Virus record (IMG/VR): IMGVR_UViG_3300028886_000028 | Span: 160,001-224,000 of that record | Strand: one strand, 5' to 3' | DNA length: 64,000 bases | Source of the DNA: a virus | Taxonomy: Duplodnaviria > Caudoviricetes | Shown here: one piece after another, positions 1-64,000 of the stretch | How positions within the stretch are numbered: the first letter of the stretch is position 1 | How the letters are laid out: every line of letters begins with the position of its first letter | Notes under the pieces: generated by a model | Seen by the model: the letters and a program-made list of their open reading frames with translations, nothing else | Database searches by the model: none | What the model was told of the DNA's origin: nothing | Program-made: the position numbers and the translations under genes

Positions 1-2
1 AG

Positions 3-929
3 TTCGATGTAACAGATACAAGTAGTCCAACAAAGTTATTAAATAACACAAATCATTTCAGTTCAATTGAGATAGATGACGTTGTTCAACCATCAGTTGT
101 CAGCGCATATACGTTCGATACACTTGGTGAACATACAGTTAAATATACATTGGTAGACCCAACAATTATAGGCAGTAAAGCTTTCAGTGGCTGTACTAGT
201 CTTACAAGTATAGATATACCTGATGGTGTTACAAGTATTGGTACTGAGGCTTTCAGAGGTTGTAGTAGCCTTAGTAGTTGTACAATAGGTGATGGTGTAA
301 TAAGTATTGGTAATAGTGCTTTCAATGGCTGTACTAGTCTTACAAGTATAGATATACCTGATAGTGTAACAACTATTGGTAATAATGTTTTCTATAATTG
401 TAGTGGCCTTACAAGTTGTACAATAGGTAGTGGTGTAACAAGTATCGGTAGTAATGCTTTCCAAGATTGTACTAGTCTTACAAATATAGTTATACCTGAT
501 AGTGTTACAAGTATTGGTAATAGCGCTTTCAATGGATGTAGAAGTCTTACAAGTTGTACAATAGGTAGTGGCGTGACAAATATTGGTGATAGTGCTTTCA
601 GAAATTGTAGAAGTCTTACAAGCTGTACAATAGGTGATGGCGTTACAAGTATTGGTAATAATGCTTTCCAAAATTGTACTAGCCTTGCAAGTTGTACAAT
701 AGGCAGTGGTGTTACAAGTATTGGTAATAATGCTTTCCAAGATTGTACTAGTCTTAGTAACATAACATGCAATGCAATGACAGCGCCTACAATAGATAAT
801 AATACATTCCAAAATGTTAAAACTAATGGAACATTATACGTTCCGCAAGGTAGTACTAGCTATGATGTATGGATGGGAACAGGAAACTATTACTTAGGAA
901 AGTATAGTTGGACAAAAGTTGAACAATAA
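3..929 (+). CDS. BspA-type leucine-rich repeat (LRR_5) protein, 5' truncated by window edge
   Basis: Frame is open from position 3 (FDVTDTSSPT..., matching 56960..58165). Contains tandem 23-aa xLTSIxIPDSVTSIGxxAFxxC repeats and a C-terminal cap (GTLYVP...WTKVEQ). Confidence 0.9.
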   Translation, partial: FDVTDTSSPTKLLNNTNHFSSIEIDDVVQPSVVSAYTFDTLGEHTVKYTLVDPTIIGSKAFSGCTSLTSIDIPDGVTSIGTEAFRGCSSLSSCTIGDGVISIGNSAFNGCTSLTSIDIPDSVTTIGNNVFYNCSGLTSCTIGSGVTSIGSNAFQDCTSLTNIVIPDSVTSIGNSAFNGCRSLTSCTIGSGVTNIGDSAFRNCRSLTSCTIGDGVTSIGNNAFQNCTSLASCTIGSGVTSIGNNAFQDCTSLSNITCNAMTAPTIDNNTFQNVKTNGTLYVPQGSTSYDVWMGTGNYYLGKYSWTKVEQ

Positions 930-945
930 CAGTAGTAAGTAATAT

Positions 946-977
946 AAGGAGTGATTACAGTAGTAGTTACTCCTTTT
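946..977 (+). terminator. Intrinsic terminator (AAGGAGT...ACTCCTTTT)
   Basis: Inverted repeat followed by a T-run just after the stop codon. A related copy is at 4718-4747. Confidence 0.6.
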
Positions 978-1019
978 ATTATACCACCTTATGATTGTGG
1001 TCATACCAATGGAAGTACA
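966..1019 (+). repeat. 54-bp 3' subterminal repeat, copy 1 (copy 2 at 4735-4788)
   Basis: GTTACTCCTTTTATTATRCCACCTTATGATTGTGGTCATACCAATGGAAGTACA is identical apart from one base after two unrelated payload genes. Confidence 0.9.
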
Positions 1020-1030
1020 TCTAATTATTT

Positions 1031-1855
1031 TTAATAATTTAATAGTATTTCTTTATCATTATCAACGTCTTCCACATTTTTTATTTCAAAATCATACAGT
1101 GAATATTCATTTGATAAATCAATAAATTCATGGCTGTTTTTTTCCAAATCCCAAACAACAAATCCATGTTGCGTGACAGTTTCTCCAAATGTTTGTTGTA
1201 TTAATGACCCGGGATAAACAATTGTTACATCACCACGTTTTATTTCTTGACGTTTATGAATATCACCAGCAGCAACAAAGTCACATCCATAAAATTCGTC
1301 ACCATCTATTCCACTTTCAACAACAGTACCATTGTTTAATGTTGCGCCTACTATTGTTCCATGATAAAGTCCAATTATTGTATTATCAGGAAAATCTTTT
1401 TTTGCTTGCTCTATATTTGGTTTTCTATAATCTGTGAATATTGAATATAAAGCCCAACAAACATTGTCATCAGGTACAATACCACTATCATATCCCAAAT
1501 AGCTATCTAAATGTATTGAATTTGAAAATTTGGATGCTGTGAATATTGCTGTAAGCGTATCTACTCTTGACATATTGCCAACCATTAGGTCGTGATTTCC
1601 ACTTATAACAATAACCTTGCCAAATTCTTCAAGGCTTCTTATCCAGGAGCTAACAAATGCTATTAACTCATTTGATATTGAGTTTTTAGAATGGACAATA
1701 TCGCCAGATATAACAATTCTTATTTCATCATTGTTATAGCCTTTTGTTATTTCCTTTATTTTTTCATTTAGTTCATTAAGTTTTGATGTGTATTCTTCCA
1801 ACCTTTGAAAGTTTCTTATATGCACGTCTGCAATATGAATTATTTTTTTTATCAT
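1031..1855 (-). CDS. Calcineurin-like phosphoesterase, SbcD/Mre11/T4 gp47-like nuclease subunit
   Basis: Motifs DVH, GD, GNHD, GDIH and YPGS. Confidence 0.85.
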   Translation of the reverse strand: MIKKIIHIADVHIRNFQRLEEYTSKLNELNEKIKEITKGYNNDEIRIVISGDIVHSKNSISNELIAFVSSWIRSLEEFGKVIVISGNHDLMVGNMSRVDTLTAIFTASKFSNSIHLDSYLGYDSGIVPDDNVCWALYSIFTDYRKPNIEQAKKDFPDNTIIGLYHGTIVGATLNNGTVVESGIDGDEFYGCDFVAAGDIHKRQEIKRGDVTIVYPGSLIQQTFGETVTQHGFVVWDLEKNSHEFIDLSNEYSLYDFEIKNVEDVDNDKEILLNY

Positions 1856-1874
1856 GTCTTAAAAATGTTTTATA

Positions 1875-1882
1875 CAAATATA
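1875..1882 (-). promoter_or_regulatory. Bacteroidota sigmaA-type -7 element TAnnTTTG; other copies at 8405-8412(-), 9522-9529(-), 10441-10448(+), 24229-24236(+), 28846-28853(+)
   Basis: TTTTTGTATATTTG or TATCTTTG lies upstream of the replication/recombination genes and the tRNA cluster, in sense orientation. Confidence 0.7.
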
Positions 1883-1905
1883 CAAAAAAAATATAAAATA
1901 CAGAA

Positions 1906-1914
1906 ATATTTATA
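1906..1914 (+). promoter_or_regulatory. Putative phage late promoter ATATTTAT(A/T); other copies at 4983, 8445, 13961, 14950, 16092, 17971, 27869, 31647-31655(-), 32209, 44722, 51939, 55069
   Basis: The motif recurs roughly 10-75 nt upstream of structural/virion-type genes, always in sense orientation. Confidence 0.6.
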
Positions 1915-1926
1915 TTAAATTAAAAT

Positions 1927-2745
1927 GTGAAAATGGCAGAAAGTATAGAAAAAATAGGATGGACTGCTACAGCTGATAAAGATTGGATAAATGTAATACC
2001 TCCGCATGGTGAAGGTGACATGGATATTGAAATACAGGTTATTCCTTCATCAGCTGTAGGGGATACTAATACGGCAGGCACTGTTACAATAGCTTGTAAT
2101 GATTGTGACACGGGCCCTTATGAAATTAAAGTATATCGTTGCGCCCCATCTGATTGCGAATATAAGTTATATAAGATTGATAATGTAAATATACCTTGTA
2201 GTGGATGCAATGAAAATGATACGTTAAATATAACATGTCATTATAATAGTGAATATTGCGAAGAAACTTCTGCAACTGAGTCATATATTGTGACTCAAGC
2301 CATATCTTGTAATGATACTACATCTACTAAGACTTACACTAAAACTTATAATGGAATAAGTTTCACAATTACTCAGGCAGCAGGAAATTGTTGCTGTACT
2401 TGTGACAATTTAGAATTAAGTAAATATAGTGTTACATTAGAACCTGACGGAGAAGATACAGTTTCAATTAATGATTCTGAAAATTGTGGATTTAATAATT
2501 TTAATGTTACATCTAGTAATGCAAGTATTGCGACAGCCTCAATAAATGGAAATACCATAACAATAAATGGGGTATCTGATGGTAATGCTACAATAACAGT
2601 TAGTTATGAATTAGATGGAACTAACTGTTCAAAAAATATTAGTGTGGCAGTTTCAACAGAATGCAAAGGATATACAATATCTCCTAATATACAGGTAGAT
2701 TGTGAAGGCGGAACAGTAATATTCACGGCAAATCCTAAAAACTAA
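1927..2745 (+). CDS. Cys-rich virion-type protein with BACON-like N-terminus and Ig-like (Big_2) domain
   Basis: WTATADKDWINV..G.G (BACON-like) and VTSSNASIATA..ITINGVSDGNATITV (Big_2-like). Confidence 0.6.
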   Translation: MKMAESIEKIGWTATADKDWINVIPPHGEGDMDIEIQVIPSSAVGDTNTAGTVTIACNDCDTGPYEIKVYRCAPSDCEYKLYKIDNVNIPCSGCNENDTLNITCHYNSEYCEETSATESYIVTQAISCNDTTSTKTYTKTYNGISFTITQAAGNCCCTCDNLELSKYSVTLEPDGEDTVSINDSENCGFNNFNVTSSNASIATASINGNTITINGVSDGNATITVSYELDGTNCSKNISVAVSTECKGYTISPNIQVDCEGGTVIFTANPKN

Positions 2746-2768
2746 TTTGATTAAAAAAATATTGAAAA

Positions 2769-3419
2769 ATGATAATTCTTATAGACAATGGACATGGTTC
2801 TAACACAGAACAAAATGGAAAGTTCAGTCCTTTATTGGAATCTGATATGAAAATTGGGTCAGAATTCACTAATGGAGGAAGGTTTCGTGAGTGGAAATAT
2901 AACAGGGTAATATCTAATATGATAGTAGATAAACTTGTTTCAATGGGATATGATGCGAGACTAGTTGTTCCTGAAGATAAAGATATATCTTTGTCAGAAA
3001 GAATACGCAGGATAAATACAATATGTAATAAGGTTGGAGCAGGCAATGTGTTATTAATTTCAGTTCATGCTAATGCGGTTGGAAATGGTTCTCAATGGAT
3101 GACAGGAAAAGGTTGGGAAGCATATACAACAAAAGGAAAAACAAAATCTGATATTTTAGCAGATTTCCTTTATAAAAGAGCTGATAAAAATATATCAGGT
3201 AGAAAAATTAGAGAAGATTGGTCAGACGGAGATAGAGATAAAGAATCTGATTTTTATATCATTAAAAAATCATATTGTCCGGCCGTTTTGACAGAAAACT
3301 TTTTTTACGACAATAAAGATGATTTAAAATATCTAACATCAGACGAAGGAATTCACGCTGTTGTAAGATTACATATAGAAGGAATTATTGACTTCATTAA
3401 TTATATTAATAAAAAGTGA
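2769..3419 (+). CDS. N-acetylmuramoyl-L-alanine amidase (Amidase_3), probable endolysin
   Basis: IDNGHG, E, SVHANA and PAVLTENFF zinc-amidase motifs. Confidence 0.92.
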   Translation: MIILIDNGHGSNTEQNGKFSPLLESDMKIGSEFTNGGRFREWKYNRVISNMIVDKLVSMGYDARLVVPEDKDISLSERIRRINTICNKVGAGNVLLISVHANAVGNGSQWMTGKGWEAYTTKGKTKSDILADFLYKRADKNISGRKIREDWSDGDRDKESDFYIIKKSYCPAVLTENFFYDNKDDLKYLTSDEGIHAVVRLHIEGIIDFINYINKK

Positions 3420-3431
3420 AAAAACGATATT

Positions 3432-4703
3432 ATGGGAATTTATTTAAAAAAATTTAGCGCTCATACTGATTATGAAGCAGCTAAAAGTAGTTTAATACTA
3501 CCAAATGTATCAATATGCTCTGATGTGCTTGATGAGGTGCATTATAATCCATATGTAGGTATAAGTAGTGTTACACTTAACAAGAGTGAATTAAGTCTTA
3601 ATAAGGGTGAAACTGAGACGTTGGTAGCCACTGTATTGCCAGCTAATGCAAGTAACAAGGGTGTTACTTGGTCATCAAGTGATGATAGCGTTGCCACTGT
3701 GAGCAGTAACGGTCTTGTGACTGCTATTGGTGGTGGTAATACCAATATTACTGTAACAACTGTTGATGGTGGCTTTACAGCGCAATGTTCATTAAACATC
3801 ATTGTAAATGTAGCAGGTGTTACACTCAATAAGAGCACACTTAGTCTTAGCAAAGGTGCAACTGAAACATTAGTTGCAACAGTATCACCAAGCGATGCTG
3901 GTAATAAGAACGTTATTTGGTCATCGAGTAATGATAGTGTTGCTACTGTTAATAGCAATGGTCTTGTAACGGCTATTGGCGATAGTGGTAGTGCTATTAT
4001 TACAGTTACAACAGTTGATGGTGGTTTTACTGCACAGTGTGGCTGTAGTGTAATTGACACTAATGGGCATGATTATGTTGAGATTGGTGGACTTAAGTGG
4101 GCAACAAAGAATGTTGGTGCAAGCAAAATTACTGATAATGGTTTATATTTCCAATGGGGTGATACCCAAGGCTACACTGTTGACCAAGTAGGTAGTGGAA
4201 GCGGCAAGAAAGCCTTTGATTGGCCAGATTATAAGTACATAAGTGGAGTAGGAACATCAAGTTCGGCATTTACAAAATACAATTCAACTGATGGTTTAAC
4301 AACTCTTGAGGCTGTTGATGATGCTGCAAGTGTTAATATGGGTGGTTCATGGCGTATGCCAACATCTGAAGAATTACAAGCTCTTGGTGCTGCTAGTGAT
4401 TTTATCACGTCTGGCGGAACAAAAATAACAACCAGTGATAAGTTAACAACCTTAAATGGTGTCAAGGGTATCTTAGTTGCAGATAAAAACGACTATTCCA
4501 AGAGATTATTCTTTCCTACTGCGGGCTACTGCGCCAACACAACTGTGAACGATAGAGGAAGTAAAGGCTTCTGCCGGACGAGTTCGCTTTACAGTGGCGA
4601 CGTGAGTAAAGCCTACACCTTGCTCTTATTCAGCTACGGAGTGTACTGGGGTAGCGGCGGCCCTCGCAGCAACGGCTATCCGGTTCGTGGCGTGATTGCT
4701 TAA
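3432..4703 (+). CDS. Anchor-peptide + 2x Big_2 Ig-like + C-type lectin (Fib_succ_major/DUF1566-like) protein; probable DGR target
   Basis: Conserved N-terminal peptide; two VTWSSSDDSVATV..G.VTA Ig repeats; KWATKNVGA...YFQWG...WRMPT..E...G.PVR lectin motifs; GC-rich 3' end. Confidence 0.85.
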   Translation: MGIYLKKFSAHTDYEAAKSSLILPNVSICSDVLDEVHYNPYVGISSVTLNKSELSLNKGETETLVATVLPANASNKGVTWSSSDDSVATVSSNGLVTAIGGGNTNITVTTVDGGFTAQCSLNIIVNVAGVTLNKSTLSLSKGATETLVATVSPSDAGNKNVIWSSSNDSVATVNSNGLVTAIGDSGSAIITVTTVDGGFTAQCGCSVIDTNGHDYVEIGGLKWATKNVGASKITDNGLYFQWGDTQGYTVDQVGSGSGKKAFDWPDYKYISGVGTSSSAFTKYNSTDGLTTLEAVDDAASVNMGGSWRMPTSEELQALGAASDFITSGGTKITTSDKLTTLNGVKGILVADKNDYSKRLFFPTAGYCANTTVNDRGSKGFCRTSSLYSGDVSKAYTLLLFSYGVYWGSGGPRSNGYPVRGVIA

Positions 4704-4734
4704 TAAGCACTGCATACAAGGAGTAATCAAATAG

Positions 4735-4788
4735 GTTACTCCTTTTATTATGCCACCTTATGATTGTGGTCATACCAATGGAAGTACA
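4735..4788 (+). repeat. 54-bp 3' subterminal repeat, copy 2
   Basis: Matches 966-1019. Confidence 0.9.
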
Positions 4789-4821
4789 CCTTGTATATTT
4801 ATTCAGAAGGGGAATTTATTA

Positions 4822-4841
4822 CCAACAGGTATATAGTTCCC
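4822..4841 (-). repeat. ~20-bp cassette-end site, reverse orientation (CCAACAGGTATATAGTTCCC)
   Basis: Matches the sites at 14879, 21479, 30843 and 31722. Confidence 0.8.
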
Positions 4842-5011
4842 TAAATTAATATTACACTCACATTCACATATTAAGCCTAAGTAATTATACCGTCGTTGTT
4901 ACTGCAACGATGGTTCTTTATTTATAAAGATAGTTATTTATTTGTTTATTTCAACAATTAATGCTATTTTTACATTAAAAAGATATTTATTAATATAAAA
5001 TTTAGTGAAGT

Positions 5012-5191
5012 ATGTTTAAGTTAGTAAGTAATATAAAAAACTCTAAATGGTCATTCATGAATGGCTACAATATATTTAATATGGAAACTGTTTGGCTATC
5101 AAAGAAAGAAGATGCACGTAAGTATTCTTTATTAGATGAAAATGGCAACAAACTTGATGTTAATGTTGAAGATTTTTTAGTTGATGAATAA
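5012..5191 (+). CDS. Small hypothetical protein (59 aa)
   Basis: ATG..TAA ORF read manually, downstream of an ATATTTAT motif. Confidence 0.5.
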   Translation: MFKLVSNIKNSKWSFMNGYNIFNMETVWLSKKEDARKYSLLDENGNKLDVNVEDFLVDE

Positions 5192-5207
5192 TAAATTAGA
5201 ATCATAT

Positions 5208-5843
5208 ATGATAAATAAAATAACAGATAAAGGCTTTAAATTTTCAAGTATTGTAAATAATGTTTTGAAAGAGTCTTTATCCAGATTGGCGTATCATTTC
5301 ACGTCTTTAAAGAAATTTTATCAAATGGTAGATTCTGATTCAATTATATTTTCCACAGCTCATGGCACTGATGAGTTAATAAATGCTGATTATGGTAGGG
5401 GTGCTCCTTATTATTTGTCAACAACAAGAGTTCGTGATGGAAGATTTGGGTATTCTAGTGGATTAAATACAAGAATAGAATTGAATTCTGATTTCTTCAA
5501 TAGTAGGTTTCATTCAGGGCCCGTTAATTTCTTTGTGCCTGACGAAAGGGAAAGAAATTACCACAGTAAGCAAAATGTAGGAAAAGCAGAAAACGAAGAT
5601 AGAATTTTTTCAAATGTAAAGGTTTTAGAAGGTTTATCTAAATGCATTAATAGGGTAGATATATATTTGAATATACCTAATGAGGAACTGCCTTTATTCA
5701 AGCAAAGATATTATGATATATATTTGATGCTTCGTGACATATATAATACAGGTATAGGTCTTAAAACCTTTATTTATAACGATGAAAAAGAATTTAATAG
5801 ACAAGGAAAAAATATAACAGAAATAATATTAAAAATGTTGTAA
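5208..5843 (+). CDS. Hypothetical protein, possibly ADP-ribosyltransferase-like fold
   Basis: The YHFT...YLSTTR...ENEDR pattern resembles ART catalytic strands; preceded by an LKE-type leader. Confidence 0.4.
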   Translation: MINKITDKGFKFSSIVNNVLKESLSRLAYHFTSLKKFYQMVDSDSIIFSTAHGTDELINADYGRGAPYYLSTTRVRDGRFGYSSGLNTRIELNSDFFNSRFHSGPVNFFVPDERERNYHSKQNVGKAENEDRIFSNVKVLEGLSKCINRVDIYLNIPNEELPLFKQRYYDIYLMLRDIYNTGIGLKTFIYNDEKEFNRQGKNITEIILKML

Positions 5844-5850
5844 AAATCAT

Positions 5851-7332
5851 ATGGGAAGTTATATAAAAATATTTAATACTCATGAAGAGTATCTTGAATG
5901 GGTAGAAACTTCATTGGTAGAGCCTAACATTTCATTTTGTAAAGATAAGCCTCGCCAAGTACATTATCATCCATTGTCTGGATGTACAGAAGGTGTTGTG
6001 TATAAAATTACAAGCACGCCATCTTACCCTTCTATAATTGAAAACGATGTGACATCATTTGATATTAGCTTTGATTATAGAAAGGCTGATATAGATGAAC
6101 ATTGCAGAGAAACAGATATTGTAAACAGCGCTGATACTGTAACAGTTAATTGTGGCGCAAATACAGGCTCAACAGATAGAGTTGTATCAGGAGTCGTAAC
6201 ATGGAATAGAAACGATATTGAATATAACGTTGTTCAAAAAGGAGTTTGTGTTGATTCCACTGTATATGAACTTGTAGGAAATCCATCTTATCCGGCAACT
6301 ATTCAATATGACGTAACATCATTTGATATTAATTTCAATTATAAGAAAACTGTAACAACAAGTGATTGTCAAAAAACTGTTACAAACAGTGCAGATACTG
6401 TAACTGTTAATTGCGGAGCGAATACAGGTTCATCAGATAGAACAGTGTCAGGTACTGTAACATGGAATGGCATAAACATTGAGTATAGTGTTACGCAGAA
6501 AAAAGGTTGTACTGTTTCAACTGTATATGAGCTTGTAGGAAATCCATCTTATCCAGCAACAATTGAATACGATACAACATCATTTGTTATTAACTTTAAT
6601 TACAAAAAAACTGATACAAATGAGTATTGCCAAGAAACTGTTACAAACAGTGCAGATACTGTAACTGTTAATTGTGGCGCGAATACAGGTTCGTCAGATA
6701 GAACAGTATCCGGTACCGTAACATGGAATGGAATTAATATTGAATATAACGTTACACAAAGTGGCTATTCTGACCCGTATGGAGGCTATGAGTATGTTGA
6801 CTTAGGTCTTCCTAGTGGATTAAAATGGGCTAAATATAATATTGGTGCTTCCAATGAAAGCGAAGTAGGAATGTATTTTTCATACGGAAATATAGTCGGG
6901 CATTATAATTGTGACGGGTATGATTTTTCATCCGCTAGTTACAGTACAACAAACGGTTATAGATTAAGCGGAAATATACCTCAAAATTCACAGTATGATG
7001 CGGCTATTGCTATTTGGGGTAATGGATGGAGAATGCCGACGCGAGACGAATTTCAAGAATTAATAAATAATACAACTTGTTCTTATGATTCAAATACATA
7101 TACATTCACTATAACAAGTAAAATAAATGGTAAATCAATTAAAATAAAAGCTTCAGGATATTGGGATAATACTTCTTGCCCTAGCCTTACGACAACATCA
7201 ATATATATCATGTCTTCCACATTATCAGGAAAATATGGAGTATCATTGAATGCCTCTTCTTATGGCGATTATAAAATGCACGTATATGGTAATAGATTTA
7301 CAGGCTTACCAATTCGTCCTGTACATAGTTAA
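5851..7332 (+). CDS. Anchor-peptide + 3 tandem ~87-aa beta modules + C-type lectin domain
   Basis: Divergent N-terminal peptide; three PSYP..I....TSF...DTVTVNCGANTG repeats; YVDLGLPSGLKWA...WRMPTRDE...PIRPV. Confidence 0.8.
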   Translation: MGSYIKIFNTHEEYLEWVETSLVEPNISFCKDKPRQVHYHPLSGCTEGVVYKITSTPSYPSIIENDVTSFDISFDYRKADIDEHCRETDIVNSADTVTVNCGANTGSTDRVVSGVVTWNRNDIEYNVVQKGVCVDSTVYELVGNPSYPATIQYDVTSFDINFNYKKTVTTSDCQKTVTNSADTVTVNCGANTGSSDRTVSGTVTWNGINIEYSVTQKKGCTVSTVYELVGNPSYPATIEYDTTSFVINFNYKKTDTNEYCQETVTNSADTVTVNCGANTGSSDRTVSGTVTWNGINIEYNVTQSGYSDPYGGYEYVDLGLPSGLKWAKYNIGASNESEVGMYFSYGNIVGHYNCDGYDFSSASYSTTNGYRLSGNIPQNSQYDAAIAIWGNGWRMPTRDEFQELINNTTCSYDSNTYTFTITSKINGKSIKIKASGYWDNTSCPSLTTTSIYIMSSTLSGKYGVSLNASSYGDYKMHVYGNRFTGLPIRPVHS

Positions 7333-7368
7333 TAAAAGAGCAATCTTTGTTGATTGCTCTTTTTCATT

Positions 7369-8385
7369 TTAAAATAGTTCATATTCTTGCATTTTTTTTG
7401 CTTGTCTCAAACACATTACAATTCCTTTATATCCATATTTTTCATATATTTCGCTTGGGTCTTTTCCTAAATCTGTATTGATTAATTTTATTTTGCCGTA
7501 TAGTCTTCCATGATTTAATTCTTTGTATATATTTTTATTTTCATCCATTGTATCATTATCAAGCCATATATTTATGTTTGCGTTTGCATTTTTGATAATT
7601 TCCCAATATAATTTAAACTCTTTATTAATTGCTTTTCCCAATAAAGGAACTGAATTTGGAACTACTATATGGTCGAATGGGCCTTCTACTATCGTAATAT
7701 CTGCATCCCATTGAAGTTTATCTTCATTGAAAATTATATTTTTCCTTTCTGTTTTTGGATTGAAATATTTTACCATTCCTTTTCTATCAAGATAATCTCT
7801 TCCTGTCCAGTAATTTAAATCGCCATATAAATCATGTGATGGAATATATATTCTATATGATGAAATATATTCGTCTTTGTTGTATTCCGTGAAACCTATG
7901 TTAAATCTATCAATAATATCCCATCCAATTCCTCTATTGTTTAGATATTCAAGTGCTTTTTTTGGATAGTATTTATCTTTCCTAAACTGTTTAAAGGTTT
8001 TGGGCAGCATCAAATCTTCAATATCAATTGATTTTGTATCAATGTTAAATTCATCTTCCGAAAATTTTAATTTATATAGTTTACTTTCACGAAATGAACG
8101 TATTGCTTCTTTATAATCATTCAATAATTGTTCATTTCCATACAGTTTAATGAGCTTCAAAATAGAGCCACTCATTTGTTCCCCTTCATTAGAACACGAC
8201 CAACAGTGATAACGCTGAATCTGTAAATTAACTTCCAGATTAAATTTATGTGCTTCCTTTTCTCCTTTATTTTCTATACATTTTGGACATCCAAACTGTA
8301 GCTGCATGTTTTTACCATCAAATCCATTTTTTGCTTCTCCAAGAAATGATGCTAATATATTATACATTTTATCAAGTTCATCCAT
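7369..8385 (-). CDS. DNA primase (T4 gp61/DnaG-like)
   Basis: Zn finger CPKC...HCWSC, YL..RGI, TOPRIM EGPFD and LDND, KDP. Confidence 0.88.
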   Translation of the reverse strand: MDELDKMYNILASFLGEAKNGFDGKNMQLQFGCPKCIENKGEKEAHKFNLEVNLQIQRYHCWSCSNEGEQMSGSILKLIKLYGNEQLLNDYKEAIRSFRESKLYKLKFSEDEFNIDTKSIDIEDLMLPKTFKQFRKDKYYPKKALEYLNNRGIGWDIIDRFNIGFTEYNKDEYISSYRIYIPSHDLYGDLNYWTGRDYLDRKGMVKYFNPKTERKNIIFNEDKLQWDADITIVEGPFDHIVVPNSVPLLGKAINKEFKLYWEIIKNANANINIWLDNDTMDENKNIYKELNHGRLYGKIKLINTDLGKDPSEIYEKYGYKGIVMCLRQAKKMQEYELF

Positions 8386-8473
8386 AATTAAATATTTTTG
8401 TAGGCAAATATACATAAAAATTTTAGAAAAACAAAGCTGAATAGATATTTATATTTAAAAAATATTATTTTAA

Positions 8474-8752
8474 ATGGATAAGAAAAAAGTAATTAGGGAT
8501 AGTGATATTTTGAGAGGAATGGAAATGATGGTTGATTATGAGCCTACTGTTTATGGCTATAATGGTCATTATTATTACACAAATCTTGCTGAAGAATCAG
8601 CAATAATTGATGACCACACACATAGATTTGATGAACATTCTCTTGATGATACTCAGGGAATTATTTGGCAAGATAATTCTTTAGATGAAAATAATTTGGA
8701 AGAAAAACAAGTTGAATGGCTTAAAAAGGCATTCTGGTTGTATTATTATTAA
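8474..8752 (+). CDS. Hypothetical protein
   Basis: ORF downstream of the late-type motif. Confidence 0.6.
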   Translation: MDKKKVIRDSDILRGMEMMVDYEPTVYGYNGHYYYTNLAEESAIIDDHTHRFDEHSLDDTQGIIWQDNSLDENNLEEKQVEWLKKAFWLYYY

Positions 8753-8772
8753 ATAATTGAAAAATATATAAT

Positions 8773-9435
8773 ATGATGAAAAGGCAAATAAAATTAACAG
8801 AATCTGAATTTAAATCAGTTATAGAAGGAGCAGTTAGCAAATTGGTTAAAGAATATACTGATTTTGATAAACGAAAATTTTATGGCAGGGCGTCTTCAGA
8901 TGAAGATGATGATTTTAACGAGCAGCCGGCAAATAACATTGCTTCAGAAGGAAAACAGTATAAAGTGAATGAATCTCAGCTTTATTCAATTATAAAAGAG
9001 TCTGTAATGAAAATTTTGAAAGAATCAGGCGATACTCATAGATTCGGAGCAGGAAAGTATGGATTGGCTATGGATGCTGCCAGCAAAGCAAGGTCTTTAG
9101 GCAGAATTAGACAAAGTGATAATTTAAAATCATATGCAGCTGATGATTTTAATGAAAGATATGGCATGAATGGATTTGAAATGGATGAATATGGCACGTT
9201 AAGGCATAGAGGTGAAGATGGAAAAGAAAGAATGTATAGACCGTCCAGTATGATTAAAAATCTTGAAGCACAAAAAGGTTTGCAAGGAGGAAATGATAAA
9301 CTTGATAATGCTTTAAGGAATAATTCTTATATTAAAAATGCAGCTCAAATTGCAAAAGCATACCCAAGGAAAAAAATGACAAGCGGAATTGATACAATTG
9401 AAAAAGTTGATAACGGAATATATGGGAATCAATAA
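8773..9435 (+). CDS. Putative internal head protein with two LTES/VNES-type leader motifs
   Basis: IKLTESEFKSVIEGAVSKLVKE and YKVNESQLYSIIKESVMKILKE. Confidence 0.6.
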   Translation: MMKRQIKLTESEFKSVIEGAVSKLVKEYTDFDKRKFYGRASSDEDDDFNEQPANNIASEGKQYKVNESQLYSIIKESVMKILKESGDTHRFGAGKYGLAMDAASKARSLGRIRQSDNLKSYAADDFNERYGMNGFEMDEYGTLRHRGEDGKERMYRPSSMIKNLEAQKGLQGGNDKLDNALRNNSYIKNAAQIAKAYPRKKMTSGIDTIEKVDNGIYGNQ

Positions 9436-9538
9436 AAGCGAGGTTAAGTAGCCTCGCTTTTTTATATACTTTATTAAACCGCAATCGTATTTTTTATAAA
9501 ATTTCAATTTTACTCATGCAGCAAATATACAAAAAAAA

Positions 9539-10318
9539 TTAAATGTATGTTATTCTATGAACTTTTTTATCCCAATACTCAACATCATATTCAATTTTAG
9601 TCGGAGTTGTTTCATTTCCATCAGTTGATATTGAAGATGAAATTGAATCAACTTTCATTTCAAGTTCTCCGTATTTTTTTTTGTTTAAATACCCAAGACA
9701 AGCAACATAACTATCACTAGCATCGAAGTTTTCTTTCCTAAGTTCTCCTTTTTTGTCATAGACCCATTCAATATCAGGAAATAATTTTGCCACTTTATCT
9801 TGCATGACAGTTTTTTTATCGACCTCCCAACTATAGCTTCCAAATAATACAAATTTGCTATTTGTTATTTCGTTCATAATTTTTTTATATTCGTATTGTT
9901 TTCCGTCTTTTCCATATTTTCTTATTGCCATAAGTTCTGGGAAGGAGTATTTTCTTGCATCATAACTTGAAATATATTCTGGTACAATTCCTAATACATT
10001 ATAAATGCAATCAGAAATCATGCCGTTAAATCTAAGTAAAGTGCCGCAGGTATTGATATTGTTTGAGCGCAAAAGAGGCTCTTCAATTACTGCTTCATCT
10101 ATACCTATTCCTTTAAATTTCTCTATGAATTTTTCAAAAATTTGTTTTTTTAGAAATAATTGTTCTATTCCTTTTATTTTTGAAGAGACTTTTGGGCTTA
10201 TGTGAGTTAATTCAATTATTTTTCCATAATCTGAACCATCATCAAGAAGTAACGTTATGCCAATTGTTTGCGTTGATACGTCGCACCCTAGTATAATTTT
10301 ATTTCCGTTTTTATCCAT
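9539..10318 (-). CDS. RuvC-like Holliday junction resolvase
   Basis: RNase H-fold acidic motifs ILGCDVST, IEEP and DASDS. Confidence 0.7.
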   Translation of the reverse strand: MDKNGNKIILGCDVSTQTIGITLLLDDGSDYGKIIELTHISPKVSSKIKGIEQLFLKKQIFEKFIEKFKGIGIDEAVIEEPLLRSNNINTCGTLLRFNGMISDCIYNVLGIVPEYISSYDARKYSFPELMAIRKYGKDGKQYEYKKIMNEITNSKFVLFGSYSWEVDKKTVMQDKVAKLFPDIEWVYDKKGELRKENFDASDSYVACLGYLNKKKYGELEMKVDSISSSISTDGNETTPTKIEYDVEYWDKKVHRITYI

Positions 10319-10465
10319 GTATATTATATATTATTAATATTATTAACCGGAATATATACCGGATTTTTTTAAAAAATATATAATTTTAAATATTTTTAAA
10401 CATTAATTTAAAAAAATTACTTTTTTACATATTTTTTTTGTATATTTGTAAAAATAATATATATT

Positions 10466-10825
10466 ATGTTTATAACCATACCTAGAGTATTAGAGAATGA
10501 TATAATGAATTTTGTTAGGTTAAACAATGTGGAAGATGTAAACAGTTTTCTTGCAAGTTGTTTACGTGATGGGTTTAATATAGCAAAATATGGTTATTCA
10601 CCACAAGATAATTTCAATAAAGAAAATAAACCATTTAAAATAGAAGAATATGGAACAGAAGAAAAAGTTGACATTGAAGGATTGGAGAAAAAAGAAACAA
10701 AGAAAAGAGGAAGGCCAAAAAAGCAGCAATCAACAGAGGAAGAAAATGTCAAATCAGTTGAAGAAAGAAAAGAAGAGCAGCAGCCAATAAAACCGAAGAA
10801 AACAATTAGAATAATTAAGAAATAA
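10466..10825 (+). CDS. Hypothetical protein with AT-hook-like KKRGRPKK
   Basis: ORF behind a TAnnTTTG promoter. Confidence 0.65.
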   Translation: MFITIPRVLENDIMNFVRLNNVEDVNSFLASCLRDGFNIAKYGYSPQDNFNKENKPFKIEEYGTEEKVDIEGLEKKETKKRGRPKKQQSTEEENVKSVEERKEEQQPIKPKKTIRIIKK

Positions 10826-10827
10826 TT

Positions 10828-13206
10828 ATGCTTAATATAAAAAATAATTCGAGAATAACTTTCCACTGGAAAGTATCTCCTTATGATTATTCAAAAGATA
10901 AAGTTAATAGTATTATTTCAAAAGCAAGTAAAAAATATGGCATACCAAAAGAGCATATAAGGGTTATTCCTGATTTTACCCTCGCTGATGAAAGTGGGTC
11001 AGAAATATCAATTAATAAAGATATTATACAAAATATTCAAGACCCAAATTTTCAAGTTAAATTATTTAAAGATTATCTCAAAATTAACAATATTGATAAT
11101 TGTGATTTTGATTTGATAAAAAAAATTGATTCAGAAATAAATGCAAAAATTGATTACCAAGTTTACGATAAATATAGGAAATATTCTATCAAGTGGATAC
11201 GATGGGATAATTTTCTGTCATATGGAACCGGCAACTATTTTGACTTTACAAATCTTAAAGACATTGTTCTATTAAGTGGAAAGCCAAGCAACCAAAGTGG
11301 TAAAACTACATTTGCTATTGATTTGCTACATTTCCTATTGTTTGGCAAAACAGAAAAAGCAGAGGTTCAAAGCAAAATTTTCAATAAACACATTCCGGAA
11401 GCAACAAATGTTATTGTTGAAGGATGTATAAATATTGATGGGGAAGATTACATAATTAAAAGAACTCTTTCAAGGCCTTCTTTAGATAAAAGAACTGAGA
11501 AAAGCAAAGTTACGCAAAAAGTAGAATACTATAAAATAGTAGGCGGTAATAAAGAAGAATTAGAAGAATATATAGACAATCAGCAGGAAGAAAACACAGC
11601 GAAAACAAATAAAGTAATAAAAGAAGCTTTAGGAAGAGAAAGTGATTTTGACCTTATAATGTCTATTACAGAGTCTAATCTTGATGCTTTAATAGGTATG
11701 AAAGAAACCGAAAGAGGCAGAATATTATCACGTTGGATAGGACTTTTGCCTATTGAGGAAAAAGATTCATTCGCTAGGGAAAAATATAATACAGAAATAA
11801 AACCTTATTTGCTATCTAACAGATATAATAGCGAAGCGTTAAAACAAGAAAAAACTGCTTATGAAATTAAAATAAAGTCCAATCAACAAGTCATAGAGGA
11901 AATAAACAAGTCAAATGCTGTTTTGGAAAAGGAAATTGAAAATCTTGAAAAAAATAAAAATGCACTTATTCAATCAAAACAAACAATAGATGAAACTTTA
12001 TTAAAAGTAGATATTTCAACTCTTAATGCAAAAATAGAAAGACTTACAAATGATGGCATTAAGAAAAAATATGAATTAGAAAAAGGAGAAAAGAGGATAA
12101 AAGAAATAGGCGATGTAGATTTTTCTGTTGAAAAATATGACAATGCAATCCAAGAGCTTTCAAATCTTAAAGAGAAAAGAGGAAGTTTACTGGCAATGCA
12201 CAATAATATAAAGCATAATTTAGAACATCTTAAAAGTAGTGAAATATGCCCGGTGTGTCATAGGAAACTTGACAATGTTGATAATAGTAAGCAAATAAAA
12301 GAAACTGAAAAAGAACTTTTGAATATTGTTGAAGAAGGCAAAAAAGTTTCAGAGAATATTTCTAAAGTTGAAAAATTAATAGTTTCAATGAAAGAAAACA
12401 GAGAACTTTATACAGAAAGGTCTAAACTTTCAATGTCAAATGCTGCTCTTGAGGTCTCAATGTCAAAATTAAGGGAAGAGTTAAGAGAATCAAGAAACGT
12501 CTTAAAAGAATATAATAAAAACAGTACAGCTATTGATAATAACAATAAATTAGATATTCAAATAAACAATAATGAAATTCATTTGAAGAATAAAAGAAAC
12601 CAGAAAGAAGTGAATTTAAAAAACATTCTTAATAAAGAAAACGAAATAAACAATTTCAAAAAAGACATTTCTGATAGGGTTGAGATTTTATCTAAAATGG
12701 ATGAAGAAGAAAAGTTGATAAGAAATTGGAAGATTTATCTTGAAATGGTAGGTAAAAACGGAATTTCAAAAATGGTATTTAGAAAAACGTTGCCTATTAT
12801 AAATGCTAAATTATCACACTTATTGAGTGATGTGTGTGATTTTGATGTTGAGGTTGGAATAAATGTTAAAAATGATGTCATGTTCTATTTGATTAAAGAT
12901 GGAGTGAAATCTGATTTGTCAAGTGGAAGTGGCTTTGAAAAAACAGCAGCATCTTTGGCATTAAGAACAGTTCTCGCAGAATTATCAACAATACCGAGAA
13001 ATTCATTTTTATTGTGTGATGAAATAACAGGTAGAGTTTCTGAAGAAAATTTGGAAAATATACATAATTTGCTTAATAAAATGTTAAAAAATTATGACCA
13101 TATATTTATAATATCACATTTAGACCAAATTAAATCATGGGCATCCAGCAATGTTATTGTTGAAAAAACAGATAATATAAGTAAAATTACTCTTATTAAA
13201 AAATAA
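10828..13206 (+). CDS. SbcC/Rad50/T4 gp46-like recombination ATPase
   Basis: Walker A G..NQSGKTT, coiled coil with CPVC zinc hook, signature SGSGFEK, Walker B LLCDE, H-loop ISH. Confidence 0.92.
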   Translation: MLNIKNNSRITFHWKVSPYDYSKDKVNSIISKASKKYGIPKEHIRVIPDFTLADESGSEISINKDIIQNIQDPNFQVKLFKDYLKINNIDNCDFDLIKKIDSEINAKIDYQVYDKYRKYSIKWIRWDNFLSYGTGNYFDFTNLKDIVLLSGKPSNQSGKTTFAIDLLHFLLFGKTEKAEVQSKIFNKHIPEATNVIVEGCINIDGEDYIIKRTLSRPSLDKRTEKSKVTQKVEYYKIVGGNKEELEEYIDNQQEENTAKTNKVIKEALGRESDFDLIMSITESNLDALIGMKETERGRILSRWIGLLPIEEKDSFAREKYNTEIKPYLLSNRYNSEALKQEKTAYEIKIKSNQQVIEEINKSNAVLEKEIENLEKNKNALIQSKQTIDETLLKVDISTLNAKIERLTNDGIKKKYELEKGEKRIKEIGDVDFSVEKYDNAIQELSNLKEKRGSLLAMHNNIKHNLEHLKSSEICPVCHRKLDNVDNSKQIKETEKELLNIVEEGKKVSENISKVEKLIVSMKENRELYTERSKLSMSNAALEVSMSKLREELRESRNVLKEYNKNSTAIDNNNKLDIQINNNEIHLKNKRNQKEVNLKNILNKENEINNFKKDISDRVEILSKMDEEEKLIRNWKIYLEMVGKNGISKMVFRKTLPIINAKLSHLLSDVCDFDVEVGINVKNDVMFYLIKDGVKSDLSSGSGFEKTAASLALRTVLAELSTIPRNSFLLCDEITGRVSEENLENIHNLLNKMLKNYDHIFIISHLDQIKSWASSNVIVEKTDNISKITLIKK

Positions 13207-13232
13207 TTTTTTAGAAAAAATGTTTAATTTTA

Positions 13233-13961
13233 ATGGCAAATCAATATGTTAATGATTTTAGCACCACCGTTAAAACGTATTATGACGAGTTAAAACGATA
13301 TAAACCAATATCTAGAAATAAAGAAAGAGAATTAATTTTAAGGGCAAAAATTGGTGATATTGAAGCACAAAATGAAATTCTCACATCAAATTTAAGATTT
13401 GTATTTAATGTTGCTAGTAGATATAAAGGTAATGGGGCATCAATGTCTGATTTAATATCAGAAGGAAATTTAGGACTAATTAAGGCAATACAAAAATTCG
13501 ACCCAAACAAAAATGTTAAGTTTATTTCTTATGCTGTGTGGTGGATAAGAAATGCAATGCAAGAATTTATTAAAAAAAGGCAAACATGCTTGAATATTGA
13601 AAAGGACGAAGAAGAATTAAATAGACCAGTAATGGTAACGAGCTTTCATTTTGATGAAGAAGATGAACGTGTAGTTAAGAAAGAAGTAGTTATGTCTAAT
13701 GAGGAAGAAGAAGAAAAAAGAGAAATACAAAAAAAACAAGGCATAATTATTAATAAAATCCTTTCAATTCTCTCTGATAGAGAAAGATATATAGTGGAAG
13801 ATTATTACGGCATTGATGGAAAAAAAGAAAAAAATCTTGAAGAAATAGGAAAAGTATTAGGTATAACAAAAGAACGTGTTAGACAAATTAAACAGGTGTC
13901 TTTAAATAAATTGCGTTCAGAAATATTACTTATCGAAGGAGCAGATTTTATTTTTAAATAA
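13233..13961 (+). CDS. RNA polymerase sigma-70 family factor (RpoD/RpoH-like, regions 1.2-4)
   Basis: NLRFV, DLISEGNLGLIKA..KFDP, KFISYAVWWIR, LEEIG...ITKERVRQI. Confidence 0.95.
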   Translation: MANQYVNDFSTTVKTYYDELKRYKPISRNKERELILRAKIGDIEAQNEILTSNLRFVFNVASRYKGNGASMSDLISEGNLGLIKAIQKFDPNKNVKFISYAVWWIRNAMQEFIKKRQTCLNIEKDEEELNRPVMVTSFHFDEEDERVVKKEVVMSNEEEEEKREIQKKQGIIINKILSILSDRERYIVEDYYGIDGKKEKNLEEIGKVLGITKERVRQIKQVSLNKLRSEILLIEGADFIFK

Positions 13962-13985
13962 TATTTATTATAAAATATAATTATA

Positions 13986-14291
13986 ATGGCAGCAAAAAAA
14001 GAAACATCAAAGAAAAAAGATACTACTAAAAAACAAACAGTAAAAAAAATTACTAAAATGGTAGAAGAACCGATAAATCAAGTTATTGAAGAAAAAGATG
14101 ATGTAAAACAAAATGAAGAAATACCTACTGCTGATGTTGCAATAGATGAAGCAATTGCTAATACAATTGAAGAAGTTGTTGAAGCACCGGCTAAAGAAGT
14201 AGAAAAGGTTGAGAAAGGCGTTAAAAAAATAATTAAAAAGCTTAACCATAGTTTTGGTTATCTTTGGAATGGACAAATGATAGATTATTAA
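13986..14291 (+). CDS. Hypothetical protein
   Basis: K/E-rich ORF. Confidence 0.6.
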   Translation: MAAKKETSKKKDTTKKQTVKKITKMVEEPINQVIEEKDDVKQNEEIPTADVAIDEAIANTIEEVVEAPAKEVEKVEKGVKKIIKKLNHSFGYLWNGQMIDY

Positions 14292-14293
14292 AT

Positions 14294-14875
14294 ATGGGAA
14301 CAGATTTTACTAAGAAAATGCTTAAAACCATTAGGGAAGGAGTTGAAAAAACAAGAAAACAAACGGTCAATCCATTAATAGTTGAAACTACTATTGCTGA
14401 AGAAGACAATTTTTTGACACGTTCAAAAATATTAATGGAAGAAGCCGAGAAAAAAAATCAAAAAAAAAACTTAAATGAGGAAAAAGATTTTAATGATGAT
14501 AAACATGATAAATCTTTCCCTATAACGAAAAAAACTCCACAATTTGGTGACGTAAGAACATCACAAGAAGAATCAGTCTTGAAAACAATAGGAGAACAAG
14601 TAAAGTTTAATGATGATTCTTTATTATACTACCCGGACGCTGATGACCTTGTGCTTAATGGGGAAATCCCATCAATGAACACAACGTTTCAATTTAGATA
14701 TAATGACCCTTCAGGAGAAGGACTATACGTATGGTCTGAAGGACTACAATTAACCGATTCAAATTCAAGAACACTTGGAAAAATCAGGGATGCATATTTA
14801 AATTGGAAACAAACATTAGTAACTGATGGCGATTTGCTCGATAAGTTAAAGAAAGTTTCAGAAAGAAACAATTAA
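14294..14875 (+). CDS. Hypothetical protein (possible head protein)
   Basis: ORF with IRE/LNE-type motifs in the N-terminal part. Confidence 0.6.
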   Translation: MGTDFTKKMLKTIREGVEKTRKQTVNPLIVETTIAEEDNFLTRSKILMEEAEKKNQKKNLNEEKDFNDDKHDKSFPITKKTPQFGDVRTSQEESVLKTIGEQVKFNDDSLLYYPDADDLVLNGEIPSMNTTFQFRYNDPSGEGLYVWSEGLQLTDSNSRTLGKIRDAYLNWKQTLVTDGDLLDKLKKVSERNN

Positions 14876-14878
14876 GTA

Positions 14879-14897
14879 GGGAATTATATACCTGTTT
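14879..14897 (+). repeat. ~20-bp cassette-end site, forward orientation (GGGAATTATATACCTGTTT)
   Basis: Lies about 110 nt upstream of the anchor-peptide gene at 14991. Confidence 0.7.
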
Positions 14898-14990
14898 ACA
14901 ATAAACTATAGAATGCAGTCAGAAATGGCTGCATTTTTTGTTGCCTTAGATATTTATATAAAAAAATTAGATTTTAAAAAAGTAATAGCT

Positions 14991-16028
14991 ATGAAAAATT
15001 TTAAATTATTTAGTGCTCATACTGATTATGAGGCAGCTCAGAGCAGTTTAATACTACCAAATGTATCATTTTGTCTTGATACGCCAAATGAGGTACATTA
15101 TAATCCATTTGAGTGGTGTGAAGAAACTAGTATATATGAAGTAATAGGTAGTCCTTCATATCCATCTACAATAAATGGTGATATAACATCATTTGATATT
15201 GCAATTAGTTATAGAAGGACTGATACAAGTAGCTCTTGTACTGAAACTGTGACTGAAGGCACAGATACTGTTACCATTGAATGTGGTCAGAATCCAAGCA
15301 CAAGTGATACAAGGACTGTAAGTGGTACAGTTGATTATCATGGTAACGAGATTGAATATAGTGTTACTCAAAATAAGCTTAGTAATAATTCAGCAATTAC
15401 ATATTACGCAGAAAGTAAATTACTTGAGACAACTGATAGTAAATCAGATGGATTACGTACAAATGCGTTTAATGTATCAATTAAAAGCCATACATTCAGT
15501 AACGGTATAGGAACAATAACATTTAGTGGAACTTTAGGAACTATAGGTAGTTATGCTTTCCAAGGTTGTACTGGTCTTACAAGTATAGTTATACCAGATA
15601 GTGTAACAACTATTGGTTATGATGCTTTCAATAGATGTAGAAGCCTTACAAGTATAAATATACCTGATAGCGTTACAAGTATTGGTGACAATGCTTTCTA
15701 TAAATGTAGCGGCCTTACGAATATAGTTATACCTGATAGTGTTACAAGTATTGGTAGTAATGCTTTCGATAGTTGTTCTAATATGACAAGCTGTACAATA
15801 GGTAGTGGCGTAACAAGTATTAGTAATTATGCTTTCTATAATTGTAGTGGTCTTACAAGTATAACATGTAATGCAATGACAGCACCAACAGTAACATCAA
15901 ATTCATTTTACGGCGTCAAAAACGGTGGTACATTATATGTTCCTATAGGTAGCAGCGGTTATGACACTTGGATGGGAACAGGAAGTTATTACTTAGGAAG
16001 TATTAATTGGACTAAGGTAGAACAATAA
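14991..16028 (+). CDS. Anchor-peptide + one PSYP module + BspA LRR protein
   Basis: MKNFKLFSAHTDYEAAQSSLILPNVSFC...VHYNPF; module shared with 5851; about 5 LRRs; WTKVEQ cap. Confidence 0.88.
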   Translation: MKNFKLFSAHTDYEAAQSSLILPNVSFCLDTPNEVHYNPFEWCEETSIYEVIGSPSYPSTINGDITSFDIAISYRRTDTSSSCTETVTEGTDTVTIECGQNPSTSDTRTVSGTVDYHGNEIEYSVTQNKLSNNSAITYYAESKLLETTDSKSDGLRTNAFNVSIKSHTFSNGIGTITFSGTLGTIGSYAFQGCTGLTSIVIPDSVTTIGYDAFNRCRSLTSINIPDSVTSIGDNAFYKCSGLTNIVIPDSVTSIGSNAFDSCSNMTSCTIGSGVTSISNYAFYNCSGLTSITCNAMTAPTVTSNSFYGVKNGGTLYVPIGSSGYDTWMGTGSYYLGSINWTKVEQ

Positions 16029-16114
16029 TAAGCAATAAAAAGAAATAAATGTTTAACCCCTTTTTAAAAGGGGTTTTTTTGTGTTTTAAAGATATTTATA
16101 TAAAAATATTGTAT

Positions 16115-16330
16115 ATGAATGAAAACGAGAAGAAATTACAACAAATAATAAGTGAGGAACTTAGTAAATCTGATGTCAATTCTATGATTAGTAATAAGTT
16201 AAATTCTGCTTTATCTTCTCGTGAATTTAAACAGAAGGTTAAAGAATTAAGTTCTGAGGTTGTAAGTGAATTATTTAAAATATTATGGCAGAGAAATAAT
16301 TTCTGGAAATCAAGTGTATCAAGAGCATAA
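16115..16330 (+). CDS. Small hypothetical (virion-type) protein
   Basis: ORF behind the late-type motif; IISEEL leader. Confidence 0.6.
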   Translation: MNENEKKLQQIISEELSKSDVNSMISNKLNSALSSREFKQKVKELSSEVVSELFKILWQRNNFWKSSVSRA

Positions 16331-17157
16331 TGAAAATATATATAAATGAAAATAAATTGGTTCTTATAAAAGAAAGTGAGGATGAAAACGTTACATTTTT
16401 CAAATTTTTCACTGAGGTTAAGAATTTTATAAAGGATTTGCTTGATGACCCAATAGGCGCTAAACCAAGTGATTTTTTTGAAAAACATGGTATAAGCAAG
16501 AAAAGCCTTTTGAATAAAATGATGGATAAAGACATCATTACTAAAAAAGAAAATATTGATGAGCCTAATGATGCAGATGGAAAAATGAAGTCGAGGCATT
16601 ATTTACAATACAAAGTGCCAAGAAAAAATTTTGAGCAAAAAATAAAAAGGCTTTATAGTTACTATTTTGAAAACGAAAAGAGAAAAGAAAAAATAGACGA
16701 ATCCTTTGATAATATAGTAAGGCCTCAAAAATATGATTCTGTTGCAGTATATATATTTTGCAAAGATAATAAAGGTATTACATATGTATTAGGAGGAAAA
16801 AGGAGAGGAAGCAATAATGGAGGGTTATATAATGTTCCAACAGGGCAAGTTGGAGATAAAATATTCGATGAAACAGTAGAAGATGCTGCTGTAAGAGAAG
16901 TAAGAGAAGAAAGTGGATTATTTATTGACAAATCGTTATTAAACGATATTGGCGATGAAGAATATTCTAGCCGTTATGGAATTTGCCTTGGTAAGAATTA
17001 TATGGTAGTTTTAAATGGTACTATAGATAATAATAAACCTTCAAAAGGTGATGGTGAAAATGAACCATTCCAGTGGATTCCAATAGAAGCAGTTGGTTGC
17101 ATTGGATGGGCATTTGGGCAAGATAAAAATATATATAATATAATAAATTCATTATGA
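16330..17157 (+). CDS. NUDIX hydrolase with N-terminal extension
   Basis: Nudix box G...ETVEDAAVREVREESGL. Confidence 0.85.
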   Translation: MKIYINENKLVLIKESEDENVTFFKFFTEVKNFIKDLLDDPIGAKPSDFFEKHGISKKSLLNKMMDKDIITKKENIDEPNDADGKMKSRHYLQYKVPRKNFEQKIKRLYSYYFENEKRKEKIDESFDNIVRPQKYDSVAVYIFCKDNKGITYVLGGKRRGSNNGGLYNVPTGQVGDKIFDETVEDAAVREVREESGLFIDKSLLNDIGDEEYSSRYGICLGKNYMVVLNGTIDNNKPSKGDGENEPFQWIPIEAVGCIGWAFGQDKNIYNIINSL

Positions 17158-17807
17158 AGCAAATAATTAGATTAACAGAATCAGATTTACATAACATTAT
17201 AAAAAAATCTGTAAACAAAATATTAAAAGAAGCACATGGTGAGCCTGATGAATCTACTGCTTTGATTTATGACGGTATAATAGAAGATTACAAGGCTCAA
17301 GAAATTGCTGATGAACAAGGCATTTCAGAGGAAGAGGCTGCTGCTGAATGGTTTAAGGATGTTGCAGAGGATGGTAATTTCGAGGAAAACAGTATGCCAA
17401 TTCATAGAAAATATGTAATGGATATACCTGAAGCAGGCGCAGAAATGTATTATGATTATGGTGCAGGCTATTATTTTCTCGTTAAGCAAGAACGTATAGA
17501 TATGCCTGGTTTTGAAGGTACTTGGGATGCATTGGATAGTTTAACAAATCCATTTAACGAAAGTGTATTGAGAGAGGAAAATGGTGGTGGAGCTCCAAAT
17601 TGCGCAAGTGTAATGCAAACTGGTAGTGGTAAATCTCCATTGGGAACTAATCCTGAAGCCGGGCAATATACGGTAGCTTTTGGCGCTGATAAAGATACTT
17701 CTGATAGGCATGGAGGTTTTTCAGTTGATGGAAAAGCAAAATGGAATTCAAATCCCGGAAATGTTCAAAGAAGGCAAATTTATAATCCAAAAAGTGGAAA
17801 GAAATAA
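17154..17807 (+). CDS. Putative internal head protein
   Basis: MKQIIRLTESDLHNIIKKSVNKILKE leader. Confidence 0.65.
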   Translation: MKQIIRLTESDLHNIIKKSVNKILKEAHGEPDESTALIYDGIIEDYKAQEIADEQGISEEEAAAEWFKDVAEDGNFEENSMPIHRKYVMDIPEAGAEMYYDYGAGYYFLVKQERIDMPGFEGTWDALDSLTNPFNESVLREENGGGAPNCASVMQTGSGKSPLGTNPEAGQYTVAFGADKDTSDRHGGFSVDGKAKWNSNPGNVQRRQIYNPKSGKK

Positions 17808-17980
17808 TGATAGATTATTATAATGAAAAGGGTTATTTTGACGAAAAAAAAGTCATAAATGCTGTGAAGGAAATAGATGAAAAATTGAAAACTGAAACTG
17901 ATAAAGGAAAAAGAACACAGTTAATGTTTGAACAAATGCTTCGCGGGTTGTATTTAACTCAAGTACAAGAATATTTATAA
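17807..17980 (+). CDS. Small hypothetical protein (57 aa)
   Basis: Coupled TAATG stop/start; read manually. Confidence 0.55.
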   Translation: MIDYYNEKGYFDEKKVINAVKEIDEKLKTETDKGKRTQLMFEQMLRGLYLTQVQEYL

Positions 17981-17982
17981 TT

Positions 17983-18237
17983 ATGAAAATATCTGAAAAT
18001 AAATTAAAAAAAATAGTAAGAGAATCAATTGATAATGTAATGGATGAATCAGTTGATGAAAATGCTATAATTGATAAAATTGGTGTTGAAGTAGAGCCAT
18101 TGTATAAAACTCTTGTTAAATTGTCTTATATATATGAAGAATATGCTAATAACAATAGTTTTCTAGGCTCTGTTGTTAAAGATGTAATTGAAGCCAAGGA
18201 TAGATTAGAGCATTTAATATACATAGTTAAGCATTAA
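17983..18237 (+). CDS. Putative internal head protein
   Basis: MKISENKLKKIVRESIDNVMDE leader. Confidence 0.6.
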   Translation: MKISENKLKKIVRESIDNVMDESVDENAIIDKIGVEVEPLYKTLVKLSYIYEEYANNNSFLGSVVKDVIEAKDRLEHLIYIVKH

Positions 18238-18263
18238 TTATTTTATATAAAAACAAATCATAT

Positions 18264-19094
18264 ATGAATAGAACGTATAATGTAGGCGAATTGAGAGCAA
18301 TTATCAAGGAAAGAGTAGAGGCAAAAAACGAGTTTGAACCAGTTTTTGGAGAAAATGTACCAAAGGATAATAAAAAAATCAACGACCAGGCCTATAATGA
18401 CATTAAGAAAGAGACTGAAGCGTATGATGGAGGTTTGGGAGCAAAGAATAAAAAGGGAAATGCTGTCACACCTGCTAATAACAGAGGTATGTCTGACCTT
18501 GATTATGATTCAATTTCAAAGCCGTTTAAGGACAGGGTAAAAGCTCAGATTAAAGGTTATCCTTCAGCAGAGAATGAAAAACTTCATAAAGAGGATAAAG
18601 AATTTGGTAATGCTTACTATGATTCAAATGAATTAAGTAAAGATATTGCCGACCATGCTAAAGAAGCCAAAAAAGAAAAAGATAAGAGTAAAACAGATGG
18701 TTTGGTTAGCAGCAAATATAAAGATGAGACAAAAAATAACAGTGACACCATGTTTGAATCAAAGAAAATTAGCAAAATCCAATTTAAGCACACTCAGTTC
18801 CTTTCAGAAGGCCACATGCTTTCAAAAGTGCCTGACGAATTTAAGGTAGAAGGAAAAAGATTTATCATGAAAGATACTGCTGATAATGAGTATCTTGTAG
18901 AATGGACTAATAAACAGCCTAATGTTACGAAAAAGTTAAATAAAACGCTTGTAAACGAAGAAATGAATAGAATTAAAGCTCTTTATGGCTATAAGAGCAA
19001 AGACTATTTCACAACAACTAATTCACAATCAAGAATGAATGAGAATAAAGAGTTTTCTGATATGATTAATAAGGCTAGAAAGTTAATGAAATAA
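18264..19094 (+). CDS. Hypothetical charged protein (possible prohead core/internal protein)
   Basis: IIKE, MFE and LVNEEMNRIKALYGY motifs. Confidence 0.6.
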   Translation: MNRTYNVGELRAIIKERVEAKNEFEPVFGENVPKDNKKINDQAYNDIKKETEAYDGGLGAKNKKGNAVTPANNRGMSDLDYDSISKPFKDRVKAQIKGYPSAENEKLHKEDKEFGNAYYDSNELSKDIADHAKEAKKEKDKSKTDGLVSSKYKDETKNNSDTMFESKKISKIQFKHTQFLSEGHMLSKVPDEFKVEGKRFIMKDTADNEYLVEWTNKQPNVTKKLNKTLVNEEMNRIKALYGYKSKDYFTTTNSQSRMNENKEFSDMINKARKLMK

Positions 19095-19126
19095 TAAACC
19101 CTTATAAAAGTATTTGAAAATTAAAA

Positions 19127-19930
19127 ATGAAAAAGAATAGTGAAATAGGAGGCAATAACATTATAAATGTTAATGTGCCGGCTTCAGATGGTGGTGCAGG
19201 AAAAAAAGGAGTTAATAAATACATAACAGCCTTTAAAGATACATTTGATTTTTTAGCAAGTGCATCTTTTGTATCTGTGGTTAAAGTTATTAGTATATTA
19301 ATTGTTTCTTCATTTATTGTAATATCAAGCGTGATGTGCTATAAAGCAGTCACAAGTGAGGCATTTATTGACGCTTTAGCTAAAAAAGTTACAGAAAAAC
19401 AAGATAAAGAAGAAGTTAAAAATCTTGATTTAAGAGACGATAAAGTTACTCCAAAAATTCAAAAGGAAATAGAAATTCTATGTTATACATTAAGTTCGGA
19501 TAGGGTTTTTATATTTGAAATGCATAACGGTAAAAAGAATTCTAGTGGCTTACCTTTTAGATATGCTGATATGTCATATGAAGAAGTAAATGATGCTAAA
19601 CATGTCGAAAGAATTGCTATGAAGTATCAAAACGTCCCATTGACATTATATAAATTCCCACATTATGTTGCGGAACATGGATATATGTTTGGAACAGTAC
19701 AAGACGTAGCAAAAGTTGATGTTGGTTTTGCAGATGAAATAAAGGATAGTGGAGGAAACTATATTGCTATTATATATATCACATCAAATGGTACGCCTTT
19801 GGGCTTTCTAGGTGTTGCTTTCCATGAAAGGCCATCATTTTCTGATGAATATATAAAAGGAATAATTGAAAGTCATTCAAGAGTTATTACGCCGCTTCTT
19901 GATTTAAGAATGCAAATTTATTGGTCTTAA
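19127..19930 (+). CDS. Single-pass membrane protein with GAF-like C-terminal domain; candidate T4 T-type holin
   Basis: One TM segment followed by DRVFIFEMHNG...PLGFLGVAF (GAF-like); adjacent to a spanin-like gene. Confidence 0.5.
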   Translation: MKKNSEIGGNNIINVNVPASDGGAGKKGVNKYITAFKDTFDFLASASFVSVVKVISILIVSSFIVISSVMCYKAVTSEAFIDALAKKVTEKQDKEEVKNLDLRDDKVTPKIQKEIEILCYTLSSDRVFIFEMHNGKKNSSGLPFRYADMSYEEVNDAKHVERIAMKYQNVPLTLYKFPHYVAEHGYMFGTVQDVAKVDVGFADEIKDSGGNYIAIIYITSNGTPLGFLGVAFHERPSFSDEYIKGIIESHSRVITPLLDLRMQIYWS

Positions 19931-19942
19931 AATATTAGTATT

Positions 19943-20623
19943 ATGATTACAAAAAAATGCATTATCGTTGTGTTGTCTTTATTGCTTTTATTAGCCGGGT
20001 TAATTTGTTTTACTCATTATAAAATGATTGAAACAAATAGGAAGATTGACGAAATTGAATTTAAAGATAGTACAAACACTTATAATAAGATTTATTATGA
20101 AACTAGTATCAAAGAATTAAAAAAGAAAAATAAACAACTTTACGATTCTTTAGCCGCTAGTAAAGATAAAATAGACTATCTCATTCAGTTTACTTCAAAA
20201 CAAGAATATAATACAGGCAAAGTAATAGTTAAAAAAGAGAAAGTACATGATACAATTTATGTTGATAGCATCAAATTTGCGAATGATAAAACATTTGAAT
20301 ACACAAATGTGAATCCAAATGATACTATGAATTATAAATTGCAAATTAACGCAAAAGAAGAACCAAATTGGTATTCCCTTAAAATTAACACAAGTACAAA
20401 ATACACAATTGTAAATAAAGAAGGGGAAAATGGGCAAAACCATATTACAATTGGAGAAGATACGCATTCTGCTGACATAACAGATGTAACAGTATTTAAA
20501 AAGGATAAAAAAACAGTTTGGAAAAGATTTTCAATCGGCCCTAGCGTTACAGGAGGATATGATTTAATAAATAAACAATTTGGCGTAATGGCGGGAGTAT
20601 CAATAACATATAATTTGAAATAA
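19943..20623 (+). CDS. Spanin-like membrane protein
   Basis: N-terminal TM, coiled coil, and C-terminal amphipathic beta strands (GPSVTGGYD...GVSITYNL). Confidence 0.5.
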   Translation: MITKKCIIVVLSLLLLLAGLICFTHYKMIETNRKIDEIEFKDSTNTYNKIYYETSIKELKKKNKQLYDSLAASKDKIDYLIQFTSKQEYNTGKVIVKKEKVHDTIYVDSIKFANDKTFEYTNVNPNDTMNYKLQINAKEEPNWYSLKINTSTKYTIVNKEGENGQNHITIGEDTHSADITDVTVFKKDKKTVWKRFSIGPSVTGGYDLINKQFGVMAGVSITYNLK

Positions 20624-20635
20624 TAAACAATAAGT

Positions 20636-21373
20636 ATGAAATATTTAAAATTATTTAATGACCATGCTGAATATGAAGTTGCTAAGAATGGTTTAATACT
20701 ACCTAATGTATCAAATTGTGTTAATACACAAAATGAAGTGCATTATAATCCTTATGACCCATATGCAGGCCATGAGTATGTTGAGATTGGCGGCTTGAAA
20801 TGGGCAACAATGAACATTGGTGCTTCGCAGCCAAGTGATTATGGTTTGTATTTCCAATGGGGTGACACACAAGGCTACACTGCTGAACAAGTAGGTAGTG
20901 GTGAAGGACAGAAATACTTTGGTTGGGAAGACTATAAATACGGTAATGGTACAAGTTCGCCAGGTGCTACAGGAATGACCAAGTATAACTCTACTGATGG
21001 CTTAACAACACTTGAGGCTGTTGATGATGCTGCTGTTGCTAATTGGGGTGGCAGTTGGCGTATGCCAACAACTGATGAATTCCAAGCTCTTGGTGCTGCC
21101 GTAAACACTGCATGGACTCAAGTTAACAACGTGTATGGTATGTTATGTACAGATAAGGAAGATAGTTCCAAGACATTATTCTTCCCTGCTGCTGGCAGCT
21201 GTCTCAATGGCAGTGTCAGATTCGTAGGCAATGACGGTGGCTATTGGTCTAGTTCTCTTGACACTGATGGTGGGCAGGACGCCTACGACTTGGACTTTTT
21301 CAGTAGCTATGCTGACTGGGGTAGCAGCGGCAGCCGCTGCTGCGGCTTCGCAGTTCGTCCTGTGGTTGGTTGA
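20636..21373 (+). CDS. Anchor-peptide + C-type lectin protein; probable DGR target
   Basis: Conserved N-terminal peptide; KWATMNIGA, YFQWG, WRMPT, FFPAAG, YWSSS, G.AVRPV; GC- and NNC-rich 3' region. Confidence 0.88.
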   Translation: MKYLKLFNDHAEYEVAKNGLILPNVSNCVNTQNEVHYNPYDPYAGHEYVEIGGLKWATMNIGASQPSDYGLYFQWGDTQGYTAEQVGSGEGQKYFGWEDYKYGNGTSSPGATGMTKYNSTDGLTTLEAVDDAAVANWGGSWRMPTTDEFQALGAAVNTAWTQVNNVYGMLCTDKEDSSKTLFFPAAGSCLNGSVRFVGNDGGYWSSSLDTDGGQDAYDLDFFSSYADWGSSGSRCCGFAVRPVVG

Positions 21374-21500
21374 GAATTCATCATCACCAATAAACCAAAA
21401 TAAACTTGATTGCCACAAGCGTCAGCCCAAGGCAATCAAGTTTTCTATTTATGCCACCTTGTTATGCATATACTAATGCCAACAGATATATAGTTTCCAA
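21350..21500 (+). repeat. Conserved 3' end + hairpin + cassette end, nearly identical to 30841-30990 (reverse strand)
   Basis: About 150 bp near-identity, including a 13-bp stem (AAACTTGATTGCC 21402-21414 / GGCAATCAAGTTT 21431-21443) and the end site at 21479-21498. Confidence 0.92.
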
Positions 21501-21591
21501 ACTTAAAGCGAACTTTTCATGTTAAATTCTTTATTTATTAGTATTTTTTTTTATTTTTTATAAAAATAATAATTCAGAAAGCAAAAAGTAA

Positions 21592-22065
21592 ATGTTACAG
21601 GATGAAATAATGAAATTGGGAGATTACTTTAGAGGAATTGAATATTTCAATGATGCCCTAATTGTAAAAGTTAATTTCCCACCACGATGGCAAGTATATC
21701 CTTCAATAGATGGCAATATAAAGCCCGCCAGTGGAGAAAAAATAGCAGGTGAGTACTTTTATTATGGGGATATGAATAAAGTGTCTCTTGATGAAATTTT
21801 TGAACTGATTAAGGAAACAATTGATGCAAATAAGGATGCAGAATCTAAAATTCAATTGCTCAATGATAAAGTTAATGAACTTAAAGAGTTGTTTAAAAGA
21901 GAGCCATTAGATAGGCTTTTAAAATTGAATTTCATAATAGAAGAAGCGAAAGAAAAAAAACCAAAAAGAAAATACAATAAAAAAAAGAAAGTTGAAGATG
22001 TTAAAGTTGAATCAGATACTATTTTAACAGAACCGGTAATTATTGAAAATGAAAAGGAAGATTAA
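21592..22065 (+). CDS. Hypothetical protein
   Basis: ORF track. Confidence 0.7.
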   Translation: MLQDEIMKLGDYFRGIEYFNDALIVKVNFPPRWQVYPSIDGNIKPASGEKIAGEYFYYGDMNKVSLDEIFELIKETIDANKDAESKIQLLNDKVNELKELFKREPLDRLLKLNFIIEEAKEKKPKRKYNKKKKVEDVKVESDTILTEPVIIENEKED

Positions 22066-22068
22066 AAT

Positions 22069-22419
22069 ATGATTTTATTAATTTATTTTTTATTAGCTTA
22101 TGGCATTTGTAATATTATAATTTTTGCAAATGGGCCGTTTCATATATTTAAAAAAATGCATTCATATTTAAAAGAAAACCATCCATTACTTGAGGAAATG
22201 AGTTCCTGTTTTATATGTTTGCCAACATGGGTGGGAATGTTTTTAAGTGCTGTTAATTTGGTATTATTTCCATTCATTCCATTCACTCCAATGAATTTTG
22301 TATTAGAAAGCAAAAGCCTATGGTTTATTATTATATTTTTTGATGGTTTAATAACATCTGGTGGATGTTGGCTGATGCATACATTGCAAGAGGCCATAGA
22401 ACGTAGTAATAATAGTTAA
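22069..22419 (+). CDS. Small membrane protein (DUF1360-like, C..C..W motif)
   Basis: Hydrophobic helices with SCFICLPTWVG. Confidence 0.55.
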   Translation: MILLIYFLLAYGICNIIIFANGPFHIFKKMHSYLKENHPLLEEMSSCFICLPTWVGMFLSAVNLVLFPFIPFTPMNFVLESKSLWFIIIFFDGLITSGGCWLMHTLQEAIERSNNS

Positions 22420-22444
22420 AAAGGAATAATATTGTGAAATAAAA

Positions 22445-22696
22445 ATGGAATATGAATTAGTTAGAGAACTAAGGGGTTTGAAAAATGATAAATTAATGAC
22501 GGATAGAGCCGTTGATTTTGAAAAAAATCGTTGGGCTGAAATGCTTAAAGGCGATGTCGGACAAGATATTAAAGATGTTTTAAGTGGTAAGAAAAAAGTT
22601 AAATTGACGTTTAACGAAGTTATAAATTATAAATTGAAGTTTTATAAAAATAAAATTAAAAAAATGTTTACGAAAAATGAAAAGCACATTGTATGA
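22445..22696 (+). CDS. Hypothetical protein
   Basis: ORF track. Confidence 0.6.
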   Translation: MEYELVRELRGLKNDKLMTDRAVDFEKNRWAEMLKGDVGQDIKDVLSGKKKVKLTFNEVINYKLKFYKNKIKKMFTKNEKHIV

Positions 22697-23258
22697 AAAA
22701 GTTAAATATGTAATAGAAAGGCTGTTTTTCCACGGTAAAAGATTTGTAGAAGATACTGGAGAAATTTTTAAAGATAGAATTGACACAGCAGAAAAAGCAA
22801 GAGAACTGTTATCAACAGCAAGAGTTAATGATTTATTTGAAATAGAAAATGCAGTACGTGGAGTATATTTTTCAAATGGTAAAATTAATTCACATATGCC
22901 GGCTGATGAATATACATTAAATGATGATTATGGCTTTAAATTATATTATTTCAATAAACAAAAAGCAGATTTTATTCCTGATGAAGAAATGATAAAGGTA
23001 TCAAATGTAATTAATTCTTTGACAAACAAACCTAATATTGTGTTTGCAATAAGAAATGGATTTGGGTATCAATATTATTTTAGAATACACGAAGGGAAAA
23101 ATGGAAACGGAGATTTTGTCGATAATGATTTGAAAAATGTTGTTAAATATCTTGATTCAATGAAAGAAGCAGGCGCAACATGGAGAACAATAACTGATTT
23201 GTTAAACGATATTCAAGATGACGTTTCAAATTGGGTAATAACATTTACAGTATATTAA
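22677..23258 (+). CDS. Hypothetical protein
   Basis: ORF track. Confidence 0.65.
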   Translation: MKSTLYEKVKYVIERLFFHGKRFVEDTGEIFKDRIDTAEKARELLSTARVNDLFEIENAVRGVYFSNGKINSHMPADEYTLNDDYGFKLYYFNKQKADFIPDEEMIKVSNVINSLTNKPNIVFAIRNGFGYQYYFRIHEGKNGNGDFVDNDLKNVVKYLDSMKEAGATWRTITDLLNDIQDDVSNWVITFTVY

Positions 23259-23506
23259 TGGAACTTTCACTTAATAGTATCAAGATTTATGAACTTGGTG
23301 AATATATCACTAAATTCCTTGGAGAAAATGGTTTAACAAGAGAAAATGACCTCGTAATAAAGGTTACAAAAGAAGAATTAAAAAAAATAGATGAAGACCT
23401 TTATTATAGAAATAAACCAGAAGGAAAAGAATTTATACCATCAGATAATGATGTTGTGGTTAAATTTGAGAATCTAAATATCATATTTACAGTTGAAGAA
23501 AATTAA
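23258..23506 (+). CDS. Hypothetical protein
   Basis: Coupled TAATG start. Confidence 0.6.
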   Translation: MELSLNSIKIYELGEYITKFLGENGLTRENDLVIKVTKEELKKIDEDLYYRNKPEGKEFIPSDNDVVVKFENLNIIFTVEEN

Positions 23507-24189
23507 GGTCTTAATGAGTTTCTACGAATTTTTAAATCTGACCAGTTGGTCAGATTTTTTATTTTTTGAAACCAAGTTTTTCTAAGTTTGCTATGAAAAG
23601 CGTCTCCTGAAAAGAAAACATATTTAAGTTTATTTTTTTCGCATTCTCTTTCTAATTCATTAAATAGTCTTATGCAATCTGATTCATTTTTACACATAAC
23701 CATGTTAAGTGAATTTGTTGTAGAAATTAAAAGTTTATTTTGGTAAATTAATATTTGTTTGAAATTATATTTATTTGATTCATTTGATATTAAGTTACCA
23801 TATATCCATTCAAAATTTTTTCTTTGAAAAACTGGATGAAAGCCATATACCCAAAAAGTCTCTTCTTTATCATAGTTTTCCCTGTCATATATTATCCAAT
23901 TTTCATTATTTGTTTTATAATTAATTATTTTACCGTTCTCGTCTTTTAATTTGGTACTTTCAGTATTATCATCATTTCTTTTAATAATATACAATTCATA
24001 ATTTGCATTTATTAATTTTCCAACATTGATATATCTAACCGGAAATTTTATTTTTTTATTTTCTGAAATTAATTCTTCAAACTTTTTATTAACCAATTTT
24101 TCCGATGCGCAGTTATACAATGTTTTAATCATTTTTCCATTGCTTACTAATATAATATGATATATATTTTTTTTGGGTATTTTTTGCAT
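23503..24189 (-). CDS. Hypothetical protein
   Basis: ORF track. Confidence 0.65.
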   Translation of the reverse strand: MQKIPKKNIYHIILVSNGKMIKTLYNCASEKLVNKKFEELISENKKIKFPVRYINVGKLINANYELYIIKRNDDNTESTKLKDENGKIINYKTNNENWIIYDRENYDKEETFWVYGFHPVFQRKNFEWIYGNLISNESNKYNFKQILIYQNKLLISTTNSLNMVMCKNESDCIRLFNELERECEKNKLKYVFFSGDAFHSKLRKTWFQKIKNLTNWSDLKIRRNSLRP

Positions 24190-24293
24190 ATTTTAATTAA
24201 ATTATTTCTTTTTTTTAATATTTTTTTGTATATTTGTTGTGAATTATATAAAATATTTGTTAAAATAAGTTAAAATAAATAGAAATTATAGGT

Positions 24294-24752
24294 ATGAAAC
24301 TATTTGAGACATCACAAGACATTAAAGATTTGGTGCAAGAAAAATGGGAAGATACTGGTTTGGCTCAGGTTGGCATAGATTTAAAAGTAATTTCAACTCC
24401 AAAGGCTAAAACTATATTGAAGGCCCAAAGGTCAAACGCAACAACTCATTTTTTAACAAAAAAAGATGTAATAGTAACAGTGTTTGAGGAAGCATTTGAT
24501 AGATTATCTGACGAGCATAAAAATTTGCTTGTTGAAGGGGCGTTGAGCAATATAAATTATGATTCAGAAAAAGACAAAATAAGTGTAGATGGAGATTTTG
24601 CTAGAGAAGTTTTCAGAATGAGGCGTAAATATCCAAATTATGTTGATGTTGCTGAAGAATCATACATAGTTATTGAGCAAATAGAGGAAGAAGAAAAACG
24701 TAGAAAAGAAGAAGAACGTCTTGCAAAAAAAGAAAAGAAAAATAATAGATAA
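24294..24752 (+). CDS. Hypothetical protein
   Basis: ORF behind a TAnnTTTG promoter. Confidence 0.65.
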   Translation: MKLFETSQDIKDLVQEKWEDTGLAQVGIDLKVISTPKAKTILKAQRSNATTHFLTKKDVIVTVFEEAFDRLSDEHKNLLVEGALSNINYDSEKDKISVDGDFAREVFRMRRKYPNYVDVAEESYIVIEQIEEEEKRRKEEERLAKKEKKNNR

Positions 24753-24765
24753 AATTATATAAGTA

Positions 24766-25455
24766 ATGAAAGATAAATTAATACATGTATGTTTCATAAT
24801 TGATTCTAGTGGGTCAATGGCGGGAAGCGAAAAAGATGTTATAGGAGGATTCAAGAAAACAATTGATGAACAAAAAGCAGTAAAGGATGGAGAGTGTATA
24901 GTTTCTTTGTATGATTTTGCTAGCGAAGTGAGACAAGTATATCTTGGTAAGTCTCTTGACGAAGTTGATAATATTGACTATAAGGTTGGAGGCATGACGA
25001 AGCTATACGATGGTATAGGGACTGCTATTGATGAAATTGGAAAATGGCTTTCTGATATGAAAGAGGAAGACAGACCAAGTAAAAATCTTATAGTAATCAT
25101 AACAGATGGCGGAGAAAATTCATCAATTGAATATTCTTTAAAAGACGTTAAAGACAGAATAAAAACTCAAACAGATGTATACTCATGGGATTTTATTTAT
25201 TTGGGTAATGACCTTTCTGATGCTAAAGATGCGAATGACTTAGGCTTTAAATTTAAAGGGTTCACAACAAAGAAAAAGTTCTATAACAATTATAATGCCA
25301 TTAGCACAGGCTTAACTGCTTTTAGGTGTGCAGCAACTGTTTCTGAAGCAAATTTGGCACTTACTAGTAGTATAGAATCTTCTATTAATTCCTTAAATGA
25401 AGAATATAAGGATGATACTGGCATAGATTTTACTAATAGTGATAATTATGATTGA
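24766..25455 (+). CDS. von Willebrand factor A domain protein
   Basis: MIDAS motif DSSGSM, T.LYD, IITDG.EN.S. Confidence 0.9.
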   Translation: MKDKLIHVCFIIDSSGSMAGSEKDVIGGFKKTIDEQKAVKDGECIVSLYDFASEVRQVYLGKSLDEVDNIDYKVGGMTKLYDGIGTAIDEIGKWLSDMKEEDRPSKNLIVIITDGGENSSIEYSLKDVKDRIKTQTDVYSWDFIYLGNDLSDAKDANDLGFKFKGFTTKKKFYNNYNAISTGLTAFRCAATVSEANLALTSSIESSINSLNEEYKDDTGIDFTNSDNYD

Positions 25456-25495
25456 AAGATATGGGAGTGGTAGAACACTCCCTTTTTGAATTAAA

Positions 25496-26311
25496 ATGGC
25501 AGAATATGATTTATATTTAGACGATTGCATTAGTAGAATGCAAAAATTAGTCAAAGAAGGCGTTAAAGTAGATTTAACTATAAGCAGCCCCCCTTATGAT
25601 GAAATATATGATTATAGTGGCACTCTGATATGGAATTATGATATATTTAAAGAAGTAGCAAAAAAACTATATGAAATCACAAAAGACGGTGGCATTGTTG
25701 TATGGGTTGTAAATGACCAAATGAAAAATGGGTCTGAATCAGGTACATCGTTTAAGCAAGCGTTATATTTTATGGAGGTTGGTTTTAAATTGCATGATAC
25801 TATGATTTATGCCAAGAATAACCCTGTTCCAAATGCAAAGACAAGATACCAACAGTCATTTGAATATATGTTTGTGCTTTCCAAAGGAAAGCCTAAAACA
25901 ACTAATATACTGACAGAGCCGCGTAGTAACAAATGGAACGATAAAAGGTGCTTCAGGAAAGAAAAAAGGTTCAACAGAGATAAAGATGGACAATTTTCTG
26001 TTAAAAAGGATTTTAAGTTTGACATTAACGAAGAAGTACCAAGAAGAAATATTTGGTATTATTCTGTTGGACTAAATGGTAGTACCAAAGATAAGGATGC
26101 ATTTAAGCATCCTGCTATTTTTCCTGAGAAATTAGCGCAAGACCACATATTAAGTTGGTCTAATGAAGGAGATTTGGTTTTAGACCCATTTATGGGAAGT
26201 GGAACGACTGGTAAAATGGCTATTATTAACAATAGGAATTTTATTGGTATTGAAAAAGTTGATGAATATTATAATATAGCCATTGAAAGAATTAGTCAGG
26301 CTACTAAGTAA
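25496..26311 (+). CDS. DNA methyltransferase, beta class (probably m4C)
   Basis: SPPY catalytic motif precedes HPAIFP and DPFMGSGTT. Confidence 0.92.
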   Translation: MAEYDLYLDDCISRMQKLVKEGVKVDLTISSPPYDEIYDYSGTLIWNYDIFKEVAKKLYEITKDGGIVVWVVNDQMKNGSESGTSFKQALYFMEVGFKLHDTMIYAKNNPVPNAKTRYQQSFEYMFVLSKGKPKTTNILTEPRSNKWNDKRCFRKEKRFNRDKDGQFSVKKDFKFDINEEVPRRNIWYYSVGLNGSTKDKDAFKHPAIFPEKLAQDHILSWSNEGDLVLDPFMGSGTTGKMAIINNRNFIGIEKVDEYYNIAIERISQATK

Positions 26312-26327
26312 ATATATTTTTAGCATA

Positions 26328-27140
26328 ATGATTGATATAAATAAAATATATTGCGGCGATGCTGTAAAAATTCTTGAAAATATTGATAACGATAGTGTTG
26401 ACCTTGTTGTAACATCGCCGCCATATAGTAATCTTAGGAATTACGGTAACACTTTAATTGATTGGAATCATGATAAATTCAAAGAAATAGCCAATGAATT
26501 AAATAGGGTTTTAAAGCCGGGAGGGGTTATTGTATGGGTTGTTGGTGATAAAACAGAAAATGGCTCTGAAACTTGTATTCCTTTTAAGCAAACATTGTAT
26601 TTCAGAGATATAGGACTAAACCTTAACGATACGATGATATTCTTTAAAAGTAATCCTATGCCACAAGTTAAACAGCCAAGGTATAGAGATTGTTTTGAGT
26701 ATATGTTTGTTTTTTCTAAAGGGAAGCCAAGCACATTCAATCCTATCATGAGAAAATGTACTGAGAGTGGAAAACATTATAAATCAACTGTTAGAGTTAT
26801 AAACACAGATAATGATAGAAAAGATATTGATTATTTTGTAAGCGATGAAACAGTTGACTATAATGTATGGAGAATGTCCGTAGCGCAAAATAAAATTTTG
26901 TATGATTTAGGAGATAAAAAAATAAAACATCCGGCAGTATTTCCGTATGATATTCCGTTTAAACATATAAAAACCTGGACAAATGAAGGAGATTTAGTTT
27001 TAGACCCATTTATGGGAAGCGGAACCACAGCATTAGCAGCAATAAATTTGAAAAGGAATTATATAGGTATTGATGCTAATGAAGATTATTGTAAAATTGC
27101 TGACATTAGGATAAAAGCAAACGAAACATCTAAAAAATAA
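26328..27140 (+). CDS. DNA methyltransferase, beta class (probably m4C), tandem paralogue
   Basis: TSPPY, HPAVFP, DPFMGSGTT. Confidence 0.92.
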   Translation: MIDINKIYCGDAVKILENIDNDSVDLVVTSPPYSNLRNYGNTLIDWNHDKFKEIANELNRVLKPGGVIVWVVGDKTENGSETCIPFKQTLYFRDIGLNLNDTMIFFKSNPMPQVKQPRYRDCFEYMFVFSKGKPSTFNPIMRKCTESGKHYKSTVRVINTDNDRKDIDYFVSDETVDYNVWRMSVAQNKILYDLGDKKIKHPAVFPYDIPFKHIKTWTNEGDLVLDPFMGSGTTALAAINLKRNYIGIDANEDYCKIADIRIKANETSKK

Positions 27141-27151
27141 AATTATAAGTA

Positions 27152-27826
27152 ATGGACAGTTTAATAAAAGATTTTAGAAAGTTCGCATTTGATAAAACAA
27201 ATGTAAGGCCATCAGCGTTAGATGCCAAAGTTAAATCAGTAGATAATATAATGCCATTTATTTTGGAAGAAAGAAAAATGAATGTCACCCAAATGGATGT
27301 TTTCAGTAGACTATTATTTGATAGAATTATTTATTTTTCCGGCGTGGTAGATGAAGATTCTTGTAATACAGTTATTGCACAATTGCTTTATTTATCATCT
27401 ACAGATAATAGGGATATAAACATATACATCAATAGTCCCGGTGGCTCAGTTGTAGATGGCCTTGGTGTAATTGACACTATTAATTTTGTTCCTTGTGACA
27501 TAACAACAACGTGTGTTGGAATGGCAGCATCAATGGGTGCAGTTTTGTTGAGTTGTGGCGCTAAAGGAAAAAGGCTTGTTTTGCCACATAGTAGAGTTAT
27601 GATTCATCAAGTATCTAGCAGCCAATCTGGTACTTTTTCAGACTTGGCAATTGAACTTGAACAAACTTTAAGATGCAAAAGGGATATATATAACATACTT
27701 GCTAAAAATACAGGCAAATCATATGAGCAGATAGAAAAAGATTGTGATAGAAACTTTTGGCTTATAGGTAAAGAAGCTGTAGATTATGGTATTGCTGATA
27801 AAGTTTTAAGTAAAGCTGAAAAATAA
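27152..27826 (+). CDS. clpP: ATP-dependent Clp protease proteolytic subunit
   Basis: DVFSRLL, YINSPGG, GMAASMG, RVMIHQ, DRNFW. Confidence 0.95.
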   Translation: MDSLIKDFRKFAFDKTNVRPSALDAKVKSVDNIMPFILEERKMNVTQMDVFSRLLFDRIIYFSGVVDEDSCNTVIAQLLYLSSTDNRDINIYINSPGGSVVDGLGVIDTINFVPCDITTTCVGMAASMGAVLLSCGAKGKRLVLPHSRVMIHQVSSSQSGTFSDLAIELEQTLRCKRDIYNILAKNTGKSYEQIEKDCDRNFWLIGKEAVDYGIADKVLSKAEK

Positions 27827-27896
27827 AGGAGAATGAAACGTTTCTCCTTTATTTTTTAAACTAATATTATATTTATTAAAAAATAAAGTAGCAAAT

Positions 27897-28301
27897 ATGA
27901 TATTAAGGTTAATAGAATCTGATTTGCATAAGCTAATATCTTCTACAGTTAAGAAAATATTAAAGGAGAATTCAGAAAATAATGTAATATTAAGTAAAAT
28001 AGTTGAAGGCTTATCAATCTCTGGTATTCCATCAAAAATAGGGATGAATCAGGTAGACATCCCTCTTGATTACAATGGTAATGTTATCGCATGCATAGAT
28101 TATGAAATAGAAGAAAAACAAGGAGATTATAATGTGTTTATAACGTCTATTGTAATAGATGACGATGGTAAAGAATTCGAAATTGAAGATAATGGCATGG
28201 TTACGAATGCATTAAAAAATTTAATTGAACCGTGGACAGAAGATGTTGGATATTATGAAGAAGATGACGACCAATCTGGATGGAATGAAAATTGGAAATA
28301 A
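27897..28301 (+). CDS. Putative internal head protein, acidic
   Basis: MILRLIESDLHKLISSTVKKILKE leader. Confidence 0.6.
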   Translation: MILRLIESDLHKLISSTVKKILKENSENNVILSKIVEGLSISGIPSKIGMNQVDIPLDYNGNVIACIDYEIEEKQGDYNVFITSIVIDDDGKEFEIEDNGMVTNALKNLIEPWTEDVGYYEEDDDQSGWNENWK

Positions 28302-28333
28302 ATAATAATTATTATATAAAAACATTAAGAAAC

Positions 28334-28462
28334 ATGGCATGTGGATGTAAAAACAAGGCAGCAAATGCAAGTACAAATGTGGTAAAATCAGCCCCAACAC
28401 AGGAGTCTAAGCCTCAGAAGACTTCAAATGGAGCAAGAATAATCAAAAGAGAAATTAGATAA
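28334..28462 (+). CDS. Small basic protein MACGCK... (42 aa)
   Basis: ATG..TAA ORF read manually, filling the intergenic gap. Confidence 0.55.
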   Translation: MACGCKNKAANASTNVVKSAPTQESKPQKTSNGARIIKREIR

Positions 28463-28464
28463 TT

Positions 28465-28821
28465 ATGATTGACGCACCAAAAACAACATTATTAAATAAT
28501 ATAGATGACTTGGATTTAGTATTTCTTGAAGGGGAAAACGATTTAGAGTTTGAAATAGATGATTATTCATTTGTTGTAACATATTCCCTAGAAGAAGATG
28601 ATTTTTTCACTGAAGATGATGAGGAAATCAAAGGAGGAAAAAAACTGAAAATTTTATCAATAAACGCATATGATAATGTAGAGAATGAAGACATAAACGT
28701 TAACGTTGATGACGAAATGCAAAAATTATTCTCAGATTATTATAAAAATATGTTAAATGATGAAGGATATGAGCCATTAAATGTTAATTTTGGTGAATTT
28801 TCTGATTTTATGGATGAATAA
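28465..28821 (+). CDS. Highly acidic hypothetical protein
   Basis: D/E-rich ORF. Confidence 0.6.
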   Translation: MIDAPKTTLLNNIDDLDLVFLEGENDLEFEIDDYSFVVTYSLEEDDFFTEDDEEIKGGKKLKILSINAYDNVENEDINVNVDDEMQKLFSDYYKNMLNDEGYEPLNVNFGEFSDFMDE

Positions 28822-28910
28822 TTTCTTTTTTTGATATTTTTTTTGTATCTTTGCTAAAAGAAATTAATGGGGCAGAGCGTTACCTAAGAGACAACAGCCC
28901 CATTAAATTT

Positions 28911-28992
28911 GGCAGAATGGCGGAATTGGCAGACGCGCATCACTCAAAATGATGTATCTCATGGTGTAAGGGTTCAAGTCCCTTTTCTGCTA
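28911..28992 (+). tRNA. tRNA-Leu(CAA)
   Basis: GGCAGAA/TTCTGCT acceptor, CATCA-CTCAAAA-TGATG anticodon arm, long variable region, GGTTCAAGTCC T arm. Confidence 0.88.
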
Positions 28993-29039
28993 CAATTATA
29001 AAAGTAGTCCAACCTTGGCAAAGGTTAAAATATAAAACA

Positions 29040-29180
29040 AGGAAAGTAACAGCAAGCATTTGTAATACGCGATGGCTCCGCTGACTAATATGGTCGTTTA
29101 GGTTCGAATCCTAACATATGAGGATAACTCGTAGTGTGGTGGAATTGGTAGACACGGCGGAATAATTAAAATTCTTTCCT
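29040..29180 (+). ncRNA. Circularly permuted tRNA-like RNA (YrlA/Y-RNA-like architecture)
   Basis: Order is variable arm, T arm (TTAGG-TTCGAAT-CCTAA), acceptor-like hairpin closed by GATAA, then Leu-type D arm. TCCGC/GCGGA and AGGAAAG/CTTTCCT form closing stems. Confidence 0.7.
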
Positions 29181-29188
29181 AAATAGAT

Positions 29189-29276
29189 GCTCTTGTGGTG
29201 GAATTGATAGACACCCCAGAATTAGAATCTGGTGCGAAATAATAGTAGCGTGTGGGTTTGAGTCCCTCCAGGAGCA
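29189..29276 (+). tRNA. tRNA-Leu(TAG), atypical
   Basis: GCTCTTG/CAGGAGC acceptor, CCAGA-ATTAGAA-TCTGG anticodon arm. The D loop has GA instead of GG and the T loop is TTTGAGT. Confidence 0.75.
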
Positions 29277-29617
29277 CTTTTTTGAAATAAATAATATTTA
29301 TATTATGAGTCCTTGTTGGCATTGCCCTTATTTCAATAAAATGGGAAAAAGGTATTTTTGCTCATTGAAGGGTATCTATTTAACAGAAAATGGTGTAGAT
29401 TTTTGCTCTGGGCCGAGTTACAAATATAAAAAGAAACATAAAAATAGAAAAAAATGAAGAATATAACACGACAACAACAGCAACAAAGTTAAGTCGTATC
29501 AACCATATGGGAACGGTTGATACTGATATTGTATTAACCAATCCTATTTATATTATAATTATTTTTTACCTTAAGTTCCCATTAGTAACAATACTGATGG
29601 GATTTTTTGTTTTATAA

Positions 29618-29689
29618 TGGAGAGTGGTATAACGGCCATTACACGAGATTTTGGTCCTCGGAATCCGGGTTCGATTCCCGGCTCTCCAA
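29618..29689 (+). tRNA. tRNA-Gln(TTG)
   Basis: TGGAGAG/CTCTCCA acceptor, anticodon loop TT-TTG-GT, CCGGG-TTCGATT-CCCGG T arm. Confidence 0.88.
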
Positions 29690-29696
29690 CAAAAAA

Positions 29697-29783
29697 TGGG
29701 AGTTGGCCGAGTGGTTTAAGGCGTGTGCCTCTGGAACACATGTAGACATAAATCTACCGTAGGTTCGAATCCTACATTCCCAA
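29697..29783 (+). tRNA. tRNA with CTG (Gln) anticodon and long class-II variable arm
   Basis: TGGGAGT/ATTCCCA acceptor; TGTGC-CTCTGGA-ACACA anticodon arm; GTAGA-CATAAA-TCTAC variable arm; GTAGG-TTCGAAT-CCTAC T arm. Confidence 0.8.
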
Positions 29784-29853
29784 CTTTGAAAAAATGTTTT
29801 TTAACGTTAGTATATATTTATTCAAAATAAGAAATTAATTTTGAATAAAGAAA

Positions 29854-30045
29854 ATGGAATATTTTGTAGATACAGAAAGAATTAGTTTGGATTATTCATA
29901 TGATAGAATATTTAAAGAAATACCAAAATATAGATTAACATTATATGATAAATATGGGCATTTTGATGCTGACGTTTATTTAACAGATGAACAAATTGAA
30001 GATTTGCTCACGGGACTTGAAAAAATAAAAAATAACATTAAATGA
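29854..30045 (+). CDS. Hypothetical protein
   Basis: ORF track. Confidence 0.55.
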   Translation: MEYFVDTERISLDYSYDRIFKEIPKYRLTLYDKYGHFDADVYLTDEQIEDLLTGLEKIKNNIK

Positions 30046-30182
30046 TATGGGTACATTATTTAATTTTGCAATGCATGTTATTTTATGGCCTATTGTTTTG
30101 TTTCTGGTCTTTACAGCGACTACGAATATTGATTTAATTTTTTATGCTATAAAGAAAGTATTAATTAAAATAAAAGAATATT

Positions 30183-30392
30183 ATGAATTTATTAGAAAAC
30201 GTATTTGTAAAAAAAGCAATAAAGTCGATGATGACGGCGGAGCAATTCGAGACTATGCAGAATTTTATGACAGCAGTTCAGTCTGGGAAGATTGACCAAA
30301 ACAAACTTAAAAATGTTGGTGAAAAATTATCTAAAATATCGCCGGAAGAAGTGAATAATCTTTTGGACATAATAGACAAAAACTTGAAGTAG
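30183..30392 (+). CDS. Hypothetical protein
   Basis: ORF track; overlaps the 30047..30295 ORF. Confidence 0.5.
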   Translation: MNLLENVFVKKAIKSMMTAEQFETMQNFMTAVQSGKIDQNKLKNVGEKLSKISPEEVNNLLDIIDKNLK

Positions 30393-30438
30393 TAATTCAA
30401 CTACTCAAGTTTTTCTTTTTTTATAAAAACATTTTTAA

Positions 30439-30825
30439 ATGGTACATGTTATTAATATAAAAACTGATGATAAGACAATGGATGAAGGATATTTCTACGT
30501 AGGCCGTAGCAAATATAATAATTCTCCACTTGGAAACCCCTTTACATGTAAAGGAAAGCGAACAAGTTTAGCAAAACTATCATTTCCAACAGTTGAACAA
30601 GCAATAGAAGCCTACGAAATGTATTTTGATGCCATGTACGGTAAAGATGAAGATTTCACGAAGGCTTTTGATGAAATATACGAATATTATAAAACTGGAA
30701 AAGATGTATATCTTGGATGTTTTTGTGCACCGGGTAAATGCCATGCATCTATCATTGCTAAAAAATTGCAACAGAAATTAATAAAGGAAAAAATGGAAGA
30801 AAGAAAAAAGGAGAAGCTCAAATAA
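30439..30825 (+). CDS. DUF4326-like protein
   Basis: YVGR...SPLGNPF...LGCFCAP..CHA. Confidence 0.8.
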   Translation: MVHVINIKTDDKTMDEGYFYVGRSKYNNSPLGNPFTCKGKRTSLAKLSFPTVEQAIEAYEMYFDAMYGKDEDFTKAFDEIYEYYKTGKDVYLGCFCAPGKCHASIIAKKLQQKLIKEKMEERKKEKLK

Positions 30826-30842
30826 GCCTCTCCTTTTTATTT

Positions 30843-31741
30843 GGGAACTATATATCTGTTGGCATTAGTATATGCATAATAAGGTAGTATAAATAGAAAA
30901 CTTGATTGCCTTGGGCTGACGCTTGTGGCAATCAAGTTTATTTTGGTTTATTGGCGATGATGAATTCTCAACCTACCACAGGGCGAACCGAGAAGCCGTA
31001 GTAACGGTAGTCCTTGAACACGCCCTTGGCACCATTGAGAAAGAAGAAGCTGTAAGCGTTACCACTACCATTAGGAGAAGAACCCCAATAGTAACCGCTA
31101 TTGCCTACATCGCTCTGGCTACCATTGTACCAGCGGCCAACAGCAGGAAGAAATAAAACAGCCCCATTGGTGGCTGTGAATGTACCACCATTTATTCCAC
31201 TACCTTTGTAGTTTGTTACCCACTGATAAGTAGTATTAGCTGTCAATTCTTGCATTTGTACACTCGTTGGCATATGCCAAGAGCCACCCCACACTTGCAC
31301 TGCTGTATCTACAGAAGAATCTAATGGGTATTCTGTTCCACTATAGTTGCTATCGCCACTTGTTGCTGCATATTGAGCAGCGCCCTTACCGTATTGATAG
31401 TAATTACCATAATCCGTTTCTGATGAAGCACCCACGTTCATTGTAGCCCAAAGTGTACCACTTGGTAGACCAAGGTCAACATACTCATGGCCTGCATATG
31501 GGTCAACATAAGGATTATAATGCACTTCATTAGGCGTATCATTACATGTTGATACATTTGGTAGTATCAAATTACTCTGTGCTGATTCGTAATCAGTATG
31601 AGCATTAAATTTTTTTAAGTATTTCATAATTCTATTTTGTTTTTACTATAAATATCAGTTATATGTATAAATGAGCAATCCTTTGGTTGATTTTCTCATT
31701 ATTATAAACTAATAGATATTACCAATAGGTATATAATTCCG
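30843..31741. mobile_element. Putative non-autonomous gene cassette (IR-promoter-lectin gene-hairpin-IR)
   Basis: Imperfect terminal inverted repeats at 30843-30862 and 31722-31741; flanks TTTTATTT / TTTTGTTT; no transposase inside. Confidence 0.6.
30968..31627 (-). CDS. Anchor-peptide + C-type lectin protein; probable DGR target
   Basis: MKYLKKFNAHTDYESAQSNLILPNVS...; YVDLGLPSGTLWATMNVGA; FLPA.G...YW.SS...GFSVRPV. Confidence 0.88.
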   Translation of the reverse strand: MKYLKKFNAHTDYESAQSNLILPNVSTCNDTPNEVHYNPYVDPYAGHEYVDLGLPSGTLWATMNVGASSETDYGNYYQYGKGAAQYAATSGDSNYSGTEYPLDSSVDTAVQVWGGSWHMPTSVQMQELTANTTYQWVTNYKGSGINGGTFTATNGAVLFLPAVGRWYNGSQSDVGNSGYYWGSSPNGSGNAYSFFFLNGAKGVFKDYRYYGFSVRPVVG

Positions 31742-32066
31742 TTTTGTTTTGCTTAAAGTAAAATGGATTATCTTTTAATGATTCTATAATATCCATTTTT
31801 TCATCACAGATGCTTTTAAAAGCCTCTGTATCGTTTTCAAACAACTCAAACCATTCTCCTATAATGTTGGATGAATTAAAGTGATTATGAAGCATCTTTT
31901 CAAGTTTGAAAGGATGGCTTGTTTCATAAAAGTCTTTTATATATAATTCATAAGAACTTCCAGTTTGAAGCTGTTTCAATCTTTTATTAATATCTTTCGA
32001 CCTAGTAGAACCTATTTTAAACCTACCAGGATTTTCTTTTTCACCTATCAAATATACATATCCCAT
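31719..32066 (-). CDS. GIY-YIG superfamily (T5orf172/MUG113-like) protein
   Basis: GYVYLI...FKIG.T...KRLKQLQTG...E..LH......GEWF. Confidence 0.85.
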   Translation of the reverse strand: MGYVYLIGEKENPGRFKIGSTRSKDINKRLKQLQTGSSYELYIKDFYETSHPFKLEKMLHNHFNSSNIIGEWFELFENDTEAFKSICDEKMDIIESLKDNPFYFKQNKTELYTYW

Positions 32067-32169
32067 ACATATAAAATATAATGTTTTTTATTTTTGTTTC
32101 AACGTTTATAAATAAAAAACGGAAAGCCAAATTTAGGAAAAAATGTTGATATTATCGGATAAGTTTGCA

Positions 32170-32200
32170 AAAGAGCACTAGAAATAGTGCTCTTTTTTTT
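32170..32200 (+). terminator. Intrinsic terminator-like hairpin (AAAGAGCACTA...TAGTGCTCTTTTT)
   Basis: Perfect stem plus T-run. Confidence 0.65.
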
Positions 32201-32283
32201 GGTTAATTATATTTATTATTAAATAACATTTAAGCAGGTCTTTACTTGCTTTTCTTTAATAATCTATTTAGATAAATAAAATT

Positions 32284-35200
32284 ATGGCAAAAGACAGAAA
32301 AAAGCTGCAACATATTCACAGCAGTATTGCTGATAAGCAGCCAACACCAGCCACACTTGAGGTTGGAGAAATAGCGGTTAATAATGCCGCAGGACAAGAG
32401 TTCCTTTCAGTTAAAAATTCTCGTGACAAAGTAGTTAGATTTTCTTCAGATGAACAAATTGTTACAATCATGGAGAAAAAAGAAGTTATGCCTTATAAAG
32501 GCTATGTAAGAGGTGCTGAAGGCCCTGCTTCCACAAGCGCAGACACATATGGCTCTTATGGTATTACAAATCAAGACCTTATTGAAAATAAATCTAATAT
32601 CATTGTTAAATTAAACCAAGTTGCTGCTGGTAATACAGCAAAACATGGCGAAGTCAATGGAGCAAGAGACGCATATGATTTGTTAGTAAATCCAACATCT
32701 GATGGAGGTTTGACTGATGGAGCCGGATTCTTTATTGATATGTCACGTTATGCAATGCAAGGTGCAAACCCATCATTTAGTTCAGTTACAACTAATTGCC
32801 ACGCAGTACTCAACGGAACAACCGAAGTAAAAGGCACTGATGGAGAATGTGGTAGCAAACTTGATATTGATGTAAATGAGATTGAAGCAAGTGCTAATAC
32901 TATTATTAATATTGCTGACACAAGCATCATCAATTCTACAGATTTATTTGAAATTTCAGAAAATATAAGTGGTGGTACTGTTAATATTAACACTACAAAT
33001 GTAAACGTTAGTGCTGATACTACTGATATTAAATCTTGTGATAAAGTAAAAACAAGCACTAATGATTTTGAAATTGTTGAGTGTGAAGATGGCGGCCATG
33101 TTTTAGTTGATGTTACTAACGTTGGAATATCCGCAAGTAGCACAAATATTGAGTCTTGTGATGGTATTAAAGCAGAAACAAATAAATTTGAAATTGTTGA
33201 ATGCGGCGATGGACAAATTATTGTAGATGTTACTAATGTTAATATTAGTGCAGATACAGAAGAAATTAAAGCTTGTGATAGTTTTAAACTTGGCACAAAC
33301 AATTTTGAGTTAAATGAATGCGAAAATGGTAGCGGTAATACAATTGTAAATACAACAAATGTAAGCATATCCGCAAACACTGCTAATATTAAGTCTTGTG
33401 GAGAAATTATAAATGAAACAGACAAGTTTGAAATAAAAGAATGCAATGATGGTGGACAAGTTGTTATAGATAGTACAAATGTTATCATTAGTGCAGCAAC
33501 AACAGATGTAAATTCTTGTGAAGCAGTAAATACGTTCACTAATAAGTTTAACGTAAATGAATGTGGTGAGAACGGAGAAGTTTCGTTTAACACAACTAAT
33601 ATGAATGTAAGTGCTGACACGACTGGCATTAAATCTTGTCAGGAAGTTAAAGCAGAAACAAATAGTTTTAAAGTAGTTCAATGTAACGAAGGTGGTGAAG
33701 TTGAATTAAACACTACAGATGTAAATATTAGTGCTGATACTACTGATATTAAATCTTGCCAATCTATAAATGCCAACACAGATAATTTTAACATCAATCA
33801 ATGTAATGCGGAAAGTGGCAATGTTATTATCAATACAACAAATGTATCTACTTCTGCAAAAATAGTTAGTGTAGATGCTTGCGATAACGTTGAAATTAAA
33901 TCTGACAATATTGAATTAACTCAATGTGGAGAAGATGGAATAGTTAAAATTGATTCTAGTAAAACTAATATTAAGTCTTGCGATGAAATTAAACTTGAAT
34001 CTATGAATATAATTTTGACTGATGGGGAATGCGGCGATGGCCAAATTACAATTTCAGTCGATGATTTGTGTTTAATTGGCGAATCAAAAGTTAACGTATA
34101 TGGTGACGAAACAAATGTAGGATTGGATTGCATTGATGAACAAATTGCAAGTAATACTAACATATACGGTAATACTACTTTAATCACAACAAATATCAAT
34201 AAAAGCGGTAGTACTAATGAGGGAGATATTAGTGTATATGCAGACGGTAATATTAATATTGAAGCAAGTGGCGCTACTAATTTAACTAGTGATGGTATTG
34301 TTGTACGTTCAGAAGAAGATGTTTGCGTAGAAGCAAATAATAACGCAACATTGTTTGGACAAGATAATACTAAAATAGGCGTTTCTTGTTATGACAATAC
34401 AGTATCTGAAAATACTACAATCAATGGAAATAATATAGCAATTAGTGGTACTGGAATAAATGTAGATGCTTTAAATAACACTAATATTAATTCTTGTAAC
34501 GAAATTAATGTTAATACTAATAATTTAAATATCAACGAATGCGATAATGGTGGTAATATTGCTATTAATACCACTAATGTAAAAGCATCAGCAGCTACAG
34601 TATCAGTTAAATCTTGTGATAAGATTTCTAATGAAACAAATGAATTTGAAATTGTTAGTTGTGGTAGCGCAGATAGTAAAGTTTCAATTATCACCGATAA
34701 TACAGTTATTTATTCTTGTTCTGGAATAAGCGCAAGCACAAATGATTTGTTTATTAAATCATGTAATGATGGTGATGGAAATGCTCGTGTAGAATTTAAT
34801 AATGTTAATATTGATTCTTGCGGCCATAACTACATCAACACTGATGATTTTAAAATTACAGAATGTACAGAAGGAAACGGTAGTGTAACCATTACTACAA
34901 CTAATACAGATATTAATTCTTGCAATGGTGTTAATATTAATACTGATGAATTAGTTGTTGCTAATTGTAGTGGTAATAGTAATGTTGTAGTTGGAACTGA
35001 TAACGTAAGCATTTCATCTGATACTACAAACATAAACTCTTGTGATGGTATTAATGCAAGCACAAATGAATTTGTTATTGCAAAATGTGATGACTCAAAT
35101 AGTGGTAGCGTTATCGTTAATACTAACAATGTAAGTATTTCGTCTAATACAACTGATATTAACTCTTGTGATAGAATAAGTTTAAAATCTGATGATATAG

Positions 35201-37704
35201 AAATAGGCGAGTGTAGTGATGGCAATGGTAAAGTTGACATCAAAGGATGCAGTGGAATTACGTTAGAATCTGATAACATTGTATTAAAAGAATGTGAAAG
35301 AGGAAAAATTACCATTTCAGCTAGTGACCTTTGCCTTGCAGGTGATGACAAAGCAAACTTATATGGCGTAGAAACAAATGTAGGTTTGGATTGTAATTGT
35401 AATAGCGGAGCAACAATAGCAGAAACTACAAGAGTATTTGGACAAGGTATATTAATTACCAATGAAGAAAATTGCAGTGCTACAACATCTGTTGATAACA
35501 TCAACATTAAGGCAAAAGAAAATATAATAAGCCAAGGTGTTAACATATTTAGCAATGCTGTTAGCGGAATTAATTTTGTTCAAGGTGATGAATATGTCCA
35601 GTTAAAAGGCGGTGATATTGATGAAGAAAACGCAGTGTCTGGAAATGGTGTTAGTGTAAAACTTAATTCTGATGGTAATTTAAAAGAAATAGCATCAGAT
35701 AGCATTGAAAAAATCGCAATTAACAATATAGTTGAAATTGCTGATAGTATTAATAATACCGCATCTTCTAGCATATGTTATGAATCTGAAAGTGCTGCCA
35801 CAATATTTGGTGCTTCAAATACAAACGTAGGTGTAAATTGTGAAAATACTGTTACAGCCGATACTACTAACGTAAAAGGTGGAAAAGTAATTATTCATGC
35901 AGCAGAAACTAATCTTGGTTTAACAGCAAAACAAGATATAATTGAATCATCAGAGAATGACATTATAATTACTGCAAATGATAAAATATGTGAACAAGCC
36001 GGTGATACAGCATCATTCTATGGTAAAAATACCACTAAGATTGGCGTAAATTGTAATGGCGATGTCACTAAAGAATTAGTAATAGAAGCAGAAAATGCTT
36101 GCGTAAATGGAGAAGATAGAGCAACAGTATTTGGATTCACTTATTCAGATTTAGGTATTAATTGCGAAGAAAATAATATTTCAATTAATACACGAGTTAG
36201 TGGCTTTACTACTGATATTGGTGGTGCGGCTGGCGTAAACATATTAGGAGCAATTAATGACGTGAATATTACTAATTTATATGGTAATGTCAATATAAGT
36301 GGAGGCACTTCTATAAATGTAGATTCAGAAGAAATTAATGAGAATGGAACAACTATTAATATAGAAGCAAGTGATGAACTTTTTGAAAGCGGAAATAATG
36401 TATCTCTATTCGCCGCTGAAAGACTTTGTGAAAGTGGTAATAATGTATCTATTTTCGCTAATTCTAATTTACACATAGGTGGAAGTGATTGCACTACATC
36501 AGGTGGCAGCGGAACTATCGTTATTGAGAGAAGACCTACTTATATAACATCAATTTCTTCTACTACTGTTGACTTAGCTTTAGATGAAGTATATGATAGA
36601 AGTAAAGTTTACATGACGGTTTCTCCTAATCCAAGTGGAGATAGCGCAGATACATTAATAACTTATACATTATGGCAAGATAGTGGTGCTACCAATCCAA
36701 GAAAAATTGGTGACATTAATTTACCGAAAGACCATTTGATTAAAGATGCAAGAGTTGTTTATGGTGTTGTATCAGAAAACGCTAGTACTGGCGAACAAAC
36801 TTTCTCTTCATGCAGCACTCAATCAAATAACTGTAGATGGTATATTGAAATGGAGTGGTTTACTTGGGATGGAACGCAGCATAGTAAATTTACTTATATT
36901 CCGGCAGACAGTTTAGTTAAAGACATTAAAGCTGAAAATCCATCAAATAGAGGTGTTACTGTTGATGTGCAGTATAATAGTACAAGCGGAATAAATTTGG
37001 TTTCTGCTGATACGACAATTAGTGTTTCACATAATAACTCAGCAACAACATTTACAAAAAATGATGGAATCCATTCAATAACTTCACATGTTCTTACAGT
37101 TAAAGAAAACGGTTCATCAATTGGTCAATTTGACCCATTTAGCGCTGATAGTGAGATTAATGTAACTATTCCTACTTGCGTTAGTGGGTTTGGAAGAGCA
37201 ACACTTGATTATCAATATTTAGGAACTGGATACACTGTAACCGATAAAACTAATGGTAATTATGACCCAGGTTCGGCTTGCACAAATGATGTAATTAATA
37301 CAATATATATTCCTACAAGTCTCGATAATTTAGCAGAATATAATGGTAATTGTTACGAGTTTGAACACGATGTATGTATGGGCAGAAATAAAATTGTTGC
37401 TAACGCATTTTACAATAGCTCAGATTTAAAATTAAAAGAGAATATAAAAACAATTGACGATGAAACACTTGAAAAAGTAAATGCAATTGATTTAAAATCA
37501 TTTAACTTTAAGTCAGACGCAGAAAAAGAGAAAAAATATGGAGTTATTGCACAAGATGTTGAAAATGCTGGTTTGAATGAAATTGTTCATAAAAACGAAA
37601 ATGGCATATTGAGCGTAGATTATGTCCAGTTATTGATATTGAAACTTGCAAGTTTGGAGAAAGAAGTTAAATCACTTAAAGAAGAATTGAAAAACAAGCA
37701 ATAA
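32284..37704 (+). CDS. Long tail fibre/spike with Cys-rich beta repeats and C-terminal intramolecular chaperone (Peptidase S74)
   Basis: N-terminal GEIAVN fibre motif; repetitive beta-rich body; SSDLKLKENI...YGVIAQDV...VDY plus coiled coil. Confidence 0.88.
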   Translation: MAKDRKKLQHIHSSIADKQPTPATLEVGEIAVNNAAGQEFLSVKNSRDKVVRFSSDEQIVTIMEKKEVMPYKGYVRGAEGPASTSADTYGSYGITNQDLIENKSNIIVKLNQVAAGNTAKHGEVNGARDAYDLLVNPTSDGGLTDGAGFFIDMSRYAMQGANPSFSSVTTNCHAVLNGTTEVKGTDGECGSKLDIDVNEIEASANTIINIADTSIINSTDLFEISENISGGTVNINTTNVNVSADTTDIKSCDKVKTSTNDFEIVECEDGGHVLVDVTNVGISASSTNIESCDGIKAETNKFEIVECGDGQIIVDVTNVNISADTEEIKACDSFKLGTNNFELNECENGSGNTIVNTTNVSISANTANIKSCGEIINETDKFEIKECNDGGQVVIDSTNVIISAATTDVNSCEAVNTFTNKFNVNECGENGEVSFNTTNMNVSADTTGIKSCQEVKAETNSFKVVQCNEGGEVELNTTDVNISADTTDIKSCQSINANTDNFNINQCNAESGNVIINTTNVSTSAKIVSVDACDNVEIKSDNIELTQCGEDGIVKIDSSKTNIKSCDEIKLESMNIILTDGECGDGQITISVDDLCLIGESKVNVYGDETNVGLDCIDEQIASNTNIYGNTTLITTNINKSGSTNEGDISVYADGNINIEASGATNLTSDGIVVRSEEDVCVEANNNATLFGQDNTKIGVSCYDNTVSENTTINGNNIAISGTGINVDALNNTNINSCNEINVNTNNLNINECDNGGNIAINTTNVKASAATVSVKSCDKISNETNEFEIVSCGSADSKVSIITDNTVIYSCSGISASTNDLFIKSCNDGDGNARVEFNNVNIDSCGHNYINTDDFKITECTEGNGSVTITTTNTDINSCNGVNINTDELVVANCSGNSNVVVGTDNVSISSDTTNINSCDGINASTNEFVIAKCDDSNSGSVIVNTNNVSISSNTTDINSCDRISLKSDDIEIGECSDGNGKVDIKGCSGITLESDNIVLKECERGKITISASDLCLAGDDKANLYGVETNVGLDCNCNSGATIAETTRVFGQGILITNEENCSATTSVDNINIKAKENIISQGVNIFSNAVSGINFVQGDEYVQLKGGDIDEENAVSGNGVSVKLNSDGNLKEIASDSIEKIAINNIVEIADSINNTASSSICYESESAATIFGASNTNVGVNCENTVTADTTNVKGGKVIIHAAETNLGLTAKQDIIESSENDIIITANDKICEQAGDTASFYGKNTTKIGVNCNGDVTKELVIEAENACVNGEDRATVFGFTYSDLGINCEENNISINTRVSGFTTDIGGAAGVNILGAINDVNITNLYGNVNISGGTSINVDSEEINENGTTINIEASDELFESGNNVSLFAAERLCESGNNVSIFANSNLHIGGSDCTTSGGSGTIVIERRPTYITSISSTTVDLALDEVYDRSKVYMTVSPNPSGDSADTLITYTLWQDSGATNPRKIGDINLPKDHLIKDARVVYGVVSENASTGEQTFSSCSTQSNNCRWYIEMEWFTWDGTQHSKFTYIPADSLVKDIKAENPSNRGVTVDVQYNSTSGINLVSADTTISVSHNNSATTFTKNDGIHSITSHVLTVKENGSSIGQFDPFSADSEINVTIPTCVSGFGRATLDYQYLGTGYTVTDKTNGNYDPGSACTNDVINTIYIPTSLDNLAEYNGNCYEFEHDVCMGRNKIVANAFYNSSDLKLKENIKTIDDETLEKVNAIDLKSFNFKSDAEKEKKYGVIAQDVENAGLNEIVHKNENGILSVDYVQLLILKLASLEKEVKSLKEELKNKQ

Positions 37705-37768
37705 ATTAAATAATAGGGTAATATCCTAAAAAAATATTACCCTTTTTAATAAATTAAAATAAACAAAT

Positions 37769-38968
37769 ATGGCAGAAATAACATGTTGTTCAAGTGCTAC
37801 TTGTGATGGTTTATTAACCGTTGGGTATATGGAAGACATTATATCTCAAAATTCGCAAAACACTTGTTTCAGTCTTGAAAGAGGTGGTACTGCATATAAT
37901 GAATGCTGTAATGCTCCAAGTTCTTCAACAGTGGTAAATTATTCTCAAGCTATCAGTGGGTATTATGCTAAAAATAGGGTGATTGATAATGATGACCCAA
38001 ATAATGATGAAACTGGATTTGTATTTGTAACTCCATCTAGGAGTTATAATGGCTGTTGTAGTCAAAGTACAATTGGAGTAGGAAATACTATATTAAAAAA
38101 ATCAGAAGTATATTTTGATTATACAAAAGCAGAAAATAATGACGTAACAGCCAATGAAGAACCTGGTATATGCGACTTAAATTATAGTGTAACAGAAACA
38201 AAAACTTATACCAGATATCATAAAGGATGTGATGGCAATGATGGTCAGCCACAAACTATTTCTGTAAGTAAAACTCACAATCAAAACACTGATGGAGTAA
38301 TACAAAAGATTTTTACACGAAACAATAATTATACAAATGCTTGGACTGTTTCATTTAGCCCTAGCATTAAAGAAATAACAGGATTAACAAGAGATTGTAA
38401 AACTTCTATATCAGATTTTGTAAGATGGAAATTCCCAGAATATACTGTAGGGTATAATTTTGAAACGTCACAATTAAGTTCAGAAATACCTTGCGATGGA
38501 ACCAGCGTAACTCTTACCTTTTCTTCTAATACCGAATGCGATAAAGATTTTAATATTGCTGTTACTGCAAAGAGTAGAAGAAGCGAATTGGAAGAAGTTG
38601 ATGATGATACAATAGTTATAACTACTACTTGTCAGCCATTGCAAAGTGTAACCCCTATTGGAGAAGATAGTGGAAGGCAGGCTATTATACCTATATGTAC
38701 TGTTAACATAAATATCGGTACTAATATAAATGGATATGAAAGTGGTACAGTGTACGTTTCAATAAGTGCTAATGATGGAGAAATTACTGGAACAACAGGG
38801 TATACTTTTGAAAGGTCATTGTGTTCTTGGTACGCAGGTACAGTTGAAAGCCCTGGTTGTGACGAATATTGGCCAAAAGTAAATTGGACGAATCCACCGG
38901 GTAATGATGGACAACCAAAAGACGTTCAACAAATTGAAAAAAATTGTAATAATAGTAAATTAAATTAA
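37769..38968 (+). CDS. Cys-rich putative tail protein
   Basis: Located in the tail operon; T/S/C-rich. Confidence 0.55.
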   Translation: MAEITCCSSATCDGLLTVGYMEDIISQNSQNTCFSLERGGTAYNECCNAPSSSTVVNYSQAISGYYAKNRVIDNDDPNNDETGFVFVTPSRSYNGCCSQSTIGVGNTILKKSEVYFDYTKAENNDVTANEEPGICDLNYSVTETKTYTRYHKGCDGNDGQPQTISVSKTHNQNTDGVIQKIFTRNNNYTNAWTVSFSPSIKEITGLTRDCKTSISDFVRWKFPEYTVGYNFETSQLSSEIPCDGTSVTLTFSSNTECDKDFNIAVTAKSRRSELEEVDDDTIVITTTCQPLQSVTPIGEDSGRQAIIPICTVNINIGTNINGYESGTVYVSISANDGEITGTTGYTFERSLCSWYAGTVESPGCDEYWPKVNWTNPPGNDGQPKDVQQIEKNCNNSKLN

Positions 38969-38977
38969 TGATATAAT

Positions 38978-41900
38978 ATGGCTAATGGAATAGGTATTGC
39001 ATATTGTGGCGGCATAATGACTTGTAGCGGTTATTCAGAGCCAAAAGCCTCAAATCTACTATTAGATAACCCAAGGCTTTATGAAGAGCCAAATAGTGCC
39101 AGTACAATAATAAATAATACAGATGCAGATGCGTTTGTATATACTTACTGTGACAGAGACAAACCTAACTCTGGTTCATGCGTGAATGATAGCCCAACAT
39201 CAAAATTGTATGTCATAAAATCATGTTGTTCCCCCAAAATGCCTTGCACATATTATGACGATGTGGATGGAATTGAATGCCCAAAAATAATTAATGATAA
39301 TACAAATATTTGGGCAAAAGAAGTAGAAGCAAGATATGATATACCTTTTGCTCATGGAGATTATGAACTATATGAATATAGCGCTGAAAAACTAAAAAAT
39401 ATGTTGGGTGTAAACACAACAAAAGTAACTTATTTTTCAGGTGATACTAGTTATGATTTAGAACAGTTTAAAGAAAACTTATGTGATAAACGTTATAATG
39501 CTATTAAAAATTACCTAGTTAGTTTGGGGGCAATGGAATATAGGATAAGACGTGATGGAGGAATATTAGAAAACAACTCGCAAGCTTATAATTATTCTAC
39601 TCATGTTATTGCTAATGTTAGTTTTTTACCATTTACTGATAATTTCTCTGGTGGTTCTGAAGCTAATTTAGATACTATTGTGAGACAGCAGTATAATGAT
39701 TTTATTCATGTTACTCCAAACATTACACAATCTGAAGATAACGAAAACACATTTTCAGAATACATCAAAACAAAACGTTTGGCTGAAATAAACAATATTT
39801 TTGGTGATATTAGCAATATTGGATTTTCTGCTAACACTAGAGGTAGTCATGCGTATCCTAAAATTTCTTTTTATGCGAAGAAATCAATATTTTCAGAATA
39901 TGATGATATGACAGGCAATAACACTACCAGGATTACAAATTATGATGCTAATGAACCTTATCATTATTTTACAAATGGTGTTGTAAGTGCTGAATTTTCA
40001 TTTATAAATGACGAAAATTCAAAATGGTATAGCAGTGGAAGAAGTGAATCATATGCTGACGTACCAAGTGCAACAACAGTTGGTATGTTTAAAGATTGCC
40101 CAACATTGGTAACTTGTGATATTCCAGGACAAATGAGATACATTAGTCCACAAACATTTATGGAATGTGGCAAGTTGTCAAGTTATACAACAAATCCTGA
40201 TACTATTGATGTAATTGATGCTGAAGCGTTTAGTGCTAGTGGCATTAAAACTGGAATTATAGGTAGATACACTGTATTGAAGAATCGAGCGTTTAGTGGA
40301 GCAACACAAATGGACACTATCTATTGGCATAATTATATCCCACTTAACAACAGCTTTAGTGGTAATGTATTTGGATATAGTGGAGAACCTAGATGTAGAT
40401 TGGATAGCGGATATACATACTTCTGGGATGATGAAGATATAGACTGGGGAAGAACTGGATATACAATACCAAAAGAAGCATTCAAAGATTGTCATGCATT
40501 AAAACATAGTAAATTCGCTAAAGGAAGTGCTCATACAGAGACAATTACATTGACAGATACGTTATATATACCAAGCGGATTTACAACTATTGGTAAAAGT
40601 GCATTTGAAAACTGTAGTGGGTTAACTGACATATATCTTAATGGAGTTAAATTTGTTAAAGAAAAGGCATTTAATAATTGTAAAAACATGAATGTACACG
40701 ATACTGAGAATGTAATTTATGTTGGAACTGATGCATTTAATAGAGGTAATAATGATTCACGTGAAGTCACAGTTTATGGTGGTGAAAATGCTTGGAAAGA
40801 ACTCGTACAAATTGACAAAAATGCATTTTATGATAAAAACATAAAAAACGGTAATCCATATCCTTCTTCTGATGCTGAAAAAATATTATCTTTGCCAAAA
40901 GTTGTAAGTATTGGGGAAAACGCATTTAGTGGGGCAACAATAGATGGATATTTAAAAATAACCAATAATGTTAGTGCTAAAACAATTTATAACGCTGCTT
41001 TTAACAGTTGTACAATATCTGATAGCACAAGTGATGGTTGGGGATTGATTATAAGTGGAGATACAACAAGATTAAATAGATATTATGTTTTCAGCGGACT
41101 TCATACAGATAAAGGCGGTGTATATTTACGTAATGTTGATATGTCAGATAACTCCAATCCTTTTGCTAATTCTGTAATAAATGGTAATGTTGATATTAGT
41201 GCTTGTACGTTAAGCTTATATGCTTTTAATCGTGCGCATATGAGTGGTTTAACACTTTATCATGAAGGAAAAGAAGTCAACGATTTTGCGTTTGCGGGAG
41301 CAGAAATGAGTGGTAATTGCAATGTTACTGCAAAAACATTTCAAACTCAATCATTTTGGAAAGCTAATATAAGTGGAGATTGTTCAATCTCAGCAAATAC
41401 AATTGGAAAGCAGGCATTCTTTTCGGCATCAGCTAGCACTTTAAATTTATATCCGATAAGTGAAAGTAATTGTATTTCTATAAGTGAATATGCCTTTCAA
41501 AATTTTGTATTAACTTCTAGTAATAGTATTAATTTGAATAAAGTTGGGACGTTTGGAAATTATGCATTTTTAGAGTCTCAAATAAGTTCAGTTATTCTAC
41601 CTTTAGGGGTAGATATAAGTGATAGTTGTTTTGAACGTTCGTCATTATCAAGTGTATCGTTTAATAATTATACAAATTGTTCATCAAACGATGGAAAGTT
41701 TGAAATTAAAGATTATGCGTTTGAACACTGTAGTAATCTTACGTCTATAAATATTCCAAGCGGTGTAACAAAAATTGGTAGTTATAGCTTCGGTGAATGT
41801 ACTAGCCTCTCAAATGTAACTTTTAATAATAATTCACAACTAACAAGTATTAGTGATGGTGCTTTTGATAGCAATACTAGTTTATTAAGTATTACACTTC

Positions 41901-42346
41901 CAAATAGCGTTACAAGTATTGGCATTAACACTTTTAATGGTTGCACTAGCCTTACAAGTATAGATATACCTAGTAGCGTATCAAGTATTGGTATTGGCGC
42001 TTTTAATGGCTGCGCTAGCCTTACAAGTATTACTTTGGGTAATAATGTTACAAGTATAAATTATATTACATTCCAAAATTGTACTAGCCTTACAAGTATT
42101 ACTTTGGGTAATAATGTTTCAAGTATTCAAGTTGACGCTTTTAATGGTTGTACTAGTCTTGTAGAGATAAAGTGTTATTCACAAACAGCCCCAGAACTTG
42201 TTAACGAATCTAGTCAAAATATAAACATAGCAACTGGTGGTACAGTGCATGTCCCAAGTGGATGCGCGGCTCAATATAGATATAGGTGGTCTTATTTAAT
42301 AGATAGCACAGATTATGGTTGGAATGTGGAAGAAGATTTACAATAA
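38978..42346 (+). CDS. Large BspA-type LRR protein (putative receptor-binding/tail protein)
   Basis: Degenerate and canonical I...AF..C..L repeats; Cys-rich N-terminus. Confidence 0.8.
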   Translation: MANGIGIAYCGGIMTCSGYSEPKASNLLLDNPRLYEEPNSASTIINNTDADAFVYTYCDRDKPNSGSCVNDSPTSKLYVIKSCCSPKMPCTYYDDVDGIECPKIINDNTNIWAKEVEARYDIPFAHGDYELYEYSAEKLKNMLGVNTTKVTYFSGDTSYDLEQFKENLCDKRYNAIKNYLVSLGAMEYRIRRDGGILENNSQAYNYSTHVIANVSFLPFTDNFSGGSEANLDTIVRQQYNDFIHVTPNITQSEDNENTFSEYIKTKRLAEINNIFGDISNIGFSANTRGSHAYPKISFYAKKSIFSEYDDMTGNNTTRITNYDANEPYHYFTNGVVSAEFSFINDENSKWYSSGRSESYADVPSATTVGMFKDCPTLVTCDIPGQMRYISPQTFMECGKLSSYTTNPDTIDVIDAEAFSASGIKTGIIGRYTVLKNRAFSGATQMDTIYWHNYIPLNNSFSGNVFGYSGEPRCRLDSGYTYFWDDEDIDWGRTGYTIPKEAFKDCHALKHSKFAKGSAHTETITLTDTLYIPSGFTTIGKSAFENCSGLTDIYLNGVKFVKEKAFNNCKNMNVHDTENVIYVGTDAFNRGNNDSREVTVYGGENAWKELVQIDKNAFYDKNIKNGNPYPSSDAEKILSLPKVVSIGENAFSGATIDGYLKITNNVSAKTIYNAAFNSCTISDSTSDGWGLIISGDTTRLNRYYVFSGLHTDKGGVYLRNVDMSDNSNPFANSVINGNVDISACTLSLYAFNRAHMSGLTLYHEGKEVNDFAFAGAEMSGNCNVTAKTFQTQSFWKANISGDCSISANTIGKQAFFSASASTLNLYPISESNCISISEYAFQNFVLTSSNSINLNKVGTFGNYAFLESQISSVILPLGVDISDSCFERSSLSSVSFNNYTNCSSNDGKFEIKDYAFEHCSNLTSINIPSGVTKIGSYSFGECTSLSNVTFNNNSQLTSISDGAFDSNTSLLSITLPNSVTSIGINTFNGCTSLTSIDIPSSVSSIGIGAFNGCASLTSITLGNNVTSINYITFQNCTSLTSITLGNNVSSIQVDAFNGCTSLVEIKCYSQTAPELVNESSQNINIATGGTVHVPSGCAAQYRYRWSYLIDSTDYGWNVEEDLQ

Positions 42347-42372
42347 TTTTTTAGTAAAATAATATTAGCAAT

Positions 42373-44391
42373 ATGGCTTGGAAAATAGATGATACAAAAT
42401 CTAGTGGTGTTATATCTAATGTACACCCTAATAGCGGTATAATAACATATAAAAAATATGGGTTTAAAACAGAAGCAAGCTGTTGTAATCCAGATACTAG
42501 TGGCCATACGGTTGTAAGTTTAGAGCGCGGTGAAGGATTTGATGACTTTACTAATGTTAGAGAAACCATCACATATTCATATGATATTGGGCCATGTAAC
42601 AAAGATGGATTTGTTACATGGTTTAATAATTCAGGCAATACATTTGAAGTTTTAAACAATAACAATGGCTTTGATGAAAAGGATGTTGATGAGGGTAAAC
42701 TTGTTATTAAAGGTGCGCCTATAATGGCAGGTTCTGGTCAAAATCAATATTTTGATGATGAGAGGTATGAAGATTCTGGCTTCCCAAATATTATTGAGTA
42801 TCCTTATGCGTTAAGTGCTACAAGTGCTACTTGTAACCCCCCAAATTCAGGTTGTAGTAAATATTATAGTACTAGAAAATGGAGAAATGTTTCTAGTGAT
42901 GCTTTCCATAAGATAAAATATCACACAAGTGAATCAACCAGTGGCACGATAAGAACTAATACAATTACAAATAATCAGGATTTGTTGGAATTATATTTTC
43001 CGCATTTATATGATAATAAAATTAGTTCTATTAATAACAACCACATTGTTTATTCAGAATTTGAAGGTTCTAATATTCATGTAATTGAAGATGCCGCATT
43101 TGAGAATAATACTAATTTAACCGCAATTACATTTAGTGCGGTTAGAGAAATTGGTAATAGTGCATTCACCAATTGCCACAGTCTTGTTGACATAGATTGG
43201 GGACACTGCGCATGTAATAATGAGTTTGAATATCCTCTTAATTGTAGTGATGACCATAATTATGATAATAATGGCGAAGCTGTAGATATAACATCAAAAC
43301 GCACATGGAGGGAAAGGAAAATAGGAGATTATGCTTTCTATAATTGTTATAGTCTTCCGGAATTACATTTAGATAGGCTTAAATGCTTAACAGAATTGGG
43401 AGCATATTCATTTTATGATTGTCATTCTTTAAAGGTTTTAACATTTCCGACTAATAGTGGTTTTAAAACCATTAATCCTTATACTTTCTGGAATTGTTAT
43501 TCTCTTTCAGGAGCAGTGAGTTTCCCTGACAATATTGAAAAGATTGACAGTTATGCTTTTGAAAATGGATATAGCCTTAGTGGTATAAATGTAGAACATA
43601 TATCAAGGTTTGGAGAAGGAGCATTTAAGAATTGTAGTGGGGCTTCGTGGGTTAAATTATCTAATAGTTGGTCTGCTATTTCTGAAAGTTGTTTTGAAAA
43701 TTGTACTTCATTGTCAGGAGTTACATTGAGCGGTTTTTATACTGCTTCTACTAGTTACAGTGGAAATACTGTTGGAAGAAGGGCATTCGCCAATTGTACT
43801 AATCTTGCGAAAGTAAACCTTGGAGTTCGCACTAAAAACATAGAAGAAGAGGCGTTTATTAATTGCACTAATTTAAAAGTCTTTGCTGTAAGTGGCTCTA
43901 GTACTGTAATAGGAGAAAGTGCGTTTGAAAACTGTACAAGCCTTAGTTCTGTAACAAATGCTGGATATATTAAAATAGTTTCAGGAAAATCTTTTTATAA
44001 TACAGATATACATACGTTAAGTATGTCTGATGTTGAAGATATAGGAAATGAAGCATTTGAGAAGTCATCATCTTTATCAAGTGTAACTATTGGTAATAAA
44101 ATAAAAGCAATAGGTGACGAAGCATTTAAAGATTCTAGAAATTTAAAAACAGTTAAAATTGGAACAGGAATAACTTCAATTGGAACTGAAGCGTTTATGG
44201 ATTGCCCTGTTTTAAGCAGCGTTACTATTAGTAGAAATATTTCTACCACCACACCTGTTCCTTCTTTGGGTGCTGATGCTTTTAAAAATAGTACCAATAA
44301 TTTAACAATATGGGTTCCAAGAACTTATGTAAATAATTATAAAAGTAGTTGGCCTGAGTACGAAAATAACATTAGTGGAACAACAACTTAA
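42373..44391 (+). CDS. BspA-type LRR protein (putative tail protein)
   Basis: IG..AF.NC..L repeats and an I.VP....Y...W cap. Confidence 0.8.
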   Translation: MAWKIDDTKSSGVISNVHPNSGIITYKKYGFKTEASCCNPDTSGHTVVSLERGEGFDDFTNVRETITYSYDIGPCNKDGFVTWFNNSGNTFEVLNNNNGFDEKDVDEGKLVIKGAPIMAGSGQNQYFDDERYEDSGFPNIIEYPYALSATSATCNPPNSGCSKYYSTRKWRNVSSDAFHKIKYHTSESTSGTIRTNTITNNQDLLELYFPHLYDNKISSINNNHIVYSEFEGSNIHVIEDAAFENNTNLTAITFSAVREIGNSAFTNCHSLVDIDWGHCACNNEFEYPLNCSDDHNYDNNGEAVDITSKRTWRERKIGDYAFYNCYSLPELHLDRLKCLTELGAYSFYDCHSLKVLTFPTNSGFKTINPYTFWNCYSLSGAVSFPDNIEKIDSYAFENGYSLSGINVEHISRFGEGAFKNCSGASWVKLSNSWSAISESCFENCTSLSGVTLSGFYTASTSYSGNTVGRRAFANCTNLAKVNLGVRTKNIEEEAFINCTNLKVFAVSGSSTVIGESAFENCTSLSSVTNAGYIKIVSGKSFYNTDIHTLSMSDVEDIGNEAFEKSSSLSSVTIGNKIKAIGDEAFKDSRNLKTVKIGTGITSIGTEAFMDCPVLSSVTISRNISTTTPVPSLGADAFKNSTNNLTIWVPRTYVNNYKSSWPEYENNISGTTT

Positions 44392-44416
44392 TATAAATCT
44401 TCTAATTTTTTAAAAA

Positions 44417-44677
44417 ATGGGAACTTGGTCAATACAGCCTAGCCATAGCGTGATAAATAAAAATAATGGCACTTTTATTTTTCCAAAAAATGTTAGCGAA
44501 GATAATGTAAATTATCGTATACAATATGAAAATAACGGAATAACATCAAATTATATAGCATATACTTTAAAAAAATGTGATTGCCCCGATTATACAATAA
44601 AATCTGTTATTGATGGACAAGTGATTTCTAAAATTCCTTATGAAGGAACAACAGTTAAGTTTGTGGCTGAAAAATAA
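44417..44677 (+). CDS. Small putative virion protein
   Basis: C-terminus resembles that of 1927..2745 (C..YTI...EG.TV.F.A). Confidence 0.55.
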   Translation: MGTWSIQPSHSVINKNNGTFIFPKNVSEDNVNYRIQYENNGITSNYIAYTLKKCDCPDYTIKSVIDGQVISKIPYEGTTVKFVAEK

Positions 44678-44783
44678 AAGCGTTTTTTTTACGTAAAATC
44701 ATAATTATGATAGGTTTCTAAATATTTATAAGTAATTGAAGCATTAAAAATTCATAATAATATAAATAATATAGATATAAGAT

Positions 44784-46154
44784 ATGGCTTTTAAAAGAAA
44801 AACTAGATTGTATGAGCCTTGGGGTTATAGGGAAGAAAATGACTATCAAAGTACCGAGTCTATACATAGGGATGATTTAGAAAAGTTTTTTGTCGATACA
44901 TCTTATAGTAGGGATGATAATAAAATTTACTTTACCAACCTAGACGAAAAAATAGTAGCATCTATTGATGTTTCTGAATTTATCAAATCAGATTCTATTA
45001 TAGAAAAGACAGAGTACAATGATGGCATTTTAACTATAACTTTTACAAATGGTGATGTTATTACAATAGACCTTACTGAACTTCTTGATGAAAATGAGTT
45101 TAAAGATGGGCTTGTTGTAGATGGCCACGTTGTTAAAGTACTTATTGACCCTGAGTCAGAGCCTTACATTAGCGTAAGTGAAAATGGAGTTAAAGTTTCT
45201 GGCATAGATGCAGCAATAAAAGTTGAAACTGACCGTGCTGAAGCTGAAGAACAAAGGATTGAAGAAAAACTTGACGAAGAAATTGCTAGAGCTAAAGCAG
45301 AAGAAGAAAGGATTGACGACAAACTTGATGAAGAAATTGCTAGAGCTAAAGCAGAAGAAGAAAGAATTGACGACAAACTTGATGAAGAAATTGTTCGTGC
45401 AACAAGGACGGAACAGGGCTTAAATCATAGAATTGACCTTGTAAATGATGAACTTGATAGTGAAGAATCACGCGCATTAGCAACAGAACAAGAACTTAGA
45501 AACCTTATCAATGGTGAATCTTCAGAAAGGGAAGCAGCTGATGCGGAATTGCAAAGAGCAATCAATAATTTAGTAAGCACTAAATTCGATGACGCAAATT
45601 ATGATGACTCTGCTAAAGCCATAAATTTTTATGCTGATGGTAATGTAGTAGCTTCAATTGATGCAACTCCGTTCTTAACAGGCGGAATGATTGAGGAGGC
45701 TTATTTTGACCCTGATACAAGAGAACTTGTTATAGTATGGAATACTTCATCAGGACAACAGGAAACAAGAATCCCTTTGTCAGACATTTTTAATCCTGAT
45801 GATTATTATACAAAAAATGAAGTTGATGAACTTTTAGAAAATGCCAATTCTGCTATTACAGAAGTTGAATCAACATTAGAAGAAAAAATAGCGCGATTAA
45901 GAGAATCACTTAATAGCGAAATAACAAGAGCAGAAAACGCAGAAACTACTCTTGAAGAAAAAATTGCGTTGCTAAGAGAATCACTAAATGGAGAAATAGA
46001 AAGAGCAACAGCAAAAGAAGAAGAATTAGAAGGAGCTGATGTTGCTAGTGGATTTGTTGATGAAAACGCTACAATTTCAGTAACCAAAAATAATGGAAGT
46101 GTAATTACATTTTCTTCAGCAGAGCAAATTAGTCTTGAAGCTGGAGAGTTCTAA
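44784..46154 (+). CDS. Acidic coiled-coil tail-fibre-like protein
   Basis: E.ARAKAEEERIDDKLDE repeats, IDAT.F...GMI knob modules, C-terminal ISLEAGEF. Confidence 0.7.
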   Translation: MAFKRKTRLYEPWGYREENDYQSTESIHRDDLEKFFVDTSYSRDDNKIYFTNLDEKIVASIDVSEFIKSDSIIEKTEYNDGILTITFTNGDVITIDLTELLDENEFKDGLVVDGHVVKVLIDPESEPYISVSENGVKVSGIDAAIKVETDRAEAEEQRIEEKLDEEIARAKAEEERIDDKLDEEIARAKAEEERIDDKLDEEIVRATRTEQGLNHRIDLVNDELDSEESRALATEQELRNLINGESSEREAADAELQRAINNLVSTKFDDANYDDSAKAINFYADGNVVASIDATPFLTGGMIEEAYFDPDTRELVIVWNTSSGQQETRIPLSDIFNPDDYYTKNEVDELLENANSAITEVESTLEEKIARLRESLNSEITRAENAETTLEEKIALLRESLNGEIERATAKEEELEGADVASGFVDENATISVTKNNGSVITFSSAEQISLEAGEF

Positions 46155-46186
46155 AGAAAATAAATTATTAATATTTAAAAACTAAT

Positions 46187-47479
46187 ATGGCAAATTTTAG
46201 GTATTCACATTTATTTACCACTAAGATTGGTAATGAAGCGATTCAAGCAGCTGCTGCAAAGTTAAACGCTGCTGAAATAGCACTTGCTATTGCTGATGGA
46301 GAAGAGAAGATTCTTTTCAAGAATGAGAGTGGTGATGTAGTTTCTGTTGCTACTGAGGAACAAATTTCAACATTACTTTCAAGTGTAACTCAATCAATTA
46401 CTAATGAGGTAGCAAGAGCAATATCTGCTGAGACCGAACTTGGAAACTTGATTGAAGCTGTTGATGACAAGGTAGACCAGGAGATTGCTGATAGAGCTGC
46501 TGATGTTGATGCAGAAGAGGCTCGTGCAATATCTGCTGAAACAGAATTGCAAACTGCAATTGAGGATGAAGTAACTCGTGCGACAGGTGCAGAGGAAGCA
46601 CTTAGCGACAGAATAAGCGCAATTGAGAGTGGTTCTACTCAAGCACTTGAAGATGAAATTGCTAGAGCAGAAGCTGCTGAAGAAGCACTTGATGCAAAGA
46701 TTGATGCTGAAAAGCAAAGAGCATTGAGCGCAGAGACAGACATTCTTGATGTGATTGAAGATGAGATTACAAATCGTAAAGCAAATGCTGTAGCTAGCGT
46801 TGATTATGATGAGAGTGGAAAGACTATCGACTTCTACAATGCTAACAATGTAAAGATTGACTCTATTGACGCAACTGCATTCATCAAGGATGGTATGATT
46901 GACAGTGTTACACTTGAGACAACTGGTGACACAACTTATCTTGTAATCGTTTGGAATACAGACGCCGGTAAGGAAACCACTAATATTGACCTTGGTGACT
47001 TGTTCGATGCTGACAATTACTACACAAAGGCTGAAACTGATGACCTTCTTGCAAATAAAACCGATTATGTAGTTAATGGCACTAACGGTAGAGCACTTAT
47101 GTTCAATGAAACTGATGGCGGTGGCGCTAAATTTGAACATAACGATGGTACTTGGTCTTTCGCCGGCGTAAATGATGGCGGTAAGAATGGCCTTGCTGGA
47201 CAGATTTATGCAATTGACCATAATAATGGTAATAAAGGCGTTAAACTTGATGTTACTGTAGGCGGCTTATACTACACTAAAGGTGATGAGAGCGGAAAAG
47301 CAGTTGCAGAAAGAGACGTTGAAGCTAATGAAGTTGCAACTAAAGGTAATGTTGCAGGCACAAAAGTTGCAGCAGTAAATGTTGGCTCAGATGCAGGTAT
47401 CACACTTACACTTGGAGACGGTACTGAAATCGTTGCAACTGAAGCAGAAGAAATTACACTTTCAGCTGGAGAATTTTAA
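46187..47479 (+). CDS. Coiled-coil tail-fibre-like protein
   Basis: E..RA..AE repeats, IDATAFIKDGMIDSV module, C-terminal ITLSAGEF. Confidence 0.7.
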   Translation: MANFRYSHLFTTKIGNEAIQAAAAKLNAAEIALAIADGEEKILFKNESGDVVSVATEEQISTLLSSVTQSITNEVARAISAETELGNLIEAVDDKVDQEIADRAADVDAEEARAISAETELQTAIEDEVTRATGAEEALSDRISAIESGSTQALEDEIARAEAAEEALDAKIDAEKQRALSAETDILDVIEDEITNRKANAVASVDYDESGKTIDFYNANNVKIDSIDATAFIKDGMIDSVTLETTGDTTYLVIVWNTDAGKETTNIDLGDLFDADNYYTKAETDDLLANKTDYVVNGTNGRALMFNETDGGGAKFEHNDGTWSFAGVNDGGKNGLAGQIYAIDHNNGNKGVKLDVTVGGLYYTKGDESGKAVAERDVEANEVATKGNVAGTKVAAVNVGSDAGITLTLGDGTEIVATEAEEITLSAGEF

Positions 47480-47574
47480 TTTAATATAAAAAAATAAAAT
47501 TTCATAAAGGTGGTGGATGAAAAATTACCACCACCTTTTTTTTAAAAATAATAATAGAATTTATATTCAAAATT

Positions 47575-50500
47575 ATGGCAAAATTTAGGTATCAACACAT
47601 TAAAAGTAGTGTAGAAGGCAAAGCACCAAGTTCAGAGAAAATAAAGGTTGGTGAAATAGCAGTAAATGACTTTGCCGGTGATGAGAAACTTTTTATTAAA
47701 AATAGCGAAGGGACTGTAGTAGATTTTCCACGCGGGTATTCAAGGGATGATATTGATGGAATTGAGAGAATTTTATCAGAATCATTAAATGACTTAAATA
47801 GCAGAAAACTAGATGCTAGCGCATATACTCCAACAGACCTTTCAAATTATTACACAAAGGATGAAACAAGTGGAGCAAGTGAGATTAACAGCGCCTTAAA
47901 CGAAATTGATGGCTCGTTTGACGAAATCAGTGATTTAATTGAAGCTCTTGACGAAAAGAAATTAGATGCTAGTGCTTATACGGAAACAGATTTAACTGAT
48001 TATTACAAAAAAGAAGAAACCAGTGGCGCAAGCGAAATACAAAGTGCATTAGATGGAATTGATGACTTAATTGAAGCACTTGACGAAAAGAAACTTGATG
48101 CTAGCGCATATACTCCGGTTGATTTATCTCTTTATTATACAAAAGATGAGATTGATGATTCAGGTACAGTAATCGCAGAGTCGTTAAATGACCTTAATAG
48201 TAGGAAACTTGACGCTAGCGCATATACTCCAACAGATTTAAGTAATTATTATACAAAGTCAGAGACTAGTGGAGCAAGTGAAATATCTACGGCTTTGTCA
48301 GACTATTACACAAAATCGGAAGTATATGCCAAATCTGAAGTTGATGATATTGTAGAAAGTATTGATGTAACAGACCAATTAAGCGGCTTCGCTGATTCTG
48401 TTATATATAACAGTACGACTAAATACGTAGAATTTTATCACGGAACAACAGCTGGTACAAAGGTATTTGAATTTGATGCAACTGATTTTATTAAAGACGG
48501 AATGATTGATTCCGTTAGTGTTGAAACAAGTGGTGATACATCTGTTCTTGTTATAACATGGAATACTGATGCAGGTAAGGAAGAAACCATTCTTAATATT
48601 GGTGACATTTTTGAAGCAGATAATTATTATACTAAGTCAGAAACAAGTGGTACAACTGAAATTCAAAATGCATTAGATGAAAAGGCTGATAAGGATGATT
48701 TAACACCAATTTATGAGGCTATTGAAGATTTAAGTGGGCAGAATGAAACCATTGCGGCTGCATTGGTAGATTTGGATAGCCAAAGCGAAACTGTTGCAGC
48801 AGCACTTGTTGATTTGGACAGCCAGCACGAAACAATAGCAGCAGCGCTTGTTGATTTAAATGATAGGAAACTTGACGCTACAGCTTATACTCCAGTTAAT
48901 TTATCTAACTACTATACAAAGTCAGAAACAAGTGGAGCAAGTGAAATTTCTACAGCTTTGTCAGGATATTACACAAAATCAGAAGTGTATACCAAATCTG
49001 AAGTTGATAATATTGTAGATAGTATTGACGTGTCTGGCCAATTAAGTGGTTATCTTACCACAAGCGCATTTACATCTTATAGCGCAAACGTAGATAACGA
49101 ATTAGATAGCATATTAGACGATATTAATGACACTATAGAAGCACTCGACGAAAAGAAATTAGATGCTAGCGCATATACTCCAACAGACCTTTCAAATTAT
49201 TACACTAAAGACGAAATTGATGATTCAGGTACAGTAATTGCAGAGTCGTTAAATGACCTTAATAGTAGGAAACTTGATGCAAGTGCGTATACTCCAACTG
49301 ATTTAAGTAATTACTACACAAAATCAGAAACAAGTGGAGCAAGTGAAATAGCTACAGCATTATCAGGTTATTACACAAAGTCAGAAACAAGTGGTGCAAC
49401 TGAAATTGCTAATGCATTATCAGGTTATTACACAAAGTCAGAAACAAGTGGAGCAAGTGAAATAGCTACAGCATTATCAGGTTATTACACAAAGTCAGAA
49501 ACAAGCGGCGCTACTGAAATTCAAAATGCACTAGATGAAATTAGTAATTCATTAAGTGGTGTTGATGATTCAATTGAAGAACTTGATGAGAAAAAACTTG
49601 ATGCAAGTGCGTACACCCCAATTGATTTAAGTAAGTATTATGAAAAAGAGTATATTGATGAAATTGAAGAAATTACTTCAGAATCATTAAATGATTTGAA
49701 TAGTAGGAAACTTGACGCTAGCGCATACACCCCAATAGATTTATCTGACTATTACACAAAATCTGAAGTGGATAATATAGCAGAAAGTATTGATGTATCT
49801 GACCAACTAAGCGGTTATGCTGATTCTGTCATATACAATAGTACAAGTAAATATGTCGAATTCTATCATGGAACAACAGCAGGAACAAAAGTATTTGAAT
49901 TCGATGCTGAACCATTTATCATTGATGGAATGGTAGAAGATGTTGCAATTGAAGATGTAGTGAGTGGAGCAAGCACTGTTAAATGCCTTGTAGTAAGTTT
50001 CAACACGGAAGCAGGAAAACAAGATATAACCATTCCTGTTGCTGATATATTTGATTCAAGTTCATATTACACAAAGGGAGAGATTGATGATGTTGAAAGA
50101 GTTATTTCAGAATCATTAAATGACCTAAATCTTAGAAAACTCGATGTTAGTGCATATACTCCAACTGATTTGTCTAATTATTATAACAAGACAGAAATTG
50201 ATGGAATTATAGAAAATATTGATGTATCTGACCAGTTAAGCGGTTATGTTATGACAAGCACATTCACTTCTTATAGCGCAAGCGTAGATAGTGAATTAGA
50301 TGCAATTGGTGATTTAATTGAGGCTCTTGATGAAAATAAGTTGGATGCTAGCGCATATACTCCAACTGATTTAAGTAATTACTACACAAAATCAGAAACA
50401 AGTGGTGCTACTGAAATTGAAAATGCATTAAACGATATTGTTAGTAGTTTAACAATTACTGTTGATACTGCAATAGATGAAAATTCTAGTAACCCAATTG

Positions 50501-51603
50501 CAAATAGCGCAATTACTACTGTTATATTCAATAATGAAAGAATAGTGGCAGAATCATTAAATGACCTTAATGAAAGAAAACTTGATGCTAGTGCATATAG
50601 TGAAACTGATTTGTCTAATTATTATACAAAAGATGAAACCAGTGGTGCAACTGAAATTTCAACCGCTTTGTCAGGATATTACACGAAAGGTGAAACAAGC
50701 GGAGCAAGTGAAATATCTTCTGCTTTATTAGAGTATTATACAAAGTCAGAAACAAGTGGCGCTACTGAATTGGAAGCAGCATTAAGTGGAAAAGTTGATA
50801 CAAATGATATTGCTGATTTCTTCGATAATGCCGTTTATGAGTTAAGTGGAACAACACATGTTATTAATTTCTATAATGGTAACACAATTAAAGCCACCAT
50901 TGATGCAACTGATTTCATCAAAGACGGAATGATTGATTCCGTTAGAGTTGAAACAAGTGGCGATACATCTGTTCTTGTTATAACATGGAATACTGATGCT
51001 GGCAAATCACAAACTATCCTTAACGTTGGCGACATCTTTGAGTCTGATAACTATTATACAAAGGATGAAACAAGTGGCGCAACTGAAATAACAGAAGCAT
51101 TAAGTGAAATTGACGATTTAATTGAGGCTCTTGATGAAAATAAGTTGGATGCTAGCGCATATACTCCAACTGATTTAAGCAATTACTATACAAAGTCAGA
51201 AACAAGTGGCGCTACTGAAATTGAAGACGCACTAAACGATATTGTTAGTAGTTTAACAATTACTGTTGATACTGCAATAGATGAAAATTCTAATAACCCA
51301 ATTGCAAATAGTGCAATTACTGCTGTTATATTAGATAATGAAAGAATAGTGGCAAAATCATTAAATGACCTTAATAGTAGGAAACTTGATGTTAGTGCAT
51401 ATTCAGAAACTGATTTATCTGATTATTATACAAAATCAGAAACAAGTGGTGCTACTGAAATTTCAACCGCAATATCAGACATGGCAACAAAGAGTGCAGA
51501 CCTTGATAATATAATGCTAAAGAAAATAACTCAAAGTGATTATGATGACCTTGTTTCAGGCGGAACAGTTAATCTTAACACGCTTTATATTATAATTGAT
51601 TAA
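47575..51603 (+). CDS. Highly repetitive long fibre protein
   Basis: GEIAVN N-terminus; repeated KLDASAYTPTDLSNYYTKSETSGA units; DATDFIKDGMIDSV modules; C-terminal ITQSDYDDL...LYII. Confidence 0.75.
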   Translation: MAKFRYQHIKSSVEGKAPSSEKIKVGEIAVNDFAGDEKLFIKNSEGTVVDFPRGYSRDDIDGIERILSESLNDLNSRKLDASAYTPTDLSNYYTKDETSGASEINSALNEIDGSFDEISDLIEALDEKKLDASAYTETDLTDYYKKEETSGASEIQSALDGIDDLIEALDEKKLDASAYTPVDLSLYYTKDEIDDSGTVIAESLNDLNSRKLDASAYTPTDLSNYYTKSETSGASEISTALSDYYTKSEVYAKSEVDDIVESIDVTDQLSGFADSVIYNSTTKYVEFYHGTTAGTKVFEFDATDFIKDGMIDSVSVETSGDTSVLVITWNTDAGKEETILNIGDIFEADNYYTKSETSGTTEIQNALDEKADKDDLTPIYEAIEDLSGQNETIAAALVDLDSQSETVAAALVDLDSQHETIAAALVDLNDRKLDATAYTPVNLSNYYTKSETSGASEISTALSGYYTKSEVYTKSEVDNIVDSIDVSGQLSGYLTTSAFTSYSANVDNELDSILDDINDTIEALDEKKLDASAYTPTDLSNYYTKDEIDDSGTVIAESLNDLNSRKLDASAYTPTDLSNYYTKSETSGASEIATALSGYYTKSETSGATEIANALSGYYTKSETSGASEIATALSGYYTKSETSGATEIQNALDEISNSLSGVDDSIEELDEKKLDASAYTPIDLSKYYEKEYIDEIEEITSESLNDLNSRKLDASAYTPIDLSDYYTKSEVDNIAESIDVSDQLSGYADSVIYNSTSKYVEFYHGTTAGTKVFEFDAEPFIIDGMVEDVAIEDVVSGASTVKCLVVSFNTEAGKQDITIPVADIFDSSSYYTKGEIDDVERVISESLNDLNLRKLDVSAYTPTDLSNYYNKTEIDGIIENIDVSDQLSGYVMTSTFTSYSASVDSELDAIGDLIEALDENKLDASAYTPTDLSNYYTKSETSGATEIENALNDIVSSLTITVDTAIDENSSNPIANSAITTVIFNNERIVAESLNDLNERKLDASAYSETDLSNYYTKDETSGATEISTALSGYYTKGETSGASEISSALLEYYTKSETSGATELEAALSGKVDTNDIADFFDNAVYELSGTTHVINFYNGNTIKATIDATDFIKDGMIDSVRVETSGDTSVLVITWNTDAGKSQTILNVGDIFESDNYYTKDETSGATEITEALSEIDDLIEALDENKLDASAYTPTDLSNYYTKSETSGATEIEDALNDIVSSLTITVDTAIDENSNNPIANSAITAVILDNERIVAKSLNDLNSRKLDVSAYSETDLSDYYTKSETSGATEISTAISDMATKSADLDNIMLKKITQSDYDDLVSGGTVNLNTLYIIID

Positions 51604-51608
51604 TACAT

Positions 51609-51737
51609 ATGGAAACAAATAAGTTATTTTTAAACGGAACAAACATTGGGAGTGTCAAACTTGGCACTTCCGATGTTAAGATTTATCTTGGAACAAAACT
51701 TATATATCCATTAGAGAGTGAACAATCAACTGAGTAG
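51609..51737 (+). CDS. Small fibre-associated peptide (42 aa)
   Basis: METNKLFLNGTNIGSVKLGTSDVKIYLGTKLIYP..., read manually. Confidence 0.55.
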   Translation: METNKLFLNGTNIGSVKLGTSDVKIYLGTKLIYPLESEQSTE

Positions 51738-51968
51738 TAGCATAATGATATATGAGCGATAATGTTATTAATTGGGAACAAGTAAGGATAGATGCATCCA
51801 TTAATATAATGAATGCAATATTATCTAATAGTATCATGGTATTTATTCTTCAATTTTTATTTAAAAAACAAATATCAGACATCGCTGTAAAATATGCTGA
51901 TAAATTGATTGAAGAATTAAAGAAATAACATTAATCAAATATTTATATATAAAAAACAATTAATTATT

Positions 51969-53438
51969 ATGGGAAGATTTATAAGTAATTTTCAAACAAC
52001 ATCTGAATTGATAGCCTTTTCTGGCACAACAATGTTTGGCAAACCTCATGTATCATTGACAAAAGATACGTCATCAGTACATTATTTCAAAAGTGGCGTT
52101 GTTCCGCCAACTCCGCAGTATAGGTTTGTTGATGATGAAGGGTACACTTGTGAAGGATATGATAAATACACAAAGAAAAAACAGCAAGTATCATATGATA
52201 ACGGTGCAACATGGACTGATACCGGAGTTGTTTCAGCCGGTACATTAATTGAAGCAAATTCAGAAGATTGTGGATATGTTCCGCCAACGCCTACTGAAAC
52301 AAGAGTTGTATGTAAGTATAATACTAGTTCTGAAGGAGAAATTTCATTATTCTATTATTTTGAAAGCGGAAGTGGCAGCGGAAGTGGTAGTGGTTCAGGC
52401 AGTGAGCCTCCATTCACATCTATGGAAGTAGATGGCGTTGAAGTAGAGGTGACTCCTACTTACACATTTGACACAACAGGCGAGCACATTGTTAAATTTA
52501 CGCTAGCAGACCCAACAAATATTGGTACGAGTGCTTTCACTCATTGTTATAAACTTACAAGTGTAACTATGCCAGATAGTGTGACAAATATTGGTGATTA
52601 TGCTTTCTTTTGGTGTGATGGCCTTACAAGTATAGACATTCCAAGCGGCGTTACAAGTATTGGTGATTATGCTTTCTATCAATGTTATGGCCTTACAAGT
52701 TGTACAATAGGTAGCGGTGTTACAAGTATTGGTGAGAATGCTTTCTATTATTGTACTGGTCTTACAAGTATAGTTATTCCTGATAACGTAACAACTATAA
52801 GTGAGAATGCTTTCTATGAATGTCATAGTCTTACAAGTTGTACAATAGGTAGTGGCGTTACAAGTATTGGTGGTGAAGCTTTCAGAGATTGTAGTGGCCT
52901 TACAAGTATAGTTATACCTGATAGTGTTATAAGTATAGGCAATAGTGCTTTCGGATGGTGTAGTAGCATTAGTAGTTGTACAATAGGTAGTGGCGTTACA
53001 AGTATTGGTTATGACGCTTTCATTGCTTGTAGCGGCCTTACAAGTATAAACATACCTGATAGTGTGACAATTATTGATAGTAACACTTTCAACGGTTGTA
53101 GAAGTGTTACAAGTTGTACAATAGGTAGTGGCGTTACAAATATTGGTACTTATGCTTTCGCTGATTGTAGAAGCCTTACAAGTATAACATCAAATGCTGT
53201 AACTGCACCTGAAATACAAATTAACACATTCCAAGGAATTGCAGAAAATGGTACATTATATGTTCCAGAAGATAGTACTAGTTATGATACCAATTGGTTG
53301 TCAAGTGAAGAATACTATTTAGGATATTACAGTTGGAATATAGAACATACACAGCCAAGTGGCTCAGGTAGCGGCTCAGGCAGTGGCTCAGATAGTGGTA
53401 CAGACAGTGGCTCAGGCAGTGGTTCTGGAAATGGTTAA
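51969..53438 (+). CDS. Variant anchor-peptide + GS linker + BspA LRR protein
   Basis: MGRFISNFQT...PHVSL...VHYF; GSGSGS linkers; about 10 LRRs. Confidence 0.88.
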   Translation: MGRFISNFQTTSELIAFSGTTMFGKPHVSLTKDTSSVHYFKSGVVPPTPQYRFVDDEGYTCEGYDKYTKKKQQVSYDNGATWTDTGVVSAGTLIEANSEDCGYVPPTPTETRVVCKYNTSSEGEISLFYYFESGSGSGSGSGSGSEPPFTSMEVDGVEVEVTPTYTFDTTGEHIVKFTLADPTNIGTSAFTHCYKLTSVTMPDSVTNIGDYAFFWCDGLTSIDIPSGVTSIGDYAFYQCYGLTSCTIGSGVTSIGENAFYYCTGLTSIVIPDNVTTISENAFYECHSLTSCTIGSGVTSIGGEAFRDCSGLTSIVIPDSVISIGNSAFGWCSSISSCTIGSGVTSIGYDAFIACSGLTSINIPDSVTIIDSNTFNGCRSVTSCTIGSGVTNIGTYAFADCRSLTSITSNAVTAPEIQINTFQGIAENGTLYVPEDSTSYDTNWLSSEEYYLGYYSWNIEHTQPSGSGSGSGSGSDSGTDSGSGSGSGNG

Positions 53439-53515
53439 GAATAATAAATCTATAAAAAGGGGTAATCAGTTAAGATTACTCTTTTTTTATTTGTTAATAC
53501 TTTTATTTTTTGTAT

Positions 53516-55066
53516 ATGAATAATAAATTTTGCATATTAACAGTTATAAAAAATGAACATGAATACCTAGATGAGTGGATAAAATATCACCTTGATTTAG
53601 GTATTAATCATATATTCATATTTGAGGATATTGACAGTGATTCGCATAAGGAAATATGTGAAAAATATGGCGATAAAATAACATTAAATAATATTGATGT
53701 GGTTCTAGATGAACAAAATAAGAAAAAAATAAGGGAACTGAAATTATCTAAAATAAAGAATCCTCAAGAAATATATTTTCCAAAGGCTTTAACGTGGATA
53801 CAGAAAAACTATAATTATAATTGGTGTTTTGTCATAGATTGTGATGAATTTATAACACTAAAAGATAAAACACTTGAAGATATATTAGAATTATATAAAG
53901 ATTATGATGCTTTTGTTTTGCAATGGAAAATATATGGAGCAAACGGTCATATAAACAAACAAGATTATTCTGATAAAGGATTAGTGGGAATATATACAAA
54001 AGAATCTCATTATCCTGGACACCATGTATTAGAATGGACAACTAAGACTTGTTATAATGTTAAAGCGTTCAAAGAATCATATTTGAAATGTTGCCATCAG
54101 CCTACAGATGAATGTAAGTGGTGTAAAACAGACTATTCAAATGATAGAAAAAAATTAGTATTTGATAACGTTTATCTAAGGCATTATATGACAAAATCTT
54201 GGGAAGAATACATTTCCAAAAGAAAGAGGGGATATTTTATGGGATTCGCAAGAACAAGTGATTTTTTCTTTAAAGTAAATCCAGATATGCTTTCTATGAG
54301 GGGTGAATTATTAAATCAAATTAAAAGTGAAACTTTAGTTGTATTACCATATAAACAAAGTAGTTCTCAAGGTAATGAGATTAGATTAAGTTTAAATGGA
54401 TGGAGAAAGTTCTGTAAATTCGAATATCATTTCATTGTTATTGGAGAATTTGATGAAAAATTAAAAAAAGACTTTCCTTGGGTTGAATTCATACATTGTC
54501 CAAGTAAAGAAAAGAAAAATGGACAGTATAATCCACATCTTGATATTCAGAATAAGTTTAAGATAATATCAAGAATGTATTCTCAAATGTATGATGGCTT
54601 TATTTACATAACTGATGACGAATATGCAGTAAAACCATTTGATTTGAGTGATATTAAAGCCACGTATTATCATTCATCAAGTTTTACTGGGTGTGAAAAA
54701 TGCCCAACATCATTCTGGAGGTATGATAAATGGAAAACAAGGCAATTATTGGATAAATACAATTTGCCGCATATAAATTACACAACGCATTATCCTTGTT
54801 ACTTTGAATTTAAAAAATTTGATGAAATACGTAAAAAGTTCAATATGCTTGAAGAAAGCTATGTGTTTGATGATGTGTATTTCAACTATTTCAAGCATGA
54901 AGAACCAATATTGGACAGTGAAATAAGACTAGGTATATGGAGCAATGACATATTCAAGAATGATTTCAAGAAAGCAGTTGAAAATCCAAATATTAAATTT
55001 ATGTGCAATAGTGTTGAAGGATGGAGCAAGGAATTAGAAAAAGATTTGGAAATTATAGTAAATTAA
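53516..55066 (+). CDS. Two-domain glycosyltransferase (GT-A, family 2/92-like)
   Basis: KNEHEYLDEWIKYHLDLG, FVIDCDEF, HYMTKSWEE; second domain with YITDD. Confidence 0.8.
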   Translation: MNNKFCILTVIKNEHEYLDEWIKYHLDLGINHIFIFEDIDSDSHKEICEKYGDKITLNNIDVVLDEQNKKKIRELKLSKIKNPQEIYFPKALTWIQKNYNYNWCFVIDCDEFITLKDKTLEDILELYKDYDAFVLQWKIYGANGHINKQDYSDKGLVGIYTKESHYPGHHVLEWTTKTCYNVKAFKESYLKCCHQPTDECKWCKTDYSNDRKKLVFDNVYLRHYMTKSWEEYISKRKRGYFMGFARTSDFFFKVNPDMLSMRGELLNQIKSETLVVLPYKQSSSQGNEIRLSLNGWRKFCKFEYHFIVIGEFDEKLKKDFPWVEFIHCPSKEKKNGQYNPHLDIQNKFKIISRMYSQMYDGFIYITDDEYAVKPFDLSDIKATYYHSSSFTGCEKCPTSFWRYDKWKTRQLLDKYNLPHINYTTHYPCYFEFKKFDEIRKKFNMLEESYVFDDVYFNYFKHEEPILDSEIRLGIWSNDIFKNDFKKAVENPNIKFMCNSVEGWSKELEKDLEIIVN

Positions 55067-55119
55067 AGATATTTATATAATAGAAAAATAACAAAAAAAT
55101 TAAAAATTGTTTAATAATA

Positions 55120-56931
55120 ATGGGAAGATTTATAAGTAATTTCCAGACTACAGCAGAATTAATGGCTTTTTCTGGAACAACAGAATTTGGCAAGCCTCAT
55201 GTATCATTGACAAAAGATACATCGTTTGTATATTATTTTGCAAGTGGTGTTGTTCCACCAACTCCACAGTATAGGTTTGTGGATGACGGATACACTTGTA
55301 ATGGATTTGATAAATACACACAAATAAAGCAACAAGTGTCATATGATAATGGTGCAACATGGACTGATACGGGAATTGTTTCAGCTGGTACATTAATTGA
55401 AGCAAATTCAGAAGATTGTGGATATGTTCCGCCAACGCCTACTGAAACAAGAGTTGTATGTAAGTATAATACTAGTTCTTATGGACAAACTACTAAATTA
55501 TTCCATTTCGAAGGTGGAAGTGGTAGCGGTAGCGGAAGCGGTAGTGGTTCAGGTAGTGGAACCGGCGGTGATTTACCATTCAGTTCAATGGAAGTAGATG
55601 GCGTTGAAGTAGAGGTGGATTCTAATTACACATTCGACACAGCTGGTGAACACATAGTTAAATTTACATTAGTTGACCCAACAAATATTGGTACGAGTGC
55701 TTTCACTTATTGTTATAATCTTACAAGTGTAATTATACCAGATAGTGTGGCAAATATTGGTGATTATGCTTTCTATAGTTGCGACAGTATTACAAGTATA
55801 GTTATACCTGATAGTGTAACAAGTATTAGTAGTTATGCTTTCGCTGATTGTGGAAGCCTTAATAGCATATCCATACCTAATAGTGTAACAAGTATTGGTG
55901 AAAGTGCTTTCGCTGATTGCCATTGCCTTACAAGTGTAACAATTCCAAGTGGCGTTACAAGTATTGGTGATGTGGTTTTCAGCAATTGTAGAAGTCTTAC
56001 AAGTATAACTATACCAGATAGTGTTACAAGTATTGGCGATTATGCTTTCTATGATTGTAGAGGCCTTACAAGTATAGTTATACCTGATAGTGTAACAACG
56101 ATTGGTTATGAGGCTTTCTATGAATGTAATAGCCTTTCAAGTTGTACCATTGGAAGTGGTGTTACAAGTATTGGCAATGGTGCTTTCATGTTTTGTAGTG
56201 GACTTACAAGCATAGTTATACCTGATAGTGTTACAAGTATTGGCGATTATGTTTTCGAAGAATGTACAAGGCTTACAAGTTGTACCATAGGTAGCGGTGT
56301 AACAAGTATTGGTGAAAGCGCTTTTAAAATATGTACTAGTTTTACAAGTATAGATATACCTGATAGTGTTACAAGTATTGGTTATAATGCTTTCTATTAT
56401 TGTAGTGGCCTTACAAGTTGCACAATAGGTGATAGTGTTACAAGTATTGGTGATTATGCTTTCTATAAATGTAGTTGCCTTACAAGTATAGTTATACCTG
56501 ATAGTGTTACAAGTATTGGGGGACGTGCTTTCGCTGATTGTCACGGCCTTAGTAGTTGTACAATAGGTAGTGGGGTCACAAGTATTGGGGACGAAGGTTT
56601 CGGTAGGTGTACTAGCCTTACAAATATAGTTATACCTGATAGTGTAACAAGTATTGGTAATAGTGTTTTCAATTGTTGTAGTGGCCTTACAAGTTGTACA
56701 ATAGGTAGTGGCGTAACAAATATTGGCATTTACGTTTTTAGTGGCTGTTATAGTCTTAGTAGCATAGCATGCAATGCAATGACAGCACCTGCAATACAAA
56801 GTACCACATTCAATAACGTTAAAACTAATGGAACATTATACGTTCCGGCAAATAGTGTTGGCTATGATGTATGGATGCAGAGCGCCAATTATTATTTAGG
56901 ATTATATAATTGGGCAAAAGTTGAACAATAA
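55120..56931 (+). CDS. Variant anchor-peptide + GS linker + BspA LRR protein (paralogue of 51969)
   Basis: Near-identical N-terminal ~120 aa; about 15 LRRs; WAKVEQ cap. Confidence 0.9.
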   Translation: MGRFISNFQTTAELMAFSGTTEFGKPHVSLTKDTSFVYYFASGVVPPTPQYRFVDDGYTCNGFDKYTQIKQQVSYDNGATWTDTGIVSAGTLIEANSEDCGYVPPTPTETRVVCKYNTSSYGQTTKLFHFEGGSGSGSGSGSGSGSGTGGDLPFSSMEVDGVEVEVDSNYTFDTAGEHIVKFTLVDPTNIGTSAFTYCYNLTSVIIPDSVANIGDYAFYSCDSITSIVIPDSVTSISSYAFADCGSLNSISIPNSVTSIGESAFADCHCLTSVTIPSGVTSIGDVVFSNCRSLTSITIPDSVTSIGDYAFYDCRGLTSIVIPDSVTTIGYEAFYECNSLSSCTIGSGVTSIGNGAFMFCSGLTSIVIPDSVTSIGDYVFEECTRLTSCTIGSGVTSIGESAFKICTSFTSIDIPDSVTSIGYNAFYYCSGLTSCTIGDSVTSIGDYAFYKCSCLTSIVIPDSVTSIGGRAFADCHGLSSCTIGSGVTSIGDEGFGRCTSLTNIVIPDSVTSIGNSVFNCCSGLTSCTIGSGVTNIGIYVFSGCYSLSSIACNAMTAPAIQSTTFNNVKTNGTLYVPANSVGYDVWMQSANYYLGLYNWAKVEQ

Positions 56932-56959
56932 ATAAGCAATAAGAATTAAGAAAAAAATT

Positions 56960-58165
56960 ATGGCAAAATATTTAAGATTATTTGATGAACATACTGATTA
57001 TGAAGCAGCTGAGAGTAGCTTAGTATTACCGAACGTATCATTTTGTCTTGATACGCCTAATGATGTACATTATAAACCATATACTCCTCCAGCGTTAGTT
57101 GTTAAGTTTGATGTAACAGATACAAGTAGCCCAACAACAATTGCGAACAAAACAAGCGGATTTAATTCAATTGAGATAGATGGCGTTGTTCAACCATCAG
57201 TTGTTACTGAATATACATTTCCCACCACAGGCGAGCATACAGTTAAATATACATTAACAGACGAAACTATTATTGGAAATAGTGCTTTTACTGAATGCTA
57301 TAAAATTACAAGTATAGTTATACCTGATAGCGTAAAAACTATTGGCTACTATGCTTTTAGTAGTTGTAGCAGACTTACAAGTTGTACAATAGGAAGTGGA
57401 GTTACAAATATTGGTACTTGTGCTTTCAATCAATGTAGAAATCTTACAAGTATAGATATTCCTGATAGTATTACAAGTATTGGTACTTATGCTTTCCAAT
57501 ATTGTAGAAGTCTTACAAGTGTAAATATAGGTAGTGGAGTTATAAATATTGGCAATTTTGCTTTCGCTAATTGTAGCGGCCTTACAAGTATAGTTATCCC
57601 TGATAATGTAACAAGTATTGGAAGTGGCATGTGTAGCGGTTGTACAAACCTAACAAGTTGTACTATAGGTAGTGGTGTTACAAGTATTGGCAAAAGTGCT
57701 TTCAGAAATTGTAGTGGCATTACAAGTATAGTTATCCCTGATAGTGTTACAAGTATTGGAAATAACACTTTTACTTCTTGCTATAGCCTTACAAGTTGTA
57801 CAATAGGTAGTGGCGTTACAAGTATTAATAGCCAAACATTTGCTTATTGCAGTGGCCTTACAAGTATAAATATACCTGATAGCGTAACAAGAATTGAGAT
57901 ACAAGCTTTCGATGATTGTGATGCCCTTGCAAGCGTTACGATAGGTAGTGGCGTTACATATATTGGAGATGCATCTTTTGGGCGTTGTGATGGGCTACTT
58001 ACAATAATATCAAAAGCAACAGATGCGCCAACAATATTCAATAGCTTTTTATATGTTAGAAAAGGTGGCACATTATATGTTCCGGTAGGAAGTAGAGATA
58101 GTTACAATAATAAATGGGGTAGTGATTTACTAAGTAGTTACGAATGGACGTTAGAAGAACAATAA
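56960..58165 (+). CDS. Anchor-peptide + BspA LRR protein
   Basis: MAKYLRLFDEHTDYEAAESSLVLPNVSFCLDTPNDVHYKPY; about 11 LRRs. Confidence 0.9.
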   Translation: MAKYLRLFDEHTDYEAAESSLVLPNVSFCLDTPNDVHYKPYTPPALVVKFDVTDTSSPTTIANKTSGFNSIEIDGVVQPSVVTEYTFPTTGEHTVKYTLTDETIIGNSAFTECYKITSIVIPDSVKTIGYYAFSSCSRLTSCTIGSGVTNIGTCAFNQCRNLTSIDIPDSITSIGTYAFQYCRSLTSVNIGSGVINIGNFAFANCSGLTSIVIPDNVTSIGSGMCSGCTNLTSCTIGSGVTSIGKSAFRNCSGITSIVIPDSVTSIGNNTFTSCYSLTSCTIGSGVTSINSQTFAYCSGLTSINIPDSVTRIEIQAFDDCDALASVTIGSGVTYIGDASFGRCDGLLTIISKATDAPTIFNSFLYVRKGGTLYVPVGSRDSYNNKWGSDLLSSYEWTLEEQ

Positions 58166-58282
58166 CAGTAAACTATTTTAAAACTAAATTATGTAAAAAG
58201 TTTCAGACGCAATATCTGAAACTTTTTTGTTTTCTATTGATATACGTTTTTATTTTATTATTTTTTATAAAAAAAACAAAAA

Positions 58283-58978
58283 ATGGAAAATAGTATTGCA
58301 GTAGTAGTTTGTTCAAGGGACAACAATGAAATTAAAAAGAGAGTTGTAGAGCATATTAAAGACACTTGTGAATGTAATGCCCATACATATTATATGTATA
58401 ACCCTGAAGGTGTTGGTTTGTCTGAAATATATAATTCAATGCTTTCTCCGGAAAAAACTGAATATGATATTATTGTTTATATTCATGACGATATTGAATT
58501 TTTAAGAAAAGGTTGGGGAAGGGAAATATTACGATTATTTAATGAACATGAAGATTATGGAATTATAGGTGTAGCCGGTTCAGCACAATTTGATTCAAAT
58601 GGCGCATGGTGGCAATATGAAAAGAAATATGGTCAAGTTCTTCATAGGCATGATGGAAAATCATGGCTAACATCATTTTCTCCATTGTTGGATAAAGACT
58701 TACAGGAAGTGTGCGTTATTGATGGTTTATTTATGGCTGTTCATAGGAAAAGAATAAGTAAAGAGTTTGATGTAAACTGTAAGTTTGATTATTATGACAT
58801 TTCTTTTTGTTTAGACAATTATTTAGATGGTAAGACTAAAATAGGTGTAACTACCAATATTAGACTTGCCCATAATTCTATTGGCCAAATGAGAGAAGAT
58901 TGGTATACTACCAGAGAATATATAAATAAGAAATATGAAAATGTATTTCCAATTGATATTACGAAAAAGAAAAAATAA
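58283..58978 (+). CDS. Glycosyltransferase family 2-like
   Basis: YIHDDIEF, GIIGVAG, IDGLFMA, FDYYDISFC, H.S.G. Confidence 0.82.
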   Translation: MENSIAVVVCSRDNNEIKKRVVEHIKDTCECNAHTYYMYNPEGVGLSEIYNSMLSPEKTEYDIIVYIHDDIEFLRKGWGREILRLFNEHEDYGIIGVAGSAQFDSNGAWWQYEKKYGQVLHRHDGKSWLTSFSPLLDKDLQEVCVIDGLFMAVHRKRISKEFDVNCKFDYYDISFCLDNYLDGKTKIGVTTNIRLAHNSIGQMREDWYTTREYINKKYENVFPIDITKKKK

Positions 58979-58981
58979 AAT

Positions 58982-59236
58982 ATGAATGATAAATTAAAAA
59001 AATATTTAAGTAATAAATCTCTTGAAAATTTAGCGTCTTTAAGGGGTTTAGTTTCTTCAATATGTAATGATTATGACAAAAATCTTACAACATATGCAAC
59101 AATAAATGATGATAAATCTTTTTTAAAAATGCCTCAAGATGTTAAAGAAATGCATGAGAGAAGGACAAAATTGTTTAGTTTGCTTATGAGTATAAATGCA
59201 ATGATTGAAGATAAATTATTTAATCTATATGAATAG
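58982..59236 (+). CDS. Hypothetical protein
   Basis: ORF track. Confidence 0.6.
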   Translation: MNDKLKKYLSNKSLENLASLRGLVSSICNDYDKNLTTYATINDDKSFLKMPQDVKEMHERRTKLFSLLMSINAMIEDKLFNLYE

Positions 59237-60218
59237 TTTTTTTAAAAAAGTAAAAGATTTTCTATATGCATTGCCATTTGGTTTAAAGGGTGCTGATACT
59301 GAAATAATGGGTTCTAATATATCAGGTGATGGAAACGATACTTCTATTAATCAACAGGTTAATGATAATAGAGTAGCGAAGCATTTATTAAAAGGCGAAA
59401 TAACCAAAGAAGTATCAGAATTAAGATATAGGACTTACAAAGTTGCAAGAGAAACTGACAATTATGAATATATAGGCAATGGTATAGCAACAAAAAAGGA
59501 AGAAAAAGAAAAAAACGATGTGATTAAGTTTTCTCAGGAAAATAAATTAATTTGTAATGATATTTTAACTGAATTAAACCATGTGGGTTCATATGGAGTT
59601 GAAAAATATACAGTTAATATAAATTATATTTCCCCGGTAAGATTTAAATTACAGGAGTTTTTAACATTTGTTGATGTTGTTATAGAAAAAGGAAAAGATG
59701 CAATAACGACGTTACGTTTTAATGATATTAGAAATCCTCAAGCATTTAAATCAAAGCCATTTATAACTGAACTTGAAAAATTGGAGCAGTTATTTATTAA
59801 TAACGATTCTTATGGCTTAAGCAGAAATGATTTTGCTGAATCCATATTATGTATGAATTTCACCACTTTTAAGGCTACTGATAGGCAACCGGATGTTGTT
59901 TCATATTCTTTTACATCCCCTAAATTGATTGATGTTAAACATGAAGATGGAGAATATAAATTAGTTTATAAATGGGACAGTTATAATCGTATAGACCTTA
60001 CTGATAAATTTTATGATGAAGAGCTTGAAAAAAAGTATGTAAATAAAGAAAGAAAATCCTTTTCCCCTGATGCCACAATAGAAGAAACAAAGCACAAGTG
60101 CAGCAAATGTGGTAAGGAAATAATTGCATATAAAGATGGATTTATTATAGATAAAGATTCAGGAGAGCCGGTTTGTATGGATTGTTATAGTAAATATTTA
60201 CTTAGTTTATCTAAATAA
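59229..60218 (+). CDS. Hypothetical protein with C-terminal zinc ribbon
   Basis: CSKC...CMDC. Confidence 0.65.
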   Translation: MNSFFKKVKDFLYALPFGLKGADTEIMGSNISGDGNDTSINQQVNDNRVAKHLLKGEITKEVSELRYRTYKVARETDNYEYIGNGIATKKEEKEKNDVIKFSQENKLICNDILTELNHVGSYGVEKYTVNINYISPVRFKLQEFLTFVDVVIEKGKDAITTLRFNDIRNPQAFKSKPFITELEKLEQLFINNDSYGLSRNDFAESILCMNFTTFKATDRQPDVVSYSFTSPKLIDVKHEDGEYKLVYKWDSYNRIDLTDKFYDEELEKKYVNKERKSFSPDATIEETKHKCSKCGKEIIAYKDGFIIDKDSGEPVCMDCYSKYLLSLSK

Positions 60219-60245
60219 TATTTTTTATAAAATTAACATAAACAT

Positions 60246-60890
60246 ATGATTAAAATTGGTATAGAATTAAACCACGTAGTAAGAAATGTAAATAAACAAA
60301 TTCTTAAATATTATCAAAAAGATATAGACCCATCAATAGATTTAGATGAGATTGATGAAAAAGATGATGTTTTTAAATATGCTAAATTTGAAAGTTTAAC
60401 TGATAAAAACGAATTTATATATATTGATTATCCTTATGAGATATTTGGCGCAGCCAAGCCTATGGAAAAAAATTTACCTGCTGAAATAAATAATTGGCTA
60501 TCCGAGTTAACAAATTATGAAGATGATTATGTAGAGGTGTCGTTTTTTAGTCTTGATGAAGAAGCATTAACTATTCAATCAACTTATTTCTTTTTAAGTA
60601 AGATAGGTACAAGAGTAAGGAAAATCGTATTCCCAAAGCAAATAAATGAAATGGTAGGAGAATATGATGTTATAGTAACCGGTAATAAGCAAGTTATTTC
60701 TTATTTTTCAAAAGATGATGGGGTATATACAGTATATGTACCAAATGGTTCTGAAGGAGTATTGTGTAAGCACGATAAAGAATATGATTCTTTGAACGAT
60801 TTGATTAAAGATGAAAACTTTTTAAAAAATGTTCAAGAATTTGTTAATAATAAAAACAATAAAGAATTTACAGATGGCGAATCAAATTAA
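60246..60890 (+). CDS. HAD-like 5'(3')-deoxyribonucleotidase-fold protein, degenerate motif I
   Basis: IKIGIELNHVVRN resembles I.ID.DGV..D. Confidence 0.45.
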   Translation: MIKIGIELNHVVRNVNKQILKYYQKDIDPSIDLDEIDEKDDVFKYAKFESLTDKNEFIYIDYPYEIFGAAKPMEKNLPAEINNWLSELTNYEDDYVEVSFFSLDEEALTIQSTYFFLSKIGTRVRKIVFPKQINEMVGEYDVIVTGNKQVISYFSKDDGVYTVYVPNGSEGVLCKHDKEYDSLNDLIKDENFLKNVQEFVNNKNNKEFTDGESN

Positions 60891-61209
60891 TTCGGATTTA
60901 ATTTATGACCTTGATGGTATTAAAAATTTTATTTTTGGTGATGATGATGGTAGAAGTAGTGATGTTGAAATAACTGAGACTCAAACCAGAAATGAAAATG
61001 GTAAGTTAGAGACAGAAACAAGAGTTACAAGAGAAGTTAAAAGTACTGACAGTAATAAACAAACTATAAGATATGATATGATTAAAATGTTTATGGATGT
61101 ACTTGATAATGTTGAAATAGACCAAGAAATAGCCCCTTTATCACTAGGCCAAAAAATGGTTTTAAATACAATGGGTAGTTATGGATTAATTAAGCAAATT
61201 GAGCAATAA
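60874..61209 (+). CDS. Hypothetical protein
   Basis: ORF track. Confidence 0.6.
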   Translation: MANQINSDLIYDLDGIKNFIFGDDDGRSSDVEITETQTRNENGKLETETRVTREVKSTDSNKQTIRYDMIKMFMDVLDNVEIDQEIAPLSLGQKMVLNTMGSYGLIKQIEQ

Positions 61210-61214
61210 TAGTT

Positions 61215-62327
61215 ATGGAAGAAAAGAAAATTAAAGCACTTGATAGAGTAAAAAGTGAAATATCAAAAATTGACAATAAAGAAAATAACATATTTTTCTT
61301 TGTTTTAGATACTAAAGGCGTACCATCTGGCTCGTTGGAATACATTTATAAGCTTGCACTTATTGCAAAGAATGATGGGTATAATGTTGGTATGTTATAC
61401 CAATTGGAAAAAAACGATGAATTTGTAGGAGTAGCTGATTGGCTTGGAGAGACTTATGCTAACATACCTCACTATAATGTTTCAAAGGATGAGGTAGAAA
61501 TAACTCCTTCTGATATTGTTTTTATTCCTGAGATTTTTTCAACTGTTATGAATCAAACAAAAAAGTTGCCATGCAAGAGAGTTGCTATTTTGCAGAATTA
61601 TGACTATTTGGTTGAACAAATGCCTTTTGCAGCACAATGGGGTGACTTTGCTATTTTGGATTGTTTAACGAATACTGAATATAATGCTGAATTGATAAAA
61701 GATATATTCCCTTATATAAAAACTAAAACAGTCACGCCTTATATTGACAAAGTGTTTGGAAATACAATTGAACCTAAGAAAATGGTTATAAATATTGTTG
61801 CAAAAGACCAGTCAGACATTAATAAAATAATTAAGCCTTTTTACTGGAAGTATCCAACATTTAAATGGGTTTCATTCCGTGATTTAAGGGGATTTTCTAA
61901 AGAAGGGTTTGCAAATGCTTTAAGGGAGGCTGCTATTACTATTTGGGTTGACACAAATACAAGTTTTGGATATAGTGCAATTGAAGCTATGAAAAGTGGT
62001 TCTATAGTTATAGCAAAGGTGCCTGATACTACACTTGAATGGATTGATGCAGACGAAAATGATGGAACTTTAAGGAATTGTTGTGTATGGTTCGATAATT
62101 TTAATTCGATGCACAGACAGATTGCTAGTGTAGTTCGTTCTTGGATAACAGATAACGTGCCTTCAGAAGTGTCAGAAGAGGCTAAAAAGGTGACAGAGAA
62201 GTATTCTGAGGAAAAAACAACTAACGAGTTCAGAGAGGCTTTAAATGCGTATTTAGAGGGCAGGAAAAAAGAATTAGAGGCGTTAATTAGAAATGTTGAA
62301 AAGGAAGATAAAGAAAATAAAAAATAA
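61215..62327 (+). CDS. Glycosyltransferase, GT-B fold
   Basis: PSG...IY, D.VFIPEIF, and SFGYSAIEAMKSGSIV (ExxGxxxxEAM-like). Confidence 0.7.
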   Translation: MEEKKIKALDRVKSEISKIDNKENNIFFFVLDTKGVPSGSLEYIYKLALIAKNDGYNVGMLYQLEKNDEFVGVADWLGETYANIPHYNVSKDEVEITPSDIVFIPEIFSTVMNQTKKLPCKRVAILQNYDYLVEQMPFAAQWGDFAILDCLTNTEYNAELIKDIFPYIKTKTVTPYIDKVFGNTIEPKKMVINIVAKDQSDINKIIKPFYWKYPTFKWVSFRDLRGFSKEGFANALREAAITIWVDTNTSFGYSAIEAMKSGSIVIAKVPDTTLEWIDADENDGTLRNCCVWFDNFNSMHRQIASVVRSWITDNVPSEVSEEAKKVTEKYSEEKTTNEFREALNAYLEGRKKELEALIRNVEKEDKENKK

Positions 62328-62333
62328 TAGGCT

Positions 62334-62840
62334 ATGGAAGAATTGTTTAAAAAGATAGATGCTAATAATGCGACATCATTAAGATATGAAGAACTTTCTC
62401 AATGGGAAGTTGGAAGGGCTGTAATAAATGAAGCAATAAATCGTTGGGAGCAACTAGGCTTTTTGGCTTTAATTGACGATGATATTGTGAAGGAAAAAAT
62501 GGCTGTTGCTTTTGATAATATGGCTCTTGATTTGTTATACGAAAATGAAAGAGTTGTGAAGATTCAGAAAAGATACAATTTCAATTGTGCGCCTGACAAT
62601 GGATGCGATATGATATGCAGTTTTGATGTTATAGTATTTCCTATTTTAAGAAGAGTAATAAGCAAAGTTGACAATTTCAATTATGATAAGTTTTTAGACT
62701 ATCTTGAAAAATTATCATTTTTGGCAATTAACTATGATGGATATGAAATAGAAGAATGTGACATTGAGGCTGAATTTTGCGCATTGCTATCAACAGCAAT
62801 TGTAGAAATGTTTAAAAATGAAAAAGTTTCAAATAAATAA
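62334..62840 (+). CDS. Short protein resembling the N-terminal region of T4-like major capsid proteins
   Basis: NRWEQLGFL...KMAVAFDNMA...IVFPILRRV. Confidence 0.45.
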   Translation: MEELFKKIDANNATSLRYEELSQWEVGRAVINEAINRWEQLGFLALIDDDIVKEKMAVAFDNMALDLLYENERVVKIQKRYNFNCAPDNGCDMICSFDVIVFPILRRVISKVDNFNYDKFLDYLEKLSFLAINYDGYEIEECDIEAEFCALLSTAIVEMFKNEKVSNK

Positions 62841-62843
62841 TTT

Positions 62844-63632
62844 ATGAAAGATTTAATAATAATTATACCTTTACACGAATTTAATGAGTCAGTGGAAGCC
62901 TTACTTACAAAGGCGATAAATTCTGTGCCAAAAGATATGGAAATTAGGGTTTCTTGTAAAAATGGCCTTAGCGAAAAAATTAAAAAAACATATAAAAAGA
63001 ATAAAAACATTGTTATATACGAGAGCGAAGCAGTAGACTCACCTAGTGATTTCTGTAGCCTTGTAAATCAGGCTGTTGGGGATTCAAAGTGGTTCAGCAT
63101 TCTTGAATATGATGATGAATATACCCCAATTTGGTTTGACAATTTTAAAAAGTATGTTGATTTTTATTCTGATATTAGTGTATTTCTTCCATTAGAAGAT
63201 TTGATTGATGCTTCAGATAATAAATTTGCAGGTGTCGGAAATGAAGCTCCTTGGGCATCATCTTTTTCTAATGAAATAGGATATATTGATTTAGATTGTT
63301 TGCAAAATTTTTTTGATTTTTATTTAACCGGTTCTATTTTTAATACACAAGATTGGGAGGAAATAGGAGGTTTAAAGCCTTCTATAAAACTTACTTTTTG
63401 GTATGAATTTCTACTCAGGGCAACTCATAATGGTAAGAAAATATATGTAATTCCTAAAATAGGTTATTCTCATAAACTTGGAAGAGAGGGTTCATTAATT
63501 GAAGGTTATAAGAAAACAATTGATGAAAAAGAAAGTAATTTTTGGGTTAATGTGGCTCGTAAAGATTATTTTTATAAAAATCAAAGAGAAGAGTCTAAAT
63601 ACATATATAATGCCGATAAAGAGGCTGAATAA
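62844..63632 (+). CDS. Glycosyltransferase family 2 (GT-A)
   Basis: IIIP, AINSV, EYDDEY (DxD-like), IGG, YVIPK.GY.H. Confidence 0.75.
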   Translation: MKDLIIIIPLHEFNESVEALLTKAINSVPKDMEIRVSCKNGLSEKIKKTYKKNKNIVIYESEAVDSPSDFCSLVNQAVGDSKWFSILEYDDEYTPIWFDNFKKYVDFYSDISVFLPLEDLIDASDNKFAGVGNEAPWASSFSNEIGYIDLDCLQNFFDFYLTGSIFNTQDWEEIGGLKPSIKLTFWYEFLLRATHNGKKIYVIPKIGYSHKLGREGSLIEGYKKTIDEKESNFWVNVARKDYFYKNQREESKYIYNADKEAE

Positions 63633-63812
63633 TACTAAACAAACAAATGGCATTAACAACAATTAATGCCATTTTATTTTGAACACAAGGCAACACAAAG
63701 TTTTTTTTGGAAAAAGTGTAGGTAAGTGTGTTGTAATTTCACAATTTTTGCCTTTGTTTAAATATTTAGTTATATTAATAATCTCATTTAAACATTTTAT
63801 CTAAATATAAAT

Positions 63813-64000
63813 ATGGCAAAACGTGGAAGAAAACCATCTGGTAAGAGAAAGGGGTATTTTTATGAAGAAGAAGAAAAGGCTTTTGTTGATTATTTAAATG
63901 CCACCGATAAAGAAGTTAAAGATTTAATATTTAATTCAAAACTTCTTCCGGCGTTTACAAAAATGACTGAATCAATAATCAGACGATATAATCTTTATCC
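63813..64000 (+). CDS. Partial ORF, candidate late (T4 gp55-like) sigma factor
   Basis: MAKRGRK...YF..EEE.A...Y...KM.ESII..Y pattern; runs off the window end. Confidence 0.4.
   Translation, partial: MAKRGRKPSGKRKGYFYEEEEKAFVDYLNATDKEVKDLIFNSKLLPAFTKMTESIIRRYNLY

What the first reader, a model, noticed from the sequence alone, without database searches (positions are those of the whole stretch)
3..58165. Modular adhesin repertoire: one conserved ~40-aa N-terminal anchor peptide fused to swappable Ig, LRR and lectin payloads
Seen: the peptide MxxYLKxFxxHTDYEAAxSxLILPNVSxCxDxxNEVHYNPY starts the genes at 3432, 5851 (divergent), 14991, 20636, 31627(-) and 56960. A variant (MGRFISNFQT...PHVSL...VHYF) starts 51969 and 55120. 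The truncated gene at 3..929 shares the next module with 56960. Payloads differ: Ig+Ig+lectin, module x3+lectin, module x1+LRR, lectin only, GS-linker+LRR. There is no signal peptide, and several copies sit behind the late-type motif. Inference: the peptide is a universal docking tag that displays many different binding domains on one repeated virion site (Hoc-like decoration), giving a mix-and-match surface. I do not recognise this as a described family.
Basis: partly seen in the sequence, partly recalled or inferred. Interest (0 to 1): 0.9.

Follow-up and report, generated by a model that had tools for sequence, protein, structure and literature searches.

The report
Shared N-terminal tag on jumbo-phage adhesins
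A 401-kb phage from the cattle gut starts 15 otherwise different "sticky" proteins with the same 42-residue mini-domain, which belongs to a large unannotated family and most likely plugs interchangeable binding heads into the virus particle, a principle already known from smaller phages.

Summary
The peptide starts 8 complete genes in the window. It also starts the gene cut by the window's left edge. Genome-wide there are 15 copies, each directly after the start codon.

The peptide is under purifying selection among the paralogues (median dS 0.71, dN/dS about 0.25). In the deeper of two AlphaFold2 models it folds as a small strand-helix-strand-strand unit. It has no match in Pfam, PHROGs, NCBIfam or the PDB.

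Outside this genome, 1,561 protein clusters (at 50% identity) carry the peptide, almost always at residue 1. They lie on fragments of related jumbo phages from animal-gut metagenomes. Isolated phages lack it, and bacterial genomes essentially do too.

The payloads are binding modules:
- BspA-type LRR (49 of 74 sampled proteins)
- C-type-lectin-like domains
- Big_2 Ig domains
- a beta-sandwich module
- one tailspike-like beta-helix

Nine of the 15 genes sit behind the ATATTTATA motif that also precedes the tail-tube gene.

My best reading (about 55%) is a common virion-docking tag. The docking site is unknown, and nothing supports "Hoc-like on the capsid" in particular.

The principle is already known from the conserved docking peptides of branched receptor-binding proteins. 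This scan has also seen analogous but unrelated tags in other jumbo phages. I therefore call it a new variant of a known kind.

One side finding: relatives carry poly-G tracts inside the tag.

The parts
3..929 (+). C-terminal 308 aa of a 445-aa tagged protein (tag, beta-sandwich module, BspA-type LRR). Its tagged start lies 409 nt before the window, at genome position 159592.
3432..4703 (+). Tagged protein, 423 aa. Tag at 3432-3557, then two Big_2 Ig domains and a C-type-lectin-like (Lcl_C/FISUMP-like) head. It starts 12 nt after an Amidase_3 gene (2769-3419).
5851..7332 (+). Tagged protein, 493 aa. Divergent tag, three copies of a ~90-aa Cys-containing beta-sandwich module (weak BACON hit), then a lectin-like head.
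14991..16028 (+). Tagged protein, 345 aa. Tag, one beta-sandwich module, a disordered linker, then BspA-type LRR. The AlphaFold2 model shows beads on a string.
20636..21373 (+). Tagged protein, 245 aa. Tag (strand 4-7, helix 10-17, strands 25-28 and 34-37), a short linker, then a C-type-lectin-like head (pLDDT 91.6; best fold match is the Lcl C-terminal domain, Z 7.3).
30968..31627 (-). Tagged protein, 219 aa: tag plus a lectin-like head of a second subtype. It is divergently placed 657 nt upstream of the 1806-aa tail-fibre gene. It shares 30-nt and 25-nt identical blocks at the tag/payload seam with the gene at 20636.
51969..53438 (+). Protein with the variant tag (MGRFISNFQTT...KPHVSL...VHYF), 489 aa. 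A small domain and a (GS)n linker are followed by BspA-type LRR.
55120..56931 (+). Protein with the variant tag, 603 aa. (GS)n linker, then a long BspA-type LRR.
56960..58165 (+). Tagged protein, 401 aa. Tag, a short Pro-rich linker, then BspA-type LRR.
14950..14958 (+). ATATTTATA motif (candidate late promoter element) upstream of the gene at 14991. The same motif lies at 31647-31655 (-), 51939-51947 (+) and 55069-55077 (+), ahead of three other tagged genes.
   Evidence: 18 matches in the window against 6.4 expected
53510..55066 (+). Context: a family-2 glycosyltransferase gene between two tagged LRR genes. A second one (Glyco_tranf_2_5) lies at 58283-58978. A homologue of the first sits between two tagged genes in relative L020.
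32284..51603 (+). Context: fibre cluster without the tag. It holds an 1806-aa repeat-rich fibre with a Peptidase_S74 chaperone end (32284-37704), LRR_5 proteins of 1122 and 672 aa, and a 1342-aa fibre. The fibres of 1806 aa (32284), 430 aa (46187) and 1342 aa (47575) share a different N-terminal motif.

Best explanation
The 42-residue N-terminal unit is a portable docking module. It is an autonomous strand-helix-strand-strand mini-domain, joined by a flexible linker to interchangeable binding heads (BspA-type LRR, C-type-lectin-like, Ig-like, one tailspike-like beta-helix). The tagged proteins are made late, without any export signal. The tag is inferred to fasten them to a common acceptor on the assembling virion. 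That would let one phage carry a repertoire of 15 adhesins, and heads could be exchanged by recombination at the tag/payload seam.

Shown:
- the tag's position, copy number and selection
- its independence from the payload
- its phage-only distribution
- the binding-type payloads
- a promoter motif shared with the tail-tube gene

Inferred:
- physical docking
- the acceptor site, which is unknown (the tail-fibre network is slightly favoured over the capsid)
- the stoichiometry
For: - 15 copies, each directly after the initiator Met, in front of different architectures.
- Purifying selection on the tag among paralogues: median dS 0.71, dN 0.21, dN/dS about 0.25, with no pair at dS below 0.1. The conservation is therefore not recent gene conversion.
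- 1,561 cluster representatives at E <= 1e-3 (207 at <= 1e-10) among 1.84 billion. The match begins at residue 1 in 252 of 264 fetched proteins. A word-index search found at least 2,826 clusters at 90% identity.
- Payloads are binding modules and never enzymes in the sample. LRR_5 is in 49 of 74 proteins, with Lcl_C, Big_2 and BACON also present. There are at least 25 further BLAST-unrelated groups.
- AlphaFold2 with 36 sequences models the tag as strand 4-7, helix 10-17, strand 25-28 and strand 34-37 at pLDDT 75-81. A separate lectin-like domain follows. Fold matches span residues 40-245 only.
- One tagged protein (genome 36114, 956 aa) carries a tailspike-type beta-helix. It matches PDB 4RU4, 4Y9V and 4RU5 at E about 1e-6 and a PHROG 'tail protein' at 7.5e-18.
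- ATATTTATA lies upstream of 9 of 15 tagged genes (p = 2.6e-6) and of the tail-tube gene.
- There is no signal peptide. Isolated phages lack the tag. Only 2 MAG contigs among 185,579 species genomes carry it, in both cases at a contig end. One of them and a third bacterial-looking contig show a drop in GC there.
- Published precedent: conserved N-terminal peptides dock secondary receptor-binding proteins onto a branching domain, validated by engineering (PMC6872550, PMC13352976).
Against: - No acceptor was identified. No T4 gp9/gp10-type domain was detectable by sequence.
- No proteomic, structural or binding data exist for any member.
- With a shallow alignment (10 sequences), the tag was modelled at low confidence (pLDDT 40-57).
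- Most payloads (LRR, lectin, Ig) are not classical trimeric tailspikes. Fifteen proteins competing for one site raises an unresolved stoichiometry question.
- Several LRR_5 and FISUMP-type proteins of the same genome lack the tag, so the tag is not needed for every such protein.
Confidence: 0.55

Rival explanations
1. Hoc-like capsid decoration. The tag binds a highly repeated site on the gp23-type capsid lattice, so the head is coated with a mosaic of adhesins.
For: - The phage has a T4-type major capsid protein.
- Two tagged genes (genome 33556 and 36114) lie 4-6.5 kb downstream of it.
- Some tagged proteins are small (219-245 aa) and carry Ig-like or beta-sandwich modules, as Hoc does.
- Fifteen paralogues fit a high-copy site better than six baseplate corners (inference).
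Against: - There is no similarity to Hoc or to any capsid-binding domain.
- One payload is a tailspike-type beta-helix.
- Four of the eight complete window copies adjoin the tail-fibre cluster.
- Tagged genes sit at different places in relatives, so their position says little.
Confidence: 0.2
2. The proteins are not virion-bound. They are released at lysis as free lectins or adhesins, for example to coat debris, mucus, plant fibre or neighbouring cells. The tag would serve oligomerisation, folding or recognition by a phage chaperone or glycosyltransferase.
For: - Two glycosyltransferase genes interleave with tagged genes, and a homologue does so in a relative.
- The tag holds a nearly invariant N-V-S triplet.
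- The payloads are generic binding domains.
Against: - The NVS triplet is lost in the variant tag (KPHVS) of two copies.
- A tailspike-like payload makes little sense off the particle.
- The promoter motif is shared with the tail-tube gene.
- Known analogues of such tags dock proteins to virions (PMC13352976).
Confidence: 0.12
3. A capsid-targeting or propeptide leader. The tag would load the proteins into the prohead and be cut off by the prohead protease, as with T4 internal proteins.
For: - The tag is strictly N-terminal and the genes share a motif with late structural genes.
- The same genome uses a separate leader family of that kind (earlier scan notes; leader-bearing genes are seen behind the same motif).
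Against: - The tag has no conserved (L/I)-x-E cleavage motif (alignments).
- It is a folded alpha/beta unit, not a single helix.
- The payloads are extracellular-type binding domains and a tailspike.
Confidence: 0.05
4. The conserved stretch matters mainly as DNA, as a homology seam for shuffling payload cassettes, and has no protein function of its own.
For: - Identical blocks of 30 and 25 nt lie at the tag/payload junction of two lectin genes.
- In another sample's assembly, a contig matches the backbone exactly between two tagged genes (16037-20625) and runs on beyond that match at both ends. Its flanks were not listed as matching the laid stretch, and the table is truncated.
Against: - Median dS of 0.71 with dN/dS of 0.25 shows that the amino-acid sequence is what is kept.
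- The same residues (F8, Y14, P24, N25, S27) are invariant in 74 sampled family proteins drawn from the 1,561 clusters.
Confidence: 0.05

Closest known systems
Conserved N-terminal docking peptides of secondary receptor-binding proteins in branched RBP systems (K1-5/K1E/SP6; Klebsiella KP32, KP34, Menlow and PhiK64-1 groups; PMC6872550, PMC13352976)
   Same: A short conserved sequence sits at the extreme N-terminus of otherwise unrelated host-binding proteins of one phage group. The heads are exchangeable. The tag is specific to the phage group.
   Different: - This tag is a 42-residue folded mini-domain rather than a 7-11-residue or unstructured peptide.
- It occurs up to 15 times per genome and in more than 1,500 clusters.
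- The heads are mostly non-enzymatic adhesin domains (LRR, lectin, Ig) rather than depolymerase tailspikes.
- No T4gp10-like branching partner was found.
- There is no sequence similarity.
Hyperbranched tail fibres of T4-related jumbo phages RaK2/PhiK64-1 and PhiKp24 (PMC10253068; bioRxiv 10.1101/2022.03.15.484430)
   Same: Jumbo myoviruses with about ten or more different receptor-binding proteins. These are assembled into one apparatus through conserved N-terminal domains.
   Different: - In RaK2 each fibre protein has its own CBA120-like N-terminal domains and docks on specific gp10-like XD domains. Here one identical tag is shared by all.
- The tagged genes here are scattered over the genome as separate late units rather than sitting in one fibre operon.
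Capsid decoration proteins T4 Hoc and T5 pb10 (own knowledge, not tested here)
   Same: A small capsid-binding part plus exposed Ig-like domains. These are non-essential accessory adhesins.
   Different: Hoc binds through its C-terminal domain and is a single gene. No sequence or fold link to this tag was found, and one payload here is tailspike-like.
Dockerin-cohesin system of cellulosomes (own knowledge; an analogy of logic only)
   Same: One small docking module on many different payloads plugs into a common scaffold.
   Different: A bacterial, extracellular, Ca-dependent module of about 70 residues. There is no homology, and no scaffold is known here.

Membership tests
Conserved docking peptide of secondary RBPs (branched RBP systems) | Conserved sequence at the extreme N-terminus of otherwise unrelated proteins of one phage or phage group | tested here: met
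   15 of 15 copies start at residue 1-2. 252 of 264 family members start at residue 1.
Conserved docking peptide of secondary RBPs (branched RBP systems) | Payloads are receptor-binding proteins (tailspikes or fibres) | tested here: inconclusive
   One payload is homologous to solved tailspikes. The others are LRR, lectin or Ig adhesin-type domains whose role in host binding is not shown.
Conserved docking peptide of secondary RBPs (branched RBP systems) | A primary RBP with a T4gp10-like branching domain serves as acceptor | tested here: inconclusive
   PF07880 (T4_gp9_10_N) found nothing in the genome at E <= 1. In published cases such domains are seen only by HHpred or structure (PMC6872550, PMC10253068), and those methods were not available for all candidates here.
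Conserved docking peptide of secondary RBPs (branched RBP systems) | The peptide is required for incorporation into the virion | not testable with these tools
   Needs proteomics or engineering of an uncultured phage.
Hoc-like capsid decoration | Exposed Ig-like domains | tested here: met
   Big_2 x2 in the gene at 3432. The beta-sandwich module is modelled at pLDDT 80-86.
Hoc-like capsid decoration | A capsid-binding domain related to Hoc, or binding at capsomer centres | tested here: inconclusive
   No Pfam, PHROG or PDB match for the tag. Binding cannot be tested here.
T4-type capsid targeting sequence (CTS) | N-terminal leader ending in a prohead-protease site (L/I)-x-E | tested here: not met
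   No such conserved motif in the alignments of 15 and 51 tags. The tag is modelled as a folded alpha/beta unit.
Sec or lipoprotein signal peptide | Hydrophobic core of 7 or more residues after a basic N-terminus | tested here: not met
   The highest 9-residue hydropathy mean is 1.93 or less in all 15.
Any curated protein family covering the tag | Match of residues 1-42 to a Pfam, PHROG, NCBIfam or PDB sequence model | tested here: not met
   No match over residues 1-42. PF26707, a family not in the local copy, is recorded only on lectin-type members and never on LRR-type members, so it is unlikely to be the tag.

The most novel reading that the evidence does not exclude
The tag is a universal plug for a high-copy acceptor on the particle. 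Each virion would then display a mosaic drawn from a 'wardrobe' of up to 15 adhesins. In some relatives, single adhesins would be switched on and off by hypermutable poly-G tracts placed inside the tag's loop. Together this would give a phase-variable, combinatorial virion surface in gut jumbo phages.
Probability: 0.2. Interest if true: 0.75.

Novelty: new variant of a known kind. Interest (0 to 1): 0.5.

Why it matters
The tag defines a large, unannotated domain family: more than 1,500 clusters at 50% identity and thousands of proteins. The family marks accessory adhesins of uncultured jumbo phages in ruminant and other animal guts.

Recognising it would let virome annotators separate 'tag + head' proteins from bacterial BspA/FISUMP proteins. 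It would point to how these phages recognise hosts or stick to gut surfaces. If docking is shown, it would offer a natural plug-and-play handle for display on large phages.

It also adds one more case to a recurring pattern. Unrelated jumbo phages have each evolved their own N-terminal tag for an adhesin repertoire. This scan has met the pattern before, with different peptides, in E. coli, Pseudomonas-type and marine jumbo phages.

Tried and rejected
- Three copies of the tag+lectin protein gave no verdict in complex prediction (score 0.00, controls not run). This says nothing about oligomeric state.
- tblastn of the tag against 50,697 GenBank phage records found no match.
- The ESM Atlas search returned no usable feature hit. 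Structural look-alikes of the 44-residue part had TM 0.5 or less and were unrelated.
- A PDB profile search with the tag returned only E > 1 noise.
- I looked for an acceptor and found nothing decisive:
  - The 1806-aa fibre of the window and the 1757-aa protein upstream of four tagged genes in L007 are unrelated.
  - A screen for internally repeated large proteins, followed by Pfam on the candidates, was inconclusive. The first attempts failed because BLAST drops off-diagonal self hits.
  - No T4_gp9_10_N domain was found.
- No reverse transcriptase gene was found, so the lectin heads are not DGR targets here.
- The second AlphaFold2 model (10 sequences) did not resolve the tag.
- Laying a metatranscriptome run and three DNA runs cannot show expression of the tagged genes. 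All four runs are contig data, and the listed perfect RNA pieces lie in neighbouring genes.
- Three bacterial-looking contigs carry a tagged gene (L022, L024, L025). Two of them (L022, L024) show a sharp GC drop at the contig end where the gene lies. I read them as chimeric joins, not bacterial genes.
- An IMG/VR pattern scan for poly-G followed by PNVS found only the two copies already known, plus two unrelated high-GC hits.


Full report
WHAT IS THERE

The window is positions 160001-224000 of a single 401,138-bp virus record with 31% G+C. The record encodes a gp23-type major capsid protein, a tail tube protein and a long fibre with a Peptidase_S74 chaperone end. It is therefore a jumbo myovirus with a T4-type head.

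Six carry the canonical form: 3432, 5851, 14991, 20636, 31627 on the minus strand, and 56960. Two carry a variant form: 51969 and 55120. The gene cut by the left edge of the window also begins with it, 409 nt before the window.

A profile of the peptide finds 15 copies in the genome. The other six start at genome positions 33556, 36114, 314002(-), 323737(-), 327431(-) and 394357(-). Each copy sits directly after the start codon, and nothing else in the six-frame translation scores above noise.

ANATOMY

All-against-all comparison shows a modular family. After the 42-residue tag comes one of the following:
- two Big_2 Ig domains plus a lectin-like head
- one to three copies of a ~90-residue Cys-containing module
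- a (GS)n linker
- a head directly

The heads are of three kinds:
- BspA-type leucine-rich repeats (Pfam LRR_5, E down to 1e-141).
- A domain with weak Lcl_C/FISUMP matches. Its AlphaFold2 model (pLDDT 91.6) aligns with the Legionella Lcl C-terminal domain (Z 7.3), with DGR variable proteins, with FGE-type folds and with animal C-type lectins.
- A beta-helix in the 956-aa protein at genome 36114. It is homologous to solved tailspikes (4RU4, 4Y9V, 4RU5) and to a PHROG 'tail protein'.

In the better model, the tag is a small unit of its own: strand 4-7, helix 10-17, strands 25-28 and 34-37, at pLDDT 75-81. It is followed by a short linker, and structural matches cover only residues 40-245. A second model built from only ten sequences resolved the beta-sandwich module and the LRR but not the tag.

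SELECTION AND EXPRESSION

Across ten paralogues, the tag region has median dS 0.71 and dN 0.21. No pair is nearly identical at synonymous sites. The amino-acid sequence is therefore what is maintained.

There is no hydrophobic core that could act as a signal peptide. There is also no conserved (L/I)-x-E site of the T4 prohead-protease type.

ATATTTATA occurs 18 times in the window against 6.4 expected. It lies 12-75 nt upstream of 42 of about 401 genes, including the tail-tube gene and genes with the separate leader family noted earlier in this genome. It lies upstream of 9 of the 15 tagged genes (p = 2.6e-6). The remaining window copies follow the preceding gene within 7-28 nt.

DISTRIBUTION

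A profile search of 1.84 billion cluster representatives found 1,561 proteins at E <= 1e-3 and 207 at <= 1e-10. A word-index search found at least 2,826 clusters at 90% identity. In 252 of 264 fetched members the match starts at residue 1.

Of 74 sampled members of at least 190 residues, 49 carry LRR_5, 5 carry Lcl_C and 3 carry Big_2. None carries an enzyme domain. At least 25 further payload groups are unrelated by BLAST. No Pfam, PHROG, NCBIfam or PDB model covers the tag.

GenBank phages lack the tag. Only two MAG contigs among 185,579 species genomes hold it. One of these, and a further bacterial-looking contig found by exact protein look-up, show a GC drop at the contig end where the gene lies, which suggests chimeric joins.

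The IMG/VR contigs that carry the tag are 16-44% complete fragments. Most share polymerase, sheath and other genes with this genome. The records counted hold one to five tagged genes each, and the tagged genes sit at differing places.

The window itself is found in bovine and other animal gut runs from several studies.

HOW IT MOST LIKELY WORKS

The tagged proteins are cytoplasmic and share a promoter motif with the tail-tube gene. They are built from extracellular-type binding domains and, in one case, a tailspike. Such proteins can act only on the particle or after lysis.

A small, strictly N-terminal unit that is independent of its payload and strongly conserved is what a common attachment module would look like. 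Published work shows that conserved N-terminal peptides dock secondary receptor-binding proteins onto a branching domain of a primary one. Removing either partner abolishes incorporation (PMC6872550, PMC13352976). Jumbo phages RaK2, PhiK64-1 and PhiKp24 build fibres from nine or more such proteins (PMC10253068).

I therefore read the tag as a virion-docking module (about 55%). The acceptor is unknown. I favour the tail-fibre network slightly, for two reasons. One payload is tailspike-like. In the window, the gene at 31627(-) directly precedes the fibre cluster (32284-51603) and the genes at 51969, 55120 and 56960 directly follow it.

The capsid version (Hoc-like) stays possible (about 20%) but has no specific support. 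The other rivals are less likely:
- free lectins with an oligomerisation or chaperone tag
- a cleaved leader
- a pure recombination seam

Recombination at the seam probably does happen in addition. Two lectin genes share identical blocks of 30 and 25 nt exactly at the tag/payload junction. In another sample's assembly, a 10-kb contig matches the window only between the stop of the gene at 14991 and the start of the gene at 20636, and runs on beyond that match at both ends (weak evidence).

COMPARISON AND NOVELTY

The logic matches the known docking peptides. It differs in several ways:
- the tag is a folded 42-residue domain
- one identical tag serves up to 15 proteins
- the heads are mainly non-enzymatic adhesin domains
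- the family is very large and unannotated

No gp10-like partner was detectable by sequence (inconclusive).

Earlier follow-ups in this scan reported analogous but unrelated tags in other jumbo phages. I did not check those. They show that the pattern recurs but do not support this case. I class the finding as a new variant of a known kind.

SIDE OBSERVATIONS

In three related contigs, a poly-G tract lies inside the tag, at the loop between the helix and the PNVS strand. The tract is G8 or G11 in frame, and G10 or G13 out of frame. In each of the three loci of 5-20 kb that were scanned, it is the only G or C run of six or more. This genome has no G or C run longer than six. The tracts look like contingency tracts of the kind recently described in phages (bioRxiv 10.1101/2025.10.21.683753; poly-G tracts in Campylobacter phages are mentioned in PMC10877375).

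Two family-2 glycosyltransferase genes interleave with tagged LRR genes. Two of those LRR genes carry (GS)n linkers.

Noticed in passing
L013:10049-10059; L020:3955-3962; L016:8101-8113; L031 (G004:C1:11400-12000, minus strand): Relatives carry a poly-G tract inside the tag's coding sequence, always at the loop before PNVS. Two are in frame (G11, G8) and two out of frame (G13, G10). In each of the three 5-20-kb loci scanned, it is the only G/C run of 6 or more. This looks like a phase-variable on/off switch for single adhesin genes. This genome has none.
   Followed up: partly
window 53510-55066 and 58283-58978: Two family-2 glycosyltransferase genes sit among the tagged LRR genes. Two of those LRR genes have (GS)6-8 linkers. 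A homologue of the first glycosyltransferase lies between two tagged genes in relative L020. Virion-protein glycosylation is possible.
   Followed up: partly
window 20755-20784 and 31476-31505 (minus): A 30-nt identical block lies at the tag/payload junction of the two lectin-only genes. A 25-nt identical block lies over NEVHYNPY. Both suggest recombination at the seam.
   Followed up: yes
window 32284-37704, 46187-47479, 47575-51603; genome 47430-49154: A second shared N-terminus (MAK/N-FRY-H...GEIAVN...-F-KN) heads four fibre-like proteins of 1806, 430, 1342 and 575 aa. A third (MSKKY-NTLDFYGY) heads two proteins of 848 and 810 aa that flank the tagged genes at genome 33556 and 36114.
   Followed up: no
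window 32284-37704: The 1806-aa fibre holds a long run of about 50-residue Cys-containing repeats (residues ~160-1260) before a Peptidase_S74 chaperone end.
   Followed up: partly
window 2769-3419: An Amidase_3 (N-acetylmuramoyl-L-alanine amidase) gene ends 12 nt before the tagged gene at 3432.
   Followed up: no
L022:9000-11003 and L024:7000-8852: Bacterial-looking contigs end in about 2 kb of low-GC phage-like DNA that carries a tagged gene. L022 also carries a gene with the other leader family of this phage. These are probably chimeric assemblies.
   Followed up: partly

Follow-up and report, generated by a model that had tools for sequence, protein, structure and literature searches.

The 20-bp site that recurs beside anchor genes in the phage genome G000 (401,138 bp) is, with a probability that we put at about 0.9, the terminal inverted repeat (TIR) of a passenger-carrying 'transporter IS' of the IS1595 family (ISXO2-like, DDE), and the copies in G000 are transposase-less derivatives of such elements. 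Because G000 contains no full-length element, the link of its sites to the IS is drawn through relatives in other phages and in bacteria. In the window (the whole stretch analysed, 64,000 nucleotides of G000), one transposase-less cassette is complete, three relics keep a single end and a fourth keeps none (Table 1). An earlier note on this DNA had offered two readings of the sites, as ends of older, partly eroded cassettes or as recombinase sites; the former is borne out, in that the sites mark the ends of gene cassettes that derive from transposons and have decayed to several different degrees. A puzzling motif thus acquires a concrete mechanism, and an IS1595-type element with adhesin cargo, common to giant rumen phages and Prevotella chromosomes, provides a host link for these uncultivated phages. 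To our knowledge, reports of insertion sequences in the genomes of virulent phages are rare.

Occurrence and orientation of the site

The whole window was scanned with the consensus GGGAAYTATATAYCTRTTGG, allowing up to three mismatches. Exactly five matches were obtained (Table 1), against a chance expectation of 0.02 estimated from shuffles, and five were reached in 0 of 100 shuffles. All five sites listed in the earlier note are therefore real, with one end coordinate corrected from 14897 to 14898, and the orientation rule given there (forward when the site is upstream of the adjacent anchor gene, reverse when it is downstream) holds. The proposed genome-wide motif scan, with a test for association with anchor genes, returned eight sites and 13 anchor genes in G000. 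The stretches within 150 bp of the end of an anchor gene cover 1.9% of the genome and contain seven of the eight sites (binomial P = 8e-12; seven reached in 0 of 200,000 permutations); the lack of association that would have refuted the earlier note is thus contradicted. Profile and hairpin scans located three weaker ends of a diverged subtype (genome positions 83297, 90063 and 90789), which do not adjoin anchor genes.

Intact relatives in phages and bacteria

A related 412-kb phage, G001, contains an intact element of 2,465 bp (231301–233765) with GGGAACGATATACTTGTTGA at both ends and a perfect 8-bp target duplication, TTTATTTT. It contains an anchor-LRR gene and a 340-aa transposase ORF, which matches PF12762 (DDE_Tnp_IS1595; E = 6.6e-44, 150 bits versus a cut-off of 27) and the N-terminal zinc ribbon PF12760 (E = 7.4e-9, 35.9 bits versus a cut-off of 25.4). 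Six transposase relatives align at 57–75% identity, with invariant Cys/His columns. An exact-motif scan of IMG/VR yielded only one 8.7-kb contig, because the inverted repeats (IRs) vary at 5–6 positions; the transposase-based search was far more productive and identified relatives at 19 loci in IMG/VR and in over 500 stretches of bacterial DNA, 80 of which were kept. The site is present in 15 of the 19 viral and 61 of the 80 bacterial loci that were fetched, typically in the plus sense and about 100–250 bp upstream of the transposase, and many of these loci have a second, inverted copy 1.6–4.6 kb off. Forty-seven two-ended elements from rumen phages and Prevotella/Bacteroidales genomes carry the site inverted at both ends, with 8-bp flanking duplications that are perfect in 36 and agree at seven of eight positions in three more.

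The full conserved TIR is 21 bp long, GG[G/T/C]AA[C/T][T/G]ATATAC[C/T]TGTTG[G/A/T]C; a logo was built from 102 ends. The G000 copies show 0–3 mismatches to the consensus. The G000 IR is identical (20/20) to the IRs of the intact element L070 and to one IR of L069, both from Prevotella MAGs, and the homology of the G000 ends to intact IS ends extends past 20 bp, subterminally to ∼50 bp. The ends of the ISNwi1 subgroup, which we take to be 'ggnnatTAT' in the ISfinder family table, would fit GGGAATTAT.

Some of the 'bacterial' copies come from MAG bins, which can hold mis-binned mobile DNA; intact copies with an anchor passenger sit among housekeeping genes in Prevotella contigs (DcuA/DcuB and phosphoglucomutase next to L066, isocitrate dehydrogenase next to L069). 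Phage and bacterial copies are intermixed on a quick tree of the transposases, and in one clade of elements the passenger is the anchor gene. A Pfam search gave no family for most of the non-anchor passengers, and a tblastn search of deposited phage genomes gave no relative above 40% identity.

In these relatives, an intact element consists of an IR, about 100–230 bp, the transposase gene, a convergent passenger gene and the second IR, and the passenger has its own terminator, a promoter-like motif GATATTTAT(A/T) and an insulating hairpin before its IR. The transposase presumably binds both IRs, as expected for its family, and the unit would insert into AT-rich DNA, duplicating 8 bp, as in the duplications observed. 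In keeping with the IS1595 family, the intact relatives combine DDE_Tnp_IS1595 and an N-terminal zinc ribbon with short TIRs and target duplications of 8 bp, and like its transporter IS they hold passenger genes between the IRs; according to Siguier, Gagnevin & Chandler (2009), as cited in PMC3129680 and PMC7986276, the family includes such passenger-carrying elements. Unlike that family, the present elements occur both in Prevotella chromosomes and in giant, uncultivated phages of the rumen; the elements of one clade have as passenger a modular gene that resembles phage adhesin genes and has a promoter motif of phage type, and no copy in G000 has kept the transposase.

The same comparisons bear on two other explanations of the site. 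In the first, the sites would be signals for transcription or regulation, such as a phage promoter, an operator or an element linked to a terminator, and would have been copied together with duplicated anchor genes; terminator-like hairpins and a promoter-like GATATTTATA motif do adjoin the sites, and IS ends often carry promoters. We consider this very unlikely, given that the same sequence stands inverted at both ends of a unit, that it bounds elements with unrelated passengers and target duplications in bacterial chromosomes, and that homologous anchor genes of other phages (L010) keep the hairpin and promoter without the site. The second explanation, close to the alternative that the earlier note gave to eroded cassettes, is that the sites are crossover sites at which a site-specific recombinase (an invertase or shufflon, as with Mu Gin or P1 Cin) inverts or exchanges adhesin cassettes. 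The G000 genome contains no serine or tyrosine recombinase (no Resolvase, PF00239, or Phage_integrase, PF00589, domain in 401 kb), the site is not a dyad-symmetric core, and direct duplications of 8 bp flank it, beside a DDE transposase, in 36 of the 47 related elements, as befits the TIR of IS1595-family transposons. What speaks for a recombinase is the alternating orientation of the copies, their position beside variable adhesin-like genes and a 175-nt inverted repeat that brackets 9.3 kb; the 9.3-kb segment is collinear with G001 and is therefore not inverted. Recombination at such crossover sites is extremely unlikely and, in our view, largely refuted already. The invertible tail-fibre segments of Mu and P1 (Gin/gix and Cin/cix) are similar in that inverted short sites adjoin alternative receptor-binding genes in a phage. 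The gix and cix sites are serine-invertase crossover sites and swap C-terminal exons, whereas in G000, which lacks an invertase, the sites are transposon ends and bound entire genes.

Copies in the window and loss of the transposase

Table 1 Features of the IS-derived copies in the window
Feature	Position	Strand	Basis or remarks
Complete transposase-less cassette, 899 bp, mobile-insertion-cassette type	30843..31741	-	Both ends match full-length IS ends
TIR, transposase-side end, deletion lineage B	30843..30862	+	Site scan (0 mismatches to GGGAAYTATATAYCTRTTGG); intact IS end match
Transposase 3'-end remnant, YMHNKVV then stop	30869..30892	+	Compare C-termini ...HWYMHNKVA (L066), ...HWYTHNKVA (L065)
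Passenger, 219 aa: ∼40-aa conserved anchor N-terminus and FISUMP-like lectin domain	30968..31627	-	
TIR, passenger-side end	31722..31741	-	Site scan (1 mismatch)
Solo TIR, transposase-side end, lineage B	21479..21498	-	Site scan (1 mismatch); behind anchor-lectin gene 20636–21373
Transposase 3'-end remnant, YMHNKVA then stop	21449..21472	-	
Passenger: anchor N-terminus and lectin-like domain; passenger-side IS end lost	20636..21373	+	
Solo TIR, passenger-side end	14879..14898	+	Site scan (2 mismatches); same layout as intact elements
Passenger: anchor N-terminus and BspA-type LRR; transposase-side IS end lost	14994..16028	+	PF13306, E = 8e-66
Transposase-side IS end, 50 bp, with IR 4822–4841, lineage A	4792..4841	-	End comparison with intact elements; site scan (0 mismatches)
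Transposase 3' remnant, 14 codons and stop, KVYFHWYDHNHKVA	4748..4792	-	Compare L070 NVYFHWYNHTHNVA, L068 VYFHWYMHNKVSA
Passenger: anchor N-terminus, two Big_2 Ig-like domains, lectin-like domain	3432..4703	+	PF02368, E = 1e-34
Transposase 3' remnant, lineage A, MYFHWYDHNHKVV then stop; both ends eroded	979..1020	-	

The complete cassette is arranged as IR, transposase remnant, terminator, anchor-lectin gene, promoter-like motif, hairpin and IR. Its flanking 8-mers, TTTTATTT (30835–30842) and TTTTGTTT (31742–31749), agree at seven of eight positions, which fits the 8-bp duplication of the family. The passenger is 54% identical over its full length to that of the intact IS L065 (Prevotellaceae MAG), which itself has a weak Fib_succ_major match. 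A 168-nt tail at the 21479–21498 relic is 93% identical to the tail at 30843. The TIR at 14879–14898 is followed by a hairpin with a T-run (14913–14939) and by a promoter-like AGATATTTATA (14948–14958). The IS end at 4792–4841 has ...TTC(C)TTxTGAATAAATATACA in common with intact L046, L048 and L065; the adjoining remnant is fused directly to position ∼50 of this end, and the terminator after it also matches that of L066. The passenger of this relic matches PHROG families of Ig-domain structural and tail proteins. The remnant at 979–1020 lacks any IR and lies behind an LRR anchor gene that ends at 929.

No IS1595 transposase was found in the whole of G000, either as a PF12762 match or by tblastn. 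In the tails behind the G000 anchor genes, the last 7–14 codons of the transposase are joined to the IS end, and there are two different deletion junctions, each in 2–3 copies. On the IS reading, the conserved non-coding tails behind unrelated adhesin genes are transposase scars from two separate deletions. Every G000 copy has then lost the transposase by internal deletion, in two independent events, and what is left comprises solo IRs, several relics with one end and two complete transposase-less cassettes of the mobile insertion cassette (MIC) type, of which the window contains one. The other, at genome 325565–327557, lacks a target duplication, and comparison of the solo ends by their 8-bp flanks gave no convincing pair beyond the 7/8 agreement at 30843/31741; some copies may therefore have been placed by recombination or duplication and not by transposition. 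A further 7/8 flank pair, at genome positions 83297 and 164822, is probably due to chance in AT-rich DNA.

The tails and sites have one more conceivable origin, as accessory elements (IMH and hairpin) of a diversity-generating retroelement (DGR) acting on lectin C-termini, which are GC-richer and followed by the shared hairpin. This has almost no chance of being correct: the whole genome contains no reverse transcriptase domain (PF00078), a blastn search with three lectin 3' regions returned paralogous tails only and no template repeat, LRR genes are flanked by sites too, and the shared tail is accounted for as terminator, transposase remnant and IS end. Neither a DGR nor an invertase is needed at these loci. 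A TnpB domain was also absent in the whole-genome search.

Transposase-less IS derivatives of this kind resemble MICs, such as MIC231 of Bacillus cereus and the TALE-gene MICs bounded by TnXax1 IRs in Xanthomonas (PMC4337579). The likeness consists of passenger genes between IS or transposon IRs without a transposase, co-occurrence with solo IRs and IR-less paralogues, a cargo that is a repeat-rich host-interaction gene family, and, perhaps, target duplications at some copies only. They differ in parentage (an IS1595-type element with an 8-bp duplication in place of IS231 or Tn3), in being carried by a phage and in their still readable transposase deletion scars. The principle is already known from transporter IS, mobile insertion cassettes and solo IRs; the setting is what is unusual. 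Our literature search returned descriptions of these and of the IS1595 family, and no account of the present element or of adhesin genes carried by an IS in jumbo phages.

Probable payload exchange and present-day role

In the anchor proteins, which are probably virion adhesins, the conserved 40-aa N-terminus precedes a binding domain of the LRR or Ig/lectin type. Between L046 and L065 the payload on a single IS backbone differs, being LRR in one genome and lectin in the other, and one deletion lineage is found behind both payload types. The payload exchange suggested by the earlier note is thus partly supported; its likely route is homologous recombination and not site-specific exchange at the 20-bp site. 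Loci of anchor-gene homologues in other phages are mostly without the site. At L010, for example, the anchor gene is 82% identical and the hairpin and promoter are kept, with no IRs and a different context. The association of the site with anchor genes is therefore lineage-specific and not gene-family-wide.

On their own, the G000 cassettes would be immobile, and they could be moved only with a matching transposase in trans; the Prevotella host is a possible source, because its IS copies carry identical IRs. The copies could also act as homology for recombination, and it is a serious possibility, to which we give less than even odds, that the ends no longer act in transposition in the phage and serve at present solely as homology patches, through which recombination exchanges the payloads of paralogues and can bring about genome rearrangements. 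This proposal concerns present-day function only and is compatible with an IS origin. It gains from the lack of a transposase in G000, from the prevalence of one-ended copies, from the missing duplication at one of the two complete cassettes, from the identical deletion junction behind different payloads, from the different payloads on the shared backbone of L046 and L065, and from the position of cassette 30843–31741 at a synteny breakpoint. It has to contend with the retention of both IRs in two cassettes and with intact elements in host genomes, whose identical IRs mean that they could act in trans; trans-mobilization is documented for MICs (PMC4337579; PMC3129680).

An IS1595 origin suggests that transposition and recombination together spread receptor-binding modules among phages. 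A bolder proposal, which we regard as rather unlikely, is that the element is a transposon-based shuttle for phage host-range modules, moving between the host chromosome and the giant phages of Prevotella. Adhesin genes with a shared anchor and exchangeable LRR or lectin heads may then be carried under a phage-type late promoter. Host-resident copies could form a reservoir that is recaptured by infecting phages via transposition or recombination, and could even be expressed during infection, with the product mounted on progeny virions. If this were true, the cargo would explain the tolerance of an IS in lytic phage genomes.

Synteny with G001

The 14879/21498 pair had been described as bracketing 6.6 kb with mismatched flanks. 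The 8-bp flanks do differ (ATTAAGTA versus AAACTTAA), and synteny with G001 shows that the pair is no single unit, resolving it into two independent one-ended relics around conserved backbone genes. The best G001 match of the LRR passenger 14994–16028 is the IS-borne anchor gene and not a syntenic gene, and the slot of passenger 20636–21373 is occupied in G001 by a different gene. The comparison gave no clean empty site in G001, where the two slots hold unrelated small genes. At the complete cassette, the flanking T5orf172/MUG113-like ORF 31719–32066(-) takes its last seven codons and its stop from the TIR at 31722–31741, and the G001 orthologue of this ORF matches residues 1–107 only.

20-bp sites and anchor genes

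The G000 genome, a rumen phage record of 401 138 bp with 31% G+C that is complete by CheckV, contains eight copies of the degenerate 20-bp site (≤3 mismatches). Five of these are located in the window, which spans bases 160001–224000 of the record, at 4822 (−), 14879 (+), 21479 (−), 30843 (+) and 31722 (−) with 0–2 mismatches, just as the earlier note had placed them, against a chance expectation of 0.02 from shuffles. The genome encodes 13 anchor genes, adhesin-like genes in which a common 40-residue N-terminus (MKYLKLFNAHTDYEAA..LILPNVSFC.DTPNEVHYNPY) precedes either BspA-type LRRs or Big_2 and FISUMP-like lectin domains. The association of sites with anchor genes proposed from the five copies extends to the whole genome, all but one of the eight sites being no more than 150 bp from the end of an anchor gene (binomial P = 8e-12; 0 of 200 000 permutations reached seven), and the accompanying orientation rule (forward when upstream, reverse when downstream) holds in every case. 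The lectin C-termini at window 4511–4703, 21181–21373 and 30968–31160 are richer in GC. BspA-type LRR units of 69 bp (23 aa) form large families at window 1–930, 15460–15910, 40500–43600 and 52400–58000 and recur in many genes, within and between paralogues.

Intact element and identity of the site

The related phage G001 (IMG/VR; 412 514 bp) has many genes in common with G000, at ∼35–70% protein identity and with partial synteny. A variant of the site, GGGAACGATATACTTGTTGA, is present in it exactly twice; the two copies are inverted, lie 2.4 kb apart and enclose an anchor-LRR gene and a convergent ORF of 340 aa. This ORF has a match to DDE_Tnp_IS1595 (E = 6.6e-44) as well as to the IS1595 zinc ribbon (E = 7e-9), and the unit is bounded by a perfect 8-bp duplication, TTTATTTT. 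With the G001 transposase as query, relatives were found at 19 IMG/VR loci and in more than 500 stretches of bacterial genomes, the best 80 of which, mostly from rumen Prevotella and Bacteroidales genome bins (MAGs), form the bacterial set. The site is present at 15 of the 19 viral and 61 of the 80 bacterial loci, usually in + sense 100–250 bp upstream of the transposase, with a second, inverted copy further along at many of them. We delimited 47 elements of 1.57–4.6 kb; perfect 8-bp target duplications flank 36, and three others match at seven of eight positions. The logo of 102 ends reads GG[G/T/C]AA[C/T][T/G]ATATAC[C/T]TGTTG[G/A/T]C. The inverted site pairs, the IS1595 transposase and the 8-bp duplications in these relatives identify the 20-bp site, by sequence comparison, as the terminal inverted repeat (IR) of an IS1595-family insertion sequence. 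Most elements are far too long to be a bare transposase gene and so belong to the passenger-carrying 'transporter IS' kind.

The intact element shows each of the IS1595 family's defining features that could be tested, and the window copies match the definitions given for mobile insertion cassettes (MICs) and for solo IRs (PMC3129680). The nearest analogy is provided by the Xanthomonas TALE-gene MICs bounded by TnXax1 IRs (PMC4337579). All three are already-known kinds, here in an unusual setting. No paper was found on this element or on IS-borne adhesin genes in jumbo phages, and no transposase of more than 40% identity was found in deposited phage genomes.

Related IS1595-type elements with diverse passengers are located at L050, L054, L058, L070, L077, L089, L094, L103, L126 and L135, in phages and Bacteroidales. 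Most of these passengers have no Pfam family; L077 carries a HATPase_c_3 protein of 555 aa and L094 a weak phosphoribosyltransferase match. Such non-anchor passengers may represent conflict or defence cargo.

Copies in G000 and their deletion scars

Copies of the element in the G000 genome
Copy	Position	Ends and flanks
Complete transposase-less cassette	30843–31741	flanks TTTTATTT and TTTTGTTT
Relic	3432–4841	sole end transposase-side
Relic	14879–16028	sole end passenger-side
Second relic with transposase-side end	20636–21498	sole end transposase-side
Relic	behind window 929	no ends
Second complete cassette (outside window)	genome 325565–327557	no duplication
Solo IR (outside window)	genome 310012	
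Diverged-subtype IS ends, three (outside window)	genome 83297, 90063, 90789 (all +)	

None of the three diverged-subtype ends adjoins an anchor gene. Their sequences are GGCAATAATATAGCAGTTG and GGGAACAACATACTTGTT, and an identical hairpin, AAATGCAGCC..GGCTGCATTTT, follows each.

No transposase homologue was detected in G000 by tblastn or with the PF12762 profile. Behind the gene ending at 4703, 50 bp of the transposase-side IS end (lineage A), from the IR inwards, have ...TGAATAAATATACA in common with intact elements and are fused directly to KVYFHWYDHNHKVA and a stop codon. This peptide is the transposase C-terminus (compare NVYFHWYNHTHNVA in L070 and DVYYHWYTHNKVA in L065, both bacterial loci), and the terminator hairpin after it is the transposase/passenger separator of intact copies such as L066. 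A further copy of this junction is found at genome 325565 and, without any IR, behind the LRR gene ending at window 929. The tails at 21479 and 30843 (lineage B) have a different junction in common, where IS position ∼26 runs into YMHNKV(A/V) followed by a stop codon; this is a second deletion, independent of that in lineage A.

The 14879/21498 pair, which the earlier note had treated as bracketing a 6.6-kb segment, does not behave as one unit: the genes between (genome 176049–180623) are collinear with G001, inside a block at 167.9–190.6 kb. The two anchor genes edging the segment have their best G001 matches elsewhere, and at the corresponding positions G001 has small genes that are unrelated. 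Two independent insertions into variable slots, each now without its inner end, best account for the pair. Synteny with G001 breaks exactly at the complete window cassette. The final seven codons and stop of a T5orf172/MUG113-like, GIY-YIG-related ORF (31719–32066, −) are formed by the cassette's right IR, and the G001 orthologue matches residues 1–107 only. The G001 orthologues of this ORF and of the cassette's left-hand neighbour gene lie 42 kb apart, which places a breakpoint of synteny at the cassette.

A 175-nt inverted repeat with 91% complementarity (21334–21508/30833–31007) brackets 9.3 kb, each arm comprising a lectin-gene 3′ end, terminator, transposase remnant and IR. Homologous recombination at this repeat could invert the segment, the present orientation of which is collinear with G001.

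Proposed mobility and payload exchange

Element anatomy, 8-bp duplications, transposase family and deletion scars are read directly from the sequences. By analogy with the family, the DDE transposase would bind the IRs and integrate the unit into AT-rich targets. The G000 cassettes themselves would move only with a transposase supplied in trans. Such mobilization is known for MICs (PMC4337579; PMC3129680) and is plausible here because intact elements with an identical IR (20/20) are present in the Prevotella MAGs L069 and L070.

The earlier suggestion that the sites allow inversion or exchange of payloads survives in its second part. L046 (phage) and L065 (Prevotellaceae MAG) have IS backbones of 84–85% DNA identity with an LRR and a lectin payload, respectively, and a single deletion lineage is found behind both payload types; these observations support payload exchange. 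Swaps of this sort can draw on homology in the anchor's conserved coding region and in the tail formed by terminator and transposase remnant. Serine and tyrosine recombinases, TnpB and reverse transcriptase are all absent from G000. An invertase was rejected, as was a diversity-generating retroelement acting on the GC-richer lectin C-termini, for which G000 has neither a reverse-transcriptase domain nor a template repeat.

Distribution and putative promoter motifs

Prevotella contigs carry intact anchor-passenger copies with perfect duplications amid housekeeping genes (DcuA/DcuB and phosphoglucomutase beside L066, isocitrate dehydrogenase beside L069), and the flanks of L065–L076 show no similarity to G000 or G001, bar one ORF beside L070. 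In a quick maximum-likelihood tree built from 87 transposases, sequences from phages lie intermingled with those from bacteria, with at least nine label changes forced by well supported branches. Phage/bacterial pairs include L049 with L067 (92% DNA identity, starting at the IR), L050 with L070 and L046/L047 with L065; individual pairs are provisional since MAG bins can carry contamination. In L047 (6150–6330), a near-identical phage genome, the surroundings of the G001-type element are different, and the element's passenger-side IR has lost its outer portion, leaving only TCAACAA.

In all anchor passengers, chromosomal ones included, GATATTTAT(A/T) is retained a short distance upstream of the start codon, and ATATTTATA is enriched upstream of G000 ORFs (39/91 versus 16/91 for the reverse complement); we infer a late promoter. 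An intergenic motif, TTTTTTTGTATATTTGT, at window 1860–1922, 10409–10463, 24189–24237 and 28821–28853 fits the Bacteroidota promoter pattern TAnnTTTG and probably represents host-type (early) promoters, in support of a Bacteroidota host.

Follow-up and report, generated by a model that had tools for sequence, protein, structure and literature searches.

DGRs are thought to act within their own genome, and those carried by phages to act on nearby targets. In the BPP-1 system, the module downstream of the variable region (VR) has been dissected: it is the structure of the hairpin stem that matters and not its sequence, the sequence of the loop does matter, and the IMH together with the hairpin suffices to turn a foreign gene into a target (Guo et al., 2011; PMC3240598). 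The published consensus for such DGR hairpins is a GC-rich stem of 7–10 bp capped by a GRNA tetraloop (PMC3240598). Non-adjacent or remote targets, as in Treponema denticola and others, comprise VR genes that lie far from the reverse transcriptase (RT), several to a DGR and of one fold, which reside in the same genome as that DGR and match its template repeat (TR); for phage-linked DGRs, the survey that describes them expects no remote targets (Wu et al., 2018; PMC5758913). Large metagenome surveys were unable to detect VRs that do not lie beside an RT (PMC8144416), and would therefore have missed orphan targets.

The locus described here lies in a window of 64,000 nucleotides, bases 160001–224000 of a 401,138-bp virus record with a GC content of 31%, and the sequencing runs that contain this window are bovine and sheep gut metagenomes. 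The genome (G000) is closed, its final 148 nt being a 98.6% copy of its opening 148 nt. An N-terminal peptide of ~40 residues is common to 13 of its genes, whose payloads are BspA-type LRRs or lectin domains, one lectin being preceded by two Ig domains. Many BspA-type LRR genes of the window (3–929, 14913–16028, 38978–44391, and 51969–58165) are built from 69-nt units in which a conserved framework carries variable codons, and several of them bear the family N-terminal peptide. Populations were compared through the contigs of the runs, and parts of gene A without long contig cover (X3, X4, X7, and X9) were not counted as absence. The lectin genes of concern are the following:

Gene A, 20636..21373, plus strand: 245 aa, from the ORF list; the ~40-aa N-terminal peptide, a lectin body, and a VR-type tail
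VR-type tail of gene A, 21179..21370, plus strand: codons 182–245, FFPAAG...AVRPVVG
Gene B, 30968..31627, minus strand: 219 aa; N-terminal peptide as in gene A, a lectin body unlike that of A, and, at ~30971–31156, a VR-type tail
Gene C, 3432..4703, plus strand: two Big_2 domains and a lectin, with a third VR-type tail at ~4511–4703

Profile searches recognize these lectins faintly: gene A matches Pfam Lcl_C at 5.6e-6, this and all other Lcl_C matches of the lectin genes fall below the cut-off, and the TIGR02145 and NCBIfam profiles match none of A, B, or C. Their tails are conspicuous by composition. In all three genes the sequence switches abruptly to a GC fraction of 0.5–0.67 and an A fraction of 0.13–0.20, with many NNC codons; the tail of A, at 0.50–0.58 and 0.13–0.18, respectively, sits inside a 31% GC genome. 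A fourth lectin paralog (5851–7332) does not have such a switch. The three tails, which end at 4703, 21373, and 30968, are unlike one another in length and at scaffold positions, as the first-pass annotation of this DNA had stated. Several A-type genes from related loci carry an early in-frame stop within the N-terminal peptide, after codon 19 in L056 and L059, after codon 28 in L061 and L078, and after codon 9 in L082; homology to A persists past the stop, and a pseudogene, a split gene, or recoding are possible.

Genes A and B, on opposite strands and distant from each other, end in the same block of DNA, whose parts are laid out as follows:

Shared block, arm at gene A, 21334..21508, plus strand: from the repeat search, BLASTN, and alignment
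Shared block, arm at gene B, 30833..31007, minus strand: includes the hairpin at 30898–30939
IMH-like VR end GGCTTCGCAGTTCGTCCTGTGGTTGGTTGA and GAATTCATC spacer, 21344..21401, plus strand: assigned on the basis of the L247 VR end and of relatives
Nested hairpin, 21402..21443, plus strand: 13-bp AT-rich stem, 4 × 4 internal loop, 2-bp GC helix, and 4-nt loop, with the apical element ACAAGCGTCAGCCCAA
IS-like cassette end at gene A, 21444..21498, plus strand: TCTATTTATGCCACCTT...TGCCAACAGATATATAGTTTCC, with a terminal 20-nt repeat at 21479–21498

The repeat search returns the two arms as inverted copies of 175 nt that are 91% complementary, and BLASTN aligns 168 nt of them at 92.9%. When each is read in gene sense and aligned globally, similarity sets in ~40 nt before the stop codons, holds at 96.1% over the 128 nt that follow them, and ends 3–4 nt past the 20-nt motif CCAACAGATATATAGTTYCC (21479–21498 and 30843–30862). 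Upstream of the block, the lectin parts of A and B are only 38% identical. The annotation's central observation, that two lectin genes with clearly different bodies share a VR end, a hairpin, and some 130 bp of downstream sequence, is thus confirmed. The order of elements is the same in both genes, namely ...GTGGTWGGTTGA, GAATTCATC, a spacer, and a hairpin topped by ACAAGCGTCAGCCCAA, and GAATTCATC also follows the stop codon in many A- and B-type relatives. The whole block has only two copies in the 401-kb genome. It is composite, consisting of a proximal DGR target-site module and a distal IS-like cassette end; the distal part, TTATGCCACCTT ... CCAACAGATATATAGTTYCC (~55 nt), forms the right-hand terminus of an IS-like passenger cassette that has no transposase. 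An invertible segment of the Mu G type was considered for the inverted arms and rejected, as inversion between them would leave both coding sequences unchanged. Over window positions 21236–21669, summed contig depth reaches 950 in X9 and 89–590 in X7, with flanking bins mostly far lower; this jump, which covers the block and the start of the next gene, suggests that the block is multi-copy in the X7 and X9 communities.

The most elaborate element of the proximal half is the hairpin, formed by the arms AAACTTGATTGCC and GGCAATCAAGTTT separated by 16 nt at both 21402–21443 and 30898–30939. Folded as DNA, it has a free energy of −14.3 kcal/mol (z = −5.7), a stability reached by none of 200 shuffled sequences. 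Its apical element is conserved over 14 loci while at least five unrelated stem sequences keep their pairing, and six stem pairs show compensatory change, giving a covariation score reached by none of 500 shuffles. The hairpin is under selection. Within the genome, its apical element is found behind A and B and neither behind the LRR paralogs nor behind gene C, after which come a different terminator hairpin and then the cassette-end sequence again, its 20-nt repeat lying at 4822–4841. A T-rich run follows the hairpin. The exact hairpin sequence has no match in IMG/VR, no Rfam family matches the block, and a simple terminator scan does not call the hairpin, its loop being above the limit of the scan. 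Two variations on the theme are seen among related loci. In L085 (~1008, minus strand) and L092 (~5799, minus strand) the 16-nt apical element is flipped relative to the gene on the same or a similar stem, and it looks as if the loop had inverted between the stem arms. In L019, L076, L079, L085, L089, L123, L069, and L103, an extra insert of ~50 nt separates the stop codon from AATTCATC and holds a 7-bp hairpin with a 4-nt loop (ACACAGC TAAC GCTGTGT), nearer to the classical DGR form.

What ties this module to DGRs is a verified relative. The metagenomic locus L247 encodes a lectin target, a 183-aa accessory gene, a TR, and a 381-aa RT; with L248 it adjoins purD and a VTT-domain gene, a bacterial-type context, and 19 of the 24 VR/TR mismatches in L247/L248 fall at TR adenines. 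Residues 40–245 of gene A are 60% identical to the L247 target over 211 residues of the lectin domain. The homology between VR and TR in L247 starts at FFPAAG, where the tail of A begins, and stops at the junction GTGGTTGGTT/GA. Downstream of the VR lie GAATTCATC, then a spacer rich in A and C, then a long hairpin with ACAAGCATCAGCACAA at its top, and both GAATTCATC and the hairpin are found after the VR only, with none after the TR. The check proposed with the original observation, whether the hairpin is absent after the template, could thus be run on L247, where the hairpin is indeed absent there. The putative link of A and B to DGR function rests on this one verified locus family.

Compared with BPP-1, the A/B module is similar in placement and in its pattern of constraint. 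It sits at the 3′ end of a C-terminal VR in a lectin protein of receptor-binding type; the hairpin comes 28 nt after the VR; pairing is kept as stem sequence changes and the loop is conserved; and in the relative L247 the module is found after the VR but is missing after the TR. Unlike the BPP-1 hairpin, that of A and B has an AT-rich stem of at least 13 bp, a nested top of 16 nt, and no GRNA tetraloop, and unlike the BPP-1 genome, G000 has no RT, Avd, or TR; a homing role at A and B is putative. Phage lectin DGRs of the IMG/VR records L151–L165 and of L055 resemble A and B in other respects, with VRs that start in FFPxxG and end in GF[AS]VRxV, A-only mismatches, and a long nested hairpin. In contrast to A and B, these have TR and RT within ~1–2 kb of the VR, and their hairpin tops, of GC-rich stems and 4–5-nt loops, are unlike the A/B top. 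Long hairpins with covarying stems and conserved loops also follow the VRs of the verified rumen-phage DGRs L090 and G012, and the hairpins in other verified DGRs of related lectins differ from the A/B type. By homology to L247 and by covariation, A and B would each possess an IMH with a downstream hairpin, one that does not fit the published consensus, and a role of this hairpin in retrohoming is plausible. The proposal that the block is a DGR homing signal therefore survives for its proximal part, where the VR end, GAATTCATC, and the hairpin match L247; it fails for the distal ~55 nt, which are transposon-like, and the hairpin departs from the published form.

The tails themselves bear the mark of such a system when relatives are compared. 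Genes A and B each have thousands of relatives, which fall into small clusters at 68%–82% identity. Among 79 relatives of A, the body is ~90% identical and the tail 56%, with 30 hypervariable tail positions at which 94% of residues are NNC-encodable; among 100 relatives of B, the body is near-invariant, and 25 hypervariable tail positions are 91% NNC-encodable, set in a scaffold unlike that of A. The pattern is resolved further when nine metagenomic A-type genes are aligned by codon. In these, 27 codons of the tail vary in their first two positions, and position 3 is a C in 66% of cases, compared with 16% in the body; the 33 scaffold codons of the tail show a synonymous divergence of 0.075 versus 0.20 in the body. 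Set against the inferred template, the independent VR L020 has differences at 24 inferred A positions and at none of the other 132, a test of A-only mismatch that rests on an inferred and not an observed template. Two synonymous adenines in the nine tails (in GTA, and in GCA in 8/9) are invariant or nearly so, which is unexpected if every template A is mutated. On these alignments, the footprint is the signature left when a single template is copied again and again under adenine mutagenesis. The tails of A and B are DGR-type VRs, as had been suggested, by virtue of discrete hypervariable codons and of scaffolds conserved even at synonymous sites, the variation being that among relatives and not within one population. 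The further deduction that more than one template is needed also stands: the difference between the A-type scaffold and the B-type one implies two templates.

Neither template resides in this genome, and neither does the machinery to copy it. A search with PF00078 (RVT_1) finds no RT in the whole 401-kb record, with positive controls, and a profile of three DGR RTs likewise finds none in G000, while the same search detects RTs in five other loci; RT searches succeed in the relatives G008, G012, L012, L055, and L090. A tblastn search of G000 with the Avd and accessory proteins of G012 returns no homolog. BLASTN of genes A and B against the genome yields no template, nor does a scan of both strands for A-only mismatches to A, B, and C, whose best non-self matches have 4–11 non-A mismatches per 60 nt and are all A-rich low-complexity tracts. 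A second relative of closed size, the 412-kb G003, also has no RT. Beyond the genome, A-only scans of 17 loci reveal no template, and neither does a BLASTN comparison of ~1.5 Mb of related loci with the inferred one; an exact 30-mer of the inferred template is absent from IMG/VR and from the GTDB species genomes; a scaffold-only pattern retrieves five VRs and no template from IMG/VR; and peptide scans that include the short ORFs of the protein collection find no template on the A, B, or C scaffold. The peptide scans with the translated inferred template do return many real templates of sister lectin types, each beside an RT. Those of the IMG/VR phages L151–L165 show 16–25 mismatches, all or nearly all A-to-N, and some short spurious ORFs in the protein collection are templates, one of which leads to L247/L248. 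G000 has no resident DGR. The reading of the shared ends as the signal of a resident multi-target DGR is therefore not borne out in this circularly closed genome, which has no RT, accessory gene, or template repeat, and the template repeats whose recovery had been proposed as a check have no cognate in the genome, related loci, IMG/VR, GTDB, or short ORFs. Like the known remote targets, the VR genes here are several, of one fold, and far from any RT; unlike those, which share a genome with their DGR and match its TR, they occupy a replicon without a DGR (PMC5758913).

Loss of a DGR at an assembly break was considered and rejected, as G000 closes on itself and its syntenic region is without both of the cassettes of G012. 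In the 412-kb G012, two complete DGRs with A-only mismatches lie at the record ends. These (L138/L139) stand side by side with core mismatches that are all A-to-N; one targets a protein of 1095 aa and the other a protein with the family N-terminus, and the VR2 frame in the record contains stops. For the A-like lectin of G012 itself, no template was found either. The lectin of L009/G008 was examined as a target of the adjoining DGR and dismissed, the target being a neighboring 616-aa gene. In L090 (732–5654), a verified DGR comprising target, TR, Avd, and RT is directly succeeded by two lectin genes, the first of B type and the second of A type; the tails of both are unlike the template of the adjoining DGR, and the A-type gene has a hairpin with the conserved top (5709).

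The distal half of the block belongs to a different kind of element, best delimited around gene B:

Non-autonomous IS-like cassette with gene B, 30840..31746, minus strand: 907 nt, with terminal inverted repeats and the flanks TTTTATTT / TTTTGTTT, a 7/8 direct repeat

The genome has eight copies of the 20-nt motif CCAACAGRTATATAGTTCCC, each of them next to a gene of the 13-member family. The motif brackets B in inverted orientation (30843–30862 and 31722–31741, the repeats matching at 16/20) and also brackets an LRR gene at genome positions 325565–327557; a related subterminal sequence, TTATGCCACCTTAT..., lies behind LRR genes (window position 929, genome position 325695) and behind lectin gene C. 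The flanks TTTTATTT and TTTTGTTT look like an 8-bp duplication. In contigs from X3 and X4, position 30839 is joined directly to 31747, an empty site from which the 907-nt cassette is absent, and these contigs otherwise match G000 with four differences in 575 nt. Cassette B is mobile. It is like non-autonomous IS passenger cassettes in its imperfect ~20-nt terminal repeats, 8-bp near-duplication, exact empty site, and want of an internal transposase, and an IS1595-type transposase (DDE_Tnp_IS1595) is absent from G000. It is unlike them in what it carries, namely a lectin gene of virion type equipped with a DGR target module. The gap in which it sits (30826–31718), between a DUF4326 gene (30439–30825) and a T5orf172/MUG113 gene (31719–32066), holds an insert of ~3.1 kb with an A-like lectin in L111 (2261–5352) and is empty in X3 and X4; this gap may be an insertion hot spot.

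Gene A begins 12 nt after the preceding gene, and no terminal repeat is found upstream of it within four mismatches. In distant relatives, similarity to G000 is lost at exactly 20625 and regained at 21591, and A-type genes occupy different neighborhoods in related phages, which together argue that A occupies a replaceable slot too. The earlier claim that these genes ride on mobile DNA is thereby upheld, B lying in a repeat-bounded cassette with an empty site in near-identical phages. Its corollary, that the cassettes bring their own homing signal and so couple mobility with hypermutation, agrees with the anatomy of the block; it is the multi-target DGR that does not fit G000, which has no DGR.

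Taken together, we lean toward the explanation that A and B are orphan DGR targets with a composite block, written elsewhere or by a helper and moved on cassettes. The proximal block, comprising the last ~30 nt of the VR, GAATTCATC, and the nested hairpin, would act in cis as the target-site module of a DGR target of the lectin type, and adenine-mutagenic retrohoming, from two distinct template repeats, would have written the tails of A and B. Since the phage has no retroelement, this would have happened elsewhere or through a helper; most likely, variants are made at the home of the cognate DGR, be it a bacterium or another mobile element, and cassette transposition and recombination then bring them into the phage and move them around inside it. 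The 96% identity of A and B after the stop codons would reflect recent exchange between the copies or a common cassette source. Where the tails are written, and whether this is still ongoing, are matters of inference: writing elsewhere followed by transfer is favored because no recorded variant joins the body of A to another tail, and because near-identical phages differ by change of the whole gene or by absence of the cassette.

A less likely account grants the block a present function, whereby a DGR of the host or of a co-resident element, equipped with two templates, acts in trans during infection to rewrite A and B. Both genes retain an intact IMH-like end, spacer, and hairpin at 96% identity, and both types exist in thousands of variants; sufficiency of the IMH and hairpin for a heterologous gene in BPP-1 (PMC3240598) supplies a precedent. 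A DGR with a sister-type template does reside beside purD in a bacterial-type context, and in L090 a DGR RT adjoins B- and A-type lectins whose tails are unlike its template. Against this, no collection searched contains a cognate template, and none of the proteins searched combines the N-terminus and body of A with another tail; the nearest variant of A is 82% identical overall, with the body at 93% and the N-terminus at 68%. At the A locus of X3/X4, the body differs as well and B is absent, which looks like cassette turnover instead of rewriting in place, and remote targets are not expected for phage-linked DGRs (PMC5758913). We hold it improbable that DGR target modules, each comprising a VR, an IMH, and a new type of nested hairpin, pass as IS-like cassettes among giant rumen phages and bacteria and are rewritten in trans from another replicon, which would be a more novel case than writing elsewhere. 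The hairpin could also be just a terminator inherited with the gene. On that account, which we regard as similarly doubtful, the block is nothing more than a transposable cassette's 3′ end, the tails are fossils of past DGR action, and the likeness to L247 stems from common descent of the entire 3′ region and implies no part in retrohoming. The T-rich run and the position of the hairpin are as expected of a terminator, LRR paralogs have a terminator hairpin with the same cassette end, the hairpin lies outside the published DGR form, and the flipped apical element of L085 and L092 is odd for a strand-specific signal. Terminator loops, however, are normally not conserved, and the 16-nt apical element of this hairpin is unchanged on five unrelated stems in genes only 38%–60% identical, is confined in this genome to A and B to the exclusion of the LRR paralogs and C, and follows the VR but not the TR in a verified DGR; moreover, the simple terminator scan makes no call. 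A resident but unrecognizable diversifier, with a very divergent RT or a heavily diverged template, would account for the strength of the DGR-type footprint, and that strength is all that speaks for it. We give it hardly any credence, as two independent RT searches are negative in G000 and positive in G008, G012, L012, L055, and L090, the A-only scan of both strands meets only A-rich low-complexity DNA, and G003 has no RT either.

The preferred reading, of orphan targets written elsewhere or by a helper, thus describes a complete giant-phage genome with two or three apparently intact target modules and no retroelement, in which one module resides in a cassette present or absent among near-identical phages. 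Should the tails be written elsewhere and moved afterward, phages would obtain new binding specificities from hypermutation and horizontal transfer working as a single system. The conserved nested hairpin offers a second, testable form of DGR target signal, unlike the GC-rich GRNA hairpin. If writing instead takes place in trans, an entire class of targets escapes any DGR survey that depends on an RT next to the VR, and a phage without a retroelement would draw on a community-level hypermutation service; this, if true, would be the first case of cross-replicon DGR targeting coupled to transposition.

What the first reader, a model, noticed from the sequence alone, without database searches (positions are those of the whole stretch)
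29040..29180. Circularly permuted tRNA mimic (YrlA/Y-RNA-like) hidden in the tRNA cluster
Seen, in order: TCCGC (29077-81); variable-arm hairpin GACT-AATAT-GGTC; T arm TTAGG-TTCGAAT-CCTAA (29098-114); acceptor-like hairpin CATATGAG-GATAA-CTCGTA(G)TG (29115-136); TG; Leu-type D arm GTG-GAATTGGTAGA-CAC; G; GCGGA (29157-61), which pairs with TCCGC. An outer stem AGGAAAG (29040-46)/CTTTCCT (29174-80) closes it. This is a full class-II tRNA body opened at the anticodon loop and closed at the acceptor end. Established: bacterial YrlA Y RNAs have this T-acceptor-D permutation and bind Ro60/Rsr; permuted tRNA genes are known in some algae and archaea. No Ro60 gene is in this window. Inference: a Y-RNA, a decoy for tRNA-targeting defences, or a permuted tRNA precursor.
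Basis: partly seen in the sequence, partly recalled or inferred. Interest (0 to 1): 0.82.

Follow-up and report, generated by a model that had tools for sequence, protein, structure and literature searches.

The report
Phage tRNA-Leu mimic, Y-RNA-like handle
The flagged 141 bases are a real small RNA gene of a 401-kb rumen phage: a leucine-tRNA body written in rotated order and closed by a conserved "handle". It belongs to a widespread, apparently undescribed phage RNA family that travels with a Ro60-shaped protein, so it looks like a new branch of the known Ro60/Y-RNA particles.

Summary

- **Membership.** The re-permuted sequence is called a class-II tRNA by ARAGORN. A covariance model built without this copy finds it at 74.8 bits (E 3e-12).
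- **Not decayed tRNAs, not a tRNA gene.** It is one of about 12 same-strand cassettes in this phage sharing a 'handle': a clamp helix AGGAAAG/CTTTCCT plus ACAGCAA. About 80 distinct relatives in viral contigs and cultured phages (XbC2, Kaldavass, EC6) keep all five helices. 91% of cells pair against 42-46% in slid controls, and 26 of 27 pairs show compensatory change.
- **Partner.** No TROVE gene exists, but the genome encodes a DUF2828/DUF7788+vWA protein whose model matches Ro60 structures. It is present in 12 of 13 near-complete carrier genomes, against 1.3% of phage records. Handle cassettes abut its gene in 5 of 5 cultured phages chosen by protein alone.
- **Relation to YrlA.** It works like YrlA but fails YrlA membership: no Rfam hit, ACAGCAA instead of GNCGAA.
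- **Not shown.** Binding and function are inferred. Expression evidence is weak (exact contigs in two RNA libraries).

This scan has already reported the same system elsewhere in this genome and in many other genomes. This copy is the only Leu-type one here and lies 57-67 kb from the rest.

The parts
29040..29046 (+). Clamp helix, 5' strand (AGGAAAG)
   Evidence: Pairs with 29174-80. All 7 clamp pairs covary in the family (helix 1, 91% paired).
29049..29055 (+). ACAGCAA handle motif, 2 nt after the clamp
   Evidence: Shared by about 12 cassettes in this genome. CAGCAA is present in 73 of 82 distinct family sequences. Found next to DUF2828 genes in 5 of 5 cultured phages.
29056..29076 (+). 5' linker (21 nt) of the asymmetric internal loop
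   Evidence: Variable in length and sequence among relatives.
29077..29081 (+). Anticodon-stem-like helix, strand that is the 3' strand in a tRNA (UCCGC)
   Evidence: Pairs with 29157-61. Compensatory changes among relatives, e.g. AUAGC/GCUAU, ACUGG/CCGGU, AUCAC/GUGAU.
29082..29097 (+). Long (class-II) variable arm with hairpin 29083-86/29092-95
   Evidence: Class-II call by ARAGORN on the re-permuted sequence.
29098..29114 (+). T arm UUAGG-UUCGAAU-CCUAA
   Evidence: Family helix 4 is 98.5% paired.
29115..29136 (+). Closed acceptor-like hairpin, 8 bp with bulged G29134, loop GAUAA
   Evidence: In the family's register 4 of 7 pairs are non-canonical; in its own register it is a helix. Orthologues L025 and L060 have different sequences that also form a helix.
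29137..29156 (+). U8-G9, Leu-type D arm GUG-GAAUUGGUAGA-CAC, G26
   Evidence: The D arm matches the phage's own tRNA-Leu(UAA) at genome c367952 exactly over a 21-nt run.
29157..29161 (+). Anticodon-stem-like helix, 5' strand (GCGGA)
29162..29173 (+). 3' linker (AUAAUUAAAAUU), A-rich as in relatives
29174..29180 (+). Clamp helix, 3' strand (CUUUCCU)
28911..28993 (+). Flanking tRNA-Leu(CAA), 46 nt upstream
   Evidence: The order Leu(CAA)-element-Leu(UAG)-Gln-Gln is kept in relatives L025 and L060.
29189..29277 (+). Flanking tRNA-Leu(UAG), 8 nt downstream; its RNase P site would free the element's 3' end (inferred)
   Evidence: RNA-library contig X1 spans 29019-29225.

Best explanation
It is a Y-RNA-like small non-coding RNA with two modules. 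The first is a 'handle': the terminal 7-bp clamp plus single-stranded ACAGCAA in an asymmetric internal loop. The second is a leucine-tRNA body without an anticodon loop and with its acceptor end closed into a hairpin, which would fold into the tRNA elbow.

Shown: the fold is conserved with covariation. The handle defines a family of about 12 cassettes in this phage and many in other phages. The family co-occurs with, and in other phages directly abuts, a gene for a Ro60-fold DUF2828/DUF7788+vWA protein (here at genome 246,260-247,882).

Inferred: the RNA is made on the tRNA-cluster transcript and freed by tRNA end-processing. The ring protein binds the handle, as Ro60 binds the stem and 5'-strand motif of Y RNAs. 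The tRNA-Leu look-alike then tethers the particle to, or soaks up, a factor that recognises tRNA shape rather than the anticodon, for example an exoribonuclease partner as in Ro60/Y RNA/PNPase, a tRNA-processing or repair enzyme, or a host anti-phage effector.
For: - Structure read directly.
- The re-permuted sequence is called a class-II tRNA.
- A leave-out model hits only this site in the window with significance, 74.8 bits, E 3e-12, and it is the top hit in the whole genome.
- Across 82 distinct sequences 91.4% of cells pair against 41-46% when partners are slid. 26 of 27 pairs have changes on both sides, and 0 of 500 shuffles reach the score.
- G-U 129 against A-C 40 among non-Watson-Crick cells, which points to selection on the tRNA-sense RNA.
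- Same-strand paralogues share the handle.
- The order of the four-tRNA cluster is conserved in relatives.
- The protein model (pLDDT 80) has Ro60/TROVE structures as its top 9 PDB matches, full length, TM up to 0.57. tblastn also reaches mycobacteriophage 'Ro-like' proteins.
- DUF7788 is in 12 of 13 carrier records that are at least 90% complete, against 680 of 50,697 phage records.
- Tandem cassettes lie beside the gene in 5 of 5 phages picked by protein alone (EC6).
- The YrlA model gives full-length sub-threshold hits on two paralogues.
- Exact contigs occur in two bovine RNA libraries.
- Bas63 gp130, a Ro60-like protein upstream of that phage's tRNA genes, counters the Ppl defence (preprint 10.1101/2024.10.10.617714).
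Against: - No binding, transcript ends or phenotype are shown for this RNA.
- The protein gene is 57 kb away here.
- No TROVE Pfam hit and no profile hit to PDB sequences; the Ro60 link rests on a predicted fold.
- The alignment used for pair counts was fitted to the model. Its seeds were picked with a pattern that demanded ACAGCAA and a Leu D loop, so those letters are invariant partly by construction.
- RNA-library contigs may be DNA carry-over and also cover neighbouring coding DNA.
- This copy's acceptor-like helix is out of the family register, so it could be a drifting copy.
- One near-complete carrier record has no DUF7788 hit.
Confidence: 0.7

Rival explanations
1. A real handle-family RNA that does not work through the Ro60-like protein. 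The clamp plus ACAGCAA would be a processing or stability signal on the tRNA-array transcript, or the site for another protein. Dictyostelium Class I RNAs, for example, are reported to bind an RRM protein.
For: The protein gene is distant in this genome and in XbC2 and Kaldavass. One near-complete carrier lacks a DUF7788 hit. Class I RNAs have the same layout and a known RRM binder (PMC7919456).
Against: 12 of 13 carriers against a 1.3% background. Immediate same-strand adjacency in 5 of 5 cultured phages from five host phyla or classes.
Confidence: 0.2
2. A permuted tRNA-Leu gene. The transcript would be circularised or ligated at the anticodon side (the phage has RtcB) and opened at the acceptor side to give a working tRNA.
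For: The 3' half precedes the 5' half and both stems are complementary. RtcB is encoded at genome 316,545-317,735.
Against: Nothing resembling a conserved 7-nt anticodon loop or a bulge-helix-bulge junction flanks the stem. The linkers vary from 14-25 and 8-14 nt. The same handle closes cassettes with no tRNA cargo (59-77 nt). The acceptor ends are joined by only 5 nt here, with an off-register helix. There is no splicing endonuclease domain. The phage already has five tRNA-Leu genes.
Confidence: 0.03
3. Chance or decay: leftovers of two tandem tRNA-Leu copies that lost their outer halves, with complementarity inherited from the duplication.
For: Tandem tRNAs with 5-8 nt spacers occur in this cluster. 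Duplicated halves would pair automatically.
Against: The same architecture with a different, compensating sequence is kept in about 80 distinct sequences across unrelated phages. The flanks form the conserved handle. The leave-out model hit is E 3e-12.
Confidence: 0.01
4. A small DNA mobile element whose terminal inverted repeat is the 'clamp'.
For: The clamp is an inverted repeat at the DNA level. Cassettes are multi-copy and scattered.
Against: All copies are on the tRNA-sense strand. G-U outnumbers A-C 3.2 to 1 in the helices. Clamp sequences covary rather than being conserved as a transposase site.
Confidence: 0.03

Closest known systems
YrlA, the tRNA-like bacterial and mycobacteriophage Y RNA bound by Rsr/Ro60 (Rfam RF02553; Chen et al. 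2014, PMC4201824)
   Same: Both have a terminal 5'/3' helix next to a conserved single-stranded motif on the 5' side. The effector module is a tRNA body in the order T arm, closed acceptor-like stem, D arm. Both have a ring-shaped HEAT+vWA protein partner. Two paralogues in this genome give full-length sub-threshold YrlA hits (34.3 and 27.6 bits).
   Different: The motif is ACAGCAA, not GNCGAAN0-1G. There is no Rfam hit on this element even at E 10. The partner is a DUF2828/DUF7788 protein with no TROVE Pfam match. The RNA is multi-copy, scattered in tRNA arrays, with swappable cargo. This copy mimics a class-II (Leu) tRNA with a long variable arm.
Thermus phage phiLo Ro60 with Yrl1/Yrl2 (PMC12135203; PDB 9KOP, 9L5Y)
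   Same: A phage-encoded Ro60-fold protein with phage-encoded stem-bulge-stem RNAs. The structures are among the top fold matches.
   Different: phiLo RNAs carry the CGAA motif and lie just upstream of a recognisable Ro60 homologue. No tRNA-body cargo is described for them.
Bas63 (Felixounavirus) gp130 (PhageMaP preprint 10.1101/2024.10.10.617714)
   Same: The preprint describes a Ro60-like protein directly upstream of the phage's tRNA genes. The related Felixounavirus EC6 has a DUF2828 homologue in that position, followed by four handle cassettes, one with a permuted tRNA-like cargo.
   Different: The authors only suggest that some annotated tRNAs might be Y RNAs. They describe no handle, motif or RNA, and report a phenotype (countering Ppl) for the protein alone. 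I did not compare gp130 itself with the protein here.
Permuted tRNA genes of red and green algae and archaea (recalled: Soma et al. 2007)
   Same: The 3' half is encoded before the 5' half.
   Different: Those genes reconstitute an anticodon loop through a bulge-helix-bulge junction and yield a working tRNA. Here the anticodon-like stem runs into the handle, and there is no junction motif or endonuclease.
Dictyostelium Class I RNAs (Rfam RF01414; PMC7919456)
   Same: Both have a short stem joining the 5' and 3' ends, a conserved 11-nt motif right after the 5' strand and a variable remainder. The paper's five near-invariant positions (T3, C6, C9, A10, A11) are all matched by AGUAACAGCAA here.
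   Different: The RF01414 model hits none of the phage cassettes. Class I RNAs are eukaryotic, about 60 nt, without tRNA cargo, and have a known RRM-protein binder. A link to DUF2828 was not tested.

Membership tests
YrlA (Rfam RF02553) | Scores at or above the family's gathering threshold (69 bits) | tested here: not met
   No YrlA match on 28800-29900 even at E up to 10. In the whole genome the best hits are paralogues at 34.3 and 27.6 bits.
YrlA (Rfam RF02553) | tRNA-like module in the order T arm, closed acceptor-like stem, D arm, joined to a terminal 5'/3' helix | tested here: met
   conserved with covariation.
YrlA (Rfam RF02553) | GNCGAAN0-1G Ro60-binding motif on the 5' strand (PMC4201824) | tested here: not met
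   The corresponding place holds ACAGCAA (29049-55), not GNCGAA.
YrlA (Rfam RF02553) | Encoded next to a TROVE-domain Ro60 orthologue | tested here: not met
   No PF05731 match in the 401-kb genome at E up to 1. The Ro60-fold DUF2828 gene is 57 kb away.
YrlA (Rfam RF02553) | Bound by Rsr/Ro60; carries tRNA-type modifications | not testable with these tools
   Needs RIP or modification mapping.
ACAGCAA-handle RNAs of phages (unnamed; defined here and in earlier notes of this scan) | Covarying terminal clamp helix followed within 0-3 nt by (A)CAGCAA | tested here: met
   AGGAAAG-UA-ACAGCAA ... CUUUCCU; leave-out model 74.8 bits; clamp pairs covary.
ACAGCAA-handle RNAs of phages (unnamed; defined here and in earlier notes of this scan) | Lies among tRNA genes on their strand | tested here: met
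   Between tRNA-Leu(CAA) and tRNA-Leu(UAG), + strand. The same arrangement is seen in L025, L060 and L051.
ACAGCAA-handle RNAs of phages (unnamed; defined here and in earlier notes of this scan) | Genome encodes a DUF2828/DUF7788 Ro60-fold protein | tested here: met
   PF25043 E 1.4e-20; Ro60 structures are the top fold matches; 12 of 13 near-complete carriers have it.
Permuted tRNA genes | Leader and trailer form a bulge-helix-bulge junction that restores a 7-nt anticodon loop | tested here: not met
   The flanks are an asymmetric loop (21 and 12 nt) plus the clamp. Linker lengths vary among relatives.
Permuted tRNA genes | A splicing endonuclease is available to cut the junction | tested here: not met
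   No PF01974 match in the phage genome. The host was not examined.
Dictyostelium Class I RNA (RF01414) | Scores with the family model | tested here: not met
   No cassette is hit at E up to 10. The best hit is 16.1 bits at an unrelated place.

The most novel reading that the evidence does not exclude
Handle RNAs plus DUF2828 proteins would form a second, phage-centred branch of Ro60/Y-RNA particles, in which interchangeable tRNA parts (here a whole tRNA-Leu body) are displayed as bait or adaptor in the phage-host fight over tRNAs. The identical layout and matching invariant positions in Dictyostelium Class I RNAs would mean the same handle-protein recognition is also used in eukaryotes. In members with a 7-bp acceptor stem, RNase P cutting and CCA addition, as in M. 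smegmatis YrlA, could even produce a chargeable two-piece tRNA-Leu on the ring.
Probability: 0.3. Interest if true: 0.85.

Novelty: new variant of a known kind. Interest (0 to 1): 0.7.

Why it matters
Ro60/Y-RNA particles are known from animals, some bacteria and a few phages, and their function in microbes is still poorly understood. Here the same design appears with a different handle motif and a protein family (DUF2828/DUF7788) that sequence databases do not link to Ro60. That protein is found in 1.3% of sequenced phages, including easily handled ones: Felix O1-like coliphages, Listeria, Enterococcus, Bacillus and Campylobacter phages, and the jumbo phages XbC2 and Kaldavass. The RNAs are unannotated in the six cultured-phage records I inspected, and they can be mistaken for tRNAs or tRNA debris. 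A Ro60-like protein in the same position in a Felixounavirus already has a reported anti-defence phenotype. The RNA family therefore gives a concrete, testable partner and a way to ask what tRNA mimicry does in these particles.

Tried and rejected
- Megablast of 28000-30500 against phage records: no match.
- Rfam at gathering and at E up to 10: only the four flanking tRNAs and chance hits.
- TROVE Pfam in the genome: none.
- Profile of the protein family against PDB sequences: no hit; only the fold search links it to Ro60.
- RF01414 (Class I RNA): no cassette hit.
- tRNA-splicing endonuclease: none.
- First regular-expression parse was too strict and returned one record; fixed.
- Plain MAFFT misaligned the 3' clamp strands, so the pair counts use a model-fitted alignment.
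- Laid reads were contigs only. They cannot give RNA ends, strand or level, and uncovered bins mean nothing. The adapter next to 29076 in one 135-nt record of X2 is a single observation, and I do not read it as a 5' end.
- The small shares in runs X3 and X4 are parts or relatives, not evidence of habitat.
- Sigma-70-type promoter scan: not above the shuffled expectation.

Full report
**Setting.** The window is bases 160,001-224,000 of a 401,138-bp IMG/VR virus record estimated complete. It is about 32% G+C, and ARAGORN tRNA genes and a tmRNA in it. The flagged stretch lies in a small outlying tRNA cluster: tRNA-Leu(CAA) 28911-28993, the element 29040-29180, tRNA-Leu(UAG) 29189-29277, then two tRNAs called Gln. 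Upstream are two DNA methylases, a ClpP-like protease and small ORFs without family matches.

**The observation.**
- A 7-bp clamp, 29040-46 with 29174-80.
- A 5-bp anticodon-stem-like helix, 29077-81 with 29157-61.
- A 4-bp variable-arm hairpin.
- A canonical T arm with loop UUCGAAU.
- A closed acceptor-like hairpin of 8 pairs with G29134 bulged and a GAUAA loop.
- U8-G9, a Leu-type D arm and G26.

No tRNA is called at this place. Joining the two halves in tRNA order with any 7-nt loop makes ARAGORN call a class-II tRNA, unless the 3' strand is cut short at 29120. The D arm matches this phage's own tRNA-Leu(UAA) exactly over a 21-nt run. Thermodynamic folding alone is unremarkable. The proposed fold lies 3 kcal/mol above the MFE, which is usual for tRNA-like RNAs.

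Two nucleotides after the clamp comes ACAGCAA (29049-55). A scan of the whole genome for ACAGCAA preceded by a helix strand that pairs downstream finds a set of + strand cassettes. All have clamps of the form (A)GGrAnn.../...nnUyCC(U), and nearly all lie in the main tRNA array at 256-275 kb. They start at 256405, 257285, 257838, 258844, 264676, 268128, 268424, 269445 and 274467, with one more at 367840. Some are only 59-77 nt and carry no tRNA-like insert. Two others carry permuted tRNA bodies. The clamp plus ACAGCAA is therefore a shared 'handle' and the tRNA part is cargo. I re-derived both here.

**Homologues.** blastn against phage records found unannotated look-alikes in two cultured jumbo phages, Xanthomonas phage XbC2 and Erwinia phage Kaldavass. 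They have the same order of parts, a clamp AAGAAUUCA/UGAAUUCUU, ACAGCAA, and an anticodon-like stem AUAGC/GCUAU. That stem differs from the window's stem by three compensatory pairs.

A pattern scan of IMG/VR (ACAGCAA, T loop, Leu D loop) returned 51 loci. Of these, 37 distinct elements could be parsed, most with a clamp and a paired anticodon-like stem of different sequence. The nearest relatives, L025 (317-kb contig) and L060, keep the clamp, the 3' linker and the same four-tRNA order. In L051 and L060, as in the window, the element ends 5-8 nt before tRNA-Leu(UAG).

**Covariation.** A covariance model built from 26 of these sequences found 99 matches (82 distinct) in the loci held. The matches include non-Leu paralogues and a cassette in coliphage EC6 that was not in the seed. 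On that alignment:
- 91.4% of cells form standard pairs, against 41-46% when partners are slid by 1-3 columns;
- 26 of 27 pairs have changes on both sides;
- no shuffle of 500 reaches the observed score.

The alignment is fitted to the model, which favours the structure. My independent module parse shows the same compensations. G-U cells outnumber A-C cells 129 to 40, so the helices are selected on the tRNA-sense RNA and not as DNA repeats.

A second model, built without the window copy and its two closest relatives, finds the window element full length at 74.8 bits, E 3e-12. It is the only significant hit in the window and the best of three in the genome. That alignment also shows that in the family's register 4 of the 7 acceptor-like pairs are non-canonical in this copy. 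The copy forms its helix one step out of register, with a bulge and the shortest loop seen. The three orthologues have unrelated acceptor-hairpin sequences that each still form a helix.

**Partner protein.** There is no TROVE-domain protein in the genome. At 246,260-247,882 lies a 539-aa protein matching DUF7788 (E 1.4e-20), with weak DUF2828 and vWA matches. It has more than 1,700 relatives in the protein collection. An AlphaFold model from 33 sequences (pLDDT 80, pTM 0.79) has Ro60/TROVE structures as its nine best PDB matches. These include frog Ro60, Deinococcus Rsr and Thermus phage phiLo Ro60, aligned over the full length with TM up to 0.57. Isolated vWA domains follow. tblastn also reaches mycobacteriophage 'Ro-like RNA binding proteins' at E about 1e-10.

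**Association of RNA and protein.**
- Among the records that carry the RNA pattern, 12 of the 13 that are at least 90% complete encode DUF7788.
- XbC2 and Kaldavass encode it too.
- Only 680 of 50,697 phage records do.

As a test free of any RNA preselection, I took five cultured phages chosen only by protein similarity: Leptolyngbya Lbo-JY46, Campylobacter F361, Bacillus FADO, Enterococcus Bop and E. coli EC6. All five have two to five tandem clamp + (A)CAGCAA cassettes directly beside the gene on its strand. Shuffled sequence gives one or two scattered chance hits per strand.

**Comparison with known systems.** YrlA has the same plan, but its Ro60-binding motif is GNCGAAN0-1G and it lies next to a TROVE gene (PMC4201824). 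The Rfam YrlA model does not hit this element at all. It gives only sub-threshold full-length hits on two paralogues (34.3 and 27.6 bits against 69). So the element works like YrlA but is not a member.

- Thermus phage phiLo Ro60 binds two phage RNAs that carry CGAA (PMC12135203).
- The PhageMaP preprint notes that Bas63 gp130 looks like Ro60, sits upstream of the tRNA genes and counters the Ppl defence. It guesses that some of the tRNAs may be Y RNAs, without identifying any.
- A jumbo-phage survey mentions TROVE proteins with a tRNA-like partner in passing.
- My other paper searches found no description of the handle or of these RNAs, within a library that lacks most subscription journals.

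They have the same layout, and the paper's five near-invariant motif positions are matched here. The Rfam Class I model hits no phage cassette, however.

**Other readings.**
- A working permuted tRNA gene is unlikely. There is no anticodon loop or bulge-helix-bulge junction, the linkers vary in length, the handle is shared with cargo-less cassettes, and there is no splicing endonuclease. RtcB is present.
- Decayed tandem tRNAs are excluded by the conserved, compensating homologues.
- A DNA mobile element is disfavoured by the strand bias and the G-U excess.
- It remains possible that the handle serves another protein or a processing step (about 0.2).

**Expression.** Two bovine metatranscriptome studies hold exact contigs: 207 nt covering 29019-29225, and 135 nt covering 29076-29210. 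A sheep run holds the L025-type variant. Contigs cannot show ends or strand, the same run also covers neighbouring coding DNA, and DNA carry-over is possible. This is weak support only.

**Verdict.** The stretch is a genuine, conserved tRNA-Leu mimic on a Y-RNA-like handle. It is the only Leu-type copy in this phage and lies far from its relatives. It belongs to an RNA family that is apparently undescribed in the literature I could search and that this scan has already met many times, paired with a Ro60-fold DUF2828 protein. Binding and function remain to be shown.

Noticed in passing
window 29697-29784 (+): An 88-nt tRNA with a long variable arm, A73 and a Ser/Leu/Tyr-like D arm, but anticodon CUG (Gln), G37 and a C-A mismatch in the anticodon stem. 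It sits beside a normal tRNA-Gln(UUG), and the pair is conserved in relatives L025 and L060. A Leu-like body reading CAG codons would be unusual.
   Followed up: partly
window 29011-29026 (+): Small hairpin AACCUU-GGCA-AAGGUU between tRNA-Leu(CAA) and the element. Its purpose is unknown.
   Followed up: no
window 29463-29610 (+): Sub-threshold match to the Listeria sRNA rli38 model (33.9 bits against 49), ending in a terminator-like hairpin at 29577-29602 followed by a run of T. It may be a small RNA or just the cluster's terminator.
   Followed up: no
genome 367840-368159 (outside the window; L002): A 17-bp inverted repeat whose + strand arm ends in GGGGA-ACAGCAA. It encloses the tRNA-Leu(UAA) gene, which lies on the opposite strand.
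   Followed up: no
genome 274467-274578 (L007): One handle cassette wholly contains the stretch that ARAGORN calls tRNA-Leu(UAA) at 274486-274568. That 'tRNA' may be cargo of a handle RNA and not a tRNA gene.
   Followed up: no
L069 8712-9480 (Escherichia phage EC6, NC_027369.1): Four unannotated cassettes, AGACCG-UUUA-CAGCAA ... CGGUCU, lie inside the tRNA array just after the 'RNA-binding protein' gene. The last one carries a permuted tRNA-like insert.
   Followed up: partly
genome 316545-317735 (L003): An RtcB RNA ligase gene (197 bits) is present in the phage, far from the handle RNAs.
   Followed up: no
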